A DNA stretch of 64,000 nt from an uncultured Candidatus Saccharibacteria bacterium (GTDB taxonomy: Bacteria > Patescibacteriota > Minisyncoccia > Phycocordibacterales > JAACPR01). The position numbers were made by a program, and so were the translations under genes. The stretch covers positions 66,650 to 130,649 of the forward strand of contig CAZDRR010000001.1 in NCBI GenBank assembly GCA_964507955.1, written 5' to 3'. Below the pieces are notes generated by a model. That model saw only the letters and a list, made by a program, of their open reading frames with translations, had not been told where the DNA came from and ran no database searches. Of this stretch, positions 1 through 64,000 are shown piece by piece (within the stretch, counting starts at the first letter, position 1; the number at the start of each line of letters is the position of its first letter).

Positions 1-563
1 AGCGGCGGGATGAGAGAATGATGAATACGTATGACTTCCTTTGTTAAAGGGTTGAAATACCATTTTAATTCTTTCAAGGCTTTTCGAATTTTTGGTTGAG
101 ATTTTCCAGTTAATGTTTTAGAAATTTTTTTCTTTCGATCATCACTAAGAGGTTTCCCAATTAAACCACGGCGAATATTATTTTTCCATTGTTCAGTTCT
201 AATTTCTTTCGACATTCTTTCTCCAACTTTTTTTCTATTTTCTTCATTCCAATAAAGAGCGACTTTAGCTCGACATTCTTTATCCCAAGGCATTCTTCCA
301 CCATCTCCTGTTTCTAATTTTAAATTAGCGAATCGAGGAGAATCAACAATGTTCCAGCGTTTTGAAAAATATAATCCTAACTTTACAATTTCTTCTTTTT
401 TTTGTGTGCGAAGTAAAATTTTAGTTAAAACATTTTCCCCATGAATTTTTAGGTGTCTTTTCCAGTATGTTCCAGATCCTTTATATTTATGAGGATTTTT
501 ATTGGTATATCCTAAATATTTTAATTTAGTTTGTTTATGGGTTTTTAAATATAAAAAATACAT
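1..563 (-). CDS. GIY-YIG homing endonuclease (partial; 3' end lies beyond the window start)
   Basis: The reverse-complement translation starts at the ATG at 563-561. It reads MYFLYLKTHKQTKLKYLGYTNKNPHKYKGSGTYWKRH, which carries the GIY-YIG N-terminal motif. NUMOD3-like repeats of the form GKPLSDDRKKKISKTLTGK follow, and no stop codon occurs before position 1. Confidence 0.65.
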   Translation of the reverse strand, partial: MYFLYLKTHKQTKLKYLGYTNKNPHKYKGSGTYWKRHLKIHGENVLTKILLRTQKKEEIVKLGLYFSKRWNIVDSPRFANLKLETGDGGRMPWDKECRAKVALYWNEENRKKVGERMSKEIRTEQWKNNIRRGLIGKPLSDDRKKKISKTLTGKSQPKIRKALKELKWYFNPLTKEVIRIHHSLIPP

Positions 564-1193
564 TTTATGAAAAAGAAAATAATAGCAACATGTTTAGTTA
601 CACCCTTTTTTATCTCGTCTTGTATGATAAAATCTCAAGAAGAGAATAGGCGTCTTAATATTTATCAACCTTCGATATTGAGACTAGAGAAAGAGGTCCC
701 AATTAATACTTTAGATGGGGTATATACTCCACAAATAGATGAAGTATGGCATTCGGATGCCAGATTTAGAAGACTCGAAAGGGAACTGTATTATGACAAC
801 AAATGAAATTTACTATATTGAATATAGGACCAAAAAAAATGATCCCTTCGCTATTTGGAAACCTACGTTCACTTCTTTTGATGCTGCGCAAAAACAAAGA
901 GATATTTTAATTGCTAGGGGTGTTGATTCTGCGGTAATAAAAAAAGGGCCAATTCCGAAAAAAAGTGTATAATAGAGTATGGACATTCTAAAAATTATCA
1001 CAGACGAGGAACAATTGAAAGCGATTGCGACAACTTGGGTTCCAATTGTAGTATCAGGAGCGTCATTACTTTCTTTAGTTATAAAAACGGCATTTGCTCC
1101 AAAAGAAGGTTCTGCGTTTGCCAAGGTAGTGAAATGGATTGATTTTGTAGCACTTAACCTCAATAAACCAAAAAAATAAAGATTAAATAATCA

Positions 1194-1862
1194 ATGGATT
1201 ATCAAAAAATCTATGATAAAATTATAGAGCGTTCTTTTAATAGAACGCTCTCTTGTTATACAGAAAAACATCATATTCTCCCTAGATGTATGGGAGGAGG
1301 AGATGAAAAAGAAAATATTGCAATTTTAACTGCTAGAGAGCATTATATAGTTCATCAATTACTTGTTAAAATTTATCCAGATAATTTAAAATTAATTTTT
1401 GCATTAAGAATGATGGTAATATCTCCAAATCAAGAAAATAAACGAATTGGTAATAGAGAATACGAATGGTTAAAAAAGAAACATTCGAAAGCCTGTTCAT
1501 TGCGTTCTAAGGGCAAAAATAATCCATTTTATGGAAAAAAACATTCCGCAGAGGCTTTAAGAAAAAATTCAGAATTTCATATTGGACGAAAATATTCCGA
1601 AGAGACGAAAAGAAAATTATCTAAAATTTTTAGTAAAGAAGGTAATCCAAATTTTGGAAAACCAATTTCTTTAGAGCAATTAGCAAAGACATGTAGAAAA
1701 GTTCTTCAAATTAATAAAGATACAGGAGAAATAATTGCTGAATGGCCGAGCCAAGGAAATGCGGCAAGAAATTTAAATTTTGGGCAGGGGATGATTTCAA
1801 ATGTTTGCTTAGGTAAAAGAAAAACATATAAGGGTTTTATATGGAAATTTAAAGAAGAATAA
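1194..1862 (+). CDS. HNH homing endonuclease with NUMOD3-type DNA-binding repeats
   Basis: An HNH motif is present (HHILPRCMGGGDEKENIAILTAREHYIVH). It is followed by repeated G-K-x-x-S/F-x-E-x-K-x-K segments of the NUMOD3 type. Confidence 0.7.
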   Translation: MDYQKIYDKIIERSFNRTLSCYTEKHHILPRCMGGGDEKENIAILTAREHYIVHQLLVKIYPDNLKLIFALRMMVISPNQENKRIGNREYEWLKKKHSKACSLRSKGKNNPFYGKKHSAEALRKNSEFHIGRKYSEETKRKLSKIFSKEGNPNFGKPISLEQLAKTCRKVLQINKDTGEIIAEWPSQGNAARNLNFGQGMISNVCLGKRKTYKGFIWKFKEE

Positions 1863-1929
1863 TTTTTATTCTTTTTTTTCTAAAAGACTCTTATTTTTAG
1901 AATAGAGGTTTTTTGTGTAATTAGAAGAA

Positions 1930-2277
1930 ATGTCGGCAGCAACTTACGATTTCACCATAGAAAAGGGAGTAGATTTCTCTTTAAATATCGTTTTACAAAA
2001 TTCCAGTGGGGATTATGTCGATTTGACAGACACGGGAGTTTGCGTAAAATCCAGCATTGTTGAATTTTATGGTCTTGATCCTATTGTGAATTTCACAATT
2101 GAGGAAAATTTACCAAGTGGAGTTCGTTTGTCATTAACAGAAGCTCAGACTTTATTATTGCCATTTGGAGAATGTTATTACGATGTTGTTTTAAATAATA
2201 ATGGAGCGAGCGAAAGACTGTTACAAGGCACAATTTCTACCTCTGAACAAGCAACATTAAATATTTCATGTCTGTAA
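1930..2277 (+). CDS. hypothetical protein (tail module)
   Basis: A 115 aa ORF lying immediately upstream of, and on the same strand as, the fibre genes. Confidence 0.35.
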   Translation: MSAATYDFTIEKGVDFSLNIVLQNSSGDYVDLTDTGVCVKSSIVEFYGLDPIVNFTIEENLPSGVRLSLTEAQTLLLPFGECYYDVVLNNNGASERLLQGTISTSEQATLNISCL

Positions 2278-4814
2278 TTATTTATCCAGATACAGGTAAT
2301 ACTACAGTATTAGTGAATCCTAATACTGGTTTGAATATTATTGTAGAGAGAGACAATGCAAATTCTTTTAATATCACTGGATTTGTCGGATCATCGCATA
2401 ATGATCTTTTGGGCAAACAAGGAGGAGTAACAGGACAATTTTATCATTTGTCTCAAGAACAATATCTGAGATTAACAACTGGAGAGTTTGTTTCGATAGA
2501 TGAAACTGGACAATTTTATCCAACAACAAATCCTAGTGGATTTATTACTGGAGTAGATTTGTCTTCTTATGCGACAATTAATTTTGTTACAGGAATTAGC
2601 GGAGATTTACAAGGACAGGTTTCCATATTAAATGAGCAAACAGGGGATTATGTTCTAAAATTAGAAACAGGTAATTTTATTACTCAAACAGTTGCAGATA
2701 ATTTATATGTTAATGTAACGGGAAGCGAAACAATTTCTGGAACGAAGTCTTTTGTTAATGATGTCAATGTTCCGAATTTGTTTGCCACAGGAGGAATTTC
2801 TGGAGACTCTTATCAATTAGACACAGGATCATCCCTTACTGCAAATATTGGGCAATTTGTTTGGAACAATACTGATGGCACAGCAGACTTAAAACTTAAA
2901 GGAGGGAATGTTACCCTTCAATTAGGGCAAGAGCAATTAGCTCGCGTTGTTAATGGATCTACTGGAGATTTGTTGGAATCGAATTTTCAAGTGGTTAAAG
3001 TTATCGGAGCGCAGGGGCAGAGATTACAAGTAGATTTAGCAAGAGCGGACAGCGATTTGCATTCAGAATCTACTTTAGGAATTGTTACAGAAAATATAAC
3101 GAAGAACCAAGAAGGTTTTATTACCACATTTGGCGAAGTTCATGATATTAATACTCTTTCTGTAAATGGAGAAACTTGGCATGATGGGGATGTTCTATAT
3201 CTATCGCCAACAGTTTCGGGAAGAATAACTAATGTAGAACCCCAAGCCCCAAATCATAGAGTTGTGGTAGGATTTGTGGAATATGCACATGCCGTTCATG
3301 GAAAAATTTATGTAAAAATAGATAATGGAATTTCTTTAAATGAATTGCATGATGTTCGCGTTTCTAATGTCCAAAATGGACAAATTATTAAATTTAATTC
3401 TGGTAGTGGAATTTGGTTGAATGATACATTATCAACAGGAGATGTTTCTGGTATTTCGAGTTATGCCACAATTGCTTATGCAACAGGTATTTCTGGTTAT
3501 TTAGGTTCTCAAATAGTAGATTTGCAATCTAAAACAGGATCTTATGTTACGGGTTCTGTTATTCGTCCTAGCGATACGGGACAATTTTATGCTTCTAGTA
3601 ATCCTTCTGGATATATTACTGGTATTTCGAATATTGTTTTTACAACAGGAAATCAAACAATTACAGGTGTTAAAAATTTTACAGCCCCACCAACTATTTC
3701 TGGTAATCAAATAGCGACAGTTATTGACCCAGTTAGAACATCTGTTACAGGAGACGGGGTTATTACAAGTTTCAATATTAGCGGAGCTTCGGGATTAGTT
3801 AATCCATCGGCTTTGATCGTTGCTATAGATGGAACTTTGCAAGAACCAGTAGTAGATTATACAGTTAATACAGGCGCTATTACCTTTACTTCTCCCGTTC
3901 CAAGTGGTTCGAAAGCCGTTATCGTATCTCCAATTAACATACTACAGGTTTCGCAAATGATTCCTGCTGATGGAAGCGTTACTACAGCTAAATTGGATAA
4001 TAGTTTAACTGTTCAAAATTTAACAGTTACATCGAGCCTATCATCAACTGGCAATATAGCGGGTAGTGGCACTAATAATACATTACCAAATCAAACGGCG
4101 ACAACCAATTCCTCGATTTTGAATCTTGGATTAGCAGATGCTCGTTATTTTAATAAACTTAGAAATGTAACATATTCATTTTCTACAGGATGGACTTCTG
4201 TTCAAACAACTGGAGGTTCTTCAACAACACTACCATCGCATTTACGAGTAAATGCTGCAACCTCTACAAATGCGGGAGCTTGCACCACATGGACACCAAA
4301 CGGTCGAATGGCGATCGGTGTAAATCCACAACCACCAGTTTTTAATAACTCGGTAATAGATTTTACGAATCCAATAGGTATCAATATAGCGTTTAATACA
4401 GGTAATTTTAATATCCCCGCCAATTTAAATTTTGCATTTTTATTTGGACAAACTGAGACTTTTACGGCTGGATTATCTGCTATGGTAAAAACTGGTAGCA
4501 ATAGTAATATTGGTTGGGTTGGTATTCAGTGTGTAGCTGGTAATGTAACTATAATTGCTGTTAATGGAACAAGTGCTGTGCAACAAAGTTCTGTTATTGA
4601 TACATGTGTTAATGGTAGAAATCAAAAAGCTTATCGTTTAGTTGTAAGCGGTGGTCGAGTTGATGCATATAACAGTAGCGGAACTTTATTAGGATCATTA
4701 TTATCAGGCGCACCAACTACCAATAAAGATTATTGGGAAGCTATTCTTGTAGAAGCTAATTCGGCAGTAAATCAAATAGGAATCAACGTTCAACATCTCT
4801 CTTTAGATTGGTAA
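2268..4814 (+). CDS. tail fibre protein (long)
   Basis: An 848 aa ORF rich in S/T/G/N with recurring short motifs (e.g. FITGVDLSSYATINFVTGISGDL) that are typical of phage fibre shafts. The start overlaps the stop of the upstream gene. Confidence 0.55.
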   Translation: MSVIIYPDTGNTTVLVNPNTGLNIIVERDNANSFNITGFVGSSHNDLLGKQGGVTGQFYHLSQEQYLRLTTGEFVSIDETGQFYPTTNPSGFITGVDLSSYATINFVTGISGDLQGQVSILNEQTGDYVLKLETGNFITQTVADNLYVNVTGSETISGTKSFVNDVNVPNLFATGGISGDSYQLDTGSSLTANIGQFVWNNTDGTADLKLKGGNVTLQLGQEQLARVVNGSTGDLLESNFQVVKVIGAQGQRLQVDLARADSDLHSESTLGIVTENITKNQEGFITTFGEVHDINTLSVNGETWHDGDVLYLSPTVSGRITNVEPQAPNHRVVVGFVEYAHAVHGKIYVKIDNGISLNELHDVRVSNVQNGQIIKFNSGSGIWLNDTLSTGDVSGISSYATIAYATGISGYLGSQIVDLQSKTGSYVTGSVIRPSDTGQFYASSNPSGYITGISNIVFTTGNQTITGVKNFTAPPTISGNQIATVIDPVRTSVTGDGVITSFNISGASGLVNPSALIVAIDGTLQEPVVDYTVNTGAITFTSPVPSGSKAVIVSPINILQVSQMIPADGSVTTAKLDNSLTVQNLTVTSSLSSTGNIAGSGTNNTLPNQTATTNSSILNLGLADARYFNKLRNVTYSFSTGWTSVQTTGGSSTTLPSHLRVNAATSTNAGACTTWTPNGRMAIGVNPQPPVFNNSVIDFTNPIGINIAFNTGNFNIPANLNFAFLFGQTETFTAGLSAMVKTGSNSNIGWVGIQCVAGNVTIIAVNGTSAVQQSSVIDTCVNGRNQKAYRLVVSGGRVDAYNSSGTLLGSLLSGAPTTNKDYWEAILVEANSAVNQIGINVQHLSLDW

Positions 4815-4817
4815 AAT

Positions 4818-6227
4818 ATGGCAACAACGAAAATTTCATCAAATGTATTAGCGAGTGGAGCAGCATTAACAAATCTTAATGCTGGGTCATCCATTGCGTT
4901 TACAAAAAGCACATCTGTATCAGGCTCTTTAACGGTTGATACAACGACATTATTTGTCGATAATGTAAATCATAGAGTTGGTATTGGAACAACAGCACCA
5001 ACAGCAACTCTGCATGTTGTTGGAACTGGACTAGTTACTGGTGCATTACAAGTTGGAACCAATGCTGGTGCTAATACGTTTACTCTTAGAGATGCAATCT
5101 TTAGCAAGACAATAGGACAGCCCATGACTTTAAATACTGGGTTGCAAACAGATGGAACAACAGGTGTTGCTGCTGGTTGGACAGTTAGGGATACTACAAA
5201 CGGTATGTGGTCGCCCGCTCTTAGTTCTTTGGCATTCTCTACAGCTTCGGTTGAAAGATTGCGAATAAATTCTGTTGGTAACGTTGGTATTGGAACAATA
5301 ACACCAAATGAAAAGCTTACAGTTGTTGGAAATGTTAGTGCGACAGGGACAGTTACAGGAACGAATCTAGTCTATACCACAACCGATCAAACAGTTGCGG
5401 GCATTAAAACATTTTCAAACAACATTGTTGGGAATGGCACAAATAATACATTACCGAACCAAACAGCGACAACTGACGATGCTATTTTAACTCGTAGTTT
5501 AGAATTAAGCAACTCAATCAACTATGCATGGAGTAATATTGCAATTATTGGCGGTGGTGAATTTCCATCAACCGCATTAATGTCGCAAAATACTTATTAC
5601 ATTGCTGGATCATTAAACTTTTCAGCGGGAGCATTGTCTGGTTATGGTCAATATCTCGCTGTAGTTGATTCTCAAATATATTATCCATTAGGATCTGGCG
5701 CAGCCAATAGATTTGATCAACCATTTACTATTTGTTTTGAATATGATTCAAACTTAGGGACAGGTGTAGGGGTTCCTGTAGATAATTGGTTTATACATGG
5801 ACTAGATTATAATGTATTGAATATTCCTACATTATCAGGATCAAAATGTTTAGCTGTTAAAATTTCTCATACAAATAATACCATCGAGGCTATGATTTGT
5901 GCTGCGGGAGCATCATCAGCCACTTCTGGCGCAATTACATTACCGACAAATTTCATCACAAATCAATCTAAAAGGAAGATATGTATTTCGTGGACAGGAA
6001 CAACAATGAATGTTTATATTTGCTATGCTAATGCATCATCTTTTAACCCAACAACATTTTCTTTAATAGCGTCAGTGACGGCGGCGGGTGCATTGCCCAC
6101 AGCTATGACCCATTATAGGACATATTTTCTTTCATATTTAAATGCAGATTGGCCATATGGATATATTGGCGTAAGCCAAATTGCCGATATAAAATTTATT
6201 AGAAAAGCCGTTTCTCCAATTCTTTAA
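4818..6227 (+). CDS. tail fibre protein (distal part or second fibre)
   Basis: A 469 aa ORF of similar composition to the preceding gene. It shares a near-identical 39-nt segment (encoding GNGTNNTLPNQTATT) with the upstream fibre gene. Confidence 0.5.
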   Translation: MATTKISSNVLASGAALTNLNAGSSIAFTKSTSVSGSLTVDTTTLFVDNVNHRVGIGTTAPTATLHVVGTGLVTGALQVGTNAGANTFTLRDAIFSKTIGQPMTLNTGLQTDGTTGVAAGWTVRDTTNGMWSPALSSLAFSTASVERLRINSVGNVGIGTITPNEKLTVVGNVSATGTVTGTNLVYTTTDQTVAGIKTFSNNIVGNGTNNTLPNQTATTDDAILTRSLELSNSINYAWSNIAIIGGGEFPSTALMSQNTYYIAGSLNFSAGALSGYGQYLAVVDSQIYYPLGSGAANRFDQPFTICFEYDSNLGTGVGVPVDNWFIHGLDYNVLNIPTLSGSKCLAVKISHTNNTIEAMICAAGASSATSGAITLPTNFITNQSKRKICISWTGTTMNVYICYANASSFNPTTFSLIASVTAAGALPTAMTHYRTYFLSYLNADWPYGYIGVSQIADIKFIRKAVSPIL

Positions 6228-6230
6228 TTT

Positions 6231-6614
6231 ATGCAACTATTAACTAAAACACAAACAGAACTCGATATAGAAAATATCGAACACGCAACATCAACATTTG
6301 TAAATTCTTTAAATGCCGCAATCTTTACACTTAATTTGTGTTATGATTCATTATGGAAATTACCAGATGATCGTCTAATAAATGTATTACAAAAATTATA
6401 TGATTTAGGTAAACTACAAGAGTTATTCGAAGATCATTATATTAGTGCTACTGGACTTAATCTTATTCAAGAAAAGGCTGGATATACTGGTCAATCTGCA
6501 TATGCGGTTGCGGGTAGGGAATTTGAAATTGTTGATGGAGTAATTTCGTTGGTATATCCACCAGAACCAGAAATTATTGCGGAGCCAGAAGCATTATTAG
6601 AACAACAAGTGTAA
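6231..6614 (+). CDS. hypothetical protein, possible fibre assembly/chaperone
   Basis: A 127 aa acidic ORF lying between two fibre genes. The assignment is by position only. Confidence 0.25.
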   Translation: MQLLTKTQTELDIENIEHATSTFVNSLNAAIFTLNLCYDSLWKLPDDRLINVLQKLYDLGKLQELFEDHYISATGLNLIQEKAGYTGQSAYAVAGREFEIVDGVISLVYPPEPEIIAEPEALLEQQV

Positions 6615-6627
6615 TTTCTATAGAATT

Positions 6628-8247
6628 ATGGCATCTTCATTCCAATTAACTCAAACTGCGGCAATTATTGATCAAACTTTAGTCACTGGATATAATTTGC
6701 TTATCGCGGGAGGAAATTCTTCCATAGGAACGAGTTCCGCTGCATTAGGAGGTTATGGCAATACTACACAAGGATCGCAAAGCGTTATTGCGGGTGGGGT
6801 GGGCAATATTACTATAGGAGCCACATCTTTTATTGGAGGGGGAGCGGGAAATCAAACCAATGATTCCGCAGAAGTTATTGGAGGAGGAGAAGGTAATAAT
6901 ATTTATGGAGCTTATTCTGTAATTGCGGGCGGATTAAATAATTATATTAGTGGCAATAATGCTTTTGTTGGTGGAGGAGAAAATAATAATTTAACAGATC
7001 CATTATCTATTGGATATTCTATTTTACTTGGAGGATATCAAAATAATTTAACTGGAGGATGTTCCACATTAAATGGAGGGTCATTTAATAATATTAATGG
7101 TAGAAATTCTGTTCTTGTTGGAGGGGGAGGAAATATCGTTAGTGGGACATATAGTTCTTTAATTGGAGGTGCAGGAAATCAAGTTTACGAATCCAGTATT
7201 GTTCTAGGAGGCGGCAGTTATAATTACGCGAGTGGAGACAATAATGTTCTTGTCGGAGGATCAGACAATATTACAAAAGGCACATATAATTTTGTTGGAG
7301 GAGGTAATTTTAATCATAATAGCGGTAGTTATAGCAATATAATTGGTGGACAATATCTTGTTATTACAAATGCTTCGTCAAATTCGTCTATTATTGGAGG
7401 CAAATATAATACTGGCAGTGCTGGTTACGGATTTATTGGAGGGGGTTCTCACAATTTAAATTCTGGCGCATCTTCTGTTATTGTTGGAGGATATAAAAAT
7501 ACCGCAAAGAATTTTGCTTATCAATTTATTGGTGGTGGAGCTAATAATATCGTTAGCGGAAATAATGCTTTTATTGGAGCAGGTAATTTAAATGAAGCTT
7601 CGGGCAGTTATTCTGCGGTTGTAGGTGGAGACCAAAATTTAGCTCATGGCTCTTATGCCTTTATTGGAGGAGGGGCAAGTAACCTTATTACTGGCACAAA
7701 AGGAGCAATTGTCGGTGGAGCATTAAATACCGTTGGCACAAGTTCGATTGTCGCTGGAGGAGAAAGTAATACTGCGGGAAGTTCTTTTAATTCTGTTTTA
7801 GGAGGATATTCCAATACAGCAACGGGAAAATCTTATATTACTATAGGAGGAGGATTTTCTAATGCGGCCACAGGTTCTTATTCAACAATTGTTGGAGGTC
7901 GAGAAAATCTAGCTTTGGCAGATTATTCTTTTGTTGGAGGAGGTTATAAAAATTACGCATCGGGTTCTTATGGAACTATTGTCGGAGGATTCCAATGTCA
8001 AATTCCATCGACAGACGTTGGTGCGGGCGTTTGGGGGGATTCTCAATCAAGAACTCATGTTTCTAAAGGTAGTTATACATTATCTCTGGACTTTGCAAGC
8101 GGAGTTTATATTAGACTTCCTCAATTTACAGGCGCATCCAATCAAGCGGGCAATTTCGGAGAATTAAGGGTTAGTGGTTCTGGATTGTATATTTGCACAG
8201 GCACGGCTGGATCAGGTTGGGGTAGAATTTTCATCTCTTCCTTTTAA
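6628..8247 (+). CDS. fibre/adhesin with Gly-rich beta-roll-like repeats (YadA-head-like)
   Basis: A 539 aa ORF built from many approximately 14-aa repeats of the form SxxIxGGxxNxxxG (e.g. SVIAGGVGNITIGATSFIGGGAGNQ). Confidence 0.5.
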   Translation: MASSFQLTQTAAIIDQTLVTGYNLLIAGGNSSIGTSSAALGGYGNTTQGSQSVIAGGVGNITIGATSFIGGGAGNQTNDSAEVIGGGEGNNIYGAYSVIAGGLNNYISGNNAFVGGGENNNLTDPLSIGYSILLGGYQNNLTGGCSTLNGGSFNNINGRNSVLVGGGGNIVSGTYSSLIGGAGNQVYESSIVLGGGSYNYASGDNNVLVGGSDNITKGTYNFVGGGNFNHNSGSYSNIIGGQYLVITNASSNSSIIGGKYNTGSAGYGFIGGGSHNLNSGASSVIVGGYKNTAKNFAYQFIGGGANNIVSGNNAFIGAGNLNEASGSYSAVVGGDQNLAHGSYAFIGGGASNLITGTKGAIVGGALNTVGTSSIVAGGESNTAGSSFNSVLGGYSNTATGKSYITIGGGFSNAATGSYSTIVGGRENLALADYSFVGGGYKNYASGSYGTIVGGFQCQIPSTDVGAGVWGDSQSRTHVSKGSYTLSLDFASGVYIRLPQFTGASNQAGNFGELRVSGSGLYICTGTAGSGWGRIFISSF

Positions 8248-8255
8248 TATAAGTA

Positions 8256-9338
8256 ATGGGCAATACCGCTAGTTCTGGAAACGCCGATCTTAGTGCGTTT
8301 TACTATCCTAATTTGGGCATTCAAGTTCCAAATGCAATTCCTTTTTATCCTATTGTTACAGGATATGGAGAAGATGCTAGAGTCAAATTCAATCAAGGAT
8401 ACATTATTAATTTCCAAGATATTGATGGTGACGGATTGGCAAAAATTCCCGTGGATAATGTTGGCAAAGAATGGGAGGTTCTTGATAAGAAATTTTTTAT
8501 TAAAATTAAAACAAACGAACAAAGTTCTGCGATTCAAACCGCAGAAATTTTAGATAAAGCGGACGAACAATTTGGGCAAGATTTCCATTATTCAAGTTTA
8601 GTAGAAGAAGCAGACGGAGCTTATACAAAAGCAAAAGGAATTTTCATGGTTCCTTTATGTGAATTTGATGATAAAGGTGGATTGAAACACCTTTATTTAA
8701 GAGATAATATTTTATGGCAAAAAACCAATTATTCTTGCGGAGATGGAAGCGGCTATGGTTTGGTTTATTCTTGGGGAGATTCTCCCGATGTATTCGGTTC
8801 AAATCCGTTGGTAAGATTTCGTAAAATAGCGGCAAGGGAACCGTTACATATAGAAGTTAAAGAGGATGGGAAAACTTTAGAGATTTATTTAGATCCGCAA
8901 ACAGGAACGGGGAGTAGCACGGGATCGTCGCATTCTGGAGAGACAGGGAAAACCGCAATTGTTCCATTTAGAGATGAATTTATTGGATGGGAAAGCATGG
9001 AAGCGCCTGAGCCATGGTTTTTTGATATTGTAGAGGTTGAAATTTTAGGCGCGGAGACAATTGTTGAACTAAGTGCCGAAACAGTAGAATCTTGCGAAGA
9101 AGGGTCGTTACAAGTGATTTCCATTCAAGGAACAGATAGACCAATCAAAGCCACAGCATCTATTAACGGAACAGAATTAAAAATTCGTAGCCATAATTTC
9201 TTTTTTAATCCCAAAAAAGCAACTGTATTTTTATATGGTGTTCGCAAAGGATTTAGTGGTCGCCATAAACGCTATACGCAGGAACAATATTTGGCAAATA
9301 ACGCATTTTATGGAAAAGCCCACGAAAATTGTTTTTAA
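8256..9338 (+). CDS. hypothetical protein (virion-associated?)
   Basis: A 360 aa ORF on the same strand as, and directly after, the fibre genes. Confidence 0.35.
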   Translation: MGNTASSGNADLSAFYYPNLGIQVPNAIPFYPIVTGYGEDARVKFNQGYIINFQDIDGDGLAKIPVDNVGKEWEVLDKKFFIKIKTNEQSSAIQTAEILDKADEQFGQDFHYSSLVEEADGAYTKAKGIFMVPLCEFDDKGGLKHLYLRDNILWQKTNYSCGDGSGYGLVYSWGDSPDVFGSNPLVRFRKIAAREPLHIEVKEDGKTLEIYLDPQTGTGSSTGSSHSGETGKTAIVPFRDEFIGWESMEAPEPWFFDIVEVEILGAETIVELSAETVESCEEGSLQVISIQGTDRPIKATASINGTELKIRSHNFFFNPKKATVFLYGVRKGFSGRHKRYTQEQYLANNAFYGKAHENCF

Positions 9339-10065
9339 TATTTGGACATATAAAAACGATGAGGAAAAAGTTTTTTGGTGCGTGAAATCCATTCAAAAAT
9401 TTTTGTCTCCATATATTGCTGGCATATACATATGGGATGATGGATTGAATCCAATGTCTCTAAAAAATACAGAGAGATTAAGAAAAATTGGTTGTATCGT
9501 TAACCAAACATTCTATAAAAGAAATGGTAATTTAATAGGTCAAGAATGCATTTTGGGCATGATTGAAAATTACATTCAGGCCGTAAGGGAGACAAATGCT
9601 GATTTTTTTGCAAAAATTGATCCTGATGTTTTGGTAATTAGCAAAAATTTATCACAATTTTTGAAAGATTACCCTGCTATTTTTGCGCAAACAAAAGAAG
9701 GATATTTTTATGGTAATCTGTATATAATAAGTAAACAGTCGTTAACTTTTTTGAAAACATTAATAGAGCATCCAGAAAAATTACAAGAAATTCCTAAACA
9801 TAGAAATTTTTCCAAAGATCCAATAGATACTAGGGTTTATTTGGCATACGAAGATTATTTTTTTGGCATTGCCGCAAAAAGAGTATTTAAAGACGCAATT
9901 AAAAAATATTATTTTAGAGAATATTGGGTGCATCCATTTCCTCCATTTTGGGATATGATGAAAGATTTAGCGCAGACAAATTTGGTTTGCAATTTTGGAG
10001 TTTTACATTCGCCTCATGAAGAAACTGCTGAGAAAATGAAGGCGATGTTAAGATACCTTGCGTAA
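9235..10065 (+). CDS. hypothetical protein (start uncertain)
   Basis: An ORF of up to 276 aa. The first ATG overlaps the upstream gene in a different frame, so the true start is probably further downstream. Confidence 0.3.
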   Translation: MVFAKDLVVAINAIRRNNIWQITHFMEKPTKIVFNIWTYKNDEEKVFWCVKSIQKFLSPYIAGIYIWDDGLNPMSLKNTERLRKIGCIVNQTFYKRNGNLIGQECILGMIENYIQAVRETNADFFAKIDPDVLVISKNLSQFLKDYPAIFAQTKEGYFYGNLYIISKQSLTFLKTLIEHPEKLQEIPKHRNFSKDPIDTRVYLAYEDYFFGIAAKRVFKDAIKKYYFREYWVHPFPPFWDMMKDLAQTNLVCNFGVLHSPHEETAEKMKAMLRYLA

Positions 10066-10311
10066 AGTTACAAGGACGGTAAACAAAGAACCTTGTTTGA
10101 TGTATTTGATGGATTCAATAACGTAACCATCAGGTTTTCTATACGAAAATCGAGTCATTGCATCCTCGTAAGAATAAGGGCTTGAAGCGGATAGTCTTAG
10201 AGTTGGGCTTTTAACTGTAAATTTGGCTTTTTCTGGCATTTTTTCCTTGGGAAACGCCATTGGAGCAAATAAACTTGTTAATAAGCAGAGTAAGAGTAAT
10301 TTTGTTTTCAT
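10048..10311 (-). CDS. small secreted protein with signal peptide (lysis-associated?)
   Basis: An 87 aa ORF with a hydrophobic N-terminus (MKTKLLLLCLLTSLFAPMAF). It lies immediately downstream of the endolysin on the same strand. Confidence 0.35.
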   Translation of the reverse strand: MKTKLLLLCLLTSLFAPMAFPKEKMPEKAKFTVKSPTLRLSASSPYSYEDAMTRFSYRKPDGYVIESIKYIKQGSLFTVLVTLRKVS

Positions 10312-10341
10312 AAAAACACTCTACCCTTTTTTATCAGAATG

Positions 10342-11097
10342 TCAAGAATTTTCTGCGCAACTGCGAATTAAAGCAGCCTCTTCGTCTCGACGCAACAACA
10401 AACCATTGAGACCCTTGCCAACCCACAATCTTTTCATTTTTTGAATTTCGTCGGCTATGCCTTGATAATCTTTATCAAGAACCAATTGGCGAATAGCTAA
10501 CATTTCTTTTCTTGATTCTCCGATTAAAGATGTGCCACGATTAAAGACTAAGGAAACTAAAGCCCCAAAAGCGTCAGGATGAAGTTTATCTGCTTCGGGA
10601 TAAATGCGAATTACTTCATTTGCCCAACGATTAATAGTGCTATCATTAAAAACTTGAAAAGCAATATTCCAAGGAATATAGATATTTTTAACTTGTGGGA
10701 TTAGGGATTTAGCGGCGATTCCTTTTGCTCCCAAACAATGACTTAATCGTTCAAAATCCTCCGCAGAAAGTTTATCTCCCCAATCTTTTTTAAATTGAGA
10801 AAGGGAGTTATATCCTAAATCGTAACCGATACCAATTGTTACTCCAGAGGCACCAGCAGGCCAAGTAGGTTTTGCAAGCAATTTATTATAATAAGTTTCT
10901 CCCCCTCCGACTTCATATTTCAAAATTAAATCAAGAGCTTTAGGGCTTAAAGAAGTAGTAATAGGTTGAACTATTTCAATATTTAAAGCTTTTATAATTC
11001 CAGACCAAGTATTAAAACCATCATCTCCATCCACTTTTAAACCAAGTTTGGATTGAACAGATTTAATAAATTGAATACGTTCGGGGAAATTACTCAT
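10342..11097 (-). CDS. endolysin: N-terminal peptidoglycan-binding domain plus T4-lysozyme-like (GH24) catalytic domain
   Basis: The N-terminus carries a peptidoglycan-binding-like motif (LGLKVDGDDGFNTWSGI). The catalytic part carries lysozyme-like motifs (YEVGGGETY, GVTIGIGYDLG and ALVSLVFNRG). Confidence 0.6.
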   Translation of the reverse strand: MSNFPERIQFIKSVQSKLGLKVDGDDGFNTWSGIIKALNIEIVQPITTSLSPKALDLILKYEVGGGETYYNKLLAKPTWPAGASGVTIGIGYDLGYNSLSQFKKDWGDKLSAEDFERLSHCLGAKGIAAKSLIPQVKNIYIPWNIAFQVFNDSTINRWANEVIRIYPEADKLHPDAFGALVSLVFNRGTSLIGESRKEMLAIRQLVLDKDYQGIADEIQKMKRLWVGKGLNGLLLRRDEEAALIRSCAENS

Positions 11098-11540
11098 AAT
11101 GTATTTGCGAGAATAAATAAACTATCTATTTGTTTAGAAGTCAAGCCCAATTGCCCTCCTAAAGAAACAATAAGAGGATGATTTCTTTCAAAAACATTTG
11201 CATATTCCCATTCAATTAATGCTCCAGCTTTTGTCGCGGCATCAGGAATATTATCAATAGCGTTAGAAATATTAGTTAAAGAAACCCCACTTTTTAATAA
11301 AGCCAGCCTTAATTGTCTAGGAGTTACCATTTTAGGAACAGATTTAGGCGCGGCAGGAATATCTTTATTTTTTAAAGAGAGACCTTCCTGTGAGGCAACG
11401 GCTTCTTCTGTTTCTCCTGTAATAATAGGGTGATTTGTAGAGACATTAACGCCATTTATGATTTCAAATAAAGCAAAAGAATTGCCTTGGGCGTCGATAT
11501 ATTTTCCAGAATTTATTGGATGTTTTACGAATGTTTTCAT
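11094..11540 (-). CDS. hypothetical protein
   Basis: A 148 aa ORF with start/stop overlaps to the neighbouring genes on the same strand. Confidence 0.35.
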   Translation of the reverse strand: MKTFVKHPINSGKYIDAQGNSFALFEIINGVNVSTNHPIITGETEEAVASQEGLSLKNKDIPAAPKSVPKMVTPRQLRLALLKSGVSLTNISNAIDNIPDAATKAGALIEWEYANVFERNHPLIVSLGGQLGLTSKQIDSLFILANTL

Positions 11541-11541
11541 T

Positions 11542-12171
11542 TTAATTATGAATTACTGTCCAACCTTTAGACACTAAATTATTTACACTGGTTAGATTTG
11601 TTGGGGCGGCATTTGTTCCTCCACTGATATTACAAGTTCCATTATGCACTCCATTTGCATCAAGGACACTTAAAATATGATTAACGGTATTTACAGACAA
11701 AGAATTTGCGCTAATATTTAAAGAATGGATAAGGGAACAACCATTTAATTTTAAATCAGAAAGCAAGTTGTTGTTTAGATTTAATTCTTCTAATTTAGAG
11801 CATTTTTCCAGAGAAATATTTTTTAATAGATTATTATTTGCATAAATAGCTATTAATTTATCCATATAGGAACAATGTATTTCAGATATAGCGTTAAAAT
11901 AGCATACTAAACTGGTTAAATTTGGCAAATCTCCAAGAAATAATTTTCCATCCGCCCCGCTAAATGTAACAGATATAGACGTAATAGCATTAGGGTTTTT
12001 AGGTAGAGCGATAGTATTATAACAATAAAAATTAAAATATAAAGAGTCTAAATAATTCGCTATTCCTCCAATAGCAACTGGTCTCAAACTTTCTAATTGA
12101 TTTACAATATTTTGCTGTAAATTTAAATTAGGATAGTTGCCTAAAGCATAATTTGAACTAAGATTGATCAT
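11542..12171 (-). CDS. leucine-rich-repeat protein, paralogue family member 1
   Basis: LRR-like segments are present (LNLNNNLLSDLKLNGCSLIHSLNISANSLS). The C-terminal module (LSVLDANGVHNGTCNISGGTNAAPT...NLVSKGWTVIHN) is conserved with the two adjacent genes. Confidence 0.5.
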   Translation of the reverse strand: MINLSSNYALGNYPNLNLQQNIVNQLESLRPVAIGGIANYLDSLYFNFYCYNTIALPKNPNAITSISVTFSGADGKLFLGDLPNLTSLVCYFNAISEIHCSYMDKLIAIYANNNLLKNISLEKCSKLEELNLNNNLLSDLKLNGCSLIHSLNISANSLSVNTVNHILSVLDANGVHNGTCNISGGTNAAPTNLTSVNNLVSKGWTVIHN

Positions 12172-12174
12172 AAT

Positions 12175-13071
12175 TTAATTAATAATAACCGTCCAACCTT
12201 TAGCTTGGAGATTATCTTTTGAATTTAATCCATTAATACTAGGCGGGGCATTATCTCCCGCACTTAAATCACAAAAACCATTATGAATTCCACTAGAATC
12301 AAGGACCGCTAAAACTTCATCAATATTTTCTTCTATTAAAGAAGCTCCATTTAAAGCGACATACGACAAAGATGTGCAACCAGTTATTTCAATAAATTGT
12401 AAAGGACAACCAGCGCAATTTAATGTATGTAACACTCCAAATTCATTTAAAGAGAGATAAGCAATATTAGTGCTTTCACAGGAAATACTTTGGCAAGTTT
12501 GAGCAGCACTATTCGAAAACGATATAGAACTAAGAGAATAACTATAAGAGCAAGATAAATACGTTAAAGAATTTAATTTAGATAAATCTAAAGAATATAG
12601 AGAAGAGGAAGAAACGCCAAGGAAAGTTAAATTTGGACAATCAATATTCAATTCATACAGACTATTATTCCCATATAAAGTTAAAGTTGCGAGGTTATCT
12701 CCAGAATAATTAAAAGAAGTTATGTCTGAGCCTTCAACATTTATATCAATTAAAGAAGGACAATTAAAAATATCAATATCTTTTAAAGATAAATCCGCTA
12801 AAGAGATAGATGTTAAAGAAGGCAGATGATAACAAAAAACTTTACCACTTCCAGAAAAAACTCCTTCAATATAAATGGTAGAAAGAGTTTCGGGATTTAA
12901 TGGATAAGCGATAGATCCAGCGATAATTTCAAAATCTTCTGTATTCGAAATTGCAGAGGCGATATCTCCAAAAACCATAGGGCATCTTGGAGCGTTTAAT
13001 AAATTTTGAATTCTGCTTCTTTCAGAATTTGTTAATGTGACATAGACAGGCGTATCTCCAATATCTTTCAT
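12175..13071 (-). CDS. leucine-rich-repeat protein, paralogue family member 2
   Basis: A 298 aa ORF with LRR-like repeats. Its C-terminal module (LAVLDSSGIHNGFCDLSAGDNAPPS...LQAKGWTVIIN) is the same one carried by the 11542..12171 gene. Confidence 0.5.
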   Translation of the reverse strand: MKDIGDTPVYVTLTNSERSRIQNLLNAPRCPMVFGDIASAISNTEDFEIIAGSIAYPLNPETLSTIYIEGVFSGSGKVFCYHLPSLTSISLADLSLKDIDIFNCPSLIDINVEGSDITSFNYSGDNLATLTLYGNNSLYELNIDCPNLTFLGVSSSSLYSLDLSKLNSLTYLSCSYSYSLSSISFSNSAAQTCQSISCESTNIAYLSLNEFGVLHTLNCAGCPLQFIEITGCTSLSYVALNGASLIEENIDEVLAVLDSSGIHNGFCDLSAGDNAPPSINGLNSKDNLQAKGWTVIIN

Positions 13072-13075
13072 TAAA

Positions 13076-13699
13076 TTAATTAGTAAAAATTGTCCAAGAC
13101 TTTTGGATAAGATTATTCATAGCAGTTATCGCTTCGGCAGAAAATGGAGCAGCATTTAAACCTCCACTTAATATACAATATCCTTCTGTGAGGCCATTTG
13201 CGTCCAGTTCTATTAAAATATTATCTATGGAGGTCAAATTATTATAAGCCAGATCCAACGACCGAACACTTTGTAAAGATTACACAAGAATAATATCGGT
13301 TAATCCGCAATTATTTGCTGCGAAAGAAGATAAATGGATTAAATTATTGATCTCCAAATATTCCAAAGGATTACCGTTTAAATTTAAATTCATTACATTT
13401 GGACAATTTTTTATTTTGATTTTAGTTAGAAGATTCAATGGAAGCATGACATCTCCTAAATATGGCAAATCTTCTAAAAAAATTTCTCCAGATAATCCTA
13501 ATTCTTCATATATAAAAGAATTAAAAAATTTATTCTTTGGAAAAGCAATGTCTCCTGCCAAAAATACCTCATTTAAGACAGAGGATATTTGGCCATAAGC
13601 AATCGGTCTAGGGAACAAATTAAAATTCTTTTTAATTTGTTCTTTTTGGAAATCGGATGCGGAAGTTCCAATAGGATTATTACCAAAATCAAGTGACAT
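13076..13699 (-). pseudogene. leucine-rich-repeat paralogue 3, split into two ORFs (13280..13699 and 13076..13258)
   Basis: The upstream ORF carries the LRR part. The downstream 60-aa ORF carries the conserved C-terminal module (LIELDANGLTEGYCILSGGLNAAPF...LIQKSWTIFTN). The two are separated by about 20 nt that contains a stop or frame break. Confidence 0.4.
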
Positions 13700-14058
13700 T
13701 GCTAAAATTGTTACACAAGAAAATCAAATTTTGTGTAAATAAGAAAGTGAGTTATCGCTTATTACAACAAGATATCCATTCTAATTTTTCGACAAATTCA
13801 GGTGTATGGTCGAATTATTATGATCAAATTTTTGCTTTATATACAGGAGCTTCTTCCATGCAGGATTTAAGCGATCATTTGATGAGAGAGTTTAATCGCA
13901 AAGTTGAAATATTGGGATTTACTAATTTAATGTTTGCCCCTTATGATGCTGGATATAGATTCATTAGCGGCTTTTATTCTGGTCCAGTAGTTAATTCGAA
14001 TGGCTTGTTCTATAATGGAGAACAATTAATGTTCAACGGTGAAGAAATTGTAATTTGA
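13693..14058 (+). CDS. hypothetical protein
   Basis: A 121 aa ORF. Confidence 0.25.
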   Translation: MTLLKLLHKKIKFCVNKKVSYRLLQQDIHSNFSTNSGVWSNYYDQIFALYTGASSMQDLSDHLMREFNRKVEILGFTNLMFAPYDAGYRFISGFYSGPVVNSNGLFYNGEQLMFNGEEIVI

Positions 14059-14069
14059 TACAAAAAAAA

Positions 14070-14089
14070 GACCTCCCTTTCGGGAGGTC
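14070..14089 (-). terminator. rho-independent terminator (hairpin plus T8 on the - strand)
   Basis: The hairpin GACCTCCC-TTTC-GGGAGGTC is followed on the - strand by TTTTTTTT. It lies just downstream of the last tRNA of the array. Confidence 0.6.
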
Positions 14090-14094
14090 AAGAG

Positions 14095-14171
14095 TGGTTG
14101 GACTAGCGGGGATCGAACCCGCATATTCTGATTCACAGTCAGAGATTTTGATCCATTTAAACTATAGTCCA
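14095..14171 (-). tRNA. tRNA-His (anticodon GTG), CCA encoded
   Basis: Acceptor TGGACTA/TAGTCCA; T-arm GCGGG-TTCGATC-CCCGC; anticodon stem TCTGA/TCAGA; loop CTGTGAA. Confidence 0.55.
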
Positions 14172-14177
14172 CATTGG

Positions 14178-14600
14178 TTAATATTGAACATATACAGCGG
14201 CCTTCTTAACTTCATAAGAATCGCCCATTCCAAGAGTGTTGATGGCGGCTTGCATTTTACCAGCATCCTTGATCGCAGGAAGATGCCCTTCCATATGAGA
14301 AATAAATTGTTGGTTATAATAGCGCATATCTTCGCGCAGCCATTTTAACTGATAATTCATTTCGGAATATACAGAAGAAATCATCGCGGATACATCGCAC
14401 ATTTTGCAACAGTCTTTACAGCAACAGTCGCTTTCTTCTTTGTCTCCTTCATTTGGAGCCATCATATCGGCCTTTGATTCATAGGAGATAATGGTTTCAT
14501 TATCTTTATTTTCCAAAGTTGCAACAAGCCCAAAATTAGCGGCGTCTTTGATTGCGGCTTCGGCAATTTCTGAATTTAGAATTTTAAATGATTGTTTCAT
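14178..14600 (-). CDS. hypothetical Cys-rich protein
   Basis: This is the ORF starting MKQSFKILNSEIAE and it contains a CCCKDCCKMC cluster. The longer reading to 14654 would overlap a tRNA, so the internal start is preferred. Confidence 0.3.
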   Translation of the reverse strand: MKQSFKILNSEIAEAAIKDAANFGLVATLENKDNETIISYESKADMMAPNEGDKEESDCCCKDCCKMCDVSAMISSVYSEMNYQLKWLREDMRYYNQQFISHMEGHLPAIKDAGKMQAAINTLGMGDSYEVKKAAVYVQY

Positions 14601-14628
14601 AGTAGAGCTTACACGTAAAAAGGGAAAT

Positions 14629-14702
14629 TGGTAGCCCCACGGTGGATCGAACACCGAACTACAGATTCAAAATCTGTTGTTTTTCCATTTAAACTACAGG
14701 GC
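14629..14702 (-). tRNA. tRNA, probably Gln (anticodon TTG)
   Basis: T-arm CGGTG-TTCGATC-CACCG; anticodon stem ACAGA/TCTGT with loop TTTTGAA. The acceptor stem needs G-U pairs. Confidence 0.4.
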
Positions 14703-14708
14703 AGTTTT

Positions 14709-14792
14709 TGGTGCGGGCAGGGGGATTTGAACCCCCGTGTGGTATTCCTGCTTGGAAGACAGGCGCAATCGACCAGACTATGCGATACCCGC
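14709..14792 (-). tRNA. tRNA (possibly Gly-TCC; long variable region)
   Basis: Acceptor GCGGGTA/TGCCCGC; T-arm GGGGG-TTCAAAT-CCCCC; CCA is encoded. Confidence 0.45.
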
Positions 14793-14986
14793 GTAACTTA
14801 TTCTAAATATTTTTCACTCTTCGTCAAGAATATTTTTCACAACATCCTTCTTTTTCAATCCACAACCATATCGAATACGGTTGAGAATTTTTCCAGAGCA
14901 ATTCGTCATACAAACAGATTCGTCTTTCAAGATACGACGAATTTGGCGATTTGTCCGATTGTGTTCTGATTTTTTAGACATAAGAT

Positions 14987-15502
14987 TTAAATAGAAAAGT
15001 ATTGACGAACTTGATCTAAAGAAATAAAAATTGAATTGTATTTGGGATAAATCACATCAACGCAACAATTTAAATATCTTTGATCGACTTTCTTCCAAGG
15101 TCCCCAACCTTTGTGGATAATATGGTTATGGGTATGTCCATGAACATTGTTTTTCCCTCGTAATTCGTCTGGATGAATCGGGCAATGAGTTAACCACATA
15201 CCCTTGTATTTCAACATTCCATGAACTTCTTCGAAAACCTCCATTTGATCTTTCGTGGAAACAAAATCACAATGATTGCCTTTAATAAGGATTTTACGTC
15301 CCTTTAAGTTGCCAAGGATATCCAATCCCTCTTTGGAAAAGGCCGCGTCTCCTAAACAATAAACAAGATCATTTTTACTAATTCTTCTATTCCAATCTTC
15401 TTGAATTAAGATTGTGTTTTCTTCGCTATTACCTACAAAATGTCTAAATTTACCGATATTTCGATGATCAAGATGTAAATCGCTGCAAATATATACGCTC
15501 AT
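14987..15502 (-). CDS. calcineurin-like metallophosphoesterase (Ser/Thr phosphatase family)
   Basis: The motifs D-x-H (SDLHLDH), GDxxD (LGDAAF), GNH (KGNHC) and HGH are present. Confidence 0.65.
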   Translation of the reverse strand: MSVYICSDLHLDHRNIGKFRHFVGNSEENTILIQEDWNRRISKNDLVYCLGDAAFSKEGLDILGNLKGRKILIKGNHCDFVSTKDQMEVFEEVHGMLKYKGMWLTHCPIHPDELRGKNNVHGHTHNHIIHKGWGPWKKVDQRYLNCCVDVIYPKYNSIFISLDQVRQYFSI

Positions 15503-16125
15503 AATTTTTTATAAAATTTTCCTTTTTTGTCAAGACACTGGTAAAATAGGTCCATCAGATCCATATCTATACCCCGAAAGGATTCCAGAGTCAAGAGTTT
15601 TGTAGGCATTTCTTTCAGTAAATAAGGATGGTAGATTGTTGTGCTGTCATACCATTTATTTTGGAGGAAGGTGAACTGATAATAGAACAAATATAGATTT
15701 GCGTTTTTCGCGTAAATTTCATTATCAAACAAGCCCCATCTTTTGGAATATTTTAAAGCCCGAGATTCACAATCTCTTTCCAAAGCAATAACATCCATTA
15801 CAGAATCAAAGTTTGAGCAATTTAATTTTTTTTGCTCCAAAAGATCCCAATAGATAAAATCGTCTTTCCATAACAAAGAATTTTCAACTGCTTGATTCAT
15901 ATGGGAGAATTCATGAACGAAAACTTGTTGAAATAAAGGATTTTTAGTTGCCACAACAATTTCTTCTCCGTCGCACCATCCAGAGCATTTTCCGCTCGGA
16001 TGACTGATATTACGGGTATTAACTAAAATAATTTTTTTATTATTTTTAGCAATATAGTTTTCGCTCCATTGAAAAAAATTTTGAAAATTTAAAGATTGTT
16101 GGGATAGGAAGCTATTTTTGTTCAC
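15499..16125 (-). CDS. hypothetical protein with HExxH motif (possible metallopeptidase)
   Basis: A 208 aa ORF containing VHEFSHM. Confidence 0.3.
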   Translation of the reverse strand: MNKNSFLSQQSLNFQNFFQWSENYIAKNNKKIILVNTRNISHPSGKCSGWCDGEEIVVATKNPLFQQVFVHEFSHMNQAVENSLLWKDDFIYWDLLEQKKLNCSNFDSVMDVIALERDCESRALKYSKRWGLFDNEIYAKNANLYLFYYQFTFLQNKWYDSTTIYHPYLLKEMPTKLLTLESFRGIDMDLMDLFYQCLDKKGKFYKKL

Positions 16126-16158
16126 ATTATATAATAATTGAAATTAGCAATTTTTCAA

Positions 16159-16234
16159 TGGTGGGAATTAAGGGAATCGAACCCTTATCTTGTCTTTAGG
16201 AAAGACTTATTCTAATCCATTATACTAAATTCCC
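16159..16234 (-). tRNA. tRNA (isotype not resolved)
   Basis: T-arm AAGGG-TTCGATT-CCCTT; acceptor GGGAATT/AATTCCC; CCA is followed by ATTTT. Confidence 0.45.
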
Positions 16235-16441
16235 ATACAAGTCAAGAAAAATGGAGGAAAACTAGGGTCCTGATCCCTATGAGTATTGTTCATACCCACC
16301 ACTTACTTTCCAAGTAAGGGCCAACACTTGCTGGCTTAGTTTTCCATTGGAGGATGATTGAACAGTCCAAGTCCATGCCTTTCAGCACACATCGTTTTCG
16401 AAACGAGTTTCCCAGCTTGGGAATTAATCATCCATTTAAAA

Positions 16442-16532
16442 TTGGAGGATCGTAATAGAATCGAACTATTATCCTAGTATTACTAGCATAGCCGAGGGTT
16501 CAAATCTCGTTTGCGGCCATTGCGCTACGATC
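16442..16532 (-). tRNA. type II tRNA (possibly Ser-TGA)
   Basis: Acceptor GGATCGT/ACGATCC; T-arm AATAG-TTCGATT-CTATT; long variable-arm hairpin CTAGTAATACTAG. Confidence 0.35.
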
Positions 16533-16538
16533 CATTTA

Positions 16539-16730
16539 TTATTCAAAAATTACTTCGTCATCATCGCCATCATTAGCAATAACGGAGGCTTTGCTTTTCT
16601 TTTCATCCCATTTGCTATAACAAACTGCTGCGCGTTGTTTATTATCGGGGAACTCTTTTGACAAATCCGCCATACAAGAACTCATAAATTCCTTTTTGGA
16701 CTGCTTTTTGGAAGGTGATTTAATAGGCAT
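16539..16730 (-). CDS. small hypothetical protein
   Basis: A 63 aa ORF lying between tRNAs. Confidence 0.2.
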   Translation of the reverse strand: MPIKSPSKKQSKKEFMSSCMADLSKEFPDNKQRAAVCYSKWDEKKSKASVIANDGDDDEVIFE

Positions 16731-16747
16731 ATTACTGTTTACACTTT

Positions 16748-16824
16748 AATAAAGAAATGGTCCTCGCAGTAGGATTCAAACCCACACAATCGCCCTTATA
16801 AAGAACGCGCTTTGTTCATCTCAG
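16748..16824 (-). tRNA. tRNA (anticodon loop TTTATAA; possibly Ile-TAT)
   Basis: Acceptor CCTCGTA/TGCGAGG; T-arm GTGGG-TTTGAAT-CCTAC; CCA encoded. Confidence 0.45.
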
Positions 16825-16829
16825 CCATA

Positions 16830-16914
16830 CGAGGAAAATTGGTAACTAAGGTGGGATTTGAACCCACAGAGGATAAATGATTTTAAGTCATTCGGTTGTC
16901 GCCATTTCCCTTAT
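16830..16914 (-). tRNA. type II tRNA, probably Leu (anticodon TAA)
   Basis: Acceptor GACTAAG/CTTAGTT; anticodon stem AATGA/TCATT with loop CTTAAAA; T-arm GTGGG-TTCAAAT-CCCAC; total length 85 nt. Confidence 0.45.
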
Positions 16915-16929
16915 CCACTTAGTCATTTT

Positions 16930-17148
16930 TTAAAATTCTATTTTCTTTGGTTTTCTAGTAATAGAGAGTTCAATTTCGAATTCATCTTGAAATTCATTTT
17001 CTCTTAAAAGAGGCCCATTGCGATGAACTTCTCCGTCGATAATAATCGTAATGTGATGACCAGACTTTGATTTACACGAAAAAGAATATTGCTCTGTTGG
17101 AGACAGTTGCATTCTATTATGAGTGCCAGAAATTAAGATCGCTTGCAT
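16930..17148 (-). CDS. small hypothetical protein
   Basis: A 72 aa ORF preceded on the - strand by TTGACT-N16-TAGATT. Confidence 0.3.
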   Translation of the reverse strand: MQAILISGTHNRMQLSPTEQYSFSCKSKSGHHITIIIDGEVHRNGPLLRENEFQDEFEIELSITRKPKKIEF

Positions 17149-17190
17149 TAGGCAAATCTAAGAGTTTTTCTGTAAAAGTCAAGAGAAAAA

Positions 17191-17269
17191 TGGTAGCCCG
17201 TGAGGAGGTCGAATCCCCAACCACAACTTTTTGAGAGTTGCCGCACTGCCACATTTAGCGTAACGGGCC
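17191..17269 (-). tRNA. tRNA (isotype not resolved)
   Basis: Acceptor GGCCCGT/ACGGGCT; anticodon stem CAACT/AGTTG; CCA encoded. Confidence 0.45.
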
Positions 17270-17278
17270 ATTGAAAAT

Positions 17279-17363
17279 TGGTGGGAAAGGTGGGATTCGA
17301 ACCCACAGAGGGTAAAAGATTCTAAATCTTTCGCTTGTCGCCAATTTCACTTATCCACTTTCC
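17279..17363 (-). tRNA. type II tRNA (possibly Leu-TAG)
   Basis: Acceptor GGGAAAG/CTTTCCC; T-arm GTGGG-TTCGAAT-CCCAC; anticodon stem AAAGA/TCTTT; length 85 nt. Confidence 0.45.
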
Positions 17364-17369
17364 CAAAAA

Positions 17370-17449
17370 TGGTGACTCTGATAGGAATCGAACCTACACT
17401 ATTAACTCTCTCAAAGTTATGCCTCTGCCTTGTGTTGGGCTACAGAGTC
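17370..17449 (-). tRNA. tRNA (isotype not resolved)
   Basis: Perfect acceptor GACTCTG/CAGAGTC; T-arm GTAGG-TTCGATT-CCTAT; anticodon stem TAACT/AGTTA. Confidence 0.45.
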
Positions 17450-18025
17450 TTTTTTTAAATTACAATCTGCGCAAAATATTTTCTTGCCATTCCAGTAAGG
17501 GCATACGGTTGGGTCCGTGCAATCAATAGCATATCCCATAATACCCTTTGACATTCCATCATTACTTTGGATTCGTATTTTGCGGAATCTCATTTTCTTG
17601 CCTTGAATAGTTTCATCGAAAGTTTCCGCTTCTCCAGACGCCCAAACAGATAAATCATGTTTGCGAAATAAATCTGCCGTTGCCTTGTCCCAACCGACTT
17701 CAAGATCAGTTTTACCTATATAGTCTTTTCTGTCAAGTCCATATGTTGAACAATAAGCTTCATTAACTTCCATCATTCGGAATTCAACTTCTCCGTCTGA
17801 TCTTACTTGGGCAACTTTGATCCACGCAGGTCTGTCAAAGGAATTTATAACACTAAAAAGCATTCCATTCAATCTTTGCACAGATATATTTGTATGTTGT
17901 TTTATTTCATTGATTTTATTGTCAAATCGCCCTTTAAGCTTAAAATAGGTAAAAAGTAATGCGGACAACTGCCCCCCGATTGAAACGACCAACTCCGTGA
18001 TTTGTCCACTATCCATAATGGACAT
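17417..18025 (-). CDS. membrane-anchored protein with PAS-like domain
   Basis: An N-terminal hydrophobic helix (ITELVVSIGGQLSALLFTYF) is followed by a PAS-like segment (MMEVNEAYCSTYGLDRKDYIGKTDLEV). The 3' end overlaps the predicted tRNA at 17370..17449. Confidence 0.3.
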   Translation of the reverse strand: MSIMDSGQITELVVSIGGQLSALLFTYFKLKGRFDNKINEIKQHTNISVQRLNGMLFSVINSFDRPAWIKVAQVRSDGEVEFRMMEVNEAYCSTYGLDRKDYIGKTDLEVGWDKATADLFRKHDLSVWASGEAETFDETIQGKKMRFRKIRIQSNDGMSKGIMGYAIDCTDPTVCPYWNGKKIFCADCNLKKDSVAQHKAEA

Positions 18026-18147
18026 TATTACACAAAAAAACTAACGGAAATCATTAGGTTTTTTAAAAAAATGGAGGCTATATAGAGAATCCAACTCTAA
18101 TTTCATCATTACGAAAGATGTATAATCGCATTATATCATATAGCCAT

Positions 18148-18222
18148 TGGTAGGGGATCAGGGAGTCGAACCCTGTGGTGGCAGTTTGTAGGACTGCTGC
18201 CCAACCGTAGAGCATATCCCCC
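18148..18222 (-). tRNA. tRNA (possibly Val-TAC)
   Basis: T-arm CAGGG-TTCGACT-CCCTG; acceptor GGGGGAT/ATCCCCT; anticodon stem GCAGT/ACTGC. Confidence 0.4.
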
Positions 18223-18230
18223 ATTAAAAT

Positions 18231-18305
18231 TGGACGCGCCGACACGAATCGAACGTGCGTAATGCTCTTTTGCAGAGAGTTGAGTAGCCATTCCCCCACA
18301 GCGCG
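18231..18305 (-). tRNA. tRNA (possibly Cys-GCA)
   Basis: Acceptor CGCGCTG/CGGCGCG; T-arm CACG-TTCGATT-CGTG. Confidence 0.4.
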
Positions 18306-18313
18306 ATAAAAAT

Positions 18314-18392
18314 TGGCCCGCGTAGGTCGGAATCGAACCGACTATTTAACTCGTTTTGGAGGCGAGTTGCAACCGCCACTTGCTGCTACGGG
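18314..18392 (-). tRNA. tRNA, probably Trp (CCA) with an unusual anticodon loop
   Basis: D-arm GCAA-GTGGCGG-TTGC; T-arm GTCGG-TTCGATT-CCGAC. The anticodon stem ACTCG/CGAGT encloses a 9-nt loop, CCTCCAAAA. Confidence 0.35.
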
Positions 18393-18640
18393 ATGAAAAA
18401 TTTAAAAGAGTGGAGTCCGTAACTTTTTCTTGGCAGAATGAGGTTTAGACAGTGACTCCGCATGGGCTACTTTGGTCGTTTCGGTTCCACCCGAATTAAG
18501 ATTTCTCAACTTGTTACTGGACACCAACGCGCCTTTCCATGACTGGCTTACAAACTTCGCCGCTTTCGCTCTCTTTTAAAATTGGTGGAGAATATGCAAA
18601 ACACTTTATTAAAATTTTGTTTTGCAGTGTAAAGATTATT

Positions 18641-19138
18641 ATGAACCTTAAAGAACAAATTCGACAATATAAATTAGAAAATCCCGATAAAGGTTATGCC
18701 TCTATTGCAAAACATTTTAATTTAAAATCTCATAATTCTGTTAGATATCATTTAGACGATGCTGTTAAAATTAATATATTAAAATCGTCTAAACAATCTA
18801 GGCAGCGTAATGTATTAAAATTAAAAATCAAACAAAGTATTAAAGAGTCTAAAAAACAGGGAGTTATATCCGATTCATTTAATGATTTATTTAAATATTT
18901 TTCTACCCAAGAACCTATTTGTAATTTATCTGGTGTAAAATTTAATATCAATGATTCTTCTGCTTATGAATTAGATCATAAAATTCCTTATTCTCGCGGA
19001 GGAACCAATCAAAAAGAAAATTTGCAATTTACTATTAAATCTGTTAATCGCGCAAAACATTCTTTATTAGAAGAAGAATTTGTGTCTTTATGTAACGCAG
19101 TATCTAAATTTATGGGAAATGGACACAACGAGAATTGA
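18641..19138 (+). CDS. HNH homing endonuclease (start taken at the internal Met; the ORF extends to 18539)
   Basis: HNH motif YELDHKIPYSRGGTNQKENLQFTIKSVNRAKH. This is a + strand gene embedded in the - strand tRNA array. Confidence 0.55.
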   Translation: MNLKEQIRQYKLENPDKGYASIAKHFNLKSHNSVRYHLDDAVKINILKSSKQSRQRNVLKLKIKQSIKESKKQGVISDSFNDLFKYFSTQEPICNLSGVKFNINDSSAYELDHKIPYSRGGTNQKENLQFTIKSVNRAKHSLLEEEFVSLCNAVSKFMGNGHNEN

Positions 19139-19535
19139 ACTCGCCACACCGACATTGCAAGTGTCAGTCGCCCCCAAGGAACATGTGCGCCCATATATTG
19201 CCGTGAGAACCCTAAGCCTGATCTCTCGCATCATAATCAGCAATCAGGCGTGTTACTGATCTCTTGTGCTTTACGGCGAAATTGGCGGTCCATAGGGGGA
19301 ACGATCCCCTTCCTCAAGATTGACAATCTAGTGATGCTTCCTTTACACTAATGGACCTTAAAATTTATTAAAATTGGTAATTGGTTATGCCCTTTGACCG
19401 AGGGGGTGTGTTCTTATCTTACAGAACGACGTTGGATATGCTACCTATTCGTTCGGGCGGCTCCTTAAATTTACTTTGTCGATCCGATGCATATTAGATC
19501 GACTTTTCAACGATAAGACCAACTCTAACCAAAAC

Positions 19536-19610
19536 TGGTAGGCAGTGGGGGAATTGAACCCGCCGTCTCTTGATTCGTATTCAAGTATTCTTCCGTTATA
19601 CTAACCGCCC
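19536..19610 (-). tRNA. tRNA-Arg (anticodon ACG)
   Basis: D-stem GTAT/ATAC; anticodon stem CTTGA/TCAAG with loop ATACGAA; CCA encoded. Confidence 0.5.
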
Positions 19611-19623
19611 ATTGAAAATTGTT

Positions 19624-19698
19624 TGGAGGCACGATGGAGAGTCGAACTCCAGTATCACCCATACCAAGGGTGTATAATAACCGTTATATGATCGAGCC
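19624..19698 (-). tRNA. tRNA-Thr (anticodon GGT)
   Basis: Anticodon stem CACCC/GGGTG with loop TTGGTAT; T-arm TGGAG-TTCGACT-CTCCA. Confidence 0.45.
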
Positions 19699-19701
19699 AT
19701 T

Positions 19702-19773
19702 TGGTCGGATACTTGAGAATCGAACTCAACTGATCTTGCTCCCAAAGCAAGCGCATCGCCAGTCTGCCTGTAT
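19702..19773 (-). tRNA. tRNA-Pro (anticodon TGG)
   Basis: Acceptor CGGATAC/GTATCCG; anticodon stem CTTGC/GCAAG with loop TTTGGGA. Confidence 0.45.
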
Positions 19774-19779
19774 CCGTTA

Positions 19780-19858
19780 AATTGGTGCGAGTAGTGAGAT
19801 TCGAACTCACGATCATTCTTCGTTGGCAACGAAGTGCAATGGACCACTATGCGACACT
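19780..19858 (-). tRNA. tRNA-Gly (anticodon GCC)
   Basis: Acceptor GCGAGTG/TACTCGC; anticodon stem CTTCG/CGAAG with loop TTGCCAA; T-arm GTGAG-TTCGAAT-CTCAC; CCA encoded. Confidence 0.55.
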
Positions 19859-20243
19859 CGCAAAAAACTCTCCGAATTACGCATTGTAAAGAGGCGCGGA
19901 GAGTATGAAAATTGTTTCTATGCCTTGAGATTACAGGCTAGGGCGATCAACCATTCACAAGATTATTAGAAGACATTCCAAGCCCCCACTTCCTTGCTTA
20001 TCCACTACCTCTCGATAGTTGTCAATCAATGACGCTGTTTTATATACCGTTAGCTATTACGGTTTACCGCTTGCCATACTCAACCTTCGTTAATTCTTCG
20101 GGGTATGCCTACCGCGAATAAATTCCCTTAGATTAAACGCCTTGTGCCTTGCGGGCCAAGGTTCGCACAGAATTATCTTTCGATTTCTGTATTAGTCACC
20201 TTTCTGGCTTTCGGGGTCGCAACTTTTGCTTTTTATATATTAT

Positions 20244-20343
20244 GACATTCCCTTGAATGGAACCGCTTTATCCAGTTAAGCTACCCGCTCCGACAAAGCA
20301 TAAGCTGTCTGCTCTGTTGGCGAGCGGGACAGGAATCGAACCT
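20244..20343 (-). ncRNA. rearranged tRNA-like locus: 3' half (T-arm, acceptor, CCA) lies upstream of a matching 5' half (acceptor, D-arm, anticodon arm with loop ATTCAAG, anticodon TCA)
   Basis: On the - strand the order is GCAGG-TTCGATT-CCTGT, then CCCGCTC-G-CCA, then a 24-nt spacer, then GAGCGGG-TA-GCTT-AACTGGATA-AAGC-G-GTTCC-ATTCAAG-GGAAT. The two acceptor strands are perfectly complementary, but the halves are in permuted order. Confidence 0.35.
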
Positions 20344-22993
20344 GCATCTGATATATGGAAACCTACATTCATGTGTGCGACCTCGCTGCTTCCAAAATCT
20401 CTCGAAATTAGAAATACAACACACGAATTAACCTCTCTCTCGCGAGTTCAGTATCATCCCCAAGACTTCCCTTGATATAATCACAGGTTGCCTCGAAAAT
20501 ATGCCGTTCGCCTTTGCATCTCTGCTCTGACTTATGGCTACCCTTTGGGATTCATGCTTTCGAACCAAATTAAGTTTCCCTTTCAGGACCGATTACACCG
20601 TTGGCCTCACCGTTTTACTCTCAATGACCCGTAGGCTTCAACAACATAAGTTTTGATTTGCTCATATTGCCGATTCCCTTGGCTTGCTTGGTGGACTGCT
20701 TTTATACAGTGGGCGGCGTAGGACACCTTATCCCTTTCCCCGAATCACTTCGGGATTATCCAGTAATGCCCCCAAGCGGGCAGAATTTTTAAAATGTTAA
20801 AGAACTTTTTGTATCGCACCTTCGAAGCTTTGCATCGTCGGCTGATGTTTAGGACTATATCTGGTTTTCAGATTTTGTCAACAGGTTTTTTGAAAATTTT
20901 ACGGTTGTCTTGGCTAAGACAACCAAATAAGGTTGTTTAAAGATGGAGAAGATTGGATTCAAACCAATTCGGCATTTACTTTCCAGCCTGCCGTATTGCT
21001 GGAGTCAGTTACAGACGTATGCACGATTATAGCCCACGGGAGCAATCAACAGATCTAACCCATAAAACTAGACCAGTCTTCCGAGCCGCGCTGGTTTCGG
21101 GTATGTCTCACCACACTGCTTCTCCTAAAATTTGGTCCTCCCGACTCGCATCGAACGAGTAATTTGCAATTATCAGTCGCAGGTTATGGCCGTTTTAACT
21201 ACAGGAGGTAAGCGCCAAACTGGTTCGCATATTAAGAGGCGTTTTGGCGACTGTCAAGAAAAAGTTGGTTGGACCAGAGAATTGCGACATCTCAGCCTTC
21301 CGCTTATCGGGCGGATGCTCTTCCTTTGAGCTATGGTCCAATGAAAATTGTGCTACCAGAGTGGGAATCGAACCCACACAACTCCCGAGTTTTATCCTGA
21401 GTCGAACAGGATTCCCTTGGTATTGGCCAAGGGGTAGCACCAGCTACTTCTCGCAGCATTAAAATGGAGGCCCATTGGTGACATGCACACCACTATCTAG
21501 GTTACAAATCTAGCGCATCGCTATCTATGCTTATAGGCCATGAAATTTGGCTGTGAGACAGGGACTTTCACCACTCCGATCATTCTTGCAAGAGAAACTG
21601 TTGATCGCGCTATAATTCGCTTCCCACAATTGAAAATGGAGGAAGGCTGAGAACTTGAATCCCATGAGAGTATTAGTCCCACAATCTCGTTAGCACCGAG
21701 TTCTAGTCGCCTGACCAGTTAACCTTCCATAAAATGGTCGCTTGTCTCCGAATCGAACGGAATTATTTCGGGCTTCAACCGAACGCACTGTCACCAGACC
21801 TGCCCACAAGCGTAAAAATTGGCTCCTCACCTTCGAATCGAACGAAGCTCGTTGGCTATTACTAGCTTACAGCTTAACAGGCTGCCCGCACTCCTTGTGC
21901 GTTGTGAGGATTTATATATGAAAATTTTTGGTGCTGTCTCTCTCGCCGTCTCTCTCGCGGGTCAAAGGCTTACGACCTTTCCCACGTATCGTTTTAAGTT
22001 AACGCTAGTTATTTAAAAATGATAAGTCGTCCTCCCCCTTATCTTGCATTAAGTTTTTCCCCACAATTTTACGTTTTCTTATGTTTTACCGTTATGGTTC
22101 TTACGGGCAATGCTTCATTCAACTCTAATATGCTTCCATATTTTCAACCCGTAGAGGATTTAAGTTCTATGTTTCAAATTGGTGCAAGACACGGGAGTTG
22201 AACCCGCACGATATTCGGGTAAGAGCCGAATGCCCGTAGCCGAATGCCCGTCCACTGTGGCTTATCTTGCATAAAAATGGTCAGGGTGGAGGGTAATGCT
22301 CCCACTTCTACTGGTTAAAAGCCAGTGGCTTCACTATTAAAGCTTCACCCCGTTACAAAACAACAAGTGGATTGTAAAAGCCCACATTACTCCCTCCTAC
22401 GGAAGCGTCCTAACACTTAAACGATTGTTGTTAAAAGATTAATTAGCAGTAGAAAGCATTACTACGCCATTTCAGTTTATTGGATTTTATTTGTCAGGGA
22501 ATTTGTGACCTGATTTTATAATCAATATTCTTGATGGATGGATCACAATCTCCATTCTCCAACGTATCTTTCCTGTAGCAATTCGCGGACTGCTAAAATG
22601 GTGCGTGCCGTGGGATTCGCACCCACTCAGACTTATTTGTATGCCGCAAGGTTACAGCTTGCTTTGCTCTCTCAGGCTAGGACACGCATAAAACAAACAG
22701 GGGTGTCCTGCCACTAGACGACGATCAACATCATTGAATCGACAGGAATCGAACCTGTGTCTCCCCTTAGACTTATAAATTGGTCGCTCCCCTTAGATCG
22801 GACTCATGAAATCCAACGCCTGCGCAGCGAGGAGCGTTTGAAAAGATTAGTCAAACTGTGGAACGACCACAAACCTTCGTTAGAGGCGAGAACTAACGGA
22901 TTCGAACCGACAGCAGCCTGCCTTTTTCTCTGTTTGACTAAAAGTGGAGGCGGCACGGTGATGTAACCGTGAATCATCCGCCATTGAAAAATT

Positions 22994-23075
22994 GGTAGGA
23001 CGAGAGGGATTCGAACCCTCACTAATTCCTCGTTATGAGCGAGGTCCAGCACCATTACTGGTTGTCGGCCAATTG
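22994..23075 (-). tRNA. tRNA-like (Met/Ile2-type anticodon arm CCTCG-CTCATAA-CGAGG); acceptor pairing imperfect
   Basis: A T-arm (GAGGG-TTCGAAT-CCCTC), a D-arm (CCAG/CTGG) and a CAT anticodon arm are all present. The acceptor strands do not pair cleanly. Confidence 0.3.
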
Positions 23076-23222
23076 AAAATTTTCTGTTGAGAGTGTGAGT
23101 TCCACTCTGTTATGGCTATTTAGTCACCGTCACGATTCATCATCGTCGCTTGCATCGTTCTCAGCTACAACAGAAAATAAAAATTGGTTGCAGAAGTTAG
23201 ATTCGAACTAACGATTTTCACC

Positions 23223-23660
23223 TTATGAGGATGACGAGATGGCCGCTTCTCTATTCTGCTTTTTTAAATATTTAATTGCGGACTCAAGGCTAAAAATATT
23301 ATCAAAAAAATGCCCTAATCCTAAATTGCAATGGTTACAAATCCATCCTCTAAATTTATTAGAAGAATGACAGTGGTCTAATTGGAGATTAGAATGTTTT
23401 CCGCAGATTTCGCAATTTAAGGGTTTTTCAGTTATTTGGTTTTTATTTTGTAAAAAAGAATAACCGTGTAAAAAAGTCTTCTCAGGATTTTTCTTTTTCC
23501 ATTTTTCAGAATATTGAATTTGTTTTTTGCTATTTTTGGGATACCAAACTTCTTTGACATATTTATTATGGCATTCCTTGCAATAAGATCGGGGTTTTCC
23601 TCTATTAAGCGAAAAATTATCTATAGATTTTAATTGGCCACATTTTGAACATTCTTTCAT
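23223..23660 (-). CDS. HNH endonuclease of the endonuclease-VII-like type with N-terminal zinc ribbon
   Basis: N-terminal zinc-ribbon pattern CSKCGQLKSIDNF...CKEC. EndoVII-like motif LDHCHSSNKFRGWICNHCNLGLG. Confidence 0.6.
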   Translation of the reverse strand: MKECSKCGQLKSIDNFSLNRGKPRSYCKECHNKYVKEVWYPKNSKKQIQYSEKWKKKNPEKTFLHGYSFLQNKNQITEKPLNCEICGKHSNLQLDHCHSSNKFRGWICNHCNLGLGHFFDNIFSLESAIKYLKKQNREAAISSSS

Positions 23661-23878
23661 AAGAAGAATTACACAATACTCTCATAAATACTCTCATAAT
23701 TTTAGAATAATCTAAAACAAACGACCAACGTGCTACCCTTACACTATATTCCCGATTAAGAGAGTCCAGATTCGAACTGGTCTTTTGGTTAAGTCATGCG
23801 CCAATATGCTTCCATTACACCTAATGCCCGTAGTGGACAATGCCGAATCGAACGGCCCCTTTGACTGAATTTGTAAAA

Positions 23879-23955
23879 TTGGCACTCCCAGCGGGAATCA
23901 AACCCTGCGTTTCATGATTGAAAGTCATGTGTCCTGCTCGACTAGACGATGGGAG
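23879..23955 (-). tRNA. tRNA-Glu (anticodon TTC)
   Basis: Acceptor GCTCCCA/TGGGAGT; anticodon stem CATGA/TCATG with loop CTTTCAA; T-arm CAGGG-TTTGATT-CCCGC (4 of 5 positions pair). Confidence 0.5.
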
Positions 23956-24332
23956 CATTGAAATTTAGGCATCTCGCCAGCGGTCATTACGAGTGATTAG
24001 CTCGTCTGGAGCCGCCAGTGACACCACGGTTTTTGTTTTTAGCGAAATCACTCGCGAATACAAGAACCTTGAAAATTTATCGGATGAACCCTAAAACCGA
24101 ACATTACTGCTCAAGGCTTATTGGTCCTACTAGGGTCCGAAAACTCCTAGAAGTTTCTACAAACGCTCTTGTTTCCCCCAACTTGTTCTCTCAAGATTGG
24201 CTTCACAGTCATCACTGTCCCCTTTCGGTCTTAGCGGGTTCTGGCCCTCGCTGCCGTCGATGTTTCAAACTCTACAGATTTTTCCGAATTCGTCAACAGA
24301 TTTTTTCGGAAATTTCTCTTTTCTACAGAAAA

Positions 24333-24355
24333 CCCTCACTTTTTTAGGGTGAGGG
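24333..24355 (-). terminator. hairpin terminator downstream of the HD-domain gene
   Basis: CCCTCAC-N9-GTGAGGG, followed on the - strand by TTTTCTG. Confidence 0.4.
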
Positions 24356-24512
24356 CGTAAAAAACCAAGGATTTCTCGCCCTACAATTATCCTTGCGCCC
24401 ACTCGCAATTGAGGGGACTCACAGATTTGGTTGTTGGGATAAAATATCGCATTGCTTTATTGCTTACTCTTAATCATAAAATAGGGAAATTATTTTTCAA
24501 CTTTTTTCTTGA

Positions 24513-25088
24513 TTATTTGCTAATTCCCCCATGCGCACTCAAAACATCGGCTTGATGGATAATCAAAGCTTCTAAAGAATTTGGTGCAATTGGAGAACCC
24601 CATTCTCTAACAGGACCATGGTGGGAAAGAATAATATGTTTGATTCTGTTTATGAAATTTTCGCTAACATTATGTTTTTTTGCTATTGCGACAAACTCTA
24701 TCGCTCCATCAATAATATGAGTATGCTCGGCATCTTGACCTATTCCTTTAACAAAAAATTTGTCCTGATAAGGTAGAAATCTTTGTTTGGGAATTGGAAA
24801 ATTCGCTATAGAATACTCTTTTATTTTTAAGAAGTCGTGAAAAAGACACCCGACTCCAAGAATATCTTTATTAACGGGATGGATGTGTTTAATATTGGCA
24901 ATTTCTTCGGCTATATTCCAAACTTCCAATGTATGAGCGGCTAATCCCCCGACATAAGCATGGTGAAAACTTAATGATGCAGGAAAAATAAAAAAGTCAG
25001 GATTCGACAAGACTTCCGCACATGTCTCTTGTAGAGTAGGAGACGTAATCAGATCAACTTTTCTTATGAATTCGTCTTTGATGTTCAT
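24513..25088 (-). CDS. HD-domain phosphohydrolase
   Basis: H...HD...H...D pattern (FHHAYVGGLAAHTLEV, LFHDFLK, HIILSHHG). Confidence 0.55.
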   Translation of the reverse strand: MNIKDEFIRKVDLITSPTLQETCAEVLSNPDFFIFPASLSFHHAYVGGLAAHTLEVWNIAEEIANIKHIHPVNKDILGVGCLFHDFLKIKEYSIANFPIPKQRFLPYQDKFFVKGIGQDAEHTHIIDGAIEFVAIAKKHNVSENFINRIKHIILSHHGPVREWGSPIAPNSLEALIIHQADVLSAHGGISK

Positions 25089-25789
25089 TTTTCTTCAATT
25101 GTCCATTTATATTTTTCGTAAGCTTCCATAGTCATAGGAAATAACTCTTTTAAAATGCTTTTAATAGCCTTTCCATATTCTTGAATCTCAGCTTGAGCAT
25201 GAGAATCGTCCCGAAGAGAAATGAAATGTAAAAGATTCTTTAAATCCCAACAAGTATAAATTTCAGTATAAATATTGACAGGAAGGAACATTCGTGCCAT
25301 TTCGCGGGCCACTCCATCTTTAATAAGAGATTGATAAATATTGTAAGATTCTTCACAATGCTGCTTTAAACAATCAGAGTAAGCGAAATTAGTGTCTGCA
25401 TCAAATTCTCCAGAACTACCTTGTTTATTTTTCGTGTCTTGTTTTCTCCAAGTTGTGGGAATATAAAATTCATTTGGCAATTCTGTATAACGCGCTGAAA
25501 CCTCATTAAGATTTTGCATTCGGTGACGCACATATTGACGCATCACAAAAATTGGCATTTTAATATTCATCGTTACTTTAACCATTTCAAATGGAGAAGT
25601 ATGTTTGTTTTTGTAAAGATATTCCAAAAGTTTTTTGTCTTGTTCTGGTCCCTTGCTAGGAGATTTATAACTGATTCTCGCGGCTTCAACGATGCGGGAA
25701 TCATCCCCCATCCAATCAACGAGTCTGACAAATCCATGGTCCAATACAGGAATGGTTTTTCCTATTAATTCTTGTTTTGTAGTATTCAT
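25085..25789 (-). CDS. thyX: flavin-dependent thymidylate synthase ThyX
   Basis: ThyX signature RHR-x7-S (RHRMQNLNEVSARY); 234 aa. Confidence 0.7.
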   Translation of the reverse strand: MNTTKQELIGKTIPVLDHGFVRLVDWMGDDSRIVEAARISYKSPSKGPEQDKKLLEYLYKNKHTSPFEMVKVTMNIKMPIFVMRQYVRHRMQNLNEVSARYTELPNEFYIPTTWRKQDTKNKQGSSGEFDADTNFAYSDCLKQHCEESYNIYQSLIKDGVAREMARMFLPVNIYTEIYTCWDLKNLLHFISLRDDSHAQAEIQEYGKAIKSILKELFPMTMEAYEKYKWTIEEK

Positions 25790-25790
25790 A

Positions 25791-25988
25791 TTATTTTTTG
25801 ATAGAAGCGGCCCAAATTAATCCCATATTGGCGGCAGAGTAACTTAACCATACCAGACCCCAAGGGATATTACATTTCGCCAAATAGCCAATACCGACAG
25901 ACGCATAAAGCACTGCCGATATGGCTACAGCGATATTCTCAAATGTAAGGGTCATTACTGAGATTATAGATTCAAAAAACCCTTCCAT
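25791..25988 (-). CDS. small membrane protein
   Basis: A 65 aa hydrophobic ORF. Confidence 0.3.
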   Translation of the reverse strand: MEGFFESIISVMTLTFENIAVAISAVLYASVGIGYLAKCNIPWGLVWLSYSAANMGLIWAASIKK

Positions 25989-26533
25989 TCTTCGCGAATT
26001 TTTGGGGCATTGATCATTAATGCTGGGATTTCTGGCGCAGTAGGAATGTTGCCATTTACATCATACCATGGCGTATGATTTGACTTTTTGGTATTACAAG
26101 ACCTACAAGCTAAAACCCTGTTATGATGACTGTCACATCCGCCTTTGCTTTTTGGCTTTACGTGATCAATAGTTAGATCAGAAAGAGGATGTTTGGTCAA
26201 ACAATATTGACAAGTATAATCATAAATTTTAGCCAAATCAAAAAGAGAAAGTTTCTTCTTCTTTGGTCTGCGAAAGAATTTTGAAGTGACTACAATGATT
26301 GTAGGCACGGGCCATTCTTGTTTCGTGCTGTTTAAAGCGGGTTGATCATCGTAAAATTCCGCCAAAGAATTCCACGAATCCAAAGAATGGAAGATGTTTC
26401 CATTTTTATCTAAAGCAGTGACATTTTTCTTCAATAGATGAACAAACGCTGCCTTTGCAGTAATAGTGGTAATAGGTTGCCACGCATTGTTCAAAAGCAG
26501 AGTTGTTTTAGTGTTAGCCGAGACGCTTTTCAT
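25964..26533 (-). CDS. HNH endonuclease
   Basis: TIDHVKPKSKGGCDSHHNRVLACRSCNTKKSNH. Confidence 0.6.
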   Translation of the reverse strand: MKSVSANTKTTLLLNNAWQPITTITAKAAFVHLLKKNVTALDKNGNIFHSLDSWNSLAEFYDDQPALNSTKQEWPVPTIIVVTSKFFRRPKKKKLSLFDLAKIYDYTCQYCLTKHPLSDLTIDHVKPKSKGGCDSHHNRVLACRSCNTKKSNHTPWYDVNGNIPTAPEIPALMINAPKIREEWKGFLNL

Positions 26534-26689
26534 TTGTTAATTCAGGGAATTCCTCAAGATACCAATCAAGCAAAACATTAATGGCGCGAAGCCAATGTTT
26601 TTTTTGTTTTAAAGGAGCGTTGAACAAATTGGCATAGCACCATTGTAGTTCCGTTTCAATAAAACTTTTTGTTACTTGTTGAGAAAGAG

Positions 26690-27130
26690 TCATGGTTCTG
26701 TAAGAGATTTGGTTTTATGAATAAGAATAGATTGTTCCCAATTATCCACGATTGTTTCATTAATCGACTTTTTAAATGATTCTGCCGCTTCTTTCCTTTT
26801 TTCTTCGGGAATTTTTTCCAGAATGGCGCTCAATAGACAAACCGCGAATTCAGAGGCAATTTCGCCAATAATACCCGCTTCCATATTGAAAAAATCATCA
26901 TTTTTTGTAGGCAAGAGAGAAGCTGCTGGACATAGCTTGATTTGACCATCAATTTCCAGTTCTTGAATGGCGATTGCTGCGACGGGAGTAATTTTATTAA
27001 CTTTCATTTGTTTATTATTTGTTGTTGTATTCGTTCCGAATCTTGGACAGTAGTTTACCAAGATTATTCTGCCCTTGTCCAGAAAAAACGTCAATTCCCC
27101 AAAATTTATCCCCCCAAGAAGTCCATTCAA
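26690..27130 (-). CDS. hypothetical protein (start probably internal)
   Basis: A 146 aa ORF that overlaps the neighbouring ORF by about 115 nt. Confidence 0.25.
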   Translation of the reverse strand: MNGLLGGINFGELTFFLDKGRIILVNYCPRFGTNTTTNNKQMKVNKITPVAAIAIQELEIDGQIKLCPAASLLPTKNDDFFNMEAGIIGEIASEFAVCLLSAILEKIPEEKRKEAAESFKKSINETIVDNWEQSILIHKTKSLTEP

Positions 27131-27773
27131 TCAATTCTTTTTGATAATTAATTAATTTTTTGTTCCAAGAGGTTCCTTCCGCGAATTTTTTCCTTAAAGC
27201 ATATTCCATTACTTCAAGCTTTCTTTCCTGAAAAGAATTATCAATTTGGAATTTGCGTATTTCTGTTTTAGCTTTGTATGGATTTAAAGAAGCAATATAT
27301 TTACGATTTTCTAAATCAGCTTTAGGTAACTTCATGCTTTGGTAAAAGTTCTCAACATAATCAAAACGAATACCCTGATAAAAAAACGGTTGGTCCATTT
27401 TCTTCATATTAGAAAACCAATTAATACAATAAGGTTGCTCTAAAACAAAATCGCGAATAATTTCCGCATGGCAACTCTTCGGGCTACAGTAACATACAAG
27501 GGCAAAATCCTGTTTTTTGAGATTACGAATAATTAATTCATTAATAGCGTCACAAATGACTGGATTGCCAGTATTTATTTCTGCTTTAAGGTAATTTTTA
27601 AAACTGATTATGGAATCCTCTTTTGTAGGACTATAGAATTCCGCCTTGCTTTTTGGAAGATGCGAAAAAGGATTCCCTAAAGGGAACCCCCTGTGAACAG
27701 GATAATCGCACGGGAAGATTTCGTCAGTTTTTCTGTTCTTTATCGTTATCATAGAAAACCCATCGTGCGCCAA
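27015..27773 (-). CDS. hypothetical protein
   Basis: A 252 aa ORF. Confidence 0.35.
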   Translation of the reverse strand: MAHDGFSMITIKNRKTDEIFPCDYPVHRGFPLGNPFSHLPKSKAEFYSPTKEDSIISFKNYLKAEINTGNPVICDAINELIIRNLKKQDFALVCYCSPKSCHAEIIRDFVLEQPYCINWFSNMKKMDQPFFYQGIRFDYVENFYQSMKLPKADLENRKYIASLNPYKAKTEIRKFQIDNSFQERKLEVMEYALRKKFAEGTSWNKKLINYQKELIEWTSWGDKFWGIDVFSGQGQNNLGKLLSKIRNEYNNK

Positions 27774-27993
27774 AAAAGAATTTTGTCCAAAATTGGAACC
27801 ATTTTGAAGGAATTTTTGTCAGCATGATTTTTACACTTGGCATATTTTCGCTATAAACTTCTCCAATATATTTTGGAGGCCGAATTATCGTTATTCCTGT
27901 TGGAGCAGTTAAATAGACTGCATCTTCGTCTTTTTTTGGGGCGAGCGGATCACAAAATCTAGGATCATTATGAGAATAAAACGAATCTTCCAT
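27724..27993 (-). CDS. hypothetical protein
   Basis: An 89 aa ORF. Confidence 0.25.
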   Translation of the reverse strand: MEDSFYSHNDPRFCDPLAPKKDEDAVYLTAPTGITIIRPPKYIGEVYSENMPSVKIMLTKIPSKWFQFWTKFFFGARWVFYDNDKEQKN

Positions 27994-28371
27994 TTATTTT
28001 TTTTCTACGTTAATCTCCATATACATCGGATATTTTTTAATATACTCTTGAGCCTCAGCTTTGCTTGAACAATAAATATCCACGACAATAGCCTTGCCTT
28101 TAGACGCTTTCTTTTTTACAATATCAGGACCCGTATCCATGGCGATGAACGTTTTATTCATTTTAGGGATGAAAATTTTTGATCCATAAGGGATAATTTT
28201 CGGGTCAACAGCGATTGTTTTACCTGCGACGGGTTTGGAACCTGTTGAAGTAATTTTGCCTTTCCAGTAGTAAGTTACTCTGGCTTTATGCATTTCTCCA
28301 AAAAGAGAAGTTGCAATAAAAGGAAGTATGAATAAAAATTTCATCTTAATTCTGGACGGAATAATCTCCAA
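27994..28371 (-). CDS. secreted 3D-domain protein (MltA/YuiC-like cell-wall-binding fold)
   Basis: Signal peptide MKFLFILPFIATSLFG. Motifs VTYYW, GSKIFIP, DTGPDI and AIVVDIY carry the three conserved Asp residues. Confidence 0.5.
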   Translation of the reverse strand: MEIIPSRIKMKFLFILPFIATSLFGEMHKARVTYYWKGKITSTGSKPVAGKTIAVDPKIIPYGSKIFIPKMNKTFIAMDTGPDIVKKKASKGKAIVVDIYCSSKAEAQEYIKKYPMYMEINVEKK

Positions 28372-28877
28372 CGATCACTATCCAAGGATTTTACGCCAGA
28401 ATCAATATTTGTCAAAACTTTTTTTACATCGTCAAAAGAATCATAAATATATTTGTGTGGAAGCATTCCCATTACCCACAACGGAGTATTTTTCTTACCA
28501 CCTTCTACGACCACAAACACAGGTCTTTTGATATGAATAGCGATAGATAATTCTTCCACTGTTCCGTAGGTGGGAACCTTTGGATTGAGGTAACAAATGA
28601 CAAAATCGGAGCGATCAACCATTGAAAGATCGAATGCCCTCACAGACTTGAAATGCTCTGCTACTTCGTCATATTCTCCAGAATTCATCAATTTGAACAT
28701 TCTTTGATGAATGGTCTCATCTTCATTTGGAGCATTTATAAATGGTTTCTTATAAGGATCGAAAACAGTTACCCCCATTTTTGTTAAAAAGTCGGTAATA
28801 TCATTCCTCCATTCTCGCCCGTCAGAGAATTGCATTGGGCCAATCAAGTAAGTTTTTGTTTTGTTTAGAATATTCAT
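28341..28877 (-). CDS. nucleoside 2-deoxyribosyltransferase-like protein
   Basis: N-terminal YLIGPM motif; later segment VDRSDFVICYLNPKVPTYGTVEELSIA. Confidence 0.4.
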   Translation of the reverse strand: MNILNKTKTYLIGPMQFSDGREWRNDITDFLTKMGVTVFDPYKKPFINAPNEDETIHQRMFKLMNSGEYDEVAEHFKSVRAFDLSMVDRSDFVICYLNPKVPTYGTVEELSIAIHIKRPVFVVVEGGKKNTPLWVMGMLPHKYIYDSFDDVKKVLTNIDSGVKSLDSDRWRLFRPELR

Positions 28878-29071
28878 TAGTATCTTATAGGTTTAGCTTC
28901 TAATTGTTCAATTCTTTTTCTTAAATCTATGAATTTATCTTCATCAGACATTGCGTTCCATCGCAATAGATATTCCTGCCTTTCTTTTTGATGGCATAAA
29001 TTGCACTTATTGTTTGTATGAACAACATATTTTTCGCACTTATTACAAAATTTTGATTCGACTAAGGCCAT
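28877..29071 (-). CDS. small zinc-ribbon protein
   Basis: CNKCEKY...CNLCHQ. Confidence 0.35.
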   Translation of the reverse strand: MALVESKFCNKCEKYVVHTNNKCNLCHQKERQEYLLRWNAMSDEDKFIDLRKRIEQLEAKPIRY

Positions 29072-29601
29072 TAGATTAGTTCCATTGTTACGTGAAAGGA
29101 TTCATAAGGAAGAAACCAATGTTCGCATTCCTTGATTACGTCTGTCAAACTAACGACAGTCATCAAATCATCCCGATCTTTGCGTGAATATGCTACATAC
29201 AAAGCGTCTGTAGCTTTGTTCGCGAAGGTGTTTAAATTACATTTCTTCTTTATCAACTTTTGTAAATCCGAATTCCTAACATGTAGAAAAAATGAACCAA
29301 AATCAAATGCAATAATAGACGGACCACTTGGGCTACACCAACCATCCTTGCCTTGGACGTTTTTGATTTCCAAAAGTATTTGGCCTTTACCATGGGTTTT
29401 CTTTTGACCTTTTACATCAACAGTTTCTCCATCGACAATAAAATCAACGTGTCCCATGTCTTGCGATCCCGAGGTTTTTTTGATATCCTTTCCAGCGGCT
29501 TTGCAAGAATCATAATAACGACGCTGTCCGTTTTCTCCAACGAATCTTGACATTTTGATATGCTGATGAGAAGATAAGTCTTTTGCTCGACGACTAATCA
29601 C
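29071..29601 (-). CDS. hypothetical protein
   Basis: A 176 aa ORF, tightly packed with its neighbours. Confidence 0.35.
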   Translation of the reverse strand: MISRRAKDLSSHQHIKMSRFVGENGQRRYYDSCKAAGKDIKKTSGSQDMGHVDFIVDGETVDVKGQKKTHGKGQILLEIKNVQGKDGWCSPSGPSIIAFDFGSFFLHVRNSDLQKLIKKKCNLNTFANKATDALYVAYSRKDRDDLMTVVSLTDVIKECEHWFLPYESFHVTMELI

Positions 29602-29606
29602 AAGAA

Positions 29607-29909
29607 TTAAAGGTAAGTTAAATCATTGGTCAAATTAACCTCTTTAGGGGCAATTAAGAGCAAGTCTTTACAAATAGCAATAAGTTCCAAAGAATCAACA
29701 TCAGGAGGATTCATCCTCAAAGAAGAAACTTGCTTGCAGAATGCCAAGAAATCCTCGCTTTGCGGATAGAATAATTTTTTGGTATGATCGTAGATAGATA
29801 CATCGAACACTTCGTATCTAGTTGGGTCGATTTGTTTTTCAATAGGATCATAATTACTGCGCTTAGTAATATAATCAAAAATATCTTGGTATTTGATATT
29901 AATAGTCAT
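29607..29909 (-). CDS. hypothetical protein
   Basis: A 100 aa ORF. Confidence 0.3.
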   Translation of the reverse strand: MTINIKYQDIFDYITKRSNYDPIEKQIDPTRYEVFDVSIYDHTKKLFYPQSEDFLAFCKQVSSLRMNPPDVDSLELIAICKDLLLIAPKEVNLTNDLTYL

Positions 29910-29913
29910 TTGT

Positions 29914-30351
29914 TTATTTTTTCAGTAGTTCCTTGATAATTAATTCTGCGTTTTCTTGAATAGAAGGATAGTAGAGAGTATTGAATTCTTTTCCATGTTT
30001 GTCAATAAACCATTGCCAATCTTTGTATGCCTGTTCTGACATTGGCACACCATTTTTTGGGCGAGCCTCCGAACATTTGCGGATGATATCCATCAATTTT
30101 TCTTCCTTTTCTCTAATCGCAGCATCCAATTCCGCGCTTTCTGGCCAAACTTGTTGACGAATGGAAGTGCAAGATGGAGCAACTTTTACAAGCCACCATC
30201 CTTCCCTTAGCCCATCATAGGCCCAAGGATCACTGACAGGGATATATTTTTTACCGACTTTCTTATAAAGAATTTGAGATTCTTTGTCGAGAATACGTTG
30301 TTTTGCGCTCATGTCATTGTTTGATTTTAGATTCTTTGTCAAATTTTTCAA
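29914..30351 (-). CDS. hypothetical protein
   Basis: A 145 aa ORF. Confidence 0.35.
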   Translation of the reverse strand: MKNLTKNLKSNNDMSAKQRILDKESQILYKKVGKKYIPVSDPWAYDGLREGWWLVKVAPSCTSIRQQVWPESAELDAAIREKEEKLMDIIRKCSEARPKNGVPMSEQAYKDWQWFIDKHGKEFNTLYYPSIQENAELIIKELLKK

Positions 30352-30468
30352 GTCCCTTTATAAAACGCCATTCGTGAATGGACTGTTTATATTCAGTCAT
30401 TTTATCGCGCCAAATGCACGAACAAATAATTGCCGCACTAAGCATAGACAATATAATAAAAAGAACTC

Positions 30469-30942
30469 TCATTTTCTCTTTTTTAAGATGTATTTTATCA
30501 CTTGATAAGTTTCTTCATTAATAGGGAATTTTTTGCTATATTCAATAATAGCTTTCAGATGCTCTGTAGTCAAGTCCTTAATCAAAGAATATGTCAAAGG
30601 TTGATCGCCATTCGGCCCACGATGCCCCCAAATGAAGTTTTCCGCTTTATAAGCCATATCAATCTTTTTGGGCCAAAGCTTTTTATCAAGCAATTTAACT
30701 TTATCAATAGGCCAAATACCATATTTGCGGTTGTCTCGATTATTATTATAATCTGTATAAAGTTCCGCAAAATTTTGAGGAACTTCAAAACAGCATCGCT
30801 CTCCAGAACCCCGCGTATATCCAGCGTAATCATTGGTCCCAATTTGCCCGCCATCAGCCATTAATTCATCAATGCCAATGCAATCATAATGAGCGATTGA
30901 TGCGACTACATATTTATCGTTTTTAACTCCGAATAGTTTCAT
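30469..30942 (-). CDS. hypothetical protein
   Basis: A 157 aa ORF. Confidence 0.35.
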   Translation of the reverse strand: MKLFGVKNDKYVVASIAHYDCIGIDELMADGGQIGTNDYAGYTRGSGERCCFEVPQNFAELYTDYNNNRDNRKYGIWPIDKVKLLDKKLWPKKIDMAYKAENFIWGHRGPNGDQPLTYSLIKDLTTEHLKAIIEYSKKFPINEETYQVIKYILKKRK

Positions 30943-31496
30943 TTGCGTGGGATTTTTGAGGCTAAAGTTTCTGCTAGACGGACCATGCCTTTGATTTGAT
31001 CATCTCCTCCATCATAATATACGCACAATTCTGAAAATTTACTTTTCACTTGAGCGATTGTTACGGCAGGATGATTGAATTTTTCATAAAAGGATTTTGG
31101 GCGCAATTTGTTGGAGAATCTTTGGATACGATTTCTCCATTTAATGCGTTTAGGATGTTGAGCCTCAAAATCTTTTAGTTCTTGCGAAGTCATGAATTTT
31201 TTACCAGATGGCCATCTTGGGTCGATAGCTCTCCAAAGTTTATTGCAAATTTTCACAGAGATTTTCTGATAAAACCACATTTGCAAACGCTTATACCATT
31301 TTTTCGAAGCCTTTAATGTATAGGTGCTGCAATGGGCGTCCATACAAGCAAATAGATTATATACTATGTCCATCCAAGGTTCAGGACAACACAAGCCGCA
31401 ACAAGGACTTGTTGGGTTGCCATTTTCGTCTTTTGGGAATAGATTCGGGAAATCTTTCTTGAGACGATCTTCAAATTCTCTTTGTTTCTCAAACAT
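30939..31496 (-). CDS. hypothetical protein (Cys-rich N-terminus)
   Basis: A 185 aa ORF containing CCGLCCPEPW. Confidence 0.35.
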   Translation of the reverse strand: MFEKQREFEDRLKKDFPNLFPKDENGNPTSPCCGLCCPEPWMDIVYNLFACMDAHCSTYTLKASKKWYKRLQMWFYQKISVKICNKLWRAIDPRWPSGKKFMTSQELKDFEAQHPKRIKWRNRIQRFSNKLRPKSFYEKFNHPAVTIAQVKSKFSELCVYYDGGDDQIKGMVRLAETLASKIPRK

Positions 31497-31637
31497 ATCG
31501 GCAGTTTATCCTAGACGCAGAAACAAGTCAATGAAAAAACCAATGAAAATCAACGCCAAAAGAATAATCAAAATAACATCTTTGCGCGAATAATATGGTC
31601 GTTTATTATTAAAATAATCATCGCTCACCCATATAAA

Positions 31638-32000
31638 TTACACCATTTTAAGGTCTTTTTTAAGTTGGGTGATTTGTTGTTCCAATTTTTCCCGTTTAAT
31701 GCTTTCTTCACGATCAGGCCCTCCAAATCTGTAAGCACGGTGACTACGGGCTAACTGTTCTTGCAAACTCTCCAATTGTTCTTTTTTAAGGGTTTTAGAA
31801 GATTTTTTAACTTTCTTTTGTTTTGCGGCAAGTTTGGTTTTATCAACAGATTGATAAATGGAAATATATGAACAATCGAACATTCCTTTATTCTTTTCTT
31901 TAAAAAGTTCATCTTCTTGCATATAACTCAAGCTAGGACTGCCGCCCATGCGATCACTTGCGGTTACGATTAAATACCAAGGGTTTTTCATTTTCTCCAA
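31638..32000 (-). CDS. hypothetical protein
   Basis: A 120 aa ORF. Confidence 0.3.
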   Translation of the reverse strand: MEKMKNPWYLIVTASDRMGGSPSLSYMQEDELFKEKNKGMFDCSYISIYQSVDKTKLAAKQKKVKKSSKTLKKEQLESLQEQLARSHRAYRFGGPDREESIKREKLEQQITQLKKDLKMV

Positions 32001-32191
32001 TAAGCTTTTGTGATTTTTAAACTATGAGATTCATCCGCCAACATTTCATATTCGATACATAGCATTGGGTCGCCTTCATACCAAATAGTTCCGTTTTTAG
32101 TGATGCCTATTTTATGGGCGCGATGCAGATAAGCCACATTTCTTGGATCATCTCCAATCAAAAGATTTAAATCAATTCCCAATATACTCAT
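31988..32191 (-). CDS. hypothetical protein
   Basis: A 67 aa ORF. Confidence 0.25.
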   Translation of the reverse strand: MSILGIDLNLLIGDDPRNVAYLHRAHKIGITKNGTIWYEGDPMLCIEYEMLADESHSLKITKAYWRK

Positions 32192-32430
32192 TGTCCAAAT
32201 TTAACCCCCTTTTGCACAACTTGGTCTTTAAAATTTACGGGATTGTAATTTTTAATAGCTTCCTTTAAATCTTCAAGAGAATAGAATTCTGTTGATGAAT
32301 TTATTGTGGACCACCAATAAATTTTATGTTTATTCTTTAGATCTTCTGCGTCTGCATATGCGTATCCCAAATGCTCAAATGAGAGTTTTCTCAAAACGTA
32401 TTTACCTCTTTTATTTTTAATTATAGTCAT
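32188..32430 (-). CDS. hypothetical protein
   Basis: An 80 aa ORF. Confidence 0.25.
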   Translation of the reverse strand: MTIIKNKRGKYVLRKLSFEHLGYAYADAEDLKNKHKIYWWSTINSSTEFYSLEDLKEAIKNYNPVNFKDQVVQKGVKFGQ

Positions 32431-32578
32431 TTCTTTCGTGGATGATATTTTTCATAATCTGATTCTCCTGCCGCGTGTCTTGCCAGTGTATCAATTCTGG
32501 TTCTAAGAAGATCATAAGCAAAATATCCCAAAGCAGAAAGAACAACGGCTGATGCGATGATGTTTGATTTTATGTTTT

Positions 32579-32797
32579 TCATTGTTTTTGTATAATATCT
32601 GATAATGTTTGTTGACCTTCATCAAAGCCCATATGATATGCAAAGTTTAATGCTTTGCATATTTCGCAAAAAGTTTTGGCACTATGATAGGGTTCGATAA
32701 ATAAAACAATATTCTTTTCTTCTCTGAAAGCAATTCCATTTGCAACTACAATAAATGGATTTTCAAAGGTGACAACGCCTTGTTTTATATCGCTCAT
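32579..32797 (-). CDS. hypothetical protein
   Basis: A 72 aa ORF. Confidence 0.25.
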   Translation of the reverse strand: MSDIKQGVVTFENPFIVVANGIAFREEKNIVLFIEPYHSAKTFCEICKALNFAYHMGFDEGQQTLSDIIQKQ

Positions 32798-33252
32798 TGT
32801 TTTAAAAGTTCAGGATTTTCAAAGATATTACCGATAACTTCTTTAAATGTTGTTAAATAACATGTCCATGGATAATCTAGTTCATGTGGTATTGGATGTT
32901 TTAACTCTTTAACGTATTCTGTAATAGGTTTTAAAGCGAATCGGCTAGACTTAACATTCCAAACCACGACATTAATAAGATCTAAATATTTACCATTTTC
33001 ATCCAACTCTTCGGTAATATAATTACCTCTGGATGCCATAATGTCGCCTTCGTAAATCTCTTTTCCTTTTGAGTCTTTCAGACCAGTATATTGTTGAATA
33101 ACATAATCATTATCCGATAAGACATTATCAAATTTACCACTATATACCTTACCGTGCAAAGAAACAGCCAATCTGTTGCTACAAGCTTCTCTTTCAAAAA
33201 TATACTTGTTTTGTCTTTTGTCCCAAATGCGAAATTTAATTTCTCTGCTCAT
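32794..33252 (-). CDS. YopX-family protein (paralogue 1)
   Basis: KFRIWDK...VIQQYTGLKDSKGKEIYEGDI...GNIFENPELL, shared with the 42028..42417 gene. Confidence 0.55.
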   Translation of the reverse strand: MSREIKFRIWDKRQNKYIFEREACSNRLAVSLHGKVYSGKFDNVLSDNDYVIQQYTGLKDSKGKEIYEGDIMASRGNYITEELDENGKYLDLINVVVWNVKSSRFALKPITEYVKELKHPIPHELDYPWTCYLTTFKEVIGNIFENPELLKQ

Positions 33253-33427
33253 TACTTTACTTCCTTATTAGCCGCATAATCCAAACTCCACAATGATGCA
33301 GACATGTAATCACCAAACCATTCCCAAGCAATCAAATTGCCTTTGTGGAAAGCAAGGGCTACATATTGCATTCTATCATCAACTCCCGTGGAGTCAACTT
33401 CTGTTCTCGATTTAACGCAGGTTTCGA

Positions 33428-33727
33428 TCATTTCAATAGTTCTTTCATTTCTCGTTTACCGTATTGATTATCTGTATAATAATCCATACGTTTCAACCAA
33501 TCCTCAATACCCTTGCGGAGTCTTTCGTTTTCCTTTTTTAAGTCTCGTTTTTCGGAATATTCAGGTAGGTCGAGTCGAGCCTTCAATTCCTTATACATTT
33601 CTATTGTTTGCTTCAACTCTGCAATTTCAGCATCCTTTTTATCCAAATCAGAAGCGATTTGACTCATTACCCACTCAGGCACTTCATCACAACATAATCC
33701 CGCAATGTATATGTAATTGTCGGTCAT
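33428..33727 (-). CDS. hypothetical coiled-coil protein
   Basis: A 99 aa ORF. Confidence 0.3.
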   Translation of the reverse strand: MTDNYIYIAGLCCDEVPEWVMSQIASDLDKKDAEIAELKQTIEMYKELKARLDLPEYSEKRDLKKENERLRKGIEDWLKRMDYYTDNQYGKREMKELLK

Positions 33728-33728
33728 A

Positions 33729-34142
33729 TTACTCTCCCAATTCAGCTTTTAATTGCTCTAATAATTTACGCTTTTGTTCTTTGGTTTTGGCTAACTTTTT
33801 AAGTTTAGCTTCTTCCTTTTTCTTTTCGGCCAATTCTTTACGCTTCTTTTCCTCTTCTTGGTATTTTTTATGTTCCGCTTTTCTTTTCTCTACAATTTGC
33901 TTTATTGCAGTCTGAGCGGACATTTGCTGTTCTTTGATTACCAAAAATGCAAAGCTTCCGTTTTTCTTATTGTTGAGATTATAATCACTTACAAAGTTTT
34001 GTAATTCATAAACATCATCAACCTCTTCCCATGGGGAATGATCTTCGACAAAGATTCTGGTAATATCCGTATAATCATCACCATAGTTGAAATATACCGT
34101 GTCAGTATTGGTTGTTGCTATGATTAATTTTACTTGTGCCAT
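33729..34142 (-). CDS. hypothetical protein with Lys/Glu-rich C-terminal tail
   Basis: A 137 aa ORF. Confidence 0.3.
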   Translation of the reverse strand: MAQVKLIIATTNTDTVYFNYGDDYTDITRIFVEDHSPWEEVDDVYELQNFVSDYNLNNKKNGSFAFLVIKEQQMSAQTAIKQIVEKRKAEHKKYQEEEKKRKELAEKKKEEAKLKKLAKTKEQKRKLLEQLKAELGE

Positions 34143-34576
34143 TACTTTGTTACAATTTTTGTTTTATATTTTTGACCCGTTACAACTGGTGGAGGAATTA
34201 GAACCTCACCAATACTAACCCATGTTTTTCCACCATCCTTTGAAGTCAATACTTCAATATATTTTGATTTACTTTTCTTAATAAGAAATGATACTTCGTC
34301 TGATGGATCGCTAGTGCCAAAGTCATTTTGCGCTTTGACTACTGCATAATATGTTACATCAAAAACCAATCCTGTCAAGGGAATAGTTGTGGATGTTGTT
34401 TCGAATGTTTTTGTGTATTCTCCCGATTTTGTTCCAAGCGATACAATATATTTTGTCACTTTGTCTTCATTAGCGGTCCATTTTGCCGTAACCTCGGGGG
34501 TTGGTTTTATAAATGTAATTGCTTGGACAGAACTAAATGATAAAAGAGTTCCGATTAAAAATGCTAGTGTTTTCAT
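34142..34576 (-). CDS. secreted protein with fibronectin-III/Ig-like domain
   Basis: Signal peptide MKTLAFLIGTLLSFSSVQA, followed by an approximately 90-aa beta-sandwich-like segment. Confidence 0.35.
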   Translation of the reverse strand: MKTLAFLIGTLLSFSSVQAITFIKPTPEVTAKWTANEDKVTKYIVSLGTKSGEYTKTFETTSTTIPLTGLVFDVTYYAVVKAQNDFGTSDPSDEVSFLIKKSKSKYIEVLTSKDGGKTWVSIGEVLIPPPVVTGQKYKTKIVTK

Positions 34577-34941
34577 ATTCCATCCCTACCTTTAAATTGT
34601 TCACATTTTTTATTACCTTCTGCCAAAATTCTAGCTGCCGCTTTGAACTTTTCTTCTTGTTCAGGTGTTAGAGTCCAAGTATGTTCAACAACATCACTTA
34701 ATTGATCATAATATTCATCCTTTTCTTTTTCTCTTGCGTCAAGATCAGCTTGGATACCATTTATAGTTTCTGTCTTATTGGAAAACAGACTTCTTACAAA
34801 AGCTAGAAGTTTTCCATGATATACAGCACTTTGAGGATGAACTTCACCGTCATCAGTAATTACTGCGTTTTGTTTAGACCAATCATTTACTTTAGCCTCT
34901 AATTCTGAGAGTGTAAATGATAGTTTTAATTCTGTTTTCAT
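34573..34941 (-). CDS. hypothetical protein
   Basis: A 122 aa ORF. Confidence 0.3.
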   Translation of the reverse strand: MKTELKLSFTLSELEAKVNDWSKQNAVITDDGEVHPQSAVYHGKLLAFVRSLFSNKTETINGIQADLDAREKEKDEYYDQLSDVVEHTWTLTPEQEEKFKAAARILAEGNKKCEQFKGRDGI

Positions 34942-34942
34942 T

Positions 34943-35395
34943 TTAGTATAACTGAAATTCTTTTGGGAACACTTGAGCTAAAAAGGATTGTTCGTGTAAT
35001 GCTAAACGCAATTCTTTAGAAGGGTTGTGTGAAAAATAGTATTGGTCATCTTCCCAAAATTTAAGGCGTTCATCAATATCGTCTGAAATACCATTTTTTA
35101 CATATTCTTCAATAATAGCCTCTTTGTGTTGTGGTTCTAAAGTATTTTCTGACAGGAATTCAATACCTGTTTTCATATTAGCACGTTTATTACACGCTTC
35201 TCGAATGTTTTCAATGAACTTATTAGTCGCATAGATCGCGTTGGTTCTCTCTTTATAAGTCATTGGGTGTCCTGATATTCTTGAGGATGCCGAATCAAAC
35301 TCAACTGTTCCAGTTTCTTTACAAGCAGTAATATACTTCTGCTTCCAAAATTCACTGTTATCATCTTCTTCTGTTTTTGTGATTTCTTCTTTCAT
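34943..35395 (-). CDS. hypothetical protein
   Basis: A 150 aa ORF. Confidence 0.3.
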   Translation of the reverse strand: MKEEITKTEEDDNSEFWKQKYITACKETGTVEFDSASSRISGHPMTYKERTNAIYATNKFIENIREACNKRANMKTGIEFLSENTLEPQHKEAIIEEYVKNGISDDIDERLKFWEDDQYYFSHNPSKELRLALHEQSFLAQVFPKEFQLY

Positions 35396-35396
35396 A

Positions 35397-35756
35397 TTAT
35401 TCTTTCCAACGATCTACTGTTTTAAGGAATGCTTCTAATCTTTCAGTTGGTTTGGCGTTTATCGCTAATATTTTTAATGAATCTCTATTGATATTCACAC
35501 AACATCTACTCTTAACGACATTTAAAAGATTGATATACCACAAAGTTTGCAGTGCTGTTTCGGATATATTGTAAACATTATAAATAATATTCAAATCTAC
35601 CAATGGATTTGGTGCAATTTGATCCTTCTTACCTTCTGGCGAAGTTCCACGCAGCGCACGATAATTACCAAGCTTACTATCGCGGTTTAAATTGGTCCAT
35701 CCCAAGTATTCAAGGAATGCTATTCTCTGGTCTTCTGGTTTCATTTGATTGCCCAT
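35397..35756 (-). CDS. hypothetical protein
   Basis: A 119 aa ORF. Confidence 0.3.
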   Translation of the reverse strand: MGNQMKPEDQRIAFLEYLGWTNLNRDSKLGNYRALRGTSPEGKKDQIAPNPLVDLNIIYNVYNISETALQTLWYINLLNVVKSRCCVNINRDSLKILAINAKPTERLEAFLKTVDRWKE

Positions 35757-36022
35757 TCGGGAAGTTGTATATTTTTAATATCATCAATATCTCTTTGTAT
35801 ATACTCGATTTCCTTTTGACGAACTTTGATCATTTCTTCTTTTAAAATTTCAAAAGCCTTTTCAGTTTTCCATTTTCTAGGAAAGTAAAAAAACCCCAAT
35901 CCTGCGTTTGGAATGTATTTTTTACAACTCACCCTGTCGTATGGATCTGTATCATCAAATCCAACTCTCCATCGACTTTCTTCTGTAATAGTTGGTCTTA
36001 TTTCAATTAATGAATATTTCAT
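35741..36022 (-). CDS. hypothetical protein
   Basis: A 93 aa ORF. Confidence 0.3.
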   Translation of the reverse strand: MKYSLIEIRPTITEESRWRVGFDDTDPYDRVSCKKYIPNAGLGFFYFPRKWKTEKAFEILKEEMIKVRQKEIEYIQRDIDDIKNIQLPEWAIK

Positions 36023-36231
36023 ACTCCGTTTTTGCTTGGTTTATAAATTTTTTTTCCATGTAAATAAAAATAACGCGGACCTTGCGCTTCACAGATTTCG
36101 CAATATAAATAATGTTCGCTGCAAAACGGATTGGAGTCATACCCTTCTACCTTTTTCTCTATCATTTCGCGCTTGCACCACGGGCATTTTGTAGAAGTTC
36201 TCATAATCCTTTTGTTAAATCCAATACCCAA
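36019..36231 (-). CDS. small zinc-ribbon protein
   Basis: CPWCKRE...CSEHYLYCEIC. Confidence 0.35.
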   Translation of the reverse strand: MGIGFNKRIMRTSTKCPWCKREMIEKKVEGYDSNPFCSEHYLYCEICEAQGPRYFYLHGKKIYKPSKNGV

Positions 36232-36368
36232 TTATTCCAGCCAGTATAAATTCTAAATAACCACTGATAATTTTCAGCGGGATGATCTTTTTTAGACGAC
36301 CAAACTATACGTCGTTTTAAATGGTATTGTTTAAATTTATTGAATTTGATTTTCATAGCAATAGCAAA

Positions 36369-36656
36369 TTAATAATACCAATAAAAAGATTTTGGCTGCT
36401 TTTTGAAAGGAATAAAAGGACTATTTTTGAGAATTTCTGTCATCCAATAATGATCGCTCAACGTTTCATTTTGAAATGGCACAGAAAGACATTTATAAAT
36501 GATTTTTGGAGGTTTAGTAGATACAAAGCTCGTCATGTGTCCAGTATCCAACCATAAACCATGTTGTGAATTATGAAAATCATAACAAACAGTTCGATTT
36601 CTTTTGGTCTTATGATAAGCGCATCTTTGATGACCACAATAAATTCTTTCGTTCAT
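36369..36656 (-). CDS. hypothetical Cys/His-rich protein
   Basis: A 95 aa ORF. Confidence 0.3.
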   Translation of the reverse strand: MNERIYCGHQRCAYHKTKRNRTVCYDFHNSQHGLWLDTGHMTSFVSTKPPKIIYKCLSVPFQNETLSDHYWMTEILKNSPFIPFKKQPKSFYWYY

Positions 36657-37075
36657 AATAATGGTAAGTTATCGGTTATTCCTTCAAATTTAGAATCCCA
36701 ATGTGGGCCTATGGCGCAGCATGTAAGAGTTTTAATTCCATTAAATTCGGTAGCGCCGTTGTCTTCTACTATATGAGAAATTAGTCCTTTATCAAGAGCT
36801 TTTTGATGGATTTCAATTAATTCTTCTTCGTTATTTACATAGACGCAAATTTTACGGAAGGAATTTTGTAGCCAATGATTGATTTCTTGCCAATGATCAT
36901 ATTGGAAATCTTTGCCGACTTCGACCCATCCAAATTCAGTATCGCCTCTTTTATACAATCCTCCTTTAGTAAGGAATGCCATAGATGCATGAGAACCTTG
37001 CGCACACATCTTCCCCTTACGCATATTAAGGTCTTTGCGAATGATTATGATTTGTTTTGTATTCTTATCCATCAT
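36653..37075 (-). CDS. peptidyl-tRNA hydrolase, PTH2-like
   Basis: IIIRKDLNMRKGKMCAQGSHAS, matching the PTH2 pattern. Confidence 0.5.
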   Translation of the reverse strand: MMDKNTKQIIIIRKDLNMRKGKMCAQGSHASMAFLTKGGLYKRGDTEFGWVEVGKDFQYDHWQEINHWLQNSFRKICVYVNNEEELIEIHQKALDKGLISHIVEDNGATEFNGIKTLTCCAIGPHWDSKFEGITDNLPLL

Positions 37076-37718
37076 ATGCTCCTAGTTGTCTCCAGCCCCT
37101 ACGCCCATAAACCCAATCACAATTTTCATGAGATCCTTCTTCGCTTACAATGCGCCCGCAACCATCACACATTGAAGTTTTTGGTTTTCGCGGACGATAG
37201 TTGTGGAGCTTTGTCAAGAATTCTTTTACAGTTTCTTCGAAATTATCATTGGTAAAATTAACCCCGTAATAATCATCGACTTTCAAATAGCGTTCTTGAT
37301 ATGAACCATTGATGCCAATTAAAGAAGTTTTTGAGTAATTTTCCCGAGGCGGAAGATTATCAATCAGAACATTTTCTTGGCTTGCAATATCCAATGGATT
37401 GACGGCCCTGCCACCATAAGCCGTGCCAACATAAGCATTTTCAATATCTTCGCGGGCAATGATATGATCTGGCTCAAATTCCAAATCAGCCAAGCGATTG
37501 ACATTTGACGCATATTCCCGCGTTGAAGTTGTAAGAACATAAACATTGTCCTTGCCAACGAGTTGACGGCAGAATTCTACCAAAGTTTTCGCACAGGGGC
37601 GAATGATGGTATAATAATTATAACCCCCGATCCTAAACACAACATGTTCTTGATTCGGATTGTATAATTCTGTATGAATTAATGTGGAATCAAGATCCCA
37701 AAAGATTTTGTTTATCAT
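37065..37718 (-). CDS. HAD-superfamily phosphatase (nucleotidase / polynucleotide-phosphatase-like)
   Basis: DxDxT motif (DLDSTL) at the N-terminus and a C-terminal Cys cluster. Confidence 0.45.
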   Translation of the reverse strand: MINKIFWDLDSTLIHTELYNPNQEHVVFRIGGYNYYTIIRPCAKTLVEFCRQLVGKDNVYVLTTSTREYASNVNRLADLEFEPDHIIAREDIENAYVGTAYGGRAVNPLDIASQENVLIDNLPPRENYSKTSLIGINGSYQERYLKVDDYYGVNFTNDNFEETVKEFLTKLHNYRPRKPKTSMCDGCGRIVSEEGSHENCDWVYGRRGWRQLGAYDG

Positions 37719-37747
37719 TTTCTTAGATTTAGTGTAATATATTTTAT

Positions 37748-38725
37748 ATGCAGAACAAATTCACATTAACTCGAAAACGAGATGTTGTCAATCTTTATTT
37801 AGAAGTCAAAAGATTGGATATTGTCCGCTCCGAATTTAAAACATCAATATATATAATTAAAAATATTTTAAAAGAGGCTGGGGTAGAAATCGCTCGGAGA
37901 AAACAACCTTTAAATATTAAATATTTTAAAAATATAGATACTCCTGAAAAAGCATATTGGTTGGGATTTATTGCTGCGGATGGTTGTCTGCACAAAACAA
38001 AATACAAGTTAAGTCTTTGCGTGAAAGATGCAGACATTTTATTTAAATTTCAAAAAGCTATCGGAGCGGGTAGTCCCGTTAGACATCGTATTATTTTAGA
38101 TAAAAGAACGGGGAAAACAAATCAACAGTATAATTTACAGATTAATTCAAAAGAATTTTGTCAATATATTTGTTCCCATGGTGTTGACGAAAATAAATCA
38201 AAACAATTTTCTTTTCCAAAAATTGAAGAGAAATATTATTCACATTTTATTAGAGGTCTCTATGACGGAGATGGAAGCATACATGTTAACAAATCTAAAA
38301 TTAAAAAGAAAATTAATTATAGAATTAATATGATTAGTTCTATAGAATGTATTACTTTTATAAAAATGTATTTTGAAGATAAATTAAAATTCAAAGTTCC
38401 GAAAATTTATTCTAAATATGATCAAGGAATTCATTATTTAAATATGGAGCAAGATGCATTAAAATTTTTAGAATGGATTTATAAAGATTCCCGAGAAGAA
38501 ATTCGACTTGACCGTAAATATGAAAAATATATTTCCAATTTGCAAGCCTTCGAAGATCAGAAAAGATTAATTGTTAATGAAAAAACAGGAGAATCTTTCT
38601 CAATTAGAAACGTTCGGCAATTCTGTTCAGAAAAAGGATTAAATGAAAATGTAATTCATAGAACACTTAAAACAGGAAAATCGTCAAAAAATGGAAAACA
38701 TGCGGGCTGGAAGCTTGTTTATTGA
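37748..38725 (+). CDS. LAGLIDADG homing endonuclease (two-motif, free-standing)
   Basis: Two LAGLIDADG motifs: LGFIAADGCL and IRGLYDGDGSI. Confidence 0.65.
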   Translation: MQNKFTLTRKRDVVNLYLEVKRLDIVRSEFKTSIYIIKNILKEAGVEIARRKQPLNIKYFKNIDTPEKAYWLGFIAADGCLHKTKYKLSLCVKDADILFKFQKAIGAGSPVRHRIILDKRTGKTNQQYNLQINSKEFCQYICSHGVDENKSKQFSFPKIEEKYYSHFIRGLYDGDGSIHVNKSKIKKKINYRINMISSIECITFIKMYFEDKLKFKVPKIYSKYDQGIHYLNMEQDALKFLEWIYKDSREEIRLDRKYEKYISNLQAFEDQKRLIVNEKTGESFSIRNVRQFCSEKGLNENVIHRTLKTGKSSKNGKHAGWKLVY

Positions 38726-39069
38726 TCATTTTTGATATACATTGGAAGGAAAACTCTTACAGCCTTTTTTTGAGCCTCTTCAATTGGAATTGATTCGTTT
38801 TCAAAACGCCCGTCCATTTCATGAAGAACATAAAGGGTAGCTTTTGATTCGTTAGCGATTTTTTGGAGTTCTGCCGCTGAAAAAGTCAAGTCCAAATCCC
38901 CAAACCAACACTTCCCGAAATCTCCATTCAAATCCGCGAAAACATTCGCGTTAAAAACAACAACATTTTCAGGAAATTGTCTGCGATATTCCGACTTCGA
39001 CCACCATACTAGGCGTCCTTCGGGAAGATCGTGGGCGGGGAATAATGATGTTAATTGTAATGAGTTCAT
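38719..39069 (-). CDS. hypothetical protein
   Basis: A 116 aa ORF. Confidence 0.3.
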   Translation of the reverse strand: MNSLQLTSLFPAHDLPEGRLVWWSKSEYRRQFPENVVVFNANVFADLNGDFGKCWFGDLDLTFSAAELQKIANESKATLYVLHEMDGRFENESIPIEEAQKKAVRVFLPMYIKNDQ

Positions 39070-39070
39070 A

Positions 39071-39352
39071 TTATTTTGTGATTGAACACCAAATTTTTAA
39101 TGGTTCAGGACCCTCATAGGGATAAATAGTAGGAGGATTCCAAGGTGTAAGAGGAATAAAGTCGTCTTTTTTTGGAGGTCGCGAAGAACCGTTTCTCCAA
39201 ATAGTCTCAGGCTTAGGCTTAAATTTTTTGATTGTTGCTGCCAATTGATTCGCTAGAATCTCGGCTTCGGCAAGAGAGAGAACGATGGTTTGTTCCCCAA
39301 TTGTAATTGTAATTTGGGGATCGGGAGATTCGACTGTAATTGTATTGCTCAT
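39071..39352 (-). CDS. hypothetical protein
   Basis: A 93 aa ORF. Confidence 0.3.
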   Translation of the reverse strand: MSNTITVESPDPQITITIGEQTIVLSLAEAEILANQLAATIKKFKPKPETIWRNGSSRPPKKDDFIPLTPWNPPTIYPYEGPEPLKIWCSITK

Positions 39353-39397
39353 GGAGGAATAATAATAGGATTTAAGAATTTGTCAAGGGTAAATTTC

Positions 39398-39781
39398 TCA
39401 AGGATCGAGCATGTGTCTGATTTTTTTTATTCCATGCAAACTTGGAAATACGGCGGAATTAAAGGTTCTGCTGCTTACTCCGTCAATTTCAAATCCCGCT
39501 CTTTTATAATTCCAACAGATTATCCCCTTTACAAGAAAATGTTTTGATCCTTTTTTATAACCCTCAATTTCGTCTCCCTCATATAGTTCTTCGTTATTGG
39601 AATCTTTAATTCCTGTAGATCGAAAAACAATAAAAGATTCGGGATGCAATAAAAAATAACCAATACCTCTCCACCCACCATCAAAAAAGAAATCTATGCC
39701 TGTCGCCACAGGTGAACGGGTTTCTAAAAAACCTTGATTGCCATCATCGTCGGGAACTTTCGCATAAACTTTGAATTTCAT
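39398..39781 (-). CDS. hypothetical protein (possible divergent YopX-like)
   Basis: A 127 aa ORF containing EELYEGDEIEGY. Confidence 0.25.
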   Translation of the reverse strand: MKFKVYAKVPDDDGNQGFLETRSPVATGIDFFFDGGWRGIGYFLLHPESFIVFRSTGIKDSNNEELYEGDEIEGYKKGSKHFLVKGIICWNYKRAGFEIDGVSSRTFNSAVFPSLHGIKKIRHMLDP

Positions 39782-39785
39782 AATT

Positions 39786-40304
39786 TTAGTTTTTATTAAT
39801 TATTGTTTTATTGACAGAAAACCAATCAGGGACTTCTCTTTTTGTCCATTTACAGAATGGGGCTTTATCGAACAAATAATACAAACGATATTTTTCAACA
39901 GTTGAAACTTTGTCAAATTCTGGATGTTGGCGGCAAGTTTGTGTGGGCGAAATGGCTATAGCAAAATCAGTCAATTGATCGGAATCAAAATTTAGTCGAT
40001 GCTTGTTCTGTTTAATCCACGAAATAATTTCAGAGGTTTTGTGGATTTTGCCATAGCGAAAAGTATATTCTTTTGCCAAGGCATCAGAGTGATCGACAAG
40101 CCATTCAAAATTGCCGCGAGTTTTGCGGGTCCAGATTGAGGAAGGGTGGTTTTCATGTGTTTTACGATATGGAGCATCAATTCCTTGTAAATGAAAAGCC
40201 GTGCAGAGTAATTGAGCAGACTCCAAGATAAGCTTGCAACAATGCTTGTCGCAATGATATTGCGCAGCAATAACTGGATTTTCATCTAAACAAAATATAT
40301 TCAT
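39786..40304 (-). CDS. putative pyrimidine-dimer DNA glycosylase (T4 DenV-like)
   Basis: The N-terminus MNIFCLDENPVIAAQYHCDKHCCKLILESAQLL parallels the DenV N-terminal catalytic region. Confidence 0.3.
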   Translation of the reverse strand: MNIFCLDENPVIAAQYHCDKHCCKLILESAQLLCTAFHLQGIDAPYRKTHENHPSSIWTRKTRGNFEWLVDHSDALAKEYTFRYGKIHKTSEIISWIKQNKHRLNFDSDQLTDFAIAISPTQTCRQHPEFDKVSTVEKYRLYYLFDKAPFCKWTKREVPDWFSVNKTIINKN

Positions 40305-40334
40305 AATGTAACAATCACGTTTTTTAGTGTAATA

Positions 40335-40865
40335 ATGTTTATGGAAACTAAATTCTATTGTAATACCTGTCGAGACGAATTAACTATAGAAAATTGTTAT
40401 TGCTCCAGCGATAAAAAATATCGGAATAGACAAGGATTTTTGCATAAATGTAAATCATGTCAAGACAAATATCGAAAACAGTATATGCAATCTGATGAAG
40501 CAAAAGCAAATCATCGTTTATCTGAGGCCAAAAGAAGACTGTCTAACCGTGCAGCATATTTATGGTTAAATGCGAAAAGAAGAGCAGAAGCAAAAGGATT
40601 AGATTTTGACATAGAGATTTCTGATATTATCATCCCCGAAATATGTCCAGTTTTAGGAATACCGATGATTGGGTCTTCTGGAGAATATGCAAGAGAAGAT
40701 TATAATCCAAAACAACTTTCTTCGCCATCTATTGATCGTATAGATTCTTCCAAGGGTTATATTAAAGGAAATATTGCAATCATTTCTAATCGAGCTAATG
40801 CGCTCAAAAGCAATGCTTCGTTAGAAGAAATTAAAAAGCTTTATGAATGGATGTTAAAGCTATAA
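40335..40865 (+). CDS. HNH-family homing-endonuclease-like protein with N-terminal zinc ribbon
   Basis: CNTCRDE...CKSCQDK, and SIDRIDSSKGYIKGNIAIISNRANALKSN. Confidence 0.4.
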   Translation: MFMETKFYCNTCRDELTIENCYCSSDKKYRNRQGFLHKCKSCQDKYRKQYMQSDEAKANHRLSEAKRRLSNRAAYLWLNAKRRAEAKGLDFDIEISDIIIPEICPVLGIPMIGSSGEYAREDYNPKQLSSPSIDRIDSSKGYIKGNIAIISNRANALKSNASLEEIKKLYEWMLKL

Positions 40866-40872
40866 TATTTTT

Positions 40873-41163
40873 TCATTCAATAGGCTCAACTTTGAAGGTT
40901 TTAATGGATTCGTTAATGATATCCGCCCAATTATTATGTTCTGCTACGATAGATTGAGCAGATGGAGAATTTTCTTTCATCCAGCGCATTGCTACCACTA
41001 AATGCTGCACTTGCGAAAATTGCAAGAGATTTCGAAAAATTTCATCTCTAACAAAAGAAATATGTAATTTTGGAAGATCCGTAGGAGAAATATTTTTATC
41101 CTCTTCGTCATCCCGATAATATTTTTCGGGGATATCCAACTCCATAGACAACTTCACTTTCAT
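40873..41163 (-). CDS. hypothetical protein
   Basis: A 96 aa ORF. Confidence 0.3.
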   Translation of the reverse strand: MKVKLSMELDIPEKYYRDDEEDKNISPTDLPKLHISFVRDEIFRNLLQFSQVQHLVVAMRWMKENSPSAQSIVAEHNNWADIINESIKTFKVEPIE

Positions 41164-41200
41164 ACCTCAAAGATAGCAAAAATTTACCCCAAGTCAAGAA

Positions 41201-41416
41201 TTAATATGGGAAAGGATGAGTTTTATTAGCCAAAATATCCATCGCCAAATCTTTTATTTCCTGAGAATAGCTATCTTCCATATCGCTTCCTCCCTTATAT
41301 TCTTCGGGACAATTATCTCTACCCCACATATCATATTCATAGTCTGTAACAACAGAAGTATGTTTGCAATAATACAAATATTGATGTGCGCGAATGTATT
41401 TTAATTCAACAGTCAT
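41201..41416 (-). CDS. hypothetical protein
   Basis: A 71 aa ORF. Confidence 0.25.
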   Translation of the reverse strand: MTVELKYIRAHQYLYYCKHTSVVTDYEYDMWGRDNCPEEYKGGSDMEDSYSQEIKDLAMDILANKTHPFPY

Positions 41417-41805
41417 CAGATTCTCCAGACAAAGACTTTTAATCCTTTTTTTGTAGCGTAATCAATCATGTCCTTAGTCCCATGACTCGATCCATTCCAT
41501 ATAGCAATTAAAGCCTCTGCATAATCTCCCATTTCGTGATTTCTGCGCAATCCAGCAAGGGCATCATATTTTTTACCGTAAGAGTTTTTTCTGATTATAG
41601 AGTCAGGATGCGACAAATCATTCCATTTGGCAGGAAATTCCTTAATAGGAATGTCGTTTTCTTGGGCATAGCGTTCTCCATATGTATCAGCGCCTCTAGC
41701 CTTTCCAGAGACGATTTCAGTAGGAGTCCACCCACAAGCCGCAATAGCGTTTAATACGTCAATATATGTAACACCATTGCGACTTCCAGCGATTATCGTG
41801 ATCAT
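41416..41805 (-). CDS. SLOG-family protein (DUF2493-like)
   Basis: IIAGSRNG...SGKARGADTYGERYA...GSSHGTKDMIDYATKKG. Confidence 0.45.
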   Translation of the reverse strand: MITIIAGSRNGVTYIDVLNAIAACGWTPTEIVSGKARGADTYGERYAQENDIPIKEFPAKWNDLSHPDSIIRKNSYGKKYDALAGLRRNHEMGDYAEALIAIWNGSSHGTKDMIDYATKKGLKVFVWRI

Positions 41806-42026
41806 TGCAAGAAAAAAGCAAAAGCAGATTTAATGATAGAAAGATTGACTTCCTGACAAATCATCCACTTCAACCACGCAAGCGGAGCAAAGAAAAAGTC
41901 TATAATCGACCAAAAAACTGAATCATGAATTTTATGGCCAATCAATGCTGTTGCCAATGCGCAAAGGAAATAAATAAATTGTCCAATGCTGTAATTATAC
42001 GTTACGTTTACTGTTTGTTTTTCCAT
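41802..42026 (-). CDS. small membrane protein
   Basis: A 74 aa hydrophobic ORF. Confidence 0.3.
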   Translation of the reverse strand: MEKQTVNVTYNYSIGQFIYFLCALATALIGHKIHDSVFWSIIDFFFAPLAWLKWMICQEVNLSIIKSAFAFFLQ

Positions 42027-42027
42027 A

Positions 42028-42417
42028 TTATTGTTTTTCTAAAAGTTCAGGATTTTCAAAGATATTGCCGATAATTTGCGCCCTGTCGTAAACGCATTCA
42101 TTTAATGGTTGATAACAATCGTCATACCCTAATACATAATGGTCGTTGATACACCATTGGTAATCTTGCCATTCGATAGAATAAAGATACGGGGAACCCT
42201 TTAATTTTATAATATCTCCTTCGTAAATTTCTTTGCCCCAAAAATCATCTATGCCCGTATATTGCTGAATTACAAATCTGTCTTCTCCAGCAATTTTCTT
42301 TACATCCGAATTTAAAACAATAGACAGAATGCCATTATTTTTCTCTAAATGATGAACATTCGGGGAATTAAATTGTTTCAACTCCTTGTCCCAAACTCTG
42401 AATTTAAATTCTCTCAT
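42028..42417 (-). CDS. YopX-family protein (paralogue 2)
   Basis: KFRVWDK...VIQQYTGIDDFWGKEIYEGDI...GNIFENPELLEKQ. Confidence 0.55.
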   Translation of the reverse strand: MREFKFRVWDKELKQFNSPNVHHLEKNNGILSIVLNSDVKKIAGEDRFVIQQYTGIDDFWGKEIYEGDIIKLKGSPYLYSIEWQDYQWCINDHYVLGYDDCYQPLNECVYDRAQIIGNIFENPELLEKQ

Positions 42418-42722
42418 TAGTATAGATTTTCTGAATACAAATAACCTTTTTGTCCTTCATAGCAAAGACGGAAAATTTGTCCTTGGGCCACAGCTATATC
42501 CCATGCCTGTTCTCTTGTCAAGAAATCTCCGAATTGATCAATAAAACCTTGCTCCCATCTAAAGGTGGGTTCCTTCATTATGTCGGGTCTTTGTGAGTGC
42601 ATTACTTTATCCCAATGCCTTGCTCCGCAAATAATTCTTCCGTTATCTTTATTGCGATTGGCCGCGCAAACAACTCTTTGAGCGGGTTTGTCAATATTAT
42701 TTTCTGTCCAATAATCTGACAT
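42417..42722 (-). CDS. hypothetical protein
   Basis: A 101 aa ORF. Confidence 0.3.
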   Translation of the reverse strand: MSDYWTENNIDKPAQRVVCAANRNKDNGRIICGARHWDKVMHSQRPDIMKEPTFRWEQGFIDQFGDFLTREQAWDIAVAQGQIFRLCYEGQKGYLYSENLY

Positions 42723-42726
42723 TATT

Positions 42727-42951
42727 TTATTTGATTAGCCCCATTACTGTGCATCGAACCAATCGTTGTTGAAACTCTTTATAAGAAATAGGGGTATCCA
42801 TTGTTACCCCATCGTTATCCCTCCATCCATCAGGATCAAGGACAGTGACCGCTTCATCCTTCAACCACTCATGAGCGGATTTCTTGGCAAAAATACGATC
42901 ATGGTTTTTTCGACCCTGTTCGGAATAAGATTTTGATTTAATTTCGTCCAT
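42727..42951 (-). CDS. hypothetical protein
   Basis: A 74 aa ORF. Confidence 0.25.
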   Translation of the reverse strand: MDEIKSKSYSEQGRKNHDRIFAKKSAHEWLKDEAVTVLDPDGWRDNDGVTMDTPISYKEFQQRLVRCTVMGLIK

Positions 42952-42952
42952 A

Positions 42953-43171
42953 TCAAGCTTGGGTATCAGAAATAAGAAAGATCAAATAATCCTTTACTCT
43001 TGAAATAAAATCGGGGCGAGCTTTGCTGGTTAAAAATTCTCTAGCCACAACAGCACTGGTATTTTTCAATCCCAATTCTTTCTCAAGTTCAGAAATAATA
43101 TCTTCCTGTTCCGCAATTAAATTTTGAATTCGGGTTCTCGCCAAATCTAATTTCTCAGATAATTGTTTCAT
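42953..43171 (-). CDS. hypothetical protein
   Basis: A 72 aa ORF. Confidence 0.25.
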   Translation of the reverse strand: MKQLSEKLDLARTRIQNLIAEQEDIISELEKELGLKNTSAVVAREFLTSKARPDFISRVKDYLIFLISDTQA

Positions 43172-43216
43172 GTAAGTATGCCTACGGGGGATTTCTCCCC
43201 CGCAGGTTATGGGTTA

Positions 43217-44242
43217 TTATAGATGAATGATTTTGTTCTTGGTTTTTGGATCAACCGCCCACTTGTATTTCAAAGCAGCAACCGAAGTCAAAACATTAAT
43301 CTCACTTGGATACTTGGGCGAGAAAATATTTCTCACTTGTTTAACTGTGACGGTTTTGCATCCAGCCTTACGCTTTTTCTTCAAATAAGCGTCAATTCGC
43401 GATTCAAAAGCGGACAACTGTTTCACAGCTTTTTCGTTGCGTTTGAAGTTCTTTGTAGAACCCTTGAGGGGCTTGCCAGTAGCATTGGTAGCAACGCAAT
43501 TGACCTCTTGAGAGATTTCTTCAAGGACTTTATATGCGCAGCAACGAAGCTTACGACAATCGGAAGAAGGAACGCTGACCACATCTTTTGGATTGATTTT
43601 TACAGAGACAATCTTGCCTGCCGACCATCCTTTAGCGTAATCAAAGCTGCCAGCATGGACTCCAAACGAGCAATCGTTATTGCGATTGTCATCAACACAG
43701 TTGCGCTCGACTTCAATTTCTTCTCCAACGCCATTATAAATTTGGCCTTGAGCATTAACCTTGCCTTTTAAAACTTTTGTATTGAGATTTCCATGTTTAC
43801 TCCAGCCATTGGCTTGCAATCCACGGAAAGCAATGAAACATCCATCTTCCGTAATCGGAAGTTGCTTGTAAGACAAGAAATCATAAAGTTCCGCTACAGA
43901 AGAAGCAGAGGGATTCTGCTTGAGGTTTCTCCAGAAATTTAGGAACATGGAAATAGGCAGACCATTTTTCTTCAATTCCAAAATTGTCTTCGCCAAAGAT
44001 GCATGGACTTCCTCGCCGTCAATTTGAACCGAATTGTTCAAAAAGGTAAAGCCAAGCTTCTTTTCTTTTTCGATTTCCTTGGTATCTGCCGCCAGCAAAT
44101 CAAGAATTGCTTGTTCTTGCTTGTTTTCGGGCAAATTGAAAATCTGTTTGATTCGGGCAAATTCGACGGAATCATTGTCGAAATTATAATTCGCGCCATT
44201 AATGTAAAATGTTGCGCCTTTGTTTGTGAAGATGTATTTCAT
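43217..44242 (-). CDS. rIIB: rIIB-like protein
   Basis: A 341 aa ORF immediately downstream of the rIIA-like gene on the same strand. This is the size and position expected for rIIB. The call rests on synteny; no direct motif evidence. Confidence 0.4.
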   Translation of the reverse strand: MKYIFTNKGATFYINGANYNFDNDSVEFARIKQIFNLPENKQEQAILDLLAADTKEIEKEKKLGFTFLNNSVQIDGEEVHASLAKTILELKKNGLPISMFLNFWRNLKQNPSASSVAELYDFLSYKQLPITEDGCFIAFRGLQANGWSKHGNLNTKVLKGKVNAQGQIYNGVGEEIEVERNCVDDNRNNDCSFGVHAGSFDYAKGWSAGKIVSVKINPKDVVSVPSSDCRKLRCCAYKVLEEISQEVNCVATNATGKPLKGSTKNFKRNEKAVKQLSAFESRIDAYLKKKRKAGCKTVTVKQVRNIFSPKYPSEINVLTSVAALKYKWAVDPKTKNKIIHL

Positions 44243-44272
44243 ACCGATACTTTAATTGGTTTTGTGATTATG

Positions 44273-44482
44273 TCAACTATTAATTAGATTGATGGCATGT
44301 TTTTGTCCATCCAGAAAACCTTTTTGCCAAGAGACGAAACATTCGTAACCGTCTTTTCGCAATCCATCCGCAGCAATCCAATTCGTCCATGCTCTTTGGA
44401 TATATTCGTCGGGATGTATGGTAAAATTCACTTGTCCCAACAAATATCCATTTCTGTAATACTCTGATTTTGTTGTTTTCAT
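44273..44482 (-). CDS. small hypothetical protein
   Basis: A 69 aa ORF. Confidence 0.25.
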   Translation of the reverse strand: MKTTKSEYYRNGYLLGQVNFTIHPDEYIQRAWTNWIAADGLRKDGYECFVSWQKGFLDGQKHAINLINS

Positions 44483-46443
44483 TGTTTTAGTTTGAGTAGT
44501 TGTCTGATATCTTCTCTTTTCATTTCTGTATTTACATAATAACTTCTTTCGCAGGTATATTTTAATGCATTCAAAGTTTTCCCTCTCAAAGAATGTTCCC
44601 GAGTCAAATCTTCAATTTTCTTCAAAAGACGGAAAGCGTTTTCTTTGTTTTTGGCAATTCGCTTTGTCTTATCAGAAAAACCGAAACAATTGAATTTAAT
44701 GATTCTCAAAACATTCTCTTTTTTGTTTTGGATTTCTTCTTGTGCGAGGAAAGACGAGCGCAATTTCTGATATTCATCAGAATTAGCTTCAATTAACCCA
44801 TATTCCTTTACGCAAATCGTCATAAATGCCGTTGATTGAACAACATAAGAACCAGATCGTGTCGAACAATTGTAAATAGTGAATTTTTTAAAAGTCCGTT
44901 CATCCAAATTTTTCTTAGTTTCTTCGATCCATTTTTTAAGTTTGTCTGGATCGTTTTCCACAGGCAAGGACATAGATCCCCTAATTTTGTTAATTAGTTC
45001 TTCTGGAGTCATCATGCCGACTTTAACTCCATTTTTGTAAACGGCAGCGGCAGTTTTAATTTTTGTTTTTTGAGGAAACTTGTATTGTTTCGCAAGAACC
45101 ACATTAAAAAGTTGATGAAGCATCGGATCATCCTTAATTGTATAAGGATAGAAATCATGCATCCACAATAAAGATTTGCCTGTTTCTTCCGCATATAAAC
45201 GAACTTTGGTTTTCCAATAATTCGATGCCGAATTGTCAGGGATAATGATCAAAGTATATTTGCCGTTAGCATCTTTTTCCAACGTGGAAATATCAGAAGA
45301 CTCTTTTGCTTTCACAGCAAAGGAATTCCTCATTACCTGCACCATATCTCCAAGGAATGCAGAACATGGCACCAAATACCACTCACCAACAAAATCATTG
45401 AATCTACGAAACATTCCCGTAAGAGCCGCAGCATTCTTGAACATTTCGTTGATTTGTTCCGAGAAATAGTCGGACAAAGGTTTTTCTTTTGCCTTAGTCA
45501 AGTCTTTCACATACAAATCATAAAGAATAGACTTTACTTTAACCAGCATTTCTTGATTGGACGCTGTTTGCTGGAATGTTTCCCGAGAAAGAGCGACAGA
45601 CATGCTTCCAATAGGCAAATCAACAACAATAATGCCTCTAGCACAATCTTTAGAATCTTTTTCGGCAGAATAAATAACTCCACCCATTTGAATATAAACA
45701 CGGTTATTCCAATGAGTATTGTTTTCGTGCGTTTCAATTTTGCGAATGGTGATGCCGTCCACTACAGTTTTCAATAAGGTTTTTGCAGGACGGAAAGTTC
45801 TGTTCGGAACATGCGCAACGATATTTTTTGGCGAAAAATACACAAATTTGTGAATAGTCGATTGAAAGATTTCAAGATCGCGATCCTTGACGGGAATTCT
45901 GATTTCCAATCCCGTTTCTGTAGTTGGTTCGGAATCAATACGATAAATATAACCAACGGAATGACCTTCTTCGTTTCCTCCCAAAGCACAGGAATAAACC
46001 GTTTTTTCTCCTTCAAAATAAGAGACAACAGTAAAAGATTCCGCATAACAATGTCCTGCCTTGCTACCAATACCAAAACATCCAGCCATTTTATTAGACT
46101 TGAGTTTCGTAGATTCGCCATACATGCCGAAAATATTGCGAACATTATCTTCGCTCAAGCCTTTGGCGAAATCGCGAACAACAAATTCGCAGTTATTTGT
46201 TCCAACTTGCAAATGTAATTCCACAGGTTTATTGACATTAAACCGAGCGTGTTCGTCCAAAGCATTAGTGGCGTATTCTCGCACAACAGCAAGAACTTTA
46301 TCTTTATATACTGTATCGCGCAAGTGTTCTGCGAGTTGCAAGGCTGCGCTTGCAGTCATGGACATAACGGACGCATTAGGGTCCAATCCATTAGAGGTAA
46401 TCAAAGGGGAAGCGTGTGTCGCAAGTTTCATATTAGGAAGCAT
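44479..46443 (-). CDS. rIIA: rIIA-like protein (N-terminal GHKL/Bergerat ATPase fold)
   Basis: LAVVREYATNALDEH, VVRDFAKGLS and GCFGIGSKAGHCYAESFTVVSY match the T4 rIIA N-terminal region (RAVVRELITNMIDAH, VCRDFGPGMS, GGFGLGSKSPF...FSITSY). Confidence 0.65.
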   Translation of the reverse strand: MLPNMKLATHASPLITSNGLDPNASVMSMTASAALQLAEHLRDTVYKDKVLAVVREYATNALDEHARFNVNKPVELHLQVGTNNCEFVVRDFAKGLSEDNVRNIFGMYGESTKLKSNKMAGCFGIGSKAGHCYAESFTVVSYFEGEKTVYSCALGGNEEGHSVGYIYRIDSEPTTETGLEIRIPVKDRDLEIFQSTIHKFVYFSPKNIVAHVPNRTFRPAKTLLKTVVDGITIRKIETHENNTHWNNRVYIQMGGVIYSAEKDSKDCARGIIVVDLPIGSMSVALSRETFQQTASNQEMLVKVKSILYDLYVKDLTKAKEKPLSDYFSEQINEMFKNAAALTGMFRRFNDFVGEWYLVPCSAFLGDMVQVMRNSFAVKAKESSDISTLEKDANGKYTLIIIPDNSASNYWKTKVRLYAEETGKSLLWMHDFYPYTIKDDPMLHQLFNVVLAKQYKFPQKTKIKTAAAVYKNGVKVGMMTPEELINKIRGSMSLPVENDPDKLKKWIEETKKNLDERTFKKFTIYNCSTRSGSYVVQSTAFMTICVKEYGLIEANSDEYQKLRSSFLAQEEIQNKKENVLRIIKFNCFGFSDKTKRIAKNKENAFRLLKKIEDLTREHSLRGKTLNALKYTCERSYYVNTEMKREDIRQLLKLKQ

Positions 46444-46497
46444 ACACGGTTTGCCCGTGTTGTCAATTTTTTATGCAAAAAACTTTATTACAAAAAA

Positions 46498-46827
46498 TTA
46501 ATCTAAATTATAATCAACATCCGCACTTGGAGTTCCATCAATGCGGAAGATATTACCTTCATCGTCAAAGTAATACAATTTATCAAACCACTTGAAATTC
46601 AAATTAATCTGCTTCACTTCCTTGCAAATTTCTTCTCCAGAAAAAGGAGAATAGAAATATTTTTTCCCGTCTTTCTTGATTGTTCCATCGGGGAAAAGCA
46701 AGTCTTTTTCAGCAAAATAACAGTCTTTCAAGTGGTTGTTCTGCCATACTTCAATATAAGCGAATTCATTGTCGAAATCGTGTCTTTTCGTTTCGTGGAT
46801 TATGGTTTTTTGGACTATTGTTCTCAC
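46498..46827 (-). CDS. hypothetical protein
   Basis: A 109 aa ORF. Confidence 0.3.
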   Translation of the reverse strand: MRTIVQKTIIHETKRHDFDNEFAYIEVWQNNHLKDCYFAEKDLLFPDGTIKKDGKKYFYSPFSGEEICKEVKQINLNFKWFDKLYYFDDEGNIFRIDGTPSADVDYNLD

Positions 46828-46867
46828 TACTTTATTTTACACGATTCTGAAAAAAATTCAACTAAAA

Positions 46868-47056
46868 TCATTGTTTGGGCCAAACCAACTCCCTGCTGTC
46901 GTCTTCATACACAGCAAAAACTTTGCCGTTATGAGACTTGGCATTGATAATCGCTTGACTCAAAGCATCTGGTTGATTGGGCAAATTAAGCGAAGTGCTA
47001 TAAGAACCCCTCCACTTTTCCTTGTCAGACATTACTTCGTATAGGGTGACTTTCAT
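46868..47056 (-). CDS. hypothetical protein
   Basis: A 62 aa ORF. Confidence 0.25.
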   Translation of the reverse strand: MKVTLYEVMSDKEKWRGSYSTSLNLPNQPDALSQAIINAKSHNGKVFAVYEDDSRELVWPKQ

Positions 47057-47301
47057 TGTTTTGATTTTTGAGATACCGCAAGCAAAACTTCATGAATTTG
47101 TTTGCGTGTTTCGTGATCAAGAATCCGTCCATTGCTATCCGCAGGAGCGGATTGAATGACTTCATCTTCTTCCAGACCAAGGACCAGAGACATACACTTG
47201 AGCTTTCTTAAAATTCCAATTTCTTGATATTTCAAGATTGCCCAAAGTGTATCAATCTCTACCTCGTCAGCATCGGCAATTGTTTCAAGTAACGTTTTCA
47301 T
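47053..47301 (-). CDS. hypothetical protein
   Basis: An 82 aa ORF. Confidence 0.25.
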   Translation of the reverse strand: MKTLLETIADADEVEIDTLWAILKYQEIGILRKLKCMSLVLGLEEDEVIQSAPADSNGRILDHETRKQIHEVLLAVSQKSKQ

Positions 47302-47525
47302 TCGCTCAACGTCATTTCAACAACAGGCTTATCAACGGCAGGAGTTTCAGCGGGAGCATCAGCAACCACTGTTGGAACAGCGCCATTTTGTTTTGCCAGC
47401 CAAACTCGCCCTACAGGAACAACTGTATTAGGAGAAAATTTGGAGGCCAATTCTTCAACTGTCATGTTTATGAAACTAACGGCACCAGTTGGGCGTCCGC
47501 GAGTTTTTGTATTTGTAGTATTCAT
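47298..47525 (-). CDS. hypothetical protein
   Basis: A 75 aa ORF. Confidence 0.25.
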   Translation of the reverse strand: MNTTNTKTRGRPTGAVSFINMTVEELASKFSPNTVVPVGRVWLAKQNGAVPTVVADAPAETPAVDKPVVEMTLSE

Positions 47526-47561
47526 GTTTTTATGATACGGGTTTTAATAGAAATGTCAAGA

Positions 47562-47897
47562 TTAATTTTTCAGAATATTTAAGGCACTTTCGGGCCATTT
47601 TGTATCACTGTTCCAATTGTCCGAATCCTTTTGATAAATCCAACACGCGATAACCTCTCCATCAATTTCAATCTCTGGAGTAGCCCAAGTAGAGGATAAG
47701 AAGGTATAATCATCCAAACATGGTTGTCCATCTTTGTAAATATCCCCTCCAGTCCATTCCCAATCGCTACGCAATCCCGCAGAAGCTTTTTGAGGATTAC
47801 GTTCTTTGATTAGTTTCGCCGCAGTATTCCAATCAAATACCATCAGGGGCTTATTTCTGTTCGCTTCCCCCATTGCGAATGCTTGCATACTGTCCAT
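47562..47897 (-). CDS. hypothetical protein
   Basis: A 111 aa ORF. Confidence 0.3.
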   Translation of the reverse strand: MDSMQAFAMGEANRNKPLMVFDWNTAAKLIKERNPQKASAGLRSDWEWTGGDIYKDGQPCLDDYTFLSSTWATPEIEIDGEVIACWIYQKDSDNWNSDTKWPESALNILKN

Positions 47898-47910
47898 TTT
47901 TTTTTTTTTT

Positions 47911-48537
47911 TTAGTCTATATACACTCTCAAATCTCCCAAATTGAAAGATTTGTTTTGGATGTTTTCCAAAAATTGTTTGCAGGCGCGATTGATATTGTA
48001 TCCTTTGTTCGAATATTTCACCAAACGTTTCATTGTCGCTACAGGAAAAGAAACATCATGAATGGACAAATATTTTGTCTTTACGTCTCGCGCAAATTGT
48101 AAGGGAATATAAATAAATTCCCCATCAAAAGCACATCGTCCTGCATTAATGTCAAATTGATTAATTACTTCGTCTGGAGTCCCAGCCGTTTCAAGAATTA
48201 ATTGAACCTTCATTTCCCCCTTTTTATAAGTGAATAGTTTGCCTTCGGGGCATTCAAAAATAAGATCAAAATTTTCTTTTTCAAGAATCTCCCTGACTTC
48301 AATTACTCTAGCGGGAAGAACAGGCTGAAAAACATCCTGATCGACAGGTTGATACATTAATTGCCCATTAAAAAACAAATCAAAATCACAGACTTCTTCA
48401 TCATTAATCAGGGTCCTTAAAGAACCTCCCGCGAGAAAACAACCATTACCCAATACCCCCAAAACCCACAACGGAGCGATTTTTGAGAATCTTGACTTGC
48501 GGATATGTGTCGCAGGAATTTTAAAAATTTTAGACAT
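47911..48537 (-). CDS. nucleotidyltransferase of the Pol-beta superfamily (CCA-adding / tRNA-NTase head-domain-like)
   Basis: FLAGGSLRTLINDEEVCDFDLFF matches the GGxVRD...DxD signature. Confidence 0.4.
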   Translation of the reverse strand: MSKIFKIPATHIRKSRFSKIAPLWVLGVLGNGCFLAGGSLRTLINDEEVCDFDLFFNGQLMYQPVDQDVFQPVLPARVIEVREILEKENFDLIFECPEGKLFTYKKGEMKVQLILETAGTPDEVINQFDINAGRCAFDGEFIYIPLQFARDVKTKYLSIHDVSFPVATMKRLVKYSNKGYNINRACKQFLENIQNKSFNLGDLRVYID

Positions 48538-48591
48538 TTTGACAGTATTTGTTTCTGTTTCCCATCAATTTTTTGTTGTGTAACCTTTTAT

Positions 48592-49320
48592 ATGAAAAAG
48601 TGTTCGTGTTGTCAAGAAGAAAAAAATATTGAAGAATTTTATAAACAAAAAACTTCAAAAGATGGTTTGATGAGTATTTGTAAAAAATGTAGCCGAATTA
48701 AATCGAAAAAATATCATCAAGAAAACAAAGAATTAATTCGTAAAAACAAAAAAGAATATCGACAAAAGAAAATTGACGAAATTAAAACAAAAGATAAAAT
48801 CCGCCATCAATTAAAACGAGAAGTAAAAATTGAAAAATATTTTCAAAATAGGGAGGAAATTTTAATTAAAAAACGGGCGAATTATCATTCTGCGAAAGAA
48901 CATCATAGAGAACTCGCTAGAAAAAGATACCACAGAAGAAAATTAAACAATCCACAAGGAATAATTAAAACAAGGAAGGATTTTTATTTGAGACATAAAG
49001 ACGAACCAGAATATAAACTTATGAAATCAATTCGTTGGGGATTAGCAAGAATATCTAAAAATTTAAAAAAGAATAAAAAACTTCGGTCTATAGAATATTT
49101 AGGATGTTCTCTTGAAGAATTCAAGGAATATATAGAAAAACTTTGGGAAGAAGGAATGTCTTGGGAAAATTATGGATTATACGGTTGGCATATTGACCAT
49201 ATAATTCCTTTAGATTGGTTTTTAAAAAATGATCAAAACCCTTGGAAAGCAAATCATTATACAAATTTGCAACCTATGTGGGCGAAAGAAAATTTATCCA
49301 AAGGTAATAAATTTGATTAA
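48592..49320 (+). CDS. HNH homing endonuclease, zinc-ribbon plus GWHIDHI family (paralogue A)
   Basis: Start taken at MKKCSCCQ. The C-terminus (LGCSLEEFKEYIEKLWEEGMSWENYGLYGWHIDHIIPL...NLQPMWAKENLSKGNKF) is paralogous to the 50280..50930 gene. Confidence 0.55.
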   Translation: MKKCSCCQEEKNIEEFYKQKTSKDGLMSICKKCSRIKSKKYHQENKELIRKNKKEYRQKKIDEIKTKDKIRHQLKREVKIEKYFQNREEILIKKRANYHSAKEHHRELARKRYHRRKLNNPQGIIKTRKDFYLRHKDEPEYKLMKSIRWGLARISKNLKKNKKLRSIEYLGCSLEEFKEYIEKLWEEGMSWENYGLYGWHIDHIIPLDWFLKNDQNPWKANHYTNLQPMWAKENLSKGNKFD

Positions 49321-50258
49321 GTTTGGCAATATTTGTGATAGAAACGAACACCATCGGCACTTAATTTTCTTTTTCCATCGACTTGAAGCAAGCCTTTTTT
49401 GAACAAAATTTTCTCATAATCCTTTTGAATTACCGAGCGTTCAAATCCAGAAATACTGGAAAGAGCATTTAGGCTTGATTCTCCACGTTTTCCAAGAATT
49501 TTAACCAAAATAAGTTCTGCCGCAGAAAGACCAAAAGGATTAATTCCCATTGTTTTACAAAAATCGTTCCATGTGGACAAATTAATTTTCTGTTTTTTAA
49601 TCGCGGAAACGTAGGTTTTTAAATCTTCGGCTTTCACAACAGCATCTCGGGGGTTGCCTCTGAATGTGGAAATGATTGCTTCGCGGGCGTTTGGTTCAAT
49701 TTCAACCTTGAATTCCAAATTCTTTTCGAAAATCTCAAATAATTCTTCTGGTTTATAGTCTTCAAGAACGATATTTCTCAAACGATCACGAAGAGGTTCG
49801 CAAAGTTTTTGTTGATCGGTTGTGGAACCCCCAAAACTAATTTTTGTAAAATCAAATTGGTAATCCAAACCTCCATGAGAAATTGTTCGGATGGGCGATT
49901 TCTCTACATTAAAAATGGACAGAAATAATTGTTGAAGATCTTTTGGCGTATTATGAAATTCGTCTGCGAACAAAAAACATTCATTGCTTACCCACACAGG
50001 ATAAACTTGTTCAAAAAAAGCATCTGCATTTTTTATGCTCGCCATATTTACTTCCAATATCGCTGGTTTTTTCCCGTCAGGCTTTACTAAAGCCGCTCGA
50101 AAAGTTTTCGCCAGATGCGTCTTTCCTTGACCCTTGCCTCCTAAAAAATTTAAAAAGGGCAAGCGTGAAGTTTGTCGAAACGAATCAATATAAAGCGAAA
50201 GAGTCTGTTTAGGGGCATTCTGTCCAATAATATCGTCAAAGGCAGGATTCGTTGTCAT
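49317..50258 (-). CDS. AAA+ ATPase (clamp-loader / RuvB-like)
   Basis: Walker A GGKGQGKTHLAK; Walker B FADEFH; sensor-2-like GNPRDAV. Confidence 0.45.
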   Translation of the reverse strand: MTTNPAFDDIIGQNAPKQTLSLYIDSFRQTSRLPFLNFLGGKGQGKTHLAKTFRAALVKPDGKKPAILEVNMASIKNADAFFEQVYPVWVSNECFLFADEFHNTPKDLQQLFLSIFNVEKSPIRTISHGGLDYQFDFTKISFGGSTTDQQKLCEPLRDRLRNIVLEDYKPEELFEIFEKNLEFKVEIEPNAREAIISTFRGNPRDAVVKAEDLKTYVSAIKKQKINLSTWNDFCKTMGINPFGLSAAELILVKILGKRGESSLNALSSISGFERSVIQKDYEKILFKKGLLQVDGKRKLSADGVRFYHKYCQT

Positions 50259-50279
50259 TGAATCGAGATTACCCCCTTT

Positions 50280-50930
50280 TTAATCTAAGTCAAGATCTTT
50301 TTCATCAAATTTCGCTCCTTTTCGAATATTTTCTGCCCACCATAAAGGTTGAAGGTTTGTGTAATGGAAACATTTTTTTTGTTCTTCTAAATCTAAAAGA
50401 TTAAAAGCTGCGCACGGCTTGATATGGTCAATATGCCAACCGAATTTGCCATAATTTTCCCATGTCATACCTTCCTGAAAAAGAGATTCTAAATAAATTT
50501 TTAATTCTTCAAGAGAACATCCTAATAGTTCAAGTGTTGACTGAGATTTGTATTCCTTAATAATGGTGTTATATAATCGGCATCTTAAACTATTTATTAT
50601 ACGATATAGAGAATCTTCTTTTCTTTTTCTAGCGCGGTAAGCGTGCTTTGTCAACAAAAATTTTTCAGGATTTTTTTCTTTCCATTTTTTATTATAAATA
50701 CGCCTTTCTTCTCTTCGTTTAATTCTTTGTAGTCGATGATAGTCGGGATTCTTTGCCAACCAATTTTCAGTCATTTCTTTACAACAAGATTTGCAAGAAT
50801 TTTTGTTTTTAGAAAAATCTGCTAAATTTAAAATTTTTTCACATCGAGAACATTTTTTTAATCCTTGTTCTTTTAATTCTTGAATTATTTTGCGCGACAG
50901 AGGGCTTTTTCGTGATTTTTTCTCGCTCAT
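50280..50930 (-). CDS. HNH homing endonuclease, zinc-ribbon plus GWHIDHI family (paralogue B)
   Basis: CSRCEKILNLADFSKNKNSCKSCC...LGCSLEELKIYLESLFQEGMTWENYGKFGWHIDHIKP...NLQPLWWAENIRKGAKF. Confidence 0.55.
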   Translation of the reverse strand: MSEKKSRKSPLSRKIIQELKEQGLKKCSRCEKILNLADFSKNKNSCKSCCKEMTENWLAKNPDYHRLQRIKRREERRIYNKKWKEKNPEKFLLTKHAYRARKRKEDSLYRIINSLRCRLYNTIIKEYKSQSTLELLGCSLEELKIYLESLFQEGMTWENYGKFGWHIDHIKPCAAFNLLDLEEQKKCFHYTNLQPLWWAENIRKGAKFDEKDLDLD

Positions 50931-51198
50931 GTTTATTTTTACACCGAAAAGAAGGATTTACCTTCTCGGAGAGGGAAAATCTTTAATTTTGCTGTTGACA
51001 TTGGGGGGAAATCGGGTATTTTGAGGGCATGAACGATTGGTCCTACTTTCCGAACGATGACGGTTTATACAAAGATATTTTTAGAAATTATAAGCCTCTC
51101 AAACTTAAAATTTTTGAAGGAGATTTTGGCAAAAATCAGCGCCAACGTCGAAAAAATGCCCGTCGTCGTTTCGCGGCAGGCTGCAAGAAGGTTTTTGC

Positions 51199-51435
51199 AT
51201 GAAACTTTGTATTCCATACTCTAAATCTGTCGTTCACTTTCCTTTAGATAAGGATTTGCCACTTGATGAACAAGTTTGCCATTACGATTTCCAAGCAGAA
51301 GTCGAGGCTATTTACCCCAAAAAAAACAAAGTAGTTTTATCGTTCAAAAACGAAATGAACAAGAAAGAAAAAATAGAAATCTCTTTTGATCAATTTTCTA
51401 AATACTTCAATATAGAAAAAAAAGAATATGTGTGA
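51199..51435 (+). CDS. hypothetical protein
   Basis: A 78 aa ORF, first gene of the + strand small-gene cluster. Confidence 0.3.
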   Translation: MKLCIPYSKSVVHFPLDKDLPLDEQVCHYDFQAEVEAIYPKKNKVVLSFKNEMNKKEKIEISFDQFSKYFNIEKKEYV

Positions 51436-51904
51436 CTTCATTTTAAAAAGAAACATTCCCCAATCCAAAATTCCCAAGCTTGTTTACAAACGTGTTCAAA
51501 AAGTGGGGCCAAACAATTATATTTCTCCAGTTATGGGGGAACCTATCCCGTTTGATAGATGGGTAAAAGCCCCTGATCTTAAAAAGAAATTTAATAGAAA
51601 ATCTTTTGGATGGCAAAGTCTGGTAAAATTTATAAAGCGGAAATACCCCAAAAAAGGATGGGCTAATTCTTCGGCCTACACTTCAAAACATGTAGGAAAA
51701 TGGGGAGTTTTTAAATATAAAAAGGATGCTATTGCTGCGGACTTGACTAGTAATTTTGAAAATCCAAAAACATTCAAGATATTTCCTACTGTAATTGTAA
51801 AATGCGAAATTAAAGGTTCTGTTGATGAAGGGAGTTATAATGGATTCCCAACATACTTAGCTTCACATCTGAAAATCGTAGCCGAAGTCGGCAAAGCATC
51901 ATGA
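51428..51904 (+). CDS. hypothetical protein
   Basis: A 158 aa ORF whose start overlaps the upstream stop. Confidence 0.35.
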   Translation: MCDFILKRNIPQSKIPKLVYKRVQKVGPNNYISPVMGEPIPFDRWVKAPDLKKKFNRKSFGWQSLVKFIKRKYPKKGWANSSAYTSKHVGKWGVFKYKKDAIAADLTSNFENPKTFKIFPTVIVKCEIKGSVDEGSYNGFPTYLASHLKIVAEVGKAS

Positions 51905-52110
51905 AACAGACTTTCGCAGAGTGGGCTTTTGAGCGAATTAACAAAGGATATTCACTTTATTCCATCAAAGGCCCTCCTCCATATCCAATGTTTGACTCAG
52001 ATGGATTTCCCGTCAAGAAAATCAATTTAAAATGGGTTTGCAAAGAAACTCAGGAAGAATTTTTAATGGAATATCCAAAAAGTCTTGACGAACCCGAGAT
52101 AAAAGCTTAG
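51901..52110 (+). CDS. hypothetical protein
   Basis: A 69 aa ORF with an ATGA start/stop overlap. Confidence 0.3.
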   Translation: MKQTFAEWAFERINKGYSLYSIKGPPPYPMFDSDGFPVKKINLKWVCKETQEEFLMEYPKSLDEPEIKA

Positions 52111-52118
52111 AAGTATGC

Positions 52119-52469
52119 ATGTCAATTAATGAAGCTATCGACTTGCTGAGACGAAAGGGAATCAGAGTTTTCCGCATTAATAGAACTCAATTTAAAGTCC
52201 GTGATATGAGCGGAGAATATTGGGAAAATTATTATGGAAGTTATTTTTTTCGCAAAACGCGAGAGTTTTGGGCAGGTAGAGATATTATCAAACTCGCTCA
52301 ATCTTATACCGATAGCACTCAACAAACATGCTTGCATAGAAACGTCAAACAATCTTCAAGATCAAAAAATCGTCCTGCGACTCGCGATGCGATTCGAACA
52401 GGAGAATTCGACAAAATTCCAGACAAAAATCGTCCTGTAAAGCGGGGGAACCCGTGGGATTGGGACTAA
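52119..52469 (+). CDS. hypothetical basic protein
   Basis: A 116 aa ORF. Confidence 0.3.
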   Translation: MSINEAIDLLRRKGIRVFRINRTQFKVRDMSGEYWENYYGSYFFRKTREFWAGRDIIKLAQSYTDSTQQTCLHRNVKQSSRSKNRPATRDAIRTGEFDKIPDKNRPVKRGNPWDWD

Positions 52470-52481
52470 AAAATAAACAAT

Positions 52482-52922
52482 ATGCCATATCATCCAGACT
52501 TTAAAAACTCTCACGGGGAGGGAATTGACCTTCATGTTCTTGTTTTTACCCGCCCGAATCTTCGTAGCGACGAATATCAAGTTTACATGGGTAAATCTAT
52601 TATCGAAAACCTTTTCGATAAAGTGCAAGTAGATGAGAAGACAAAGGAAATTTTCTTGCAATATCCTGAGCGTTGGTGCAATATTCTGGAACAAAGAAAA
52701 ATTCTCCATAGAATCACCCTTCTTTATCCGAATATTCAAAAAGTAACAATTGTAACTCACTCCGTTTACATTATTCAATGCACTCATCATGAACAAATTG
52801 GAATTTGCGATCAGGATTTGCAAAAAGAATATTTTGAAATGATGGATAAGGATGATACATTGGAGACAAGATACTGTCCTCCATTTAAAGAAAACGCAGG
52901 GCTACAAATTTTTACAGCATGA
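52482..52922 (+). CDS. hypothetical protein
   Basis: A 146 aa ORF. Confidence 0.3.
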   Translation: MPYHPDFKNSHGEGIDLHVLVFTRPNLRSDEYQVYMGKSIIENLFDKVQVDEKTKEIFLQYPERWCNILEQRKILHRITLLYPNIQKVTIVTHSVYIIQCTHHEQIGICDQDLQKEYFEMMDKDDTLETRYCPPFKENAGLQIFTA

Positions 52923-53419
52923 AACACGTTATTAATCTACCCCGAGTAGCCGTAAGGAATTGGGCTATTGATGCCCCAAAAAATACAATTTGGATTTCTA
53001 TTTCAGAACCAGATTCATTAAATTCCGTAGTATCTAATGAAGAATTGGATAAATTACCAAAATTATCTTTGAGTTTTTGGGATTTGACAAGTCCAGCAGA
53101 ACATAACGGGGAAATGCTTTATCCTCCAAGCGATTCCGTTGCTAAAACAATAGTGGACTTCATTCTTTCTCATCCTGATCAAAATATTTTAGTTAATTGC
53201 GCTGCGGGAGTTTCGCGTAGTGGGGCTGTAGCTCAATTCTGCGAAGACTTTTTGGGGTATCATTGGCTCGCACAAGGAAAACAGTGTGCTATGCCAAATC
53301 ATGTCCTTTACGGGCTAATGCGCGATTACTACAAGTCAACCGAAAGAATTGAAAAGCACAGTAAAACCGTGAAGTCGGCTTATGAGATTGCTTTGGATAA
53401 AATTCAAGAGAAGTCTTGA
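52919..53419 (+). CDS. protein tyrosine / dual-specificity phosphatase
   Basis: CX5R P-loop VNCAAGVSRSG. Confidence 0.5.
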   Translation: MKHVINLPRVAVRNWAIDAPKNTIWISISEPDSLNSVVSNEELDKLPKLSLSFWDLTSPAEHNGEMLYPPSDSVAKTIVDFILSHPDQNILVNCAAGVSRSGAVAQFCEDFLGYHWLAQGKQCAMPNHVLYGLMRDYYKSTERIEKHSKTVKSAYEIALDKIQEKS

Positions 53420-53449
53420 CATAGGGGATTTTTAAATCATAATGCGCTC

Positions 53450-54124
53450 ATGCAAATTGACCCCACAAAGATCACGAACTTTAACCGCACAGATTCGGAG
53501 CTTCAAGCTTTTTGGATTTTTGGATGCATTGTTGCTGGCAAAAATTCCGATTATGCCGCCAAGGTTCTTGCTCGATTATTGAATCGTTGCGACACCACAC
53601 CGTTTGAATATTTTCGTGATCTTGGAGAAGCAGGTATTCGTAATGCTTTGGTGGCCGCACGTTCTGGCAATTATACCAGAATCACTCGTTTTATTGTAGA
53701 ATCGCTGGATTTGGATTTGCGAACAGCGTCCAAGGATCAATTGATGAAGGTTTTTGGTGTTGGCCCCAAGACTGTGAGAATGTTTCTTCTCCATACTCGT
53801 CCGAATGTTGAGTGTGCGGTTCTGGATACTCATATTCTTAAATATCTGGCAGAAAAGAAACAATGCGTTCCTTCTCAAACTCCCTCTAGTTTAAAGCAAT
53901 ACGATGAACTGGAAAAGGACTTTCTATATTATGCGAAAGTAGATTTCCCTTTTATGTCCATCGCTGATATTGATTTGATGCTTTGGATGAAATATAGTGG
54001 GCGTTTGGATAATGATATTGTCGAGCCTGAGCTTCCTGCCTCTTCTGCTTTAACATTGGAGGATGTATCGAACAGCATATCAAGATATTGTAGAAAAATT
54101 ATTGAATTTGGAAAGACAACTTGA
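53450..54124 (+). CDS. HhH-GPD base-excision DNA glycosylase (endonuclease III-like)
   Basis: Helix-hairpin-helix VFGVGPKTVRMFL, followed by the catalytic-Asp region AVLDTHILKYL. Preceded by TTGACA-N17-CATAAT. Confidence 0.5.
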   Translation: MQIDPTKITNFNRTDSELQAFWIFGCIVAGKNSDYAAKVLARLLNRCDTTPFEYFRDLGEAGIRNALVAARSGNYTRITRFIVESLDLDLRTASKDQLMKVFGVGPKTVRMFLLHTRPNVECAVLDTHILKYLAEKKQCVPSQTPSSLKQYDELEKDFLYYAKVDFPFMSIADIDLMLWMKYSGRLDNDIVEPELPASSALTLEDVSNSISRYCRKIIEFGKTT

Positions 54125-54504
54125 CGAATAAAATGAACGATCCACTTTTAGAGCTTGAAGAAAAAACCGTTTTTAAATTTTTCGGAGAAACAAAATTAAC
54201 TTGCCGACATGAAGATTACTCTCATTATGTCTCGGATGATTATTCAATTTCTGCCAACCAATTCGCAGATCAAATTCTTTTTTCTGTAGATTTGAATTCC
54301 TGCTTTAATAAGGACAGTCAATGTCCGATTCACTTTGTCGTTTCCCTATATGAACCTATGAGCAGAAGAAAGGAAAAGCGCATTTTCGAAGCTTTGAATT
54401 TTTTGAAGAGGAATGAAAAAAAGGCTGGACATTTCTTGGGGGAAATGCAAGGATTTGACGATCTGAGCGGCAGTGTAAGAACCGCTTTCTACAAACAACA
54501 ATAA
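54121..54504 (+). CDS. hypothetical protein
   Basis: A 127 aa ORF. Confidence 0.3.
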   Translation: MTNKMNDPLLELEEKTVFKFFGETKLTCRHEDYSHYVSDDYSISANQFADQILFSVDLNSCFNKDSQCPIHFVVSLYEPMSRRKEKRIFEALNFLKRNEKKAGHFLGEMQGFDDLSGSVRTAFYKQQ

Positions 54505-54509
54505 AACAA

Positions 54510-54818
54510 ATGAGAACACGAAAGACATACTTGAGAAATCCGTTTACCAACAAACCGTTTGGTGTTGCGGTCTTGATTAACAACAATGGAGATTATCGTT
54601 TTGGTTACTCTCTCTGTAACCCGAATGACCAATTCGACAAAAAGAGGGGAACAAAAATTGCTTTGGGCAGGGCAAACTGCACGAAGTTTGGCGAGGATCA
54701 GGTGATTCTTCCAGTCGTTCCTCTGCGCCGTATGGTGATTGTCGATACATTCAGGCAATTGGTTCATGACGAAGATGCTTATTGCCAACGTCAAGCTCAA
54801 GCGGGAGTTCCCGCGTAA
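54510..54818 (+). CDS. hypothetical protein
   Basis: A 102 aa ORF. Confidence 0.3.
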   Translation: MRTRKTYLRNPFTNKPFGVAVLINNNGDYRFGYSLCNPNDQFDKKRGTKIALGRANCTKFGEDQVILPVVPLRRMVIVDTFRQLVHDEDAYCQRQAQAGVPA

Positions 54819-54866
54819 AGCCCCAAACATTCTGGTGCGGGGAAACCCGCGCCAGAATACGCTGTT

Positions 54867-55091
54867 ATGAACTGGATTAAATCACACAAATATCTTATCA
54901 GTTTTTGGATAGGTTATCTATTCATTCTTTTTGGATTTTTTCTTGCTGTGCCTAGTTGGGAATTTTTGAAATATCCACCGACATATATTCTAATAGGCAT
55001 AGCAATTATTTTTACGACTTTTGCGATTTGGTTTGATAAGCCTATGGATAGAGGCATAGATAGAATGGATAATCACGATGATTACTATTAA
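54867..55091 (+). CDS. small membrane protein
   Basis: A 74 aa ORF with two hydrophobic helices. Confidence 0.3.
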   Translation: MNWIKSHKYLISFWIGYLFILFGFFLAVPSWEFLKYPPTYILIGIAIIFTTFAIWFDKPMDRGIDRMDNHDDYY

Positions 55092-55551
55092 AGGAAATAT
55101 TTTTGACGGCACTTGGGATGTATTCATGCATTGCTGCAATACGGAATGCACTTGGGGAGCGGGTATTGTAGTCCCACTCAAAAAGCTTTATCCACAAGCC
55201 TACAAAGCGGACAAAACAACAGAATCAATGGGCGAAGACAAATTAGCCCTTTATTCTTATGCCGACGTAAATAACCAAAGAATTTATAATCTTTATGCCC
55301 AAGTTGGCATTGGGAACGACGGTCAACCTTTGAATAGAAATCTACAGTATGATTATCTTTATGATTCTATGTTTAGGGCATTGTTTCATCTCTCGCAGAC
55401 CAAAAATTTGCCAAAAGATCGAAAACTTGTGGTTGCGACTCCGCTCATTGGTGGAGGACTGGCGGGCGGATCACGGGAAATCATCATTGCCATTATGAAT
55501 GACGTTTTCAAGCATTATCCACAATTCGAACATCATCTATACGAACTATGA
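55078..55551 (+). CDS. macro-domain-like protein (putative ADP-ribose-binding / hydrolase)
   Basis: ITIKGNIFDG...VFMHCCNTECTWGAGIV resembles the macro-domain N-terminal Gly-rich pocket. Confidence 0.3.
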   Translation: MITIKGNIFDGTWDVFMHCCNTECTWGAGIVVPLKKLYPQAYKADKTTESMGEDKLALYSYADVNNQRIYNLYAQVGIGNDGQPLNRNLQYDYLYDSMFRALFHLSQTKNLPKDRKLVVATPLIGGGLAGGSREIIIAIMNDVFKHYPQFEHHLYEL

Positions 55552-55748
55552 AATTCAAACTTTTAGAAGATTATCTTAGTCTCGCAGAAGGGACTATCGT
55601 TTACGAATACAATGGTCCGACTTACGGAATGATTGAAGACGATAGTTGCATTTTGCAAGAGGAATGCGTTGCAGTAACGGAAAAAAAAGGAAAGACTCCC
55701 TTTGTTATTATCCCTCTTTCCAAGCTTGAATTTTTAGAAAATTCTTGA
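55548..55748 (+). CDS. hypothetical protein
   Basis: A 66 aa ORF. Confidence 0.25.
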   Translation: MKFKLLEDYLSLAEGTIVYEYNGPTYGMIEDDSCILQEECVAVTEKKGKTPFVIIPLSKLEFLENS

Positions 55749-55754
55749 CTCTTA

Positions 55755-55979
55755 GTGGGAAATTGCTATGGTTCCTACATGAATGAACGCTTTGAAGAAA
55801 CTCCAACATCCGTAATTTTCAAACGAACGAACAAAATTTTCCATAGAAGTTTCATCCGCACTTATCAAATGAGGACAATTCCTGAAATCCGTCGCAAAGC
55901 GTCGAAATTTTGGGGTAATGCCCAACAAGACGAAATTATCCACTATTTGAAAGAAAAAGGTCTGACAATTCAAAATTAA
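55755..55979 (+). CDS. hypothetical protein
   Basis: A 74 aa ORF. Confidence 0.25.
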   Translation: MGNCYGSYMNERFEETPTSVIFKRTNKIFHRSFIRTYQMRTIPEIRRKASKFWGNAQQDEIIHYLKEKGLTIQN

Positions 55980-55984
55980 TAAAT

Positions 55985-56410
55985 ATGAACAAAGAAGAAC
56001 TAATGACTAAAGTTGTTGAATGGACTGGCGAAACCGCCGAAAAGATTGGTGATTTTGCCGCAAAGGAAATCCCCCCATTCATTCATGAATATCTCCAGTG
56101 GAAGTTTTGGGAAAATGCTATTGGGGTTGGGTTTTACTTGATTCTTATTCCCATTTTTATTGCTGCGGTCATTGGACTTTACAAAGCAATTCAAACAATG
56201 TGGAAGAAAAAAAAGGAAAATCCATATAGCGATTGGGAAGTTCCTGCAACGTTATTGACTATTTTTGGGGGTATAGGTGCTATAGGACTGTTTATTATTG
56301 GGATTAGCAACTTCCCAACTGATAAAATTCTTGACTGTGTTCAAATCAAACTTGCACCGAAAGTCTATTTGATTCAACAAGCTTCTGAAATCATTAAAGA
56401 AAACAAGTAA
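55985..56410 (+). CDS. membrane protein
   Basis: A 141 aa ORF with two long hydrophobic segments. Confidence 0.3.
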   Translation: MNKEELMTKVVEWTGETAEKIGDFAAKEIPPFIHEYLQWKFWENAIGVGFYLILIPIFIAAVIGLYKAIQTMWKKKKENPYSDWEVPATLLTIFGGIGAIGLFIIGISNFPTDKILDCVQIKLAPKVYLIQQASEIIKENK

Positions 56411-56541
56411 TTATGACATGGTATGAAAAGAACCAAACATCCAGAAGATTTAGGGAAGTCGTGGGACCACTTATCGGTAAACATTCAAGATATTTTTTCC
56501 AATAACGAAGGATCAGAAAAAGAACTATTCACAAAAATATC

Positions 56542-56886
56542 ATGATTGACTTAAATAAAAAATACAAAACAAGAGATGGGCTCAAGGTTGAATTGCTTGG
56601 GTTCTCAAAGGATGAGGTTTATCCCTTGATGGGTTCTATTGAAATAGATGGAAAGTGGTATAATAAAACATGGACTAAGGAAGGTAAAATATTTATTGGG
56701 GAGAATTTTGCTACTGATCTTGTCGAAATCCCAAAGGATAAAAGAGTTGAATTAGACGGAACCAACAAAGCTTTTATTTATCAAGATGGAAGTATGAATA
56801 TTAGCGAAGGAGAGCTTATTGTTGCTTCTATTTCTCGCGATTCTATGAAGAGGTTGATGCAAGCTTACAAGGAAATGATGGAATGA
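56542..56886 (+). CDS. hypothetical protein
   Basis: A 114 aa ORF. Confidence 0.3.
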   Translation: MIDLNKKYKTRDGLKVELLGFSKDEVYPLMGSIEIDGKWYNKTWTKEGKIFIGENFATDLVEIPKDKRVELDGTNKAFIYQDGSMNISEGELIVASISRDSMKRLMQAYKEMME

Positions 56887-57323
56887 AAGTTAAATGTATT
56901 TCAAAAAATTATTCGCTTATTAAGCATGGTGAAGTTTTTGAAGTAAAATTTGAAGGGGAAGATTATTACGATATTATCTCCCCATATGGCACATTAGTGT
57001 ATAAAAAAGTTAATTTTGAAATTGTTATGACTCCAAAAGAAAAACTGCAAGAAGCGCAAAATACTTTAGAGAACCTTCGACAAGAATGCGAAAAGCTATC
57101 CAAGGAAATCTCTGTTTTAAAACAAGAAATTAAAGATTCCGCCAGTCCTGAAATGGGGGATCGTTATGTCAAAACTGGTGGTTGCGAATATATCGTTGCT
57201 CGATTAGATTCAGATTTGTATGCGCTCATCAATCTTCAAGATGGAAATCGTTGGTCAAATCCAACAAGTAATATTTTGGATATTTTTGCAGGATCAGAGA
57301 AGCAATTTAAAAAGAAAATTTGA
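56883..57323 (+). CDS. hypothetical protein
   Basis: A 146 aa ORF. Confidence 0.3.
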   Translation: MKVKCISKNYSLIKHGEVFEVKFEGEDYYDIISPYGTLVYKKVNFEIVMTPKEKLQEAQNTLENLRQECEKLSKEISVLKQEIKDSASPEMGDRYVKTGGCEYIVARLDSDLYALINLQDGNRWSNPTSNILDIFAGSEKQFKKKI

Positions 57324-57326
57324 TTT

Positions 57327-57563
57327 ATGGACAAACTATCAAAGTTAGGCAAACTCCAGCATAAATTCTACAATAGTGGAATGCTGGGGAATCCTATAAT
57401 TTCAGATAAAGAATTAAATTCTCTGTCCCAACAGTTGGGCGAACTTTCTTTGTATTTTAAAGACAGGCACGATTCAACCATCGCGTCTGTCTTACGCATC
57501 GAACAAGAATCCGTAGAGCGAATGATTACCGCTAGAGAAACAGCAAAGGTAATGCAATTTTGA
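57327..57563 (+). CDS. hypothetical protein
   Basis: A 78 aa ORF. Confidence 0.25.
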   Translation: MDKLSKLGKLQHKFYNSGMLGNPIISDKELNSLSQQLGELSLYFKDRHDSTIASVLRIEQESVERMITARETAKVMQF

Positions 57564-57599
57564 GAGAATAGGATAATTTGATAATAAATTATCATTCTT

Positions 57600-58540
57600 T
57601 TCATTTCTTTGTTTGGGACTAATTAATAATAGGTTGTTTTAAAATATAACCCACCCCGCGCAACCCTCTCGACAAACTTTAGAAAACTGTTTCAAATAAG
57701 GTCTTTACAGGCGAAAACATAGAGGTAAAATAACTATACGATTAGTATGGTTAAATTGCCTCAAACGCTTACGGCAGTAGGCGAAAACCTCCACCTACAC
57801 AACCCATGGACCAGACAAATAACGAAGTAATAACAGGAATACTGATAATGATAAGCATATTGGATTGGTTGGTAAGGAGTAGGGGATAGGGGAGGAATGA
57901 TGGTTCTGCCCGCCCCTCTAAATAATAAATAATTATCACCAAAAAGATGATTTTTCGAGGCCAAAAAGATGATTTTACCAAAACCCCCTACTCCCACAAT
58001 GATTCCAGCGCACCCAATCTAACAGCAAAATCCAACTCTAACAGAAAAATTTTGTTAGAAGGGTGAAATTGGGACTGTTGAAATTGCTTAAAATCGCTTC
58101 AATTTGATTAAAAAAGGGCGCAAATAATGATAATTAGCCCCAAAAGTTCTTTCAATTTTTGCGTAATAAACAAAACGACGAAAAGCGAGGAATAAATCGC
58201 TCGCTAAAAAAGGAATTTGTAGTTGTTTTTTGCTACTTTGGGAGGTAAAAAGAGGATTTCAGCCTTTCAGTTAGTGTTATCCAACCAGAATCAGCGATGT
58301 TTTGCGGTTTTCCTTAATCCCCGTTTTTAAGACTTAATCGTAATAAAAACATTCTAAAGCTCCGAAAATTTTTGTTTGTTTTAGAATGGATTTCTGGTAA
58401 TCCGTATGCCGTAAGTTGCCCCACACATTCAACGTTTATCTAAAACAGCAAAGAATAATCTTCACTCAGGGTATATTACACACAGCCCCAAAAACAGTCC
58501 AAAAAAATCTTGACTTCCGCGCCAAATAATATAGATTACC
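57600..58540. promoter_or_regulatory. about 0.95 kb non-coding region with short direct repeats and AT tracts (candidate origin / regulatory hub)
   Basis: Three direct repeats are present: CCAAAAAGATGATTTT x2 (57939 and 57962), TCTAACAG x2 (58018 and 58036) and GGCGAAAAC x2 (57701 and 57780). There are no credible ORFs. It ends with TTGACT at 58511. Confidence 0.35.
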
Positions 58541-58543
58541 CGT

Positions 58544-58864
58544 ATGGAAACAAATAATGAAACCCCTTCCAAACCCAAGGAAGAAACAATCGCCTCTCGT
58601 TCTCTTAGCCCCGAAGAAGCACTCAAGGTTTTGGAGGTATTGAAAAAGAAAGTCTCCGCTCCTGCTCCTCCCACACGTTCGGAAATCATTACTTCTATTT
58701 TGAATGATTTTATTGGATATGGTATTACCGTGTTGTTGTTGACAATGTGTTGGGATTATGGTCTTGCAAGGGTGTTCCCAGCAGTGCCAAATATTACAGT
58801 CATTCAAATGGCTATGGTTTGGTATTTGTGGAGTGGATTTGCATCCAAGTTAAAAAAATCTTGA
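58544..58864 (+). CDS. hypothetical protein with C-terminal transmembrane helices
   Basis: A 106 aa ORF. Confidence 0.3.
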   Translation: METNNETPSKPKEETIASRSLSPEEALKVLEVLKKKVSAPAPPTRSEIITSILNDFIGYGITVLLLTMCWDYGLARVFPAVPNITVIQMAMVWYLWSGFASKLKKS

Positions 58865-58896
58865 CACGGCCCCGAAAACCCATTAATATTTCCCCG
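58862..58896 (+). promoter_or_regulatory. sigma70-like promoter
   Basis: TTGACA-N17-TAATAT, immediately upstream of the 58899 ORF. Confidence 0.45.
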
Positions 58897-58898
58897 AC

Positions 58899-59168
58899 AT
58901 GAAACCTCTACTTTTTGCCAAATCACTAATTAATAACCAATTGGAAACCCTGTCCAACGCAGAAGGAAATATTGTTTTTATTCTTTCTCGGGGCAATCAA
59001 AGCGGGTCCAACCGAAGGAATGATAATGCTCCATGGCGTTTGTTTGCCAAGGATCAAAAGTATCTTCATACAGAAACTTTCAGAGCAGTATTGTATTCTT
59101 TTGTTGAAACTGAATTCGGATATAAGGTGAAGGATGATTTGAAATATCCTTCTTTGGAAGATCTGTAA
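58899..59168 (+). CDS. hypothetical protein
   Basis: An 89 aa ORF. Confidence 0.3.
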   Translation: MKPLLFAKSLINNQLETLSNAEGNIVFILSRGNQSGSNRRNDNAPWRLFAKDQKYLHTETFRAVLYSFVETEFGYKVKDDLKYPSLEDL

Positions 59169-59197
59169 AACGAATCTAAATAAACACAAATAAACAA

Positions 59198-59446
59198 ATG
59201 ATCACTAAAGCCACACTTAAAGCCCACAAGACTCCAGATAATAACAGTATTATTTATGTGCAGGTCCCTTGGAATAAGACAAGCCTTGCTTCTGTTTACA
59301 ATGCCGTTGATGATGCGTTGGAGGAAAGTCTTCGGGGCCAATTGCCTATTGTGGATTACTCACCTTCTTCTTATGACTCCAATAGCCACGAAATTGAATT
59401 GATGGTTATCTTGGATGTGGAAGATGTTGATTTCGAGGAAGAATAA
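59198..59446 (+). CDS. hypothetical acidic protein
   Basis: An 82 aa ORF. Confidence 0.3.
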   Translation: MITKATLKAHKTPDNNSIIYVQVPWNKTSLASVYNAVDDALEESLRGQLPIVDYSPSSYDSNSHEIELMVILDVEDVDFEEE

Positions 59447-59465
59447 GTGTAATATTTTCAAATAA

Positions 59466-59545
59466 GGGGGTGTATCTCAACGGTCTTCTAAGCCGTGATA
59501 GAGTAATGGAATCAAATGCAGGTTCGAATCCTGTCTCCCCCACCA
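59466..59545 (+). tRNA. atypical tRNA-like gene (anticodon arm ACGGT-CTTCTAA-GCCGT, anticodon TCT; reduced D region and long extra arm)
   Basis: Acceptor GGGGGTG/CTCCCCC, then A, then CCA. T-arm GCAGG-TTCGAAT-CCTGT. Only 7 nt separate the acceptor from the anticodon stem, and 21 nt separate the anticodon stem from the T-stem. Confidence 0.35.
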
Positions 59546-59550
59546 AAAAT

Positions 59551-59635
59551 GGCTTCTTGGCGGAATTGGCAGACGCTACTGGTTTAAGCCCAGTTGCCCT
59601 CGGGTGTGAGAGTTCGAATCTCTCAGGAGCCACCA
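59551..59635 (+). tRNA. tRNA-Leu (anticodon TAA), type II
   Basis: Acceptor GGCTTCT/AGGAGCC; anticodon stem ACTGG/CCAGT with loop TTTAAGC; variable-arm hairpin; T-arm GAGAG-TTCGAAT-CTCTC; CCA encoded. Confidence 0.6.
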
Positions 59636-60069
59636 TTTTTTAAACTACTTTTACGCCTTCTCCATGTAGGAGTAAGACCATGGCAATTACAACAAAGAAG
59701 TTTTAAATTGTCTAAATTATTATTTGTCCTATCACCATCAATGTGTTCTATTTCTAATGGAATAGGTTCATTTTGCCAGTCTCCTAATCCACAATTTTCA
59801 CAATAATGCCCTCTTAATTTAATAAGATGTGGTTTCAAGTTATTTCCTCTTGTATATTGACTCCAATCTTTTAATTGTTGATTTTTACTCCAGCCACATC
59901 CTGCCCAATGGTCACAAGATAAATTTAGCCTTTGCAAATTTTTTTTCATATTAGCGAAATTTCCACCAGCTTGTTTTAAACCGAGTTCGCGTAATAAAGC
60001 CCCCATAGAAGAAACTTCTTTTGATTTGTCGATAATATCTTGATCTGTATAGTTTCTATATTGTCCCAT
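59623..60069 (-). CDS. HNH endonuclease
   Basis: CENCGLGDWQNEPIPLEIEHIDGDRTNNNLDNLKLLCCNCH. The 3' end overlaps the tRNA-Leu by about 13 nt. Confidence 0.55.
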   Translation of the reverse strand: MGQYRNYTDQDIIDKSKEVSSMGALLRELGLKQAGGNFANMKKNLQRLNLSCDHWAGCGWSKNQQLKDWSQYTRGNNLKPHLIKLRGHYCENCGLGDWQNEPIPLEIEHIDGDRTNNNLDNLKLLCCNCHGLTPTWRRRKSSLKNGGS

Positions 60070-60163
60070 ATCAATGTTTACATTAGAATAGGCAGAGTGG
60101 GAATTAATGTTCCTATGCCATTACCATTTTTTTCTTGACCCCGATAATAAAAAACCATAGTCT

Positions 60164-60391
60164 TTGCGCATGAACTCTTACCGTTTTGAAGGAAAATATC
60201 TTCGGGACTTTACATCAGATGATGAGGCTTTTGAATATGCCCTTGGTTTTTATGATGACCGTCCCGCAACCATCGAAAAGAGAATCTGTGGTTTGTGGTG
60301 CAGACATTCTGATCCAGCTTACCAGCCCCAACATTACGAAGGAAATAAGAATGGTGGATGGATGAATGATTGGGAGCAAATAATAGAATAA
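60164..60391 (+). CDS. hypothetical protein
   Basis: A 75 aa ORF. Confidence 0.3.
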   Translation: MRMNSYRFEGKYLRDFTSDDEAFEYALGFYDDRPATIEKRICGLWCRHSDPAYQPQHYEGNKNGGWMNDWEQIIE

Positions 60392-60392
60392 T

Positions 60393-60779
60393 ATGAGTAT
60401 TTTTGTTTTTGTGGCAATTGTTTTTGTTGTGGTGTCGTTTGCTATAATGTTATGGGATGTTGATTTAGGCCATATAGCCGCAGGCATTTTAGCGTGTCTT
60501 ATTGGTTTCGTTCTTATTTGTAGCATTGCTCCTGTTGGCAAAAGTAGTTTTGAAGATGCCGAAGGAAATGTAATTGTTAATAATGATGATATTCTTGTGT
60601 TATCCCGATTCCCCGTCCAAACCACAAAGAACTTTAAAGCCCTGACAAATAAAGTATGGGTGAAAAAGCAAATGGGGCATAATGTCTTTGGGGCCGAAGT
60701 CTATACAGGCTACTCAATCTTTTTCAAGGAATTAACCGATGAGGAAAAGCTGCGGGAAAATATTGATTCTAAAAAATGA
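60393..60779 (+). CDS. membrane protein
   Basis: A 128 aa ORF with two N-terminal hydrophobic helices. Confidence 0.3.
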   Translation: MSIFVFVAIVFVVVSFAIMLWDVDLGHIAAGILACLIGFVLICSIAPVGKSSFEDAEGNVIVNNDDILVLSRFPVQTTKNFKALTNKVWVKKQMGHNVFGAEVYTGYSIFFKELTDEEKLRENIDSKK

Positions 60780-60954
60780 CGAACTTCGTCAAAGTTCTTC
60801 CAAATAAAGCGAAATAAACTGTTAGCGACTATTTTACCCTCGTAACTCGTTGATTATCAATGGGTTATGGGGGTGGTTTTTTGTATTTGTGGGGTTATAT
60901 CCTCTATGCTTAATCGCATAGGGGATTTTTTGTGGGTATGTAAGTTGTTGATTA

Positions 60955-61015
60955 TGAGGGGGTTACGAGCGAGCGACCCCTTCGGGGTCGCGTTTCCGCA
61001 ACCCCTTGGTTTTCA
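60955..61015. repeat. intergenic repeat copy 1 (UUCG-tetraloop hairpin GACCCC-TTCG-GGGGTC plus conserved tail)
   Basis: GCGACCCCTTCGGGGTCGCGTTTCCGCAACCCCTTGG...AATGACTTAC. It lies just 3' of the - strand gene 61029..61262. Confidence 0.5.
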
Positions 61016-61028
61016 ATGACTTACAGCG

Positions 61029-61262
61029 TTACTTGAATGAATCGACGGGAACCATCGCTTCCTCAAATGGTCCGTTTTCCAGATAGTGATTTGATTCACA
61101 AATGTTTATAGCATCATCTAGTTCATATTCACCAGCCTCGGAACGGTTAGAAGTGTAACCCGCCCATGCCGCTTTCCACCATGCATTATGTTCAGTTGAC
61201 CAGATATAGAATTTCATTTTTTTAGATTGTAAAGATATATCAAAACTCCGATTAGAATACAA
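61029..61262 (-). CDS. hypothetical protein
   Basis: A 77 aa ORF containing KFYIWSTEHNAWWKAAWAGYT. Confidence 0.3.
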   Translation of the reverse strand: MYSNRSFDISLQSKKMKFYIWSTEHNAWWKAAWAGYTSNRSEAGEYELDDAINICESNHYLENGPFEEAMVPVDSFK

Positions 61263-61281
61263 GCGGCAACAATTATTTCCA

Positions 61282-61983
61282 TTATTGCACCCCCTCGACT
61301 ACAAAGCCCGAATGGTCCTTGCGGGCTTTACCCTTTTGAACCAATCCCACAACAACACCCTTGTCATCCAGAAACCGCAAGTCACTTTCATCGCCATTCA
61401 CAACGGGAAAGCCTTGCCATGTTTCAGGCAACTTGCCACGGAAAACAACCGCAACATTTCCTTGACTTTTAAGAAAGGGGATACAAAGGTCTCCATTTTC
61501 TTCACTACGGGAAAAGGTCAAATGATAATTGGAAGGGAATTTGCCATCCAAAAAATCACTCATCCGATCAGGGTTTTTGGTATAATCGTAAAACTGGACG
61601 TTAGGGAAACGATTGACAATTGAAATCCCATCATGCCCGATATTTTCCCAAGGCAAGTCGCTGGTAAGATTCAAACGAAAACAAGGGGTGAGATTGGCTT
61701 TTTCAGCTTTTCGGATAGCGGCCAAAATTTCCTTTTCCAACTCTTGCGCAAATGCGTTTTTGTTTTCAAAAAACTTACGTGTTTTGGCGATACGGGCATT
61801 CTGGACTCGCGAGTAAGCACCGCGCCCAGCCGTATTCAAACAAGCTGCCGCGCATCCCTGACTGGCAAATTGGCAAACGTTATAGCCCGACAAATCAAAC
61901 GGAGCAAGGTGTAAACCTGCGGTGAGGAAACCCATTTTTTCCCCTTTTTGAATTTTGGTATTGGAGTAGGTGAGCAAAGACAT
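61282..61983 (-). CDS. conserved phage hypothetical protein (GC-rich; N-terminal KGxKxGFLTAGLHLAP...SG.NVC...GC...CLNTAGRG motif)
   Basis: A 233 aa ORF at about 48% GC. The opposite-strand ORFs across this span were rejected as antisense artefacts of the high GC content. Confidence 0.4.
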   Translation of the reverse strand: MSLLTYSNTKIQKGEKMGFLTAGLHLAPFDLSGYNVCQFASQGCAAACLNTAGRGAYSRVQNARIAKTRKFFENKNAFAQELEKEILAAIRKAEKANLTPCFRLNLTSDLPWENIGHDGISIVNRFPNVQFYDYTKNPDRMSDFLDGKFPSNYHLTFSRSEENGDLCIPFLKSQGNVAVVFRGKLPETWQGFPVVNGDESDLRFLDDKGVVVGLVQKGKARKDHSGFVVEGVQ

Positions 61984-62013
61984 GCGGGTAGAATAGCTTG
62001 GATTTAAAATTTG

Positions 62014-62352
62014 TCAAACACTTTGTCTATTTATTTGCGGAGTTGCATCCTCCACTTTAATCCAGAAAGAATCGTTAATTTTTAAATGTTGTTTTAAAAA
62101 TTCATTTTCCTGACTGCAAATTTCAAATTTTTCTTTTAAATGTGGGAAAAAGACTGAATGCTTCGCGTTAAAGATTCCTTTAATCCATCCTTTCTTTTTA
62201 GGATTTCTGGTAGAAAAGGAAACATTGATTTGCAGAGGAAAATAATCTATGGGTTTTATTCCAAGAGCGAGGCCGACAAACTTAAAGCAAAGTCCGAAAG
62301 GTCCGTTTAAATAAAAACTATACGCTTTTTTCAATGTCTTAGTGGTTTTCAT
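62014..62352 (-). CDS. hypothetical protein
   Basis: A 112 aa ORF. Confidence 0.3.
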   Translation of the reverse strand: MKTTKTLKKAYSFYLNGPFGLCFKFVGLALGIKPIDYFPLQINVSFSTRNPKKKGWIKGIFNAKHSVFFPHLKEKFEICSQENEFLKQHLKINDSFWIKVEDATPQINRQSV

Positions 62353-62424
62353 GCGGAGAATGTATCACTTATTTTAATTTGTGGCAAGAGAAAAATTTGA
62401 GCTGTAAGTCTCTTATTATCAATG

Positions 62425-62475
62425 ACTTACGAAAACCAGACCCCGAAGGGGTCGCGTAAACGCAACCCATTCATT
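62425..62475. repeat. intergenic repeat copy 2 (hairpin GACCCC-GAAG-GGGGTC; loop inverted relative to copies 1 and 3)
   Basis: AATGACTTACGAAAACCAGACCCCGAAGGGGTCGCGTAAACGCAACCC. Confidence 0.5.
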
Positions 62476-62497
62476 ATCAACGACTTACAACAGAAAA

Positions 62498-62521
62498 CCC
62501 GCTCCCCTTGCGGGAAGCGGG
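62498..62521 (-). terminator. hairpin terminator for the 62541..63389 gene
   Basis: CCCGCT-N-AGCGGG, followed on the - strand by TTTTCTG. Confidence 0.4.
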
Positions 62522-62540
62522 CTGTCCTCAGTTAGAACGG

Positions 62541-63389
62541 TTATTCTCCCGTTCCATCCACAACGATTGGCTCAAACTCCTCATCATCAGTTTCAGCCGT
62601 TAGATTTGCGCCTTCGGGTGCGGCGTTATCCTCGCAACCTGCCGTGGCAATCTCTTGCACTTCCAACACGGGGCGATGACCAGACATGCGATCAAAGATA
62701 CTTTGGATAGTCATCGTGCGGAAGGGAAGCTTGTTGAGGTCTCCACCTTTGAGGTTTTCCGTCAAAGCGTTGTAAAGAGTCCACAAGGTTCCACCCTTGA
62801 ATTCTTCATGACGCGGATTGCGGAATTCCGTCACGGCGTTGTAAATCTCGCGAGCGGGGAATGCCTTGACATCCACAAGCTTGACAATCAGGTTTTCCGC
62901 CTGTTCGTTTGTCAGGTTGACATTTTTGTAAGCTTCGATACGCTTACCCATGTCATTCCAATGGGAAACCACGCGCCCGATAGCTTCGGCAATGATGCGC
63001 GGCAGATCGTCCATGATGTTGACGGTATGGCGGCGGGCAAGCTTCACATCAGAAGCAAAGCACAGATTTTCGCACACAGTCATTTGATTGCCAATACACA
63101 GCGCGGCAGCAAAGGACTTGTCATGAGCATTGCGCAAGCCAAGCACAACACGGCGATCCGTTCCGTCGATATCAGGACCGCTCAGGGCAAATCCACCAAA
63201 GTAACGTTGACCATCGCGAGCGAGGGCGTGTTCTTCGGCAGTAATGGTCAAACCTGCGGCAGCGATAGCGGCAGTGACGAGTTCAACAAGTTTCAGGTGA
63301 GGAATCGGCATGAAGCTTTCCGTAGCGTCGGGAGTGGGGACGTTGGCAAGTTGTTCACGGGATACCTTGTTTTTGGCGATAATTAGCAT
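62541..63389 (-). CDS. hypothetical protein, GC-rich (possibly a DUF932-like phage/plasmid protein)
   Basis: A 282 aa ORF at about 50% GC containing VVLGLRNAHDKSFAAALCIGNQMTVCENL. The fully overlapping + strand ORF 62655..63386 was rejected as antisense. Confidence 0.4.
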   Translation of the reverse strand: MLIIAKNKVSREQLANVPTPDATESFMPIPHLKLVELVTAAIAAAGLTITAEEHALARDGQRYFGGFALSGPDIDGTDRRVVLGLRNAHDKSFAAALCIGNQMTVCENLCFASDVKLARRHTVNIMDDLPRIIAEAIGRVVSHWNDMGKRIEAYKNVNLTNEQAENLIVKLVDVKAFPAREIYNAVTEFRNPRHEEFKGGTLWTLYNALTENLKGGDLNKLPFRTMTIQSIFDRMSGHRPVLEVQEIATAGCEDNAAPEGANLTAETDDEEFEPIVVDGTGE

Positions 63390-63499
63390 TTTGTTTAGGG
63401 GTTATGTTGCCATCAGCGGCAACGAAAAGAACTTATCATATTACGCGGATTTGTCCACACTTTTTTTATTGTTTTTCGTCGGTTGTAAGTTGTTGATTT

Positions 63500-63550
63500 T
63501 AAATGACTTATGAAAACCAGACCCCTTCGGGGTCGCGATTACGTAACCCC
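63500..63550. repeat. intergenic repeat copy 3 (UUCG hairpin element)
   Basis: AAATGACTTATGAAAACCAGACCCCTTCGGGGTCGCGATTACGTAACCCCTTG. The upstream GTAAGTTGTTGATT is also shared with copy 1. Confidence 0.5.
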
Positions 63551-63565
63551 TTGAGAATGAATAAG

Positions 63566-64000
63566 TTATAACTTCCAAAAGCTAAAATTCCTAGTCGCAA
63601 CAATATCATTCAAAAGAACCGCAGTGCAAAGATCTTTCCTTCCCTCGCGGGCGTAGAGTTTATACAACATTTTGTCTTTTGAGTCAACTCTTTTTCGATT
63701 AAGTTTCGAATCGACTAATTGAATTAAAGTAGTGCGAGGGACAAGATAAAACCCATTGGACCATTCAAAAGCAATGATGTTCGCCTTGCCATAAAGCCAC
63801 CCGTCTTTGCCAGTAATCCCCAACAATTCCAAAAGCACAAAATCAAAGGTCTTTTCTCCTTTTTCATCAAGAATAGGGAAAGCTTTTTTACTCTTGACCT
63901 CAACAGTTAGATTACAGCCAGAGTCTTTTGTGATGCGGAAATCCCAATGTTCAAAACGTTCTTGTTGCGGAGTGGCGGGGGTAATGTTATATCCATTAAG
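63566..64000 (-). CDS. hypothetical protein (partial; 5' end lies beyond the window end)
   Basis: The - strand reading frame of ORF 63566..63838 stays open to position 64000 (...LNGYNITPATPQQERFEHWDF...). Confidence 0.35.
   Translation of the reverse strand, partial: LNGYNITPATPQQERFEHWDFRITKDSGCNLTVEVKSKKAFPILDEKGEKTFDFVLLELLGITGKDGWLYGKANIIAFEWSNGFYLVPRTTLIQLVDSKLNRKRVDSKDKMLYKLYAREGRKDLCTAVLLNDIVATRNFSFWKL

Follow-up and report, generated by a model that had tools for sequence, protein, structure and literature searches.

The LRR gene block and its surroundings

The window analysed here, that is, the whole stretch of DNA, spans 64 kb of a ~139-kb contig; look-ups of encoding contigs, aimed at sequence past its ends, yielded only short Logan contigs. 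The counts of tRNAs and split genes given below refer to this window. It derives from an uncultured phage, probably of the Bacteroidota: a Shine–Dalgarno core precedes only 2 of its 41 long ORFs, and 10 of the 11 closest cellular loci that carry the C-terminal module described below are from this phylum. The ORF list places four ORFs on the minus strand at exactly 11542–12171, 12175–13071, 13076–13258 and 13280–13699, and these make up, as proposed in the initial annotation, a genuine tandem family of three leucine-rich-repeat (LRR) paralogues with a conserved C-terminal module. Paralogue 1 (11542–12171, minus strand) is intact and encodes 209 aa, with a shared N-terminal region (~11887–12171), LRRs and the C-terminal module (~11545–11730); paralogue 2 (12175–13071, minus strand), also intact, encodes 298 aa and ends in the module at ~12178–12369; paralogue 3 (13076–13699, minus strand) comprises 207 codons in a single frame, with a TAA at codon 140.

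The three copies recognize one another in pairwise BLASTP searches (E = 2e-16, 2e-22 and 1e-13/3e-11), and their identity amounts to only 30–38%, so that the duplications must be old. Alignment of paralogue 2 with paralogue 1 reveals the same N- and C-terminal regions and an insertion of ~86 columns, equivalent to roughly four extra LRRs. The N-terminal ~95 residues, absent from the initial annotation, are common to all three copies and contain 20 invariant columns; similarity thus extends over the full length of the three paralogues, whose main difference is the number of LRRs. A profile search with the module and the N-terminal region found no further copy elsewhere in the window. Diversification by a diversity-generating retroelement (DGR) was considered and, on the evidence of DNA repeats, rejected: there are neither template/variable repeat pairs nor long DNA repeats, only imperfect repeats of 26–45 nt that match conserved peptide motifs. 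Given these absences and the age of the duplications, the family can hardly be termed ‘diversifying’ in an active sense.

The LRR genes are packed 1–4 nt apart and form one minus-strand block with two further genes. The first of these (11094–11540, minus strand) starts 1 nt past the stop codon of paralogue 1 and encodes a 148-aa protein of the phrog_6034 family (E = 2e-24); its end overlaps the start of the second (ATGA), a lysozyme-like endolysin gene (10342–11097, minus strand; Pfam Phage_lysozyme, E = 2.9e-7, 31.3 bits against a cut-off of 22.3). Upstream, an intrinsic-terminator-like hairpin with a T8 run (14070–14089, minus strand) directly follows tRNA-His and forms a boundary between the tRNA array and the LRR-to-endolysin block, within which no terminator-like site was found on the minus strand between 13699 and 10342. 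This terminator, together with the tight gene spacing, suggests co-transcription of the LRR genes with the endolysin gene. On their other side, the LRR genes adjoin, and converge with, the tail-fibre genes at 2268–9338, which lie on the opposite strand.

An in-frame stop codon in the third copy

The third copy is indeed broken into a 139-aa LRR ORF (13280–13699, minus strand) and a 60-aa ORF with a TTG start at 13258 (13076–13258, minus strand). However, the two pieces share one frame (13699 − 13258 = 441 = 3 × 147), and translation of 13076–13699 in this frame gives 139 codons, a single TAA (13280–13282, minus strand, context TAA-T) and 67 open codons. The stretch at ~13259–13279, previously taken for the site of a frame break, consists of seven in-frame sense codons, and the sole lesion in paralogue 3 is the TAA at 13282–13280. 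A frameshift, accidental or programmed, is thus not what divides the gene; for programmed ribosomal frameshifting in particular, the ORFs would have to lie in different frames and overlap at a slippery site, which they do not. The open stretch that follows the TAA (13079–13279, minus strand) includes the 60-aa TTG ORF and an intact C-terminal module, in which all invariant family columns are kept. Read through the TAA, the 207 codons are colinear with the 209-aa copy, and BLASTP against paralogue 1 (E = 2e-22) extends across 184 residues that span the stop.

Because a single base breaks an ORF that is perfect in all other respects, the stop might be taken for a sequencing or assembly artefact or for a minor allele, in which case the phage would possess three functional paralogues. 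We consider this very improbable. The TAA is the product of a substitution rather than of a homopolymer indel and so is not of a typical error type, and the same base sequence is found in three Logan assemblies (SRR10083249, SRR10083250 and SRR10083298), which were assembled independently and match the window at 100% identity over this site. The sequencing error that the initial annotation had named as its own possible refutation is thereby rendered unlikely. The three runs have neighbouring accessions and may share a sample, so that a polymorphism at this position in the population is possible.

Alternatively, the stop could be bypassed: ribosomes might read through it, a suppressor tRNA gene might lie outside the window, or translation might re-initiate at TTG 13258; the interruption would then be regulatory rather than inactivating, because a full-length or two-piece protein would be made. 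In favour of such a bypass, the 67 downstream codons show no damage and encode the module with the highest score of the three copies, the phage encodes many tRNAs, and the window covers only 64 kb of the ~139-kb contig. The chance that it occurs nevertheless appears slim. TAA terminates 26 of the 41 long ORFs in the window, and TAAT is the commonest context of normal stops; TAA-T is also the most efficient termination signal in E. coli. The 22 tRNAs of the window include no suppressor, no other gene in the window is split by a TAA, apart from ordinary adjacent genes, and the TTG is preceded neither by a Shine–Dalgarno-like sequence nor by any other recognizable signal. Recoding of TAA was rejected on the grounds of stop usage, tRNAs and split genes in the window.

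The stop is therefore neither a one-off assembly error nor recoded. The lesion looks recent: 67 codons are still open, and the module behind them scores highest of the three (module HMM: 93 bits, compared with 87 for paralogue 1 and 88 for paralogue 2). We read copy 3 as a young pseudogene that arose by a single nonsense substitution (TAA, codon 140). Truncation at this point costs the solenoid its last rungs and its terminal unit, and the 139-aa fragment would most likely be unstable as a result; with two intact copies left, the phage would tolerate the loss. The searches brought up no orthologous phage from which the ancestral codon could be read, as might be expected from a rIIA protein only ~28% identical to those of cultured phages. 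Searches for relatives of the read-through copy (with Q at the stop) in JGI metagenomes and with the endolysin in IMG/VR returned nothing, and neither the region by megablast nor the 298-aa protein by tblastn had a match in 50,697 phage records. For annotation, copy 3 should be entered as a single pseudogene that contains an internal stop, neither as two genes nor as a frameshift.

LRR fold, N-terminal region and C-terminal module

The LRR character ascribed to all four ORFs is backed by the Pfam LRR_4 scores and by the predicted solenoid. With a score of 27.8 bits, the 298-aa copy passes the LRR_4 cut-off of 27, whereas the 209-aa copy stays below it at 21.6 bits and the 139-aa fragment has no match; a motif scan gives 8–12 pattern matches per copy, some of them overlapping. 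Paralogue 2 also matches phrog_7816, a family of unknown function (E = 8e-10), and apart from the weak LRR models no Pfam family was found in the LRR proteins. In the AF2 model of paralogue 1, regularly spaced short strands form a solenoid (pLDDT 77.6 overall, >90 from residue 100), and residues 1–50 are of low confidence. Foldseek searches with this model return LRR domains for all top matches (IpaH, SDS22, internalin), each with a probability of 1.0 and a weak E-value (3.6e-3 or worse). Judged by profile match and predicted solenoid together, the window proteins are members of the LRR superfamily.

The same type of solenoid, with repeats of ~21–22 residues and an LxxLxLxxN/C pattern, is found in Listeria internalins (including InlJ), Shigella IpaH, Salmonella SspH/SlrP and SDS22, and the recurring cysteines of the window repeats are reminiscent of InlJ, a putative likeness. 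However, compared with internalins, IpaH, SspH and SlrP, both the N-terminal region and the C-terminal unit differ, and the window proteins possess no signal peptide, no LPXTG or GW anchor and no NEL E3-ligase domain. Membrane segments are likewise absent, and all NCBIfam LRR scores are far below the family cut-offs.

The N-terminal region appears to be private to this phage. A profile search with it in one word-indexed database matched only the phage’s own protein, and nothing else in the window was detected. There were no Pfam or PHROG tail matches for the LRR proteins, and the N-terminal region did not match any known virion or tail-attachment domain.

By contrast, the C-terminal module is widespread. 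Proper alignment preserves the similarity among the three copies, far beyond chance. The module spans ~60 aa (‘LDANG...GGTNAAP...KGWTVxTN’), with invariant L, L, G, N, P and L and near-invariant L, G, A and W columns, and none of the invariant columns is missing from any of the three window copies. An hmmsearch against 1.84 billion proteins matched 5,765 protein clusters at E ≤ 1e-3, with the two intact window copies at E = 2e-20 (P0001) and 4.6e-20 (P0002). Neither Pfam nor NCBIfam has a model for it; the C-terminal end of phrog_34853, of unknown function, covers the module in four viral members, and a profile search of PDB sequences gave chance matches only (E ≥ 0.24). AF2 predicts the module, at a pLDDT of ~98, as the last helix–strand–helix–strand stretch of the protein, and we read it for this reason as the end of the LRR solenoid. 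A constant ‘anchoring domain’, as initially suggested, does not fit a unit that is modelled as a solenoid end and occurs generically in thousands of unrelated proteins; if the three proteins have a common docking element, the N-terminal region would be the better candidate.

The context of the module in other genomes points towards surfaces and virions. It closes the protein in 24 of 26 IMG/VR loci, and in 10 of 14 phage loci its gene lies near (≤2 genes), within the region of, or fused with genes for tail, tail-fibre or virion structural proteins (L014, L020, L025, L026, L027, L031, L033, L036, S-CBWM1 gp93 and S-SKS1). Gp93 of S-CBWM1 is annotated as a ‘putative tail protein’, the S-SKS1 gene lies inside a structural block, and the N-termini of some members of the family are collagen-like or of the tail-protein type. 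The Bacteroidota proteins in which the module occurs bear a signal peptide and a T9SS sorting domain. Most relatives are much longer than the window proteins (287–3,000 aa), some contain 2–7 modules, and they carry PKD domains, collagen-like regions, other repeats of ~22 residues with a CSSLTSFP motif, or ConA-like or tail-protein domains. The window proteins represent minimal versions with a private N-terminus, in which the module is terminal as in most viral loci.

With Bacteroidota surface proteins as closest cellular relatives and one copy already broken, the genes could be regarded as passengers from a Bacteroidota host: pieces of T9SS surface LRR proteins, now decaying and without a dedicated function in the phage. 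Several features render this improbable: three copies have been retained at their present divergence with N- and C-terminal regions conserved and frames intact, the N-terminal region has no detectable cellular homologue, and the genes share a tightly packed block with essential lysis genes, their spacing being suggestive of translational coupling.

A putative role in host recognition

The gene next to paralogue 1 offers a second line of contextual evidence. In five of eight phages inspected, the homologue of the 148-aa protein comes right after a gene annotated as tail, tail-fibre or structural, and a sixth, the P2-like phage Acica, has its homologue at the position of P2 gpG; such a post-fibre position is seen in T7-like and other phages. 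This positional evidence points to phrog_6034 as a tail-fibre-associated family. The C-terminal part of the 148-aa protein is modelled as a five-helix bundle (pLDDT ~96), and a fold search in the PDB gave no significant match, known fibre chaperones included. An assignment as a helix–turn–helix (HTH) protein was discarded, the resemblance to five-helix HTH bundles being vague (E > 0.1), as was one as Tfa, to known examples of which there is no sequence or fold similarity. Module proteins elsewhere have no phrog_6034 neighbour, and the 150-aa gene downstream of the homologue P0004 proved to be unrelated to the 148-aa protein. The order of a binding protein, then a small conserved protein, then lysis genes is shared with P2 H/G, Mu S/U and lambda stf/tfa; however, this likeness is one of position only, and the LRR proteins do not display the hallmarks of fibres. 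At 209–298 aa they are also short for fibres. As the LRR genes lie on the strand opposite to the tail-fibre block, the 148-aa protein could serve the fibres of the main block instead.

A parallel may be found in the chimallivirus Goslar, in which DUF7941 paralogues combine a common N-terminal module with differing C-terminal binding domains, including LRR or beta-helix domains; the authors propose a function in host recognition, and report DUF7941 exclusively in chimalliviruses (bioRxiv 10.64898/2026.04.21.720040). The window proteins follow the same paralogue logic with no sequence relationship to DUF7941. The literature on phage LRR tail proteins, on the SRA runs and on S-CBWM1 yielded little else, and a match from the CASP16 literature concerned LRRK2 and was irrelevant.

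Taken as a variant of a known LRR fold, the three-gene set is of moderate interest, and we infer its function from context. The initially suggested role in host-surface recognition or virion decoration is the reading best backed by homologues and neighbours, namely by the module in phage tail and virion loci, by the T9SS proteins of Bacteroidota and by the 148-aa homologues that trail tail genes. We see an even chance that the paralogues are virion-borne host-binding proteins, one of which was recently lost to a nonsense mutation. Each would consist of the ~95-aa N-terminal region, a variable number of LRRs with recurring cysteines, and the 60-aa terminal unit that ends the solenoid. The proteins would be made late and would attach to the virion, plausibly via the shared N-terminal region, with their differing LRR surfaces binding surface structures of the host, probably a member of the Bacteroidota; the 148-aa protein may help in their assembly.

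The same genes could instead encode intracellular effectors of host takeover or anti-defence, whose LRR surfaces would target host proteins, for instance defence sensors or the proteolysis machinery, in principle much as bacterial effectors with LRRs do. The absence of signal peptides and membrane segments is consistent with this possibility, LRRs serve generically as scaffolds for protein binding, and the PDB folds that match best belong to the LRR domains of the effectors IpaH and SspH and to SDS22. Moreover, the genes adjoin the tRNA array outside the main tail block, and paralogue expansion and loss are typical of arms-race genes. On balance we nevertheless regard an effector function as unlikely. 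No effector catalytic domain is present, and the NCBIfam scores for XopL and SlrP are far below the cut-offs and reflect LRRs only; the adjoining tRNA array is set apart by the terminator, whereas the endolysin gene is packed together with the LRR genes; members of the family in other phages lie mostly in tail or virion modules; and cellular members are secreted surface proteins. Effectors of the IpaH/SspH/SlrP or XopL type were rejected specifically, because only the LRR aligns (XopL: 19.8 bits against a cut-off of 500) and proteins of 209–298 aa leave no room for an additional domain.

More tentatively, and with less confidence than we place in the virion-borne reading itself, the LRR solenoid with its ‘LDANG/GGTNAAP/KGWTV’ unit may constitute a widespread, unrecognized receptor-binding or adhesin domain common to T9SS proteins of Bacteroidota and phage tail proteins. 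This phage would then hold a minimal repertoire of three members, docked via a private N-terminal adaptor and assembled by phrog_6034 proteins as a new family of post-fibre helpers, and the nonsense copy would record its ongoing turnover. Irrespective of function, the analysis brings to light a 60-aa domain that has thousands of members but no Pfam or NCBIfam model. Proposals of LRR-fold host recognition in phages have until now relied solely on structure predictions, as for Goslar; if the proteins described here are virion-borne, they would be compact and experimentally tractable LRR-fold host-recognition proteins in phages.

The LRR locus and its interrupted third copy

The anatomy of the three-copy locus is essentially certain. 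Four minus-strand ORFs within 13699–11542 lie exactly where the initial annotation had placed them: LRR1 (209 aa; 11542–12171), LRR2 (298 aa; 12175–13071), and the two pieces of a third copy, LRR3, namely an upstream ORF of 139 aa (13280–13699) and a downstream ORF of 60 aa with a TTG start (13076–13258). The proposed paralogy also holds, with pairwise BLASTP resemblance well beyond chance: LRR1 matches LRR2 at E = 2e-16 in the C-terminal part and 3e-6 in the N-terminal part, LRR2 matches copy 3 at E = 1e-13 and 3e-11, and LRR1 matches copy 3, read through its stop, at E = 2e-22, colinear across 184 residues. Alignment reveals that the N-terminal ~95 residues, too, are common to all three copies (20 invariant columns), a sharing absent from the initial annotation; the copies are therefore full-length paralogues. 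What chiefly sets LRR2 apart is an insert of ~86 alignment columns, equal to about four more repeats.

The third copy is indeed broken into two ORFs, but the break is not a frameshift: both pieces are in frame, separated by a single TAA. Their start codons are 441 nt (3 × 147) apart, and translation of 13076–13699 in one frame yields 139 codons, the TAA (13282–13280) and 67 open codons closed by the conserved C-terminal module. The read-through product, at 207 residues, is about as long as LRR1. The same TAA-bearing sequence occurs in contigs from SRR10083249, SRR10083250 and SRR10083298, assembled independently of one another and each matching the window at 100% identity, which makes a one-off error of assembly unlikely. 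Given their neighbouring accessions, these runs may represent one study and one population. That the stop is an artefact or a minor allele seems to us very improbable.

Recoding of TAA was ruled out, as this codon ends 26 of the 41 window ORFs of at least 150 aa (TAG ends one of the 41 long ORFs). The internal stop has the context TAA-T, which is more frequent at the window's stops than any other, and none of the window's 22 tRNAs is a suppressor. A window scan for other same-frame ORF pairs split by one stop returned just ordinary neighbouring genes or antisense noise. The module scores 93 bits against its profile downstream of the stop, versus 87 and 88 bits in the intact copies. Functional bypass, by read-through or by re-initiation as at the TTG of the downstream ORF, is improbable. 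Because the in-frame TAA recurs in three assemblies, with neither recoding nor a suppressor in the window, and the module 3′ of it is the best-scoring of the three, the simplest reading is a recent single-base nonsense mutation. Terminal rungs of LRR proteins are usually required for stability; recent inactivation would have come about through their loss, and copy 3 is probably a pseudogene. One interrupted copy beside two intact ones could also mark the LRR genes as decaying passengers, a reading to which we assign a similarly low probability as to bypass.

A widespread C-terminal module

An AlphaFold2 model of LRR1, built on a 14-sequence alignment, has a mean pLDDT of 77.6, exceeding 90 from residue 100 on, with residues 1–50 at low confidence. 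From residue 100, short strands at regular spacing are followed by a helix (160–173), a strand (179–181), a helix (193–201) and a strand (205–207). Foldseek against the PDB returned LRR domains only (IpaH, SspH, SDS22, internalins and GPIb-alpha), with weak E values of 3.6e-3 or worse, and only LRR2 reaches the Pfam LRR_4 cut-off. Judged from the modelled secondary-structure string, the module appears to be the final, helix-containing stretch of the LRR solenoid; this position at the solenoid's end speaks against the separate anchoring domain suggested originally.

A 13-sequence module profile, searched against 1.84 billion cluster representatives, matched 5,765 proteins at E ≤ 1e-3, of which 1,621 reached E ≤ 1e-10. 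In many of these the module lies at the extreme C terminus, and some carry two to seven copies; an 838-aa match holds three, and in others seven tandem modules follow collagen-like N termini. The proteins with three to seven copies include the metagenomic P0036, P0043 and P0025, and in two such proteins a collagen-like Gly-X-Y N terminus precedes seven tandem modules without ordinary LRRs between them, so the module can build a repeat array alone. The module lacks a Pfam or NCBIfam model, and its profile drew no match from PDB sequences. Four of the viral members have it spanned by the C-terminal end of phrog_34853, a PHROGs family of ‘unknown function’.

The closest cellular matches come from Bacteroidota metagenome-assembled genomes (MAGs) in 10 of 11 loci. 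In this phylum the module occurs within large proteins bearing signal peptides and T9SS sorting domains, and also terminates 351–418-aa proteins whose chromosomal neighbourhoods include T9SS substrates. Four chromosomal loci of one groundwater Bacteroidetes MAG, JACRAL01 (L040, L042, L043 and L044), each encode such a 351–418-aa protein, which make up a cellular multi-copy family; in the two examined, L040 and L042, a 134–145-aa ORF precedes the module protein and T9SS-sorted proteins adjoin. Weak Shine–Dalgarno usage is typical of Bacteroidota, and in the window, where the background is 9%, a Shine–Dalgarno core precedes just 2 of 41 long ORFs. These near-absent cores, the near-disuse of TAG as a stop and the Bacteroidota-biased module relatives together point to a Bacteroidota host. 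The rIIA/rIIB genes (43217–46443) share at most ~28% identity with any cultured phage.

Viral relatives and the gene block

Among the 26 IMG/VR loci with the module, the protein ends in it in 24. We examined 14 viral neighbourhoods (12 from IMG/VR and two cultured cyanophages), in ten of which the module gene adjoins, lies within two genes or in the region of, or is fused to tail, tail-fibre or virion structural genes. Tail-fibre or tail-protein genes lie directly upstream in L020, L026 and L031; the L026 protein itself has an N-terminal tail-protein domain, and the L014 protein is a fusion with a virion structural domain. In L025, the gene two positions upstream, beyond a 167-aa ORF, encodes a protein that shares 51% identity across 200 aa with the 848-aa tail-fibre-like protein of the window. 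Tail-fibre or structural genes neighbour the module gene in L027, L033 and L036, the last with an endolysin three ORFs upstream. Synechococcus phage S-CBWM1 gp93, annotated ‘putative tail protein’, lies between tail-fibre genes, and the S-SKS1 module gene lies inside a head–tail structural block. The other four of the 14 (L016, L017, L022 and L028) show no such association. That the LRR proteins act as intracellular effectors or anti-defence proteins is unlikely, while a virion or binding role is possible at somewhat short of even chances.

In the window, LRR3, LRR2, LRR1, a 148-aa protein gene (11094–11540, −) and the endolysin gene (10342–11097, −) follow one another with spacers of 4, 3 and 1 nt and then an ATGA overlap. 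tRNA-His is directly followed by a strong hairpin and T8 run resembling a terminator (14089–14070, −), and no further minus-strand terminator-like site occurs from there until past the endolysin. The block, convergent with tail-fibre genes at 2268–9338, is probably one transcription unit, and probably a late one. Each of the three LRR genes closes with AAT TAA, and an ATG comes 1–4 nt later; in a genome that lacks Shine–Dalgarno sites, this arrangement suggests translational coupling. LRR2 and LRR1 are in the same frame, with TAA + 3 nt + ATG as their sole separation (12171–12177, −); the 848-aa/469-aa and 469-aa/127-aa tail-fibre gene pairs (2268–6614, +) are split identically.

Several neighbours deserve mention. 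About 30 nt after the endolysin lies the gene for an 87-aa protein (10048–10311, −) with an apparent N-terminal signal peptide, by eye, which could be spanin-like or secreted; its 3′ end overlaps that of an opposite-strand 276-aa ORF (9235–10065, +) with a weak galactosyltransferase match. The 395-nt gap from LRR3 to tRNA-His and its terminator holds an opposite-strand, GTG-start 121-aa ORF (13693–14058, +), called as a 66-aa version (13858–14058) in a Logan contig; it falls in no known family and could be either noise or a small divergent gene. Twenty-one tRNAs lie on the minus strand amid protein ORFs (14095–23260), and one tRNA-Leu(taa) at 59551–59635 (+). In the ARAGORN calls, tRNA-Asn(gtt) (91 nt; 21820–21910) and tRNA-Gly(tcc) (84 nt; 14709–14792) are of unusual length, which could reflect introns, long variable arms or mis-calls. 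A homing endonuclease gene (1194–1862, +; phrog_655, E = 6e-62; NUMOD3) precedes the tail-fibre block by a few hundred bases.

PHROGs places the 148-aa protein in phrog_6034, a family of ‘unknown function’. Across eight phages inspected, its homologue directly follows a gene annotated as tail, tail-fibre or structural in five (phiM9, Flavobacterium phage filifjonk9-1, Curvibacter P26059A, Mesorhizobium Lo5R7ANS and Pseudomonas HHBS14_1). P2-like phage Acica has it in the gpG position, immediately ahead of the gene for the tail sheath, and in the remaining two it is uninformative or merely within the tail region. The homologues considered include loci L006–L010 and L054; those that follow tail-fibre or tail genes belong to widely differing phages (T7-like phages, Pootjesviridae and Flavobacterium siphophages). 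A C-terminal five-helix bundle is modelled at high confidence and matches no PDB fold, so any chaperone role is suggested by gene position only. The family may comprise unrecognised tail-fibre-associated proteins.

A composite account

The most economical account, which we consider about evenly balanced, combines virion-borne host binding, assembly help and an inactivated copy 3. The three genes would encode virion-associated proteins that bind the host surface, with the private N-terminal region as a candidate docking element and an LRR binding surface that would differ among the three; the 148-aa protein may help to assemble them.

LRR proteins are well known, and the present findings do not overturn current understanding. 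Those of phages, too, have drawn earlier notice, for example as proposed host-recognition modules in Goslar (bioRxiv 10.64898/2026.04.21.720040). New here are a compact set of three copies that share a private N terminus, the corrected description of the lesion in copy 3, the positional tie of LRR genes to phrog_6034, and the tie to a large uncurated module family found both in surface proteins of Bacteroidota and in proteins from phage tail regions.

Follow-up and report, generated by a model that had tools for sequence, protein, structure and literature searches.

Four enzymes encoded by a phage with a tRNA array raise the question of whether they form a dedicated toolkit for tRNA 3′ ends or a collection of separate functions. 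The DNA analysed here (the window, 64 kb) belongs to a novel phage of ~139 kb that carries rIIA/rIIB; its tRNA or tRNA-like genes number about 29, and almost all of them encode CCA. The tRNA array (14095..23956, minus strand) contains 21 tRNAs detected by ARAGORN and 6 further tRNA-like Rfam hits, with CCA encoded in all, and is broken by small ORFs, an HNH gene and a GOLLD-like RNA. Over the whole window, a 3′ CCA was encoded in 22/22 ARAGORN tRNAs, bearing out the many CCA-encoding tRNAs of an earlier note on this DNA, and each of 7 extra tRNA-like Rfam hits was followed by CCA, 6 directly and 1 after a few bases. The earlier note had proposed that a metallophosphoesterase, a peptidyl-tRNA hydrolase, a HAD phosphatase and a nucleotidyltransferase jointly maintain or repair tRNA 3′ ends. 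ORF calling, Pfam, PHROG and fold comparisons recovered all four ORFs at the coordinates it gave, all on the minus strand, and agreed with its superfamily calls. The four genes are spread across 33 kb with ~60 other genes in between. We favor, with a probability of about 0.55, the reading that these are four real enzymes but not one system, where the hydrolase and the HAD phosphatase are a reduced remnant and the other two are unrelated accessory enzymes.

The peptidyl-tRNA hydrolase (PTH2; 36653..37075, minus strand, 140 aa) is, judged by its sequence, a bona fide Pth2. It scored 100 bits against Pfam PTH2 (PF01981, cut-off 23) and 89 bits against TIGR00283 (cut-off 82), was under the cut-off of the NF003314 equivalog (95 versus 126 bits), and matched PDB entry 2zv3 at 2e-19. 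Like archaeal and eukaryotic Pth2 (M. jannaschii 2zv3, S. solfataricus 1xty), to which the match is full-length and over curated cut-offs, it retains the catalytic-region motifs; GK..Q..HA and DNG.T.F..T.T..GP were invariant in 22 phage PTH2 homologues. In contrast to these enzymes and to annotated phage Pth2 (genes available for comparison include Myrna gp36 and those of Atu_ph07, XacN1 and RaK2), it has its own lineage-specific variable insertion of ~25 aa after the FLTK motif. PTH2 was found in 48 GenBank phages, mostly tRNA-rich or jumbo, and Pth2 genes have been reported in large tRNA-rich phages (PMC5852040). No biochemical characterisation of any phage Pth2 was found in the searchable literature.

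The start of the PTH2 gene overlaps the end of the HAD gene (37065..37718, minus strand, 217 aa) by 11 nt, an arrangement in which the two would probably be co-translated. The HAD product is a phosphatase of the FCP/SCP (NIF) type with a DxDxT motif. It scored 42.7 bits against Pfam NIF (PF03031, cut-off 21.8) and keeps D8-x-D10-x-T12, T63, K130 and D120-N121. The top 30 Foldseek matches of its AlphaFold model (pLDDT 90) were SCP1-3, FCP1, CTDNEP1, TIM50 and UBLCP1; the Cys-rich C-terminal tail (residues ~178-217) is unique and of low confidence. By both Pfam and fold, the protein falls in the FCP/SCP phosphoprotein-phosphatase family, and assignment to protein phosphatases was an outcome that the earlier note had set against its own proposal. 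A phosphatase of the T4-PNK type was rejected on the basis of the NIF match, the SCP/FCP fold and the absence of similarity to T4 PseT, with which no alignment was obtained. No homologue was found in GenBank phages. Although the protein resembles the FCP1/SCP1 CTD-phosphatase family in its NIF match, SCP-like fold and DxDxT, T, K and DN motifs, it is phage-encoded, has ~18% identity to SCPs, and in some relatives has an RNA-repair context. Because of this context, the enzyme may act on a polynucleotide end and not on phosphoserine. In the predicted FCP/SCP fold the active site would be open to macromolecules, and the enzyme would take a phosphomonoester off an RNA 3′/2′ end, as the relatives' context suggests, or off a phosphoprotein, as the family precedent suggests.

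In related phages, homologues of PTH2 and HAD lie in an RNA-repair island whose ligases are of the Rnl1 and Rnl2 types and which also encodes a His-phosphatase, a small P-loop kinase, an HD protein, a metallophosphoesterase of 220 aa and a putative 2H esterase. Pfam scores were 64 bits for Rnl1 (PF09511), 50 bits for the Rnl2-type ligase (PF09414) and 58 bits for His_Phos_1, and marginal for the kinase (AAA_33, 27.8 bits, cut-off 27); the 2H assignment reflects two HxT motifs only, without support from Pfam or PDB. In the relatives L067 and L014, the HAD homologue is at the head of RNA-repair genes or next to them: L067 has a tight one-strand cassette, HAD-(2H-like)-kinase-Rnl1, and L014 has a kinase gene that overlaps the one for HAD, with Rnl1 546 bp from PTH2. 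A homologue (33% identity) of the HD-domain phosphohydrolase that adjoins ThyX in the window (24513..25088, minus strand) is located directly upstream of PTH2 in L014. Directly upstream of the HAD gene, the window has a LAGLIDADG homing-endonuclease gene in the opposite orientation (37748..38725, plus strand); in L014 this place is taken by the P-loop kinase gene. When co-occurrence was counted in de-duplicated lineages with the nucleotidyltransferase as a control, repair genes were near PTH2 in 6/13 lineages, compared with 2/24 for the control (p=0.013). The corresponding links of HAD (8/46 lineages, p=0.48) and of the window's metallophosphoesterase (7/60 lineages, p=1) were not distinguishable from the control, and because of this the view of an island remnant is based on the few tight loci and the synteny with L014.

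The genes clustered with PTH2 in the relatives are comparable to the T4 Pnkp-Rnl1 heal-and-seal system and to jumbo-phage RNA-repair sets (Iyer et al. 2021, PMC7824862). Documented phage sets include HAD, calcineurin-like and HD phosphatases and CCA-adding enzymes, and tRNA genes accompanied by repair enzymes are, as a concept, a published picture (PMC7824862). In contrast, both ligase and kinase are missing from the window, and its HAD is not of the PNK type. The Pfam scan of the 64-kb window revealed no ligase, RtcB or PNK, and nothing was found there by tblastn with T4 Rnl1, Rnl2 and PseT or with the relatives' ligase, kinase, 2H-like, His-phosphatase and 220-aa metallophosphoesterase (MPE220) proteins, in line with the earlier failure to see an RNA ligase. 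Nor did the search of the window reveal a remnant of a kinase gene. Lacking a ligase and a 5′-kinase, the window's genes cannot heal and seal anticodon-loop breaks. The genome's remaining ~75 kb may encode both activities, in which case the set would be functional.

The metallophosphoesterase (14987..15502, minus strand, 171 aa) had been placed directly beside the tRNA array; it is indeed near tRNAs, but it is inside the array, between tRNA-Gly (end 14792) and tRNA-Arg (start 16159). It belongs to the calcineurin-like phrog_547 family ('phosphoesterase', E 1.2e-47), scored slightly below the cut-off of Pfam Metallophos_2 (25.5 versus 27 bits), and shares the motifs DxH, GD, GNH, H and GHxH kept across its family. 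Its closest relatives also sit in tRNA/tmRNA arrays, and shared synteny is the simplest explanation for the location. The family is very widespread in phages, with homologues in 1,604 GenBank phage records, and its context is often replication or nucleotide metabolism. Homologues adjoin DNA polymerase/exonuclease genes in 50-kb Pseudomonas phages and NrdG in KVP40-like Vibrio phages, and one lies between a kinase and ThyX (L146). Among 60 related lineages, a tRNA or tmRNA is within 2.5 kb of the homologue in 11, and a P-loop kinase directly follows it in 4. The last arrangement and the calcineurin-superfamily phosphoesterase itself recall Clostridium thermocellum Pnkp, which joins a kinase, a calcineurin-type phosphoesterase and a ligase-like domain. 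However, there is no specific sequence relationship, since the sole match of the family profile to all PDB sequences was 1xm7 (aq_1665, uncharacterised, 1e-11), and the window contributes neither kinase nor ligase. The protein is probably a common phage phosphoesterase whose place in the array is an arrangement common to its closest relatives.

The nucleotidyltransferase (47911..48537, minus strand, 208 aa) is a stand-alone Pol-beta enzyme of the Gad2 family (PF26128) by sequence, with a predicted fold like the head and neck of class-II CCA-adding enzymes. Precomputed PF26128 matches were present on the protein and on all 47 homologues. In hhalign it aligned with the Gad2 (Gabija anti-defence 2) protein from Bacillus phage SPbetaL7, which has been verified by experiment and whose sequence was taken from the supplement of Yirmiya et al. 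(bioRxiv 10.1101/2023.05.01.538930); the probability was 98.1% (E 1.2e-13, Gad2 residues 21-165), and BLASTP gave 3e-8 at 22% identity. The two phage-borne proteins have a homologous core with the common motifs AGG..R/S, DxD, QLI, FD..C and P[VI]..KR..KY, but Gad2 has 400 aa, and its C-terminal ~235 aa are missing here, the protein ending right past head and neck. GG-x2-R...DxD...D is invariant in the family; the third carboxylate is D129, beside motif A (GGxxR...DxD). In Foldseek searches of the PDB with the AlphaFold model (pLDDT 95), class-II tRNA nucleotidyltransferases and poly(A) polymerase I made up 37/37 top matches (E 2e-6 to 5e-4, TMq 0.43-0.64), the best being CCA/A-adding enzymes, in agreement with the CCA-adding-enzyme-like head described earlier. 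Although head and neck resemble those of class-II tRNA nucleotidyltransferases (CCA-, CC- and A-adding enzymes and poly(A) polymerase I; 4wc2, 1vfg, 3h39, 4x4w, 3aql; PF01743), the protein is far shorter than their ~370-470 aa and lacks their tRNA-binding body and tail domains and the EDxxR motif, which is also absent from the invariant residues of its family. Pfam gave no PF01743 match, and hhalign with a genuine phage PF01743 protein gave a probability of 0.7%, with likeness limited to motif A. The family (9,048 representatives) consists mostly of stand-alone proteins of ~190-210 aa. Of 82 GenBank phage matches, 51 were 34-37 kb Streptococcus thermophilus phages, and the phages in GenBank that carry it are mostly small and lack tRNA arrays. 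In none of 24 related lineages did a kinase, 2H-like or His-phosphatase gene lie within 10 kb, and only 2 had an Rnl1 ligase within that distance. The enzyme probably does not serve to repair the CCA ends of tRNAs, although a tRNA 3′-end activity may remain, given its predicted fold. Homology suggests an anti-defence role equivalent to that of Gad2. This minimal family member would most likely move a nucleotide onto the 3′ end of a nucleic acid or onto some other acceptor, most likely in counter-defence or host manipulation, as Gad2 acts against Gabija; Gad2-family proteins are toxic when over-expressed.

These observations bear on two other readings. The earlier note's idea can be cast as ligase-free maintenance of tRNA 3′ ends, in which PTH2 strips peptidyl or acyl groups, HAD and/or the metallophosphoesterase clear the 3′-phosphate or 2′,3′-cyclic phosphate that a tRNA-targeting nuclease of the host leaves behind, and the nucleotidyltransferase rebuilds the lost 3′ nucleotides of tRNAs from both host and phage. 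Encoded CCA in all phage tRNAs means that any CCA-adding activity would serve to repair tRNAs and not to mature them, and the nearest solved folds of the nucleotidyltransferase, the placement of relatives' HAD and PTH2 homologues among RNA-repair genes, the PNK-like kinase and tRNA/tmRNA arrays near metallophosphoesterase homologues and the documented phage repair sets all point the same way. However, the nucleotidyltransferase is a Gad2-family protein without the EDxxR nucleotide-template motif or tRNA-binding domains, stays away from the island's kinase, 2H-like and His-phosphatase genes, and is carried mostly by small phages devoid of tRNA arrays. The four genes, dispersed among many others, do not travel jointly outside the lineage, HAD has no GenBank phage homologue, and its fold family is that of protein phosphatases. 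We consider this route improbable, and the case for a single tRNA 3′-end repair set is weak.

It is possible, but still less probable than the remnant reading, that the four genes serve wholly unrelated housekeeping and counter-defence functions with no RNA-repair meaning. HAD would then dephosphorylate a phosphoprotein of the host or the phage, the metallophosphoesterase would have nucleotides or DNA ends as substrates in replication or nucleotide metabolism, PTH2 would ease peptidyl-tRNA drop-off under heavy phage translation, and the nucleotidyltransferase would be an anti-defence enzyme. The NIF match and SCP/FCP/Dullard/TIM50 fold of HAD, the DNA polymerase/exonuclease, NrdG and kinase/ThyX neighbours of metallophosphoesterase homologues, and repair-gene links of both families at the level of the control are consistent with such functions, as are the typical accessory and anti-defence neighbours seen in the Pfam scan of the window (NADAR, SLOG, nucleoside deoxyribosyltransferase, ThyX and HD). 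Nevertheless, the L067 cassette and the kinase/HAD overlap in L014 are not easily accounted for by a HAD family unconnected with polynucleotide ends, and PTH2 is significantly tied to RNA ligases in relatives.

Under the favored reading, the overlapping HAD and PTH2 pair would be what is left of the RNA-repair island known in relatives, and the four genes would be separately inherited accessory genes in the minus-strand early/accessory arm of the phage. All parts belong to kinds already known. The proposed toolkit is thus partly supported: a joint 3′-end repair set is made unlikely by the Gad2-family assignment and the missing ligase and kinase, but RNA salvage is real for PTH2 and plausible for HAD, because the relatives' homologues sit in an RNA-repair island. 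Only PTH2 among the four enzymes clearly serves tRNA salvage, and the overlapping phosphatase possibly does so too. From its family and catalytic motifs, PTH2 would hydrolyse the ester bond of peptidyl-tRNA or N-acyl-aminoacyl-tRNA, and its action would bring tRNA, including the phage's own CCA-ready tRNAs, back into the usable pool.

All four open reading frames that the earlier note had singled out as a toolkit for maintaining tRNA 3′ ends and peptidyl-tRNA pools are present on the minus strand, at precisely the positions given there: a calcineurin-like metallophosphoesterase (14987-15502, 171 aa), a Pth2-type peptidyl-tRNA hydrolase (PTH2; 36653-37075, 140 aa), a DxDxT phosphatase (HAD; 37065-37718, 217 aa) and a Pol-beta-type nucleotidyltransferase (NTase; 47911-48537, 208 aa). 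PTH2 is a genuine Pth2, as judged by full-length profiles above curated cut-offs and by conserved motifs. It scored 100 bits against PF01981 (cut-off 23) and 89 bits against TIGR00283 (cut-off 82); the score against NF003314 was 95 bits, under the cut-off of 126. Its best solved relatives are archaeal Pth2 enzymes (2zv3, 2e-19), and the active-site region also aligned to 1rlk. The N-terminal motif GK..Q..HA and the C-terminal motif DNG.T.F..T.T..GP were invariant in 22 phage Pth2 homologues, in which a variable insertion of ~25-45 aa follows the residues FLTK. PTH2 carries K22, D105 and T109, and we take these residues and the motif region to be catalytic. Homologues were found in 48 GenBank phages, chiefly large, tRNA-rich ones such as Myrna, Atu_ph07, XacN1 and RaK2. 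An enzyme of this family would recycle peptidyl- or N-acyl-aminoacyl-tRNA.

ARAGORN called 22 tRNAs, 21 of which form a minus-strand array at 14095-23260, and an encoded CCA terminates all 22 genes, in agreement with the description of these tRNAs as CCA-encoding. Seven additional tRNA-like Rfam hits were not called by ARAGORN, six on the minus strand (16848-16920, 17282-17350, 18075-18145, 21269-21340, 22281-22352 and 23883-23956) and one on the plus strand (59466-59542). CCA follows each of the seven, immediately in six cases and with a few bases in between in the remaining one, which brings the total to ~29 tRNA or tRNA-like genes. The metallophosphoesterase gene had been placed beside this array; the location is right, but the gene sits within the array, between tRNA-Gly (ending at 14792) and tRNA-Arg (starting at 16159). 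Megablast with the tRNA region as query found no match, and hence no close relative, among GenBank phages.

Other structured RNAs were detected in the same region. An ORF-poor gap of ~1.27 kb inside the array, from tRNA-Gly(GCC) to tRNA-Ile(GAU), holds a full-length match to GOLLD RNA (RF02032) at 19922-20316 on the minus strand (120.3 bits, E = 8.5e-33); its score is under the Rfam gathering score of 150, so that it is absent at the default threshold. A weak match to the Y-RNA-like YrlA (20236-20375, 37.6 bits against a gathering score of 69) overlaps the 5′ part of the GOLLD-like RNA. The GOLLD-like RNA and tRNA-Gly(GCC) directly flank an abiF RNA motif (RF03085; 19867-19903, minus strand, 39.5 bits, gathering score 37), a possible decoy or antitoxin-like RNA aimed at an abortive-infection system of the AbiF type. 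No tmRNA was found within the window. In the closest relatives, the metallophosphoesterase homologue has phage tmRNA genes as neighbours within the tRNA arrays (IMG/VR loci of related phages: L006, 10520-10853; L134, 16324-16654; L135, 11307-11700; L137, 7400-7736; L191, 6008-6415); one of these tmRNAs is of the permuted/alpha type.

The NTase belongs to the Gad2 family. Precomputed annotation assigned PF26128 (Gad2) to the exact NTase protein and to 47 of 47 homologues. With the Pfam copy used here, the NTase matched no model at E ≤ 1, PF01743 included; the missing Gad2 match is explained by the absence of PF26128 from this copy, in which a verified Gad2 was likewise unmatched. This verified Gad2, the 400-aa anti-Gabija protein of SPbetaL7 (ORF_159, sequence from the supplement of Yirmiya et al., bioRxiv 10.1101/2023.05.01.538930), aligned with the NTase family over Gad2 residues 21-165 (hhalign probability 98.1%, E = 1.2e-13) and matched the NTase itself by BLASTP at 3e-8. 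The two proteins differ in length in that the C-terminal region of Gad2, ~235 aa, is absent from the 208-aa NTase. A search for relatives returned 9,048 cluster representatives (E ≤ 1e-3), mostly stand-alone proteins of ~190-210 aa, and 51 of the 82 GenBank phage hits were 34-37-kb phages of Streptococcus thermophilus. Gad2-family proteins are toxic on over-expression. The NTase would be a Gad2-like counter-defence nucleotidyltransferase.

The reading of the NTase as having a CCA-adding-enzyme-like head was structurally correct. The AlphaFold model (pLDDT 95) shows the head and neck fold with motif A (GGxxR, DxD), and the residues G37, G38, R41, D51, D53 and D129 are invariant in the family. 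The top 37 PDB matches by Foldseek were all class-II CCA-, CC- or A-adding enzymes or E. coli poly(A) polymerase (E from 2e-6 to 5e-4, TMq 0.43-0.64), and viral structure matches included uncharacterised phage proteins and giant-virus tRNA nucleotidyltransferases. At the sequence level, a profile search of PDB sequences with the NTase recovered zero CCA enzymes. Motif D, EDxxR ([ED]DxxR), the amino-acid template for CTP/ATP, is found neither in the NTase nor among the family invariants; the corresponding segment, whose position was assigned by eye, reads [FY]P[VI]AT.KR. The NTase stops behind the neck, at residue 208, and lacks the body and tail domains, which bind the tRNA acceptor and T-arm. 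One related environmental phage (L008, 1443-2855) does encode a true CCA-adding-type enzyme of full length (470 aa; PolyA_pol head, RNA-binding and HD domains), 7 kb from its metallophosphoesterase homologue, and hhalign of the NTase with this PF01743 protein gave a probability of 0.7%. True CCA enzymes therefore exist in related phages of this kind, not in the window. Repair of tRNA CCA ends by the NTase is very unlikely. A broader proposal is that the ~200-aa Gad2-family NTases are stripped-down class-II tRNA nucleotidyltransferases acting on RNA, tRNA or DNA 3′ ends, teamed here with HAD or the metallophosphoesterase and PTH2 in ligase-independent tRNA 3′-end repair; by extension, Gad2 would overcome Gabija through 3′-end nucleotidylation and not through complex binding. 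We put the probability of this proposal at 0.1.

The earlier note had also cast HAD as an RNA-end healer, naming assignment to protein phosphatases as an outcome that would refute this role, and it is to such a family that HAD belongs. HAD is an FCP/SCP-type phosphatase, because it matches the Pfam NIF profile (PF03031, 42.7 bits against a cut-off of 21.8), adopts the SCP/FCP fold and shows no PNK or PseT likeness. The 30 best PDB matches of its AlphaFold model (pLDDT 90) were SCP1-3, FCP1, CTDNEP1, TIM50 and UBLCP1, and no polynucleotide or PNK phosphatase was present among the top 50 Foldseek matches. BLASTP against T4 PseT returned only noise (E ≥ 11), with no specific similarity to a Pnkp phosphatase domain, and no 5′-kinase of the Pnkp type, fused to or adjoining HAD, was found within the window. 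D8, D10, T63, D120 and K130 are invariant and N121 nearly so (≥90%) in the family. Metagenomic data yielded 139 homologues of ~175 aa; no homologue was found in GenBank phages. The C-terminal tail of HAD (residues ~178-217; 37065-37200, minus strand) is Cys-rich (CDGCGRIVSEEGSHENCDW...) and of low pLDDT. These last ~40 residues are missing from the aligned homologues and unique to the copy in the window; they may form a small zinc-binding appendage. The 11-nt overlap of the two genes suggests that HAD is co-expressed with PTH2, and HAD would strip a phosphomonoester from a macromolecular substrate. A phosphoprotein is a plausible candidate for that substrate at somewhat under even odds, and an RNA end is a tentative one. 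We considered taking the HAD family as an outright refutation of the toolkit and tempered this in view of the gene strings at two loci of related phages (L067 and L014), described below.

The metallophosphoesterase matched phrog_547 at 1e-47 and scored slightly under the cut-off for Metallophos_2. Searched against all PDB sequences (E ≤ 1), its family profile had a sole match, the uncharacterised Aquifex protein 1xm7, and NCBIfam returned only a weak match to PdeM (20 bits against a cut-off of 150); neither search revealed a specific link to the CthPnkp/lambda-phosphatase clade. Homologues are widespread, occurring in 1,604 GenBank phage records, among them those of 50-kb Pseudomonas phages, in which they adjoin DNA polymerase or exonuclease genes, and of KVP40-like Vibrio phages, in which they adjoin NrdG; in the closest relatives, the homologue sits in tRNA/tmRNA arrays. 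An apparent enrichment near tRNAs in raw locus counts was not significant after de-duplication (11/60 versus 2/24 for the NTase, p = 0.33). The idea that the gene corresponds to an ORF of the T5 tRNA region was dropped, as tblastn found no match in T5 27-52 kb. That this enzyme heals RNA ends appears unlikely. A 208-aa ORF at 15499-16125 on the minus strand overlaps the start of the metallophosphoesterase gene with its end by 4 nt. It contains an HExxH-like motif (HEFSH) and gave no Pfam, PHROG or PADLOC match; homologues occur in related contigs, seldom adjoining the metallophosphoesterase.

A Pfam scan of all remaining ORFs of the 64-kb window, concatenated, recovered neither an RNA ligase nor RtcB nor a polynucleotide kinase, and tblastn with T4 Rnl1, Rnl2 and PseT found no match in the window. 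The observation that the window has no RNA ligase thus holds. The combination required for heal-and-seal repair, a ligase and a 5′-OH kinase with a phosphoesterase, was not found within the 64-kb window, and because ligase and kinase are missing, repair of anticodon breaks cannot be completed by the genes of the window.

A different picture was obtained when IMG/VR loci were inspected within ±10 kb of each homologue (14 loci for PTH2, 30 for NTase, 80 for HAD and 80 for the metallophosphoesterase). In relatives, PTH2 and HAD lie in an island with an Rnl1-type ligase (PF09511, 64 bits), an Rnl2-type ligase (PF09414, 50 bits), a His_Phos_1 protein (58 bits), an HD protein and a 220-aa metallophosphoesterase. 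The island also holds a small P-loop kinase, marginally assigned (AAA_33, 27.8 bits), and a putative 2H esterase, a weak call made from two HxT motifs only; searches of these two proteins against PDB sequences were uninformative. At L067 (1080-3825), HAD, 2H-like, kinase and Rnl1 genes follow one another on one strand with tiny gaps. Another locus (L017, 8306-16049) carries, in this order, an Rnl2-type ligase, PTH2, a His-phosphatase, a 2H-like protein, the kinase, Rnl1, a thioredoxin-like protein and the 220-aa metallophosphoesterase. The locus L014 shares synteny with the window; there, the start of HAD is overlapped by the kinase gene, and 546 bp separate Rnl1 from PTH2. Kinase and HAD genes also overlap at L082 and are 586 bp apart at L067. 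No homologue of these island partners was detected in the window.

Loci in these ±10-kb fragments, which come from related, non-independent contigs, were collapsed to lineages at >90% identity. A repair gene was present within 5 kb in 6 of 13 PTH2 lineages, 8 of 46 HAD lineages, 7 of 60 metallophosphoesterase lineages and 2 of 24 NTase lineages. Compared with the NTase as a control, only PTH2 differed (p = 0.013; HAD, p = 0.48; metallophosphoesterase, p = 1). HAD and PTH2 occurred within 10 kb of each other in 14 of 46 HAD lineages, with varying order and spacing, and were directly adjacent in only two. The toolkit reading is partly upheld by the repair genes near PTH2 and HAD in relatives, and is weakened by the missing ligase and kinase and by the Gad2-family identity of the NTase; the window is at most a reduced version of a phage RNA-repair set.

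The surrounding genes include divergent rIIA and rIIB, tail-fibre genes, a clamp-loader/RuvB-like ATPase and many homing endonucleases. The same exact proteins are also present on a 138,977-bp NCBI contig and on Logan contigs of up to 7 kb, and IMG/VR holds related contigs of 138-148 kb. The remaining ORFs matched HD, ThyX, HNH and LAGLIDADG endonucleases, DUF4326+NADAR, 3D, nucleoside deoxyribosyltransferase-like, YopX, YAcAr/SLOG, GP88 and DUF932 in Pfam. The load of homing-endonuclease-type genes (HNH, NUMOD3, LAGLIDADG and EndoVII-like; 1194-1862, 18539-19138, 25964-26533, 37748-38725, 48505-49320, 50280-50930 and 59623-60069) is unusually high, and several of these genes lie among or next to the arrayed tRNAs and the accessory genes. 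Three minus-strand genes from the Pfam scan, a DUF4326+NADAR fusion (27015-27773), a nucleoside 2-deoxyribosyltransferase-like protein (28341-28877) and a YAcAr/SLOG protein (41416-41805), are of types usual in NAD/ADP-ribose and nucleotide conflicts, and they suggest that this arm of the genome is a counter-defence or accessory region. PADLOC gave zero hits on the seven window proteins searched.

Jumbo-phage RNA-repair sets comprising tRNAs, HAD, calcineurin-like or HD phosphatases and CCA-adding enzymes have been reported (PMC7824862). Because such sets with tRNA genes were already described, the toolkit idea is not new; Gad2 is also known, as are phage Pth2 genes, which are routinely annotated. 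Modestly new are two leads, the class-II CCA-enzyme-like fold of the Gad2 family and, in a clade of uncultured phages, RNA-repair islands that include Pth2 and a HAD of the FCP/SCP type. For the anti-Gabija protein Gad2, the CCA-enzyme-like fold of its family suggests nucleic-acid 3′ ends as candidate substrates. The occurrence of Pth2 among Rnl1 and Rnl2 ligases and a small kinase points to peptidyl-tRNA hydrolysis within phage tRNA salvage, and the island context singles out, as a candidate polynucleotide phosphatase, a HAD subfamily usually counted among the protein phosphatases.

What the first reader, a model, noticed from the sequence alone, without database searches (positions are those of the whole stretch)
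19860..22700. GC-richer, ORF-free structured blocks interrupting the tRNA array (candidate introns or novel ncRNAs)
Between recognisable tRNAs the array contains several 300-500 nt blocks that are visibly GC-richer than the flanking phage DNA. They have no credible ORFs and many short perfect stems. Three blocks stand out:
- 19860-20243, which ends directly at the anomalous TCA tRNA half;
- 20480-20950, which contains the stem CCCGAA-TCAC-TTCGGG;
- 21960-22600.
Several contain isolated T-arm-like or D-arm-like hairpins without a matching acceptor, for example two T-arm-like hairpins around 21360-21420. This pattern fits self-splicing group I introns inserted into tRNA genes, which are known for some bacterial tRNA-Leu/fMet/Arg genes and are expected in a genome this rich in homing endonucleases. 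It also fits one or more phage-encoded structured RNAs of unknown function. The six-frame ORFs in this span (e.g. 20257-20475, 20953-21162, 21819-22016) are short and overlap tRNA-like elements, so they are probably not coding.
Basis: partly seen in the sequence, partly recalled or inferred. Interest (0 to 1): 0.7.

Follow-up and report, generated by a model that had tools for sequence, protein, structure and literature searches.

The report
GOLLD RNA in phage tRNA array
Two of the three "mystery blocks" are the two halves of one ~930-nt GOLLD RNA, a known giant cage-forming phage RNA of unknown function, here in a variant whose central linker holds a conserved, circularly permuted tRNA look-alike; there are no introns, and the third block is mostly tRNA genes that default tools miss.

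Summary
Everything lies on the minus strand. Blocks 1 and 2 and the "TCA tRNA half" between them are one GOLLD RNA gene (about 20847-19922).

- **Promoter:** its own sigma-70-type promoter at 20881-20854.
- **5' domain:** block 2.
- **Linker:** a circularly permuted tRNA-like module.
- **3' domain:** block 1. Rfam GOLLD, full model, 120 bits, E 2e-32, below the gathering score of 150.
- **3' end:** an abiF-motif-like hairpin with a U-run (19903-19861).

Two related phage contigs (L100, L160) carry the same GOLLD, with compensatory changes in the 5' domain and in the permuted cloverleaf (14 of 29 pairs). No group I or II intron model matches, even at E≤10.

Block 3 is heterogeneous. It holds three non-canonical tRNA genes (Lys-CUU, Lys-UUU, Tyr), two unconserved spacers at background GC that fold no better than shuffles, and one conserved ~80-nt hairpin RNA (22008-21929) found in five phage tRNA arrays.

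GOLLD inside tRNA arrays, sometimes with a tRNA in its linker, is already published. I found no description of three things: the conserved permuted tRNA-like linker with an internal GCCA, the orphan abiF-like hairpin, and the 80-nt element.

The parts
20854..20881 (-). Sigma-70-type promoter of the GOLLD gene (TTGACA, 16 nt, TATAGT)
   Evidence: Best promoter-like site in 13.5-24.6 kb, 11 of 12 matches. The region 20899-20866 is 91% identical in L160. L100 has TTGACA..TAAAGT at the same place.
20373..20847 (-). Includes the GNRA hairpin 20754-20739 followed by GAAAGG, and the terminal hairpin 20424-20373 (GUGUGUUGUAUUU...GAAGCAGCGAGGUCGCACAC).
   Evidence: The descriptor (GNRA hairpin + GAAAGG + hairpin + GCAAKC) occurs once in the window and 0 times in 200 shuffles. 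It sits at the same distance from the 3' domain as in the GOLLDs of L002, L003 and L008. The domain aligns with L100 and L160. RNAalifold predicts 114 pairs, 28 of them with compensatory changes. The start is inferred from the promoter.
20247..20345 (-). Circularly permuted tRNA-like module in the GOLLD linker. Order: T-arm 20345-20329, acceptor 3' strand + GCCA 20328-20318, capping hairpin 20317-20293, acceptor 5' strand 20290-20284, D-arm 20281-20265, anticodon-like arm 20263-20247 (loop AUUCAAG).
   Evidence: The MFE fold gives this cloverleaf. Re-joining the halves in normal order gives a perfect cloverleaf by ARAGORN at default settings. The same module is in L100 and L160. Across the three, 29 pairs are 97.7% paired, 14 pairs have compensatory changes, slid controls reach at most 51%, and 0 of 500 shuffles match. 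Weak Rfam YrlA hit (37.6 bits), which has the same arm order.
19922..20232 (-).
   Evidence: Rfam RF02032, model positions 1-416, 120.3 bits, E 2.3e-32. Orthologues score 126.9 bits in L100 and 138.2 bits in L160. DNA identity is 74-76% over 893-1057 nt.
19861..19903 (-). abiF-motif-like hairpin (19903-19867) plus U-run, ending at the first base of tRNA-Gly(GCC). Probable terminator or processing hairpin.
   Evidence: Rfam RF03085, 39.5 bits against a gathering score of 37. Single copy in the window. Orthologous hairpins with a compensatory outer stem are in L160 (25.1 bits) and L100 (22.8 bits, elsewhere in that array).
21929..22008 (-). Conserved ~80-nt hairpin RNA of unknown function: an invariant 5' box CUAGCGUUAACUUAAAACGA, a variable hairpin, and a purine-rich 3' box ending RCCA
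   Evidence: Present in L100, L223, L224 and L225, always inside a tRNA array. 8 of 10 pairs of the central hairpin show compensatory changes; the outer pairs never vary. No Rfam match.
22180..22687 (-). Rest of block 3: tRNA-Lys(CUU) 22180-22270 with a 14-nt tandem duplication, tRNA-Lys(UUU) 22278-22352, an unconserved spacer 22353-22598, and tRNA-Tyr(GUA) 22599-22687
   Evidence: Relaxed ARAGORN. Rfam tRNA 37.7 bits at 22281-22352. Spacer: z = -0.34, GC 0.362, no match in relatives.
21209..21728 (-). Non-canonical tRNA genes between the blocks: 21269-21340, 21350-21438 (two T-arm-like hairpins), 21465-21539 Thr(UGU), 21637-21728 Ser(GCU). Also an internal promoter at 21257-21229.
   Evidence: Rfam tRNA 47.6 and 35.1 bits, tRNA-Sec model 30.3 bits. 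Relaxed ARAGORN. Promoter 10 of 12 matches; its region is conserved in L160 and L100.
20944..21125 (-). tRNA-like element (7-bp acceptor stem, D-arm, T-arm) with a ~110-nt insertion; unexplained
   Evidence: Fold. ARAGORN calls it only when introns are allowed. No intron family matches. Absent in L160, where tRNA-Ile(GAU) abuts the GOLLD promoter.

Best explanation
The span is a stretch of a phage tRNA operon region on the minus strand that contains a full GOLLD RNA gene.

**Shown**
- A strong sigma-70-type promoter (20881-20854) precedes about 930 nt of non-coding sequence.
- The 3' third of that sequence matches the GOLLD covariance model end to end.
- The 5' half has the order and covarying helices of GOLLD 5' domains.
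- The linker between them is a conserved, circularly permuted tRNA-like cloverleaf. Its order is T-arm, acceptor 3' strand, GCCA, capping hairpin, acceptor 5' strand, D-arm, anticodon-like arm.
- The gene ends at an abiF-motif-like hairpin with a U-run that abuts tRNA-Gly.

**Inferred from published cryo-EM of homologues**
- The RNA folds into two domains and self-assembles into a closed homo-oligomeric cage of 10 to 14 copies.
- The linker, and so the tRNA-like module, points into the cavity.

**My inference on function (weak)**
- The anticodon loop is not conserved (UCA, AUC, AUU in the three relatives), and the phage uses TGA as a stop codon. So the module is not a decoding or suppressor tRNA.
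- It is more likely a tRNA mimic, shown in many copies, that engages tRNA-binding factors such as processing enzymes, the CCA-adding enzyme, or host tRNA-targeting defence nucleases.
- The capped acceptor end would keep RNase P and 3' trimming from cutting the GOLLD in two, or would control that cut.

**The rest of the span:** ordinary and non-canonical tRNA genes, plain spacers, one lineage-specific tRNA-like element with an insertion, and one conserved 80-nt hairpin RNA.
For: - GOLLD model 1-416 matched at 19922-20316(-), 120.3 bits, E 2.3e-32.
- Orthologous GOLLDs in the syntenic phage contig L100 (126.9 bits) and in L160 (138.2 bits), 74-76% identical over 893-1057 nt.
- Best promoter-like site of the region directly upstream.
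- The 5'-domain descriptor is unique in the window, with 0 hits in 200 shuffles.
- 28 of 114 predicted 5'-domain pairs have compensatory changes.
- Permuted cloverleaf: 14 of 29 pairs compensatory, 97.7% paired against at most 51% in slid controls.
- The de-permuted sequence is a perfect cloverleaf.
- TGA ends 29 of 75 ORFs, and the longest ORFs lengthen only slightly if TGA is read as sense.
- The 72-aa ORF is not conserved.
- Literature: GOLLD lies in phage and prophage tRNA arrays, sometimes with a tRNA in its linker, and forms nanocages.
Against: - The Rfam score is below the curated gathering score (120.3 against 150), as it is for both orthologues.
- One 3'-domain helix (model positions about 229-261) is missing.
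- Rfam aligned model positions 1-20 to the capping hairpin. In L100 the equivalent model positions aligned to the homologue of the hairpin at 20424-20373, so I take that hairpin as the true counterpart.
- A sequence-only HMM of other GOLLD 5' domains did not find block 2.
- Only three members of this subfamily were found.
- There are no expression, end-mapping or assembly data.
- The functional part is inference only.
Confidence: 0.9

Rival explanations
1. The blocks are self-splicing group I (or group II) introns inserted in tRNA genes.
For: Homing-type endonuclease genes sit inside the array: HNH at 18539-19138 and Endonuclease VII at 23223-23660. With introns allowed, ARAGORN can force intron-containing tRNA models at 20318-20527, 20944-21125 and 21352-21590.
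Against: No intron family matches at E≤10 or at E≤0.05 over 12 kb. Blocks 1 and 2 match GOLLD and have their own promoter. The tRNA halves next to block 1 are in permuted order and pair with each other across a 25-nt hairpin. The insertion in 20944-21125 is about 93-110 nt, shorter than bacterial tRNA group I introns (over 200 nt, from my own knowledge).
Confidence: 0.02
2. The permuted tRNA halves in the GOLLD linker are a neutral relic of a tandem tRNA duplication followed by loss of the outer halves, with no function of their own.
For: Tandem duplication gives a complementary 3' half and 5' half for free. A degenerate acceptor-like AGCGAGG lies upstream (sequence). Many GOLLDs have no tRNA in the linker, and some have an ordinary one.
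Against: All five helices, including the capping hairpin, are kept through compensatory changes in three phages. The flanking HD-domain protein is only 55% identical between the window and L100. GCCA, the D-loop GG, the T-loop and the cap loop ..AGCUUA are conserved.
Confidence: 0.1
3. The module is a working opal-suppressor or recoding tRNA(UCA) made from a permuted gene.
For: The de-permuted sequence is a perfect cloverleaf with anticodon UCA and an encoded CCA. Another GOLLD (L036) has a UUA-anticodon tRNA in its linker.
Against: The anticodon loop reads AUAUCAC in L100 and AUAUUAA in L160. TGA ends 29 of 75 ORFs, and reading TGA as sense lengthens the longest ORFs only slightly (654 to 719 aa, 360 to 410 aa). 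No bacterial pathway is known that rejoins a tRNA broken in the variable loop (my own knowledge).
Confidence: 0.03
4. The hairpin at 19903-19867 is simply the intrinsic terminator of GOLLD, and its match to the abiF motif is chance. The alternative is that it is an orphan abiF-type antitoxin RNA that the phage uses as a decoy against host AbiF toxins.
For: - Terminator: a stem followed by six U, placed at the end of GOLLD in both the window and L160.
- Decoy: 39.5 bits, above Rfam's cut-off. abiF is the only family hit by the orthologues. abiF-motif RNA neutralises AbiF by direct binding (PMC12373285). No Abi_2 gene was found among the ORFs of at least 250 aa.
Against: - Against decoy: the orthologues score only 22.8-25.1 bits. 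The 3' part of the loop that matches the abiF consensus is not conserved. There is a single copy, whereas RCd22 has two.
- Against pure chance: the outer stem covaries, and GCGCCUCU and GCGUAAUUCGG are invariant in three phages. In L100 the hairpin sits away from GOLLD.
Confidence: 0.5
5. The whole span is only decayed tRNA pseudogenes and plain spacers.
For: This holds for parts of block 3. The spacers 22009-22179 and 22353-22598 have background GC, fold like shuffles and have no match in relatives. Several tRNA-like genes are aberrant.
Against: GOLLD (E 2e-32), the abiF-like hairpin and the 80-nt element are conserved with covariation.
Confidence: 0.03

Closest known systems
GOLLD RNA (Rfam RF02032), e.g. 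env-38 GOLLD (14-mer cage) and Streptococcus agalactiae GOLLD (12-mer)
   Same: - Full-length match to the 3'-domain model.
- Signature motifs: AAAGCAAAAGU, GAAAG..CUAAU, CGCAAG, GAGUA, GUGGAUAAG..GGAA..AUAAUC, GUAAUCUCA.
- A variable 5' domain of about 450 nt plus a linker, for a total above 800 nt.
- A phage genome, inside a tRNA array.
   Different: - The score is under the gathering cut-off (120 against 150).
- One helix is missing.
- The linker holds a permuted tRNA-like module, not an ordinary tRNA or plain spacer.
- Assembly was not tested.
Mycobacterial tRNA-array GOLLD with an embedded tRNA-Phe or pseudo-tRNA and a neighbouring HNH endonuclease
   Same: GOLLD inside a large tRNA cluster together with homing-type endonuclease genes, and a tRNA-like sequence in the J13/15 linker.
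   Different: In those cases the embedded tRNA is in normal order. Here the halves are swapped, the acceptor end is capped by a conserved hairpin, and GCCA is internal.
Circularly permuted tRNA genes of Cyanidioschyzon merolae and some archaea (my own knowledge: Soma et al. 2007)
   Same: The 3' half (T-arm, acceptor 3' strand, CCA region) lies upstream of the 5' half, joined by a short intervening sequence.
   Different: Those genes are processed through a bulge-helix-bulge splicing step and a circular intermediate into working tRNAs. Here the break is in the variable loop and is continuous with two large GOLLD domains. No such machinery is known in bacteria, and the anticodon is not conserved.
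YrlA / bacterial Y RNA tRNA-like domain (Rfam RF02553), and two-piece (permuted) tmRNA
   Same: The same strand order, T-arm then acceptor-like hairpin then D-arm. Weak hits to YrlA (37.6 bits) and, in L160, to the permuted tmRNA models.
   Different: Far below the gathering scores (69, 47). No Ro-binding helix, rsr gene or tag reading frame. Here an anticodon-like arm and GCCA are also kept.
abiF motif RNA (Rfam RF03085; RCd22 antitoxin of AbiF in C. difficile, PMC12373285)
   Same: A hairpin with the conserved loop GCCUCU..AC.AUGC and bulge AA.UCGG, scoring above the gathering cut-off and followed by a U-run.
   Different: No abiF/Abi_2 gene downstream (tRNA-Gly follows). One copy instead of two. 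The orthologues score below the cut-off.
ROOL RNA (the other cage-forming phage RNA found near tRNA islands)
   Same: The same genomic niche, and a cage with an interior linker.
   Different: No ROOL match in the window at the gathering score. No ROOL match in 13000-25000 at E≤0.05 or in 19700-23300 at E≤10.

Membership tests
GOLLD RNA (RF02032) | Statistically significant, end-to-end match to the family covariance model | tested here: met
   Model positions 1-416, 120.3 bits, E 2.3e-32 in a 3.6-kb search and 7.6e-32 in a 12-kb search.
GOLLD RNA (RF02032) | Score at or above Rfam's curated gathering score (150 bits) | tested here: not met
   120.3 bits. The orthologues score 126.9 (L100) and 138.2 (L160), while the other GOLLDs found here score 180-226. 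Part of the shortfall is a misaligned first hairpin and one missing helix.
GOLLD RNA (RF02032) | Two-domain build: a conserved 3' domain, a variable 5' domain of about 400-450 nt, and a variable linker | tested here: met
   The 5'-domain motif order and position match L002, L003 and L008. The 5' domain covaries with L100 and L160. Total length is about 930 nt.
GOLLD RNA (RF02032) | Phage or prophage location in or beside a tRNA array, often with a tRNA in the linker | tested here: met
   30 or more tRNA genes at 14.1-24.0 kb on the same strand. Tail, lysozyme and ThyX genes are nearby. Literature.
GOLLD RNA (RF02032) | Homo-oligomeric nanocage assembly; expression rising at lysis | not testable with these tools
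   Needs cryo-EM or SEC of the transcript, and RNA-seq of infected cells.
Group I intron in a tRNA gene | Match to the group I core (RF00028) | tested here: not met
   No hit at E≤10 over 19700-23300 with permissive filters.
Group I intron in a tRNA gene | Insertion in the anticodon loop, between exon halves in normal 5'-to-3' order | tested here: not met
   At block 1 the halves are permuted and separated by a 25-nt hairpin. The insertion in 20944-21125 is only about 93-110 nt.
abiF motif RNA (RF03085) | Score at or above the gathering score (37 bits) | tested here: met
   39.5 bits at 19903-19867. The orthologues score only 25.1 and 22.8 bits.
abiF motif RNA (RF03085) | Lies upstream of an abiF / Abi_2 toxin gene, usually as part of a type-III-like toxin-antitoxin unit | tested here: not met
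   tRNA-Gly follows directly. No Abi_2 domain in 20 ORFs scanned against Pfam, which cover all ORFs of at least 250 aa. Smaller ORFs and the rest of the genome were not scanned.
Permuted tRNA gene (C. merolae type) | The 3' half is upstream of the 5' half, and the two re-form a complete cloverleaf | tested here: met
Permuted tRNA gene (C. merolae type) | Processed through a circular intermediate into a mature, decoding tRNA | not testable with these tools
   This looks unlikely: the anticodon is not conserved and the break is continuous with the GOLLD domains.
YrlA (RF02553) | Score at or above the gathering score (69 bits), plus a Ro-binding helix | tested here: not met
   37.6 bits. The outer helices are marked as non-pairing in the alignment.

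The most novel reading that the evidence does not exclude
A lineage of phage GOLLD RNAs carries a conserved, circularly permuted tRNA in the linker that faces the cage interior. Its acceptor end, with an internal GCCA, is capped by a conserved hairpin. To my knowledge this would be the first permuted tRNA-like gene reported in a bacterial virus.

It would work in one of two ways:
- As a multivalent tRNA mimic: a decoy or dock for tRNA-binding enzymes or for host tRNA-targeting defence nucleases.
- As a controlled RNase P / 3'-trimming site that splits GOLLD into two pieces held together by the tRNA fold, exposing a CCA end inside the cage.

That the module is real and under selection is well supported. 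The function is open.
Probability: 0.3. Interest if true: 0.75.

Novelty: new variant of a known kind. Interest (0 to 1): 0.5.

Why it matters
GOLLD has had no known function since 2009. In 2025 its homologues were shown to form RNA-only cages, with the linker in the cavity.

- **A handle on GOLLD function.** This subfamily replaces the linker with a selected tRNA look-alike: the fold, GCCA and cap are kept, and the anticodon is free to drift. That suggests a specific experiment: which tRNA-binding factor does it engage, and is it cut by RNase P?
- **An annotation gap.** The subfamily scores 120-138 bits against Rfam's cut-off of 150. Annotation at the gathering threshold therefore misses it, and default tRNA finders miss about a third of this array's tRNA genes.
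- **Two small leads.** The orphan abiF-like hairpin is a possible anti-AbiF decoy. The 80-nt array-associated hairpin RNA is also cheap to test.

Tried and rejected
- **GenBank phages.** blastn (distant mode) of the whole span matched only tRNA pieces.
- **First GOLLD motif patterns.**
  - The strict pattern gave 0 loci in viral contigs.
  - The relaxed pattern gave few true GOLLDs in viral contigs, metagenomes and genomes. All 31 genome hits were chance, by nhmmer.
- **Relatives via ThyX.** 25 viral loci, none with a tRNA array next to ThyX and none with GOLLD.
- **Relatives via other routes.**
  - The 208-aa array ORF gave none.
  - The exact-protein look-up returned only the source assembly, 100% identical, so no variation.
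- **Sequence-only HMM of other GOLLD 5' domains against the window:** no hit. The 5' domain was recognised only through structure, motif order and the two close relatives.
- **Last viral scans for more subfamily members.** GAAGCAGCGAGGTCGCACAC gave 0 hits. GTTGAAGCCTACGGGTC gave only L160 plus a chance coding match, L226.
- **Covariance model of the 80-nt element:** no further copies in 0.94 Mb of held loci.
- **Suppressor-tRNA and TGA-recoding idea:** rejected.
- **Coding potential of the 72-aa ORF:** rejected.
- **Source accession look-up:** no name returned.
Full report
**1. Orientation and the observation**

The tRNA array lies on the minus strand, from about 14.1 to 24.0 kb. Within the finding's span, default ARAGORN sees only tRNA-Ile(GAU) 21133-21208, tRNA-Phe 21735-21812 and tRNA-Asn 21820-21910. 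That is why long "empty" blocks appear.

GC content:

| Region | GC |
|---|---|
| Window outside the array | 0.361 |
| 95th percentile of 400-nt windows outside the array | 0.422 |
| Block 1 | 0.422 |
| Block 2 | 0.431 |
| Block 3 | 0.404 |

No ORF in the span exceeds 81 aa.

**2. Blocks 1 and 2 are one GOLLD RNA gene**

A permissive Rfam scan of 19700-23300 gave a full-length match (model positions 1-416) to GOLLD, RF02032, at 19922-20316(-). The score is 120.3 bits and E = 2.3e-32, below the curated gathering score of 150. The alignment shows the family's signature motifs: AAAGCAAAAGU, GAAAGGUGACUAAU, CGCAAG, GAGUA, GUGGAUAAG...GGAA...AUAAUC and GUAAUCUCA.

Upstream evidence:
- The best sigma-70-type promoter-like site in 13.5-24.6 kb (TTGACA, 16 nt, TATAGT, 11 of 12 matches) lies at 20881-20854(-). 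This puts the start near 20847.
- GOLLD RNAs have a conserved 3' domain and a variable 5' domain. I collected other GOLLDs by motif scans (L002, L003/L018, L008, L022, L029, L036).
- Their 5' domains share an ordered set of features: a GNRA-capped hairpin, GAAAGG, a second hairpin, GCAAKC, and a terminal hairpin GUG..GCAUU..AGCACGUC.
- A descriptor of the first four features occurs exactly once in the 64-kb window, at 20738(-), and never in 200 shuffles. It sits 507 nt upstream of the 3'-domain anchor, against 434-465 nt in L002, L003 and L008.
- A sequence-only HMM of those 5' domains did not find block 2, so that evidence is structural.

**3. Relatives settle it**

GenBank phages hold nothing similar. 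The window's own assembly recurs only as identical copies. Two relatives were found.

- **L100.** Through homologues of the HD-domain protein next to the array, I reached a syntenic 145.6-kb metagenomic phage contig. It has the order NADAR, ThyX, HD, HNH, then a tRNA array. L100 carries a GOLLD at about 18375-19310, scoring 126.9 bits with E = 6.7e-34.
- **L160.** A viral-contig scan with GTGGATAANNNNGGAAN{5,35}ATAATC gave about 45 more GOLLD 3' domains by nhmmer. Among them was this second close relative (138.2 bits).

What the relatives show:
- The window's 20810-19779 aligns to L160 at 76% over 1057 nt. Its 20806-19922 aligns to L100 at 74% over 893 nt.
- On the three 5' domains, RNAalifold predicts 114 pairs, 28 of them with compensatory changes.
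- The GOLLD gene folds better than its shuffles, though weakly supported: z = -2.5 on only 20 shuffles, one of which folded at least as well.
- The 72-aa plus-strand ORF inside it has in-frame stops in L100 and is split between two reading frames in L160.
- In L100, Rfam aligned model positions 6-60 to GUGUGUUGUAUUU...GAAGCAGCGAGGUCGCACAC. The same sequence is at 20424-20373 in the window. In the window Rfam had instead aligned model positions 1-20 to another hairpin. I take this as part of the reason the score is low.

**4. The "TCA tRNA half" is part of a conserved, circularly permuted tRNA-like module**

Between the two domains the RNA reads, in order:
- T-arm GCAGG-UUCGAUU-CCUGU
- acceptor 3' strand CCCGCUC
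- GCCA
- an 8-bp capping hairpin
- acceptor 5' strand GAGCGGG
- D-arm
- anticodon-like arm GUUCC-AUUCAAG-GGAAU

These span 20345-20247. The MFE fold gives exactly this. Re-joining the halves in normal order gives a perfect cloverleaf at ARAGORN's default settings.

L100 and L160 have the same module at the same place, with different helix sequences:

| Feature | Window | L100 | L160 |
|---|---|---|---|
| Acceptor stem | CCCGCUC/GAGCGGG | CUGGCCC/GGGCCAG | CUCCCCC/GGGGGAG |
| T-arm | GCAGG/CCUGU | CCCCG/CGGGG | GCUGG/CCAGC |
| Anticodon-like loop | AUUCAAG | AUAUCAC | AUAUUAA |

Counted on the alignment, 29 pairs are 97.7% paired and 14 have compensatory changes. Slid controls reach at most 51%, and 0 of 500 shuffles reach the observed values. 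GCCA, the D-loop GG, the T-loop and the cap loop ..AGCUUA are conserved.

The "anticodon" is not conserved. The phage ends 29 of 75 ORFs with TGA, and reading TGA as sense lengthens the longest ORFs only slightly (654 to 719 aa, 360 to 410 aa). So this is a selected tRNA-shaped structure, not a suppressor tRNA.

Among the other distinct GOLLDs I hold, about six have an ordinary tRNA in the linker. The rest have none that ARAGORN or my permuted-tRNA script detected. Published work mentions ordinary tRNAs or a pseudo-tRNA in the linker. I found no paper that links GOLLD with a permuted or tRNA-like module, or permuted tRNAs with phages of bacteria.

**5. The 3' end**

Nineteen nucleotides after the last GOLLD hairpin lies a hairpin that matches the abiF motif (RF03085) at 39.5 bits, against a gathering score of 37. 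Six U follow, and then tRNA-Gly(GCC) begins.

- It is a single copy in the window.
- Orthologous hairpins exist in L160, in the same position (25.1 bits), and in L100, near the start of that array (22.8 bits). The outer stem is compensatory and the segments GCGCCUCU and GCGUAAUUCGG are invariant.
- abiF-motif RNA is the antitoxin of AbiF (PMC12373285).
- No Abi_2 gene is among the window's ORFs of at least 250 aa.
- It may be only a terminator, or it may be an antitoxin decoy. I leave this open.

**6. Block 3 and the stretches between blocks**

With relaxed thresholds, most GC-rich pieces turn out to be non-canonical tRNA genes:
- 21269-21340
- Thr(UGU) 21465-21539
- Ser(GCU) 21637-21728
- Lys(CUU) 22180-22270, with a 14-nt tandem duplication
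- Lys(UUU) 22278-22352
- Tyr(GUA) 22599-22687

The two real spacers:
- 21911-22183 has z = -0.50; 22353-22598 has z = -0.34.
- GC is 0.37 and 0.36.
- They have no counterpart in the relatives, with one exception.

The exception is 22008-21929. It consists of an invariant 22-nt box, a hairpin whose sequence differs in every relative, and a purine-rich box ending RCCA.
- It recurs in L100 and in three further phage tRNA arrays (L223-L225).
- 8 of 10 hairpin pairs show compensatory changes. The outer pairs never vary, so they say nothing either way.
- No Rfam family matches it.
- A covariance model built from it finds no more copies in 0.94 Mb of held loci.

The element 20944-21125 has a 7-bp acceptor stem, a D-arm, a T-arm and an insert of about 110 nt. 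It is absent from L160, where tRNA-Ile abuts the GOLLD promoter. I cannot explain it.

**7. Introns**

No group I or group II intron family appears at E≤10 in 19700-23300 or at E≤0.05 in 13000-25000. The intron reading is not supported.

**8. How it most likely works**

Shown here:
- the gene anatomy
- its conservation
- the covariation

Taken from the literature:
- GOLLD homologues assemble into closed 10-, 12- or 14-mer cages, with the linker inside.
- GOLLD rises during phage lysis.
- Embedded tRNAs have been proposed to be stored or shielded in the cage.

Inferred:
- In this lineage the interior displays many copies of a tRNA mimic.
- Its acceptor/CCA end is capped, which would block or gate RNase P and 3' trimming that would otherwise cut GOLLD in two.
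- A role as a dock or decoy for tRNA-binding factors is my best guess, held weakly.

**9. Verdict**

A real feature, correctly spotted, but the explanation is a known RNA class rather than introns. It is a divergent GOLLD subfamily with a previously undescribed (as far as I could check) permuted tRNA-like linker. Two small conserved RNA elements nearby are worth a follow-up.

Noticed in passing
window 21929-22008 (-); L100 14621-14701; L223 838-918; L224 7211-7289; L225 5888-5966: A conserved ~80-nt element inside phage tRNA arrays. It has an invariant box CUAGCGUUAACUUAAAACGA, a hairpin that covaries (8 of 10 pairs), and a purine-rich box ending RCCA followed by AUUUUCA, like the tRNA 3' ends. 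There is no Rfam family and the function is unknown.
   Followed up: partly
window 19861-19903 (-); L160 13185-13221; L100 12284-12321: An orphan abiF-motif-like hairpin (39.5 bits, above Rfam's cut-off) with no Abi_2 gene found nearby. It is conserved in two related phages, where it scores lower. It could be a phage decoy of the AbiF RNA antitoxin, or only a terminator.
   Followed up: partly
window 22705-22758 (-), flanks to about 22690-22790: A second module in permuted order (T-arm, short acceptor-like hairpin, D-arm, closed by GGGG/CCCC from the flanks; a YrlA-like order). Its T-arm is 91% identical to the T-arm in the GOLLD linker (family D5). No CCA, and no Rfam hit.
   Followed up: no
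window 20944-21125 (-): A tRNA-like element with a 7-bp acceptor stem, D-arm and T-arm, and a ~110-nt insertion where the anticodon and variable region should be. It is lineage-specific: absent in L160.
   Followed up: partly
window 23957-24296 (-): Another GC-rich (0.44-0.47), ORF-poor block at the head of the array. It starts with promoter 24296-24269, then a 57-nt leader (24264-24208) that is 91% identical to L100 12134-12190, then about 250 nt before tRNA-Glu. No Rfam hit.
   Followed up: no
window 22180-22270 (-): tRNA-Lys(CUU) carries a 14-nt tandem duplication (GGGCATTCGGCTAC) in the D/anticodon region. It is possibly a pseudogene.
   Followed up: no
window 14.1-24.0 kb (-): Nearly every tRNA gene encodes its CCA, followed by AUUUU(C)A. 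This is probably a shared processing signal between the genes of the array.
   Followed up: no
L036 855-926: Another GOLLD has, in its linker, an ordinary-order tRNA with anticodon UUA (ochre-suppressor type).
   Followed up: no
window 18539-19138 (+) and 23223-23660 (-): HNH and Endonuclease VII genes sit inside the tRNA array. This is the same pairing of tRNA cluster, GOLLD and HNH reported for mycobacterial arrays.
   Followed up: no
window 19922-20316; L100 18809-19310; L160 13244-13747: This GOLLD subfamily scores 120-138 bits, under Rfam's gathering score of 150. Annotation at that threshold will miss it.
   Followed up: yes
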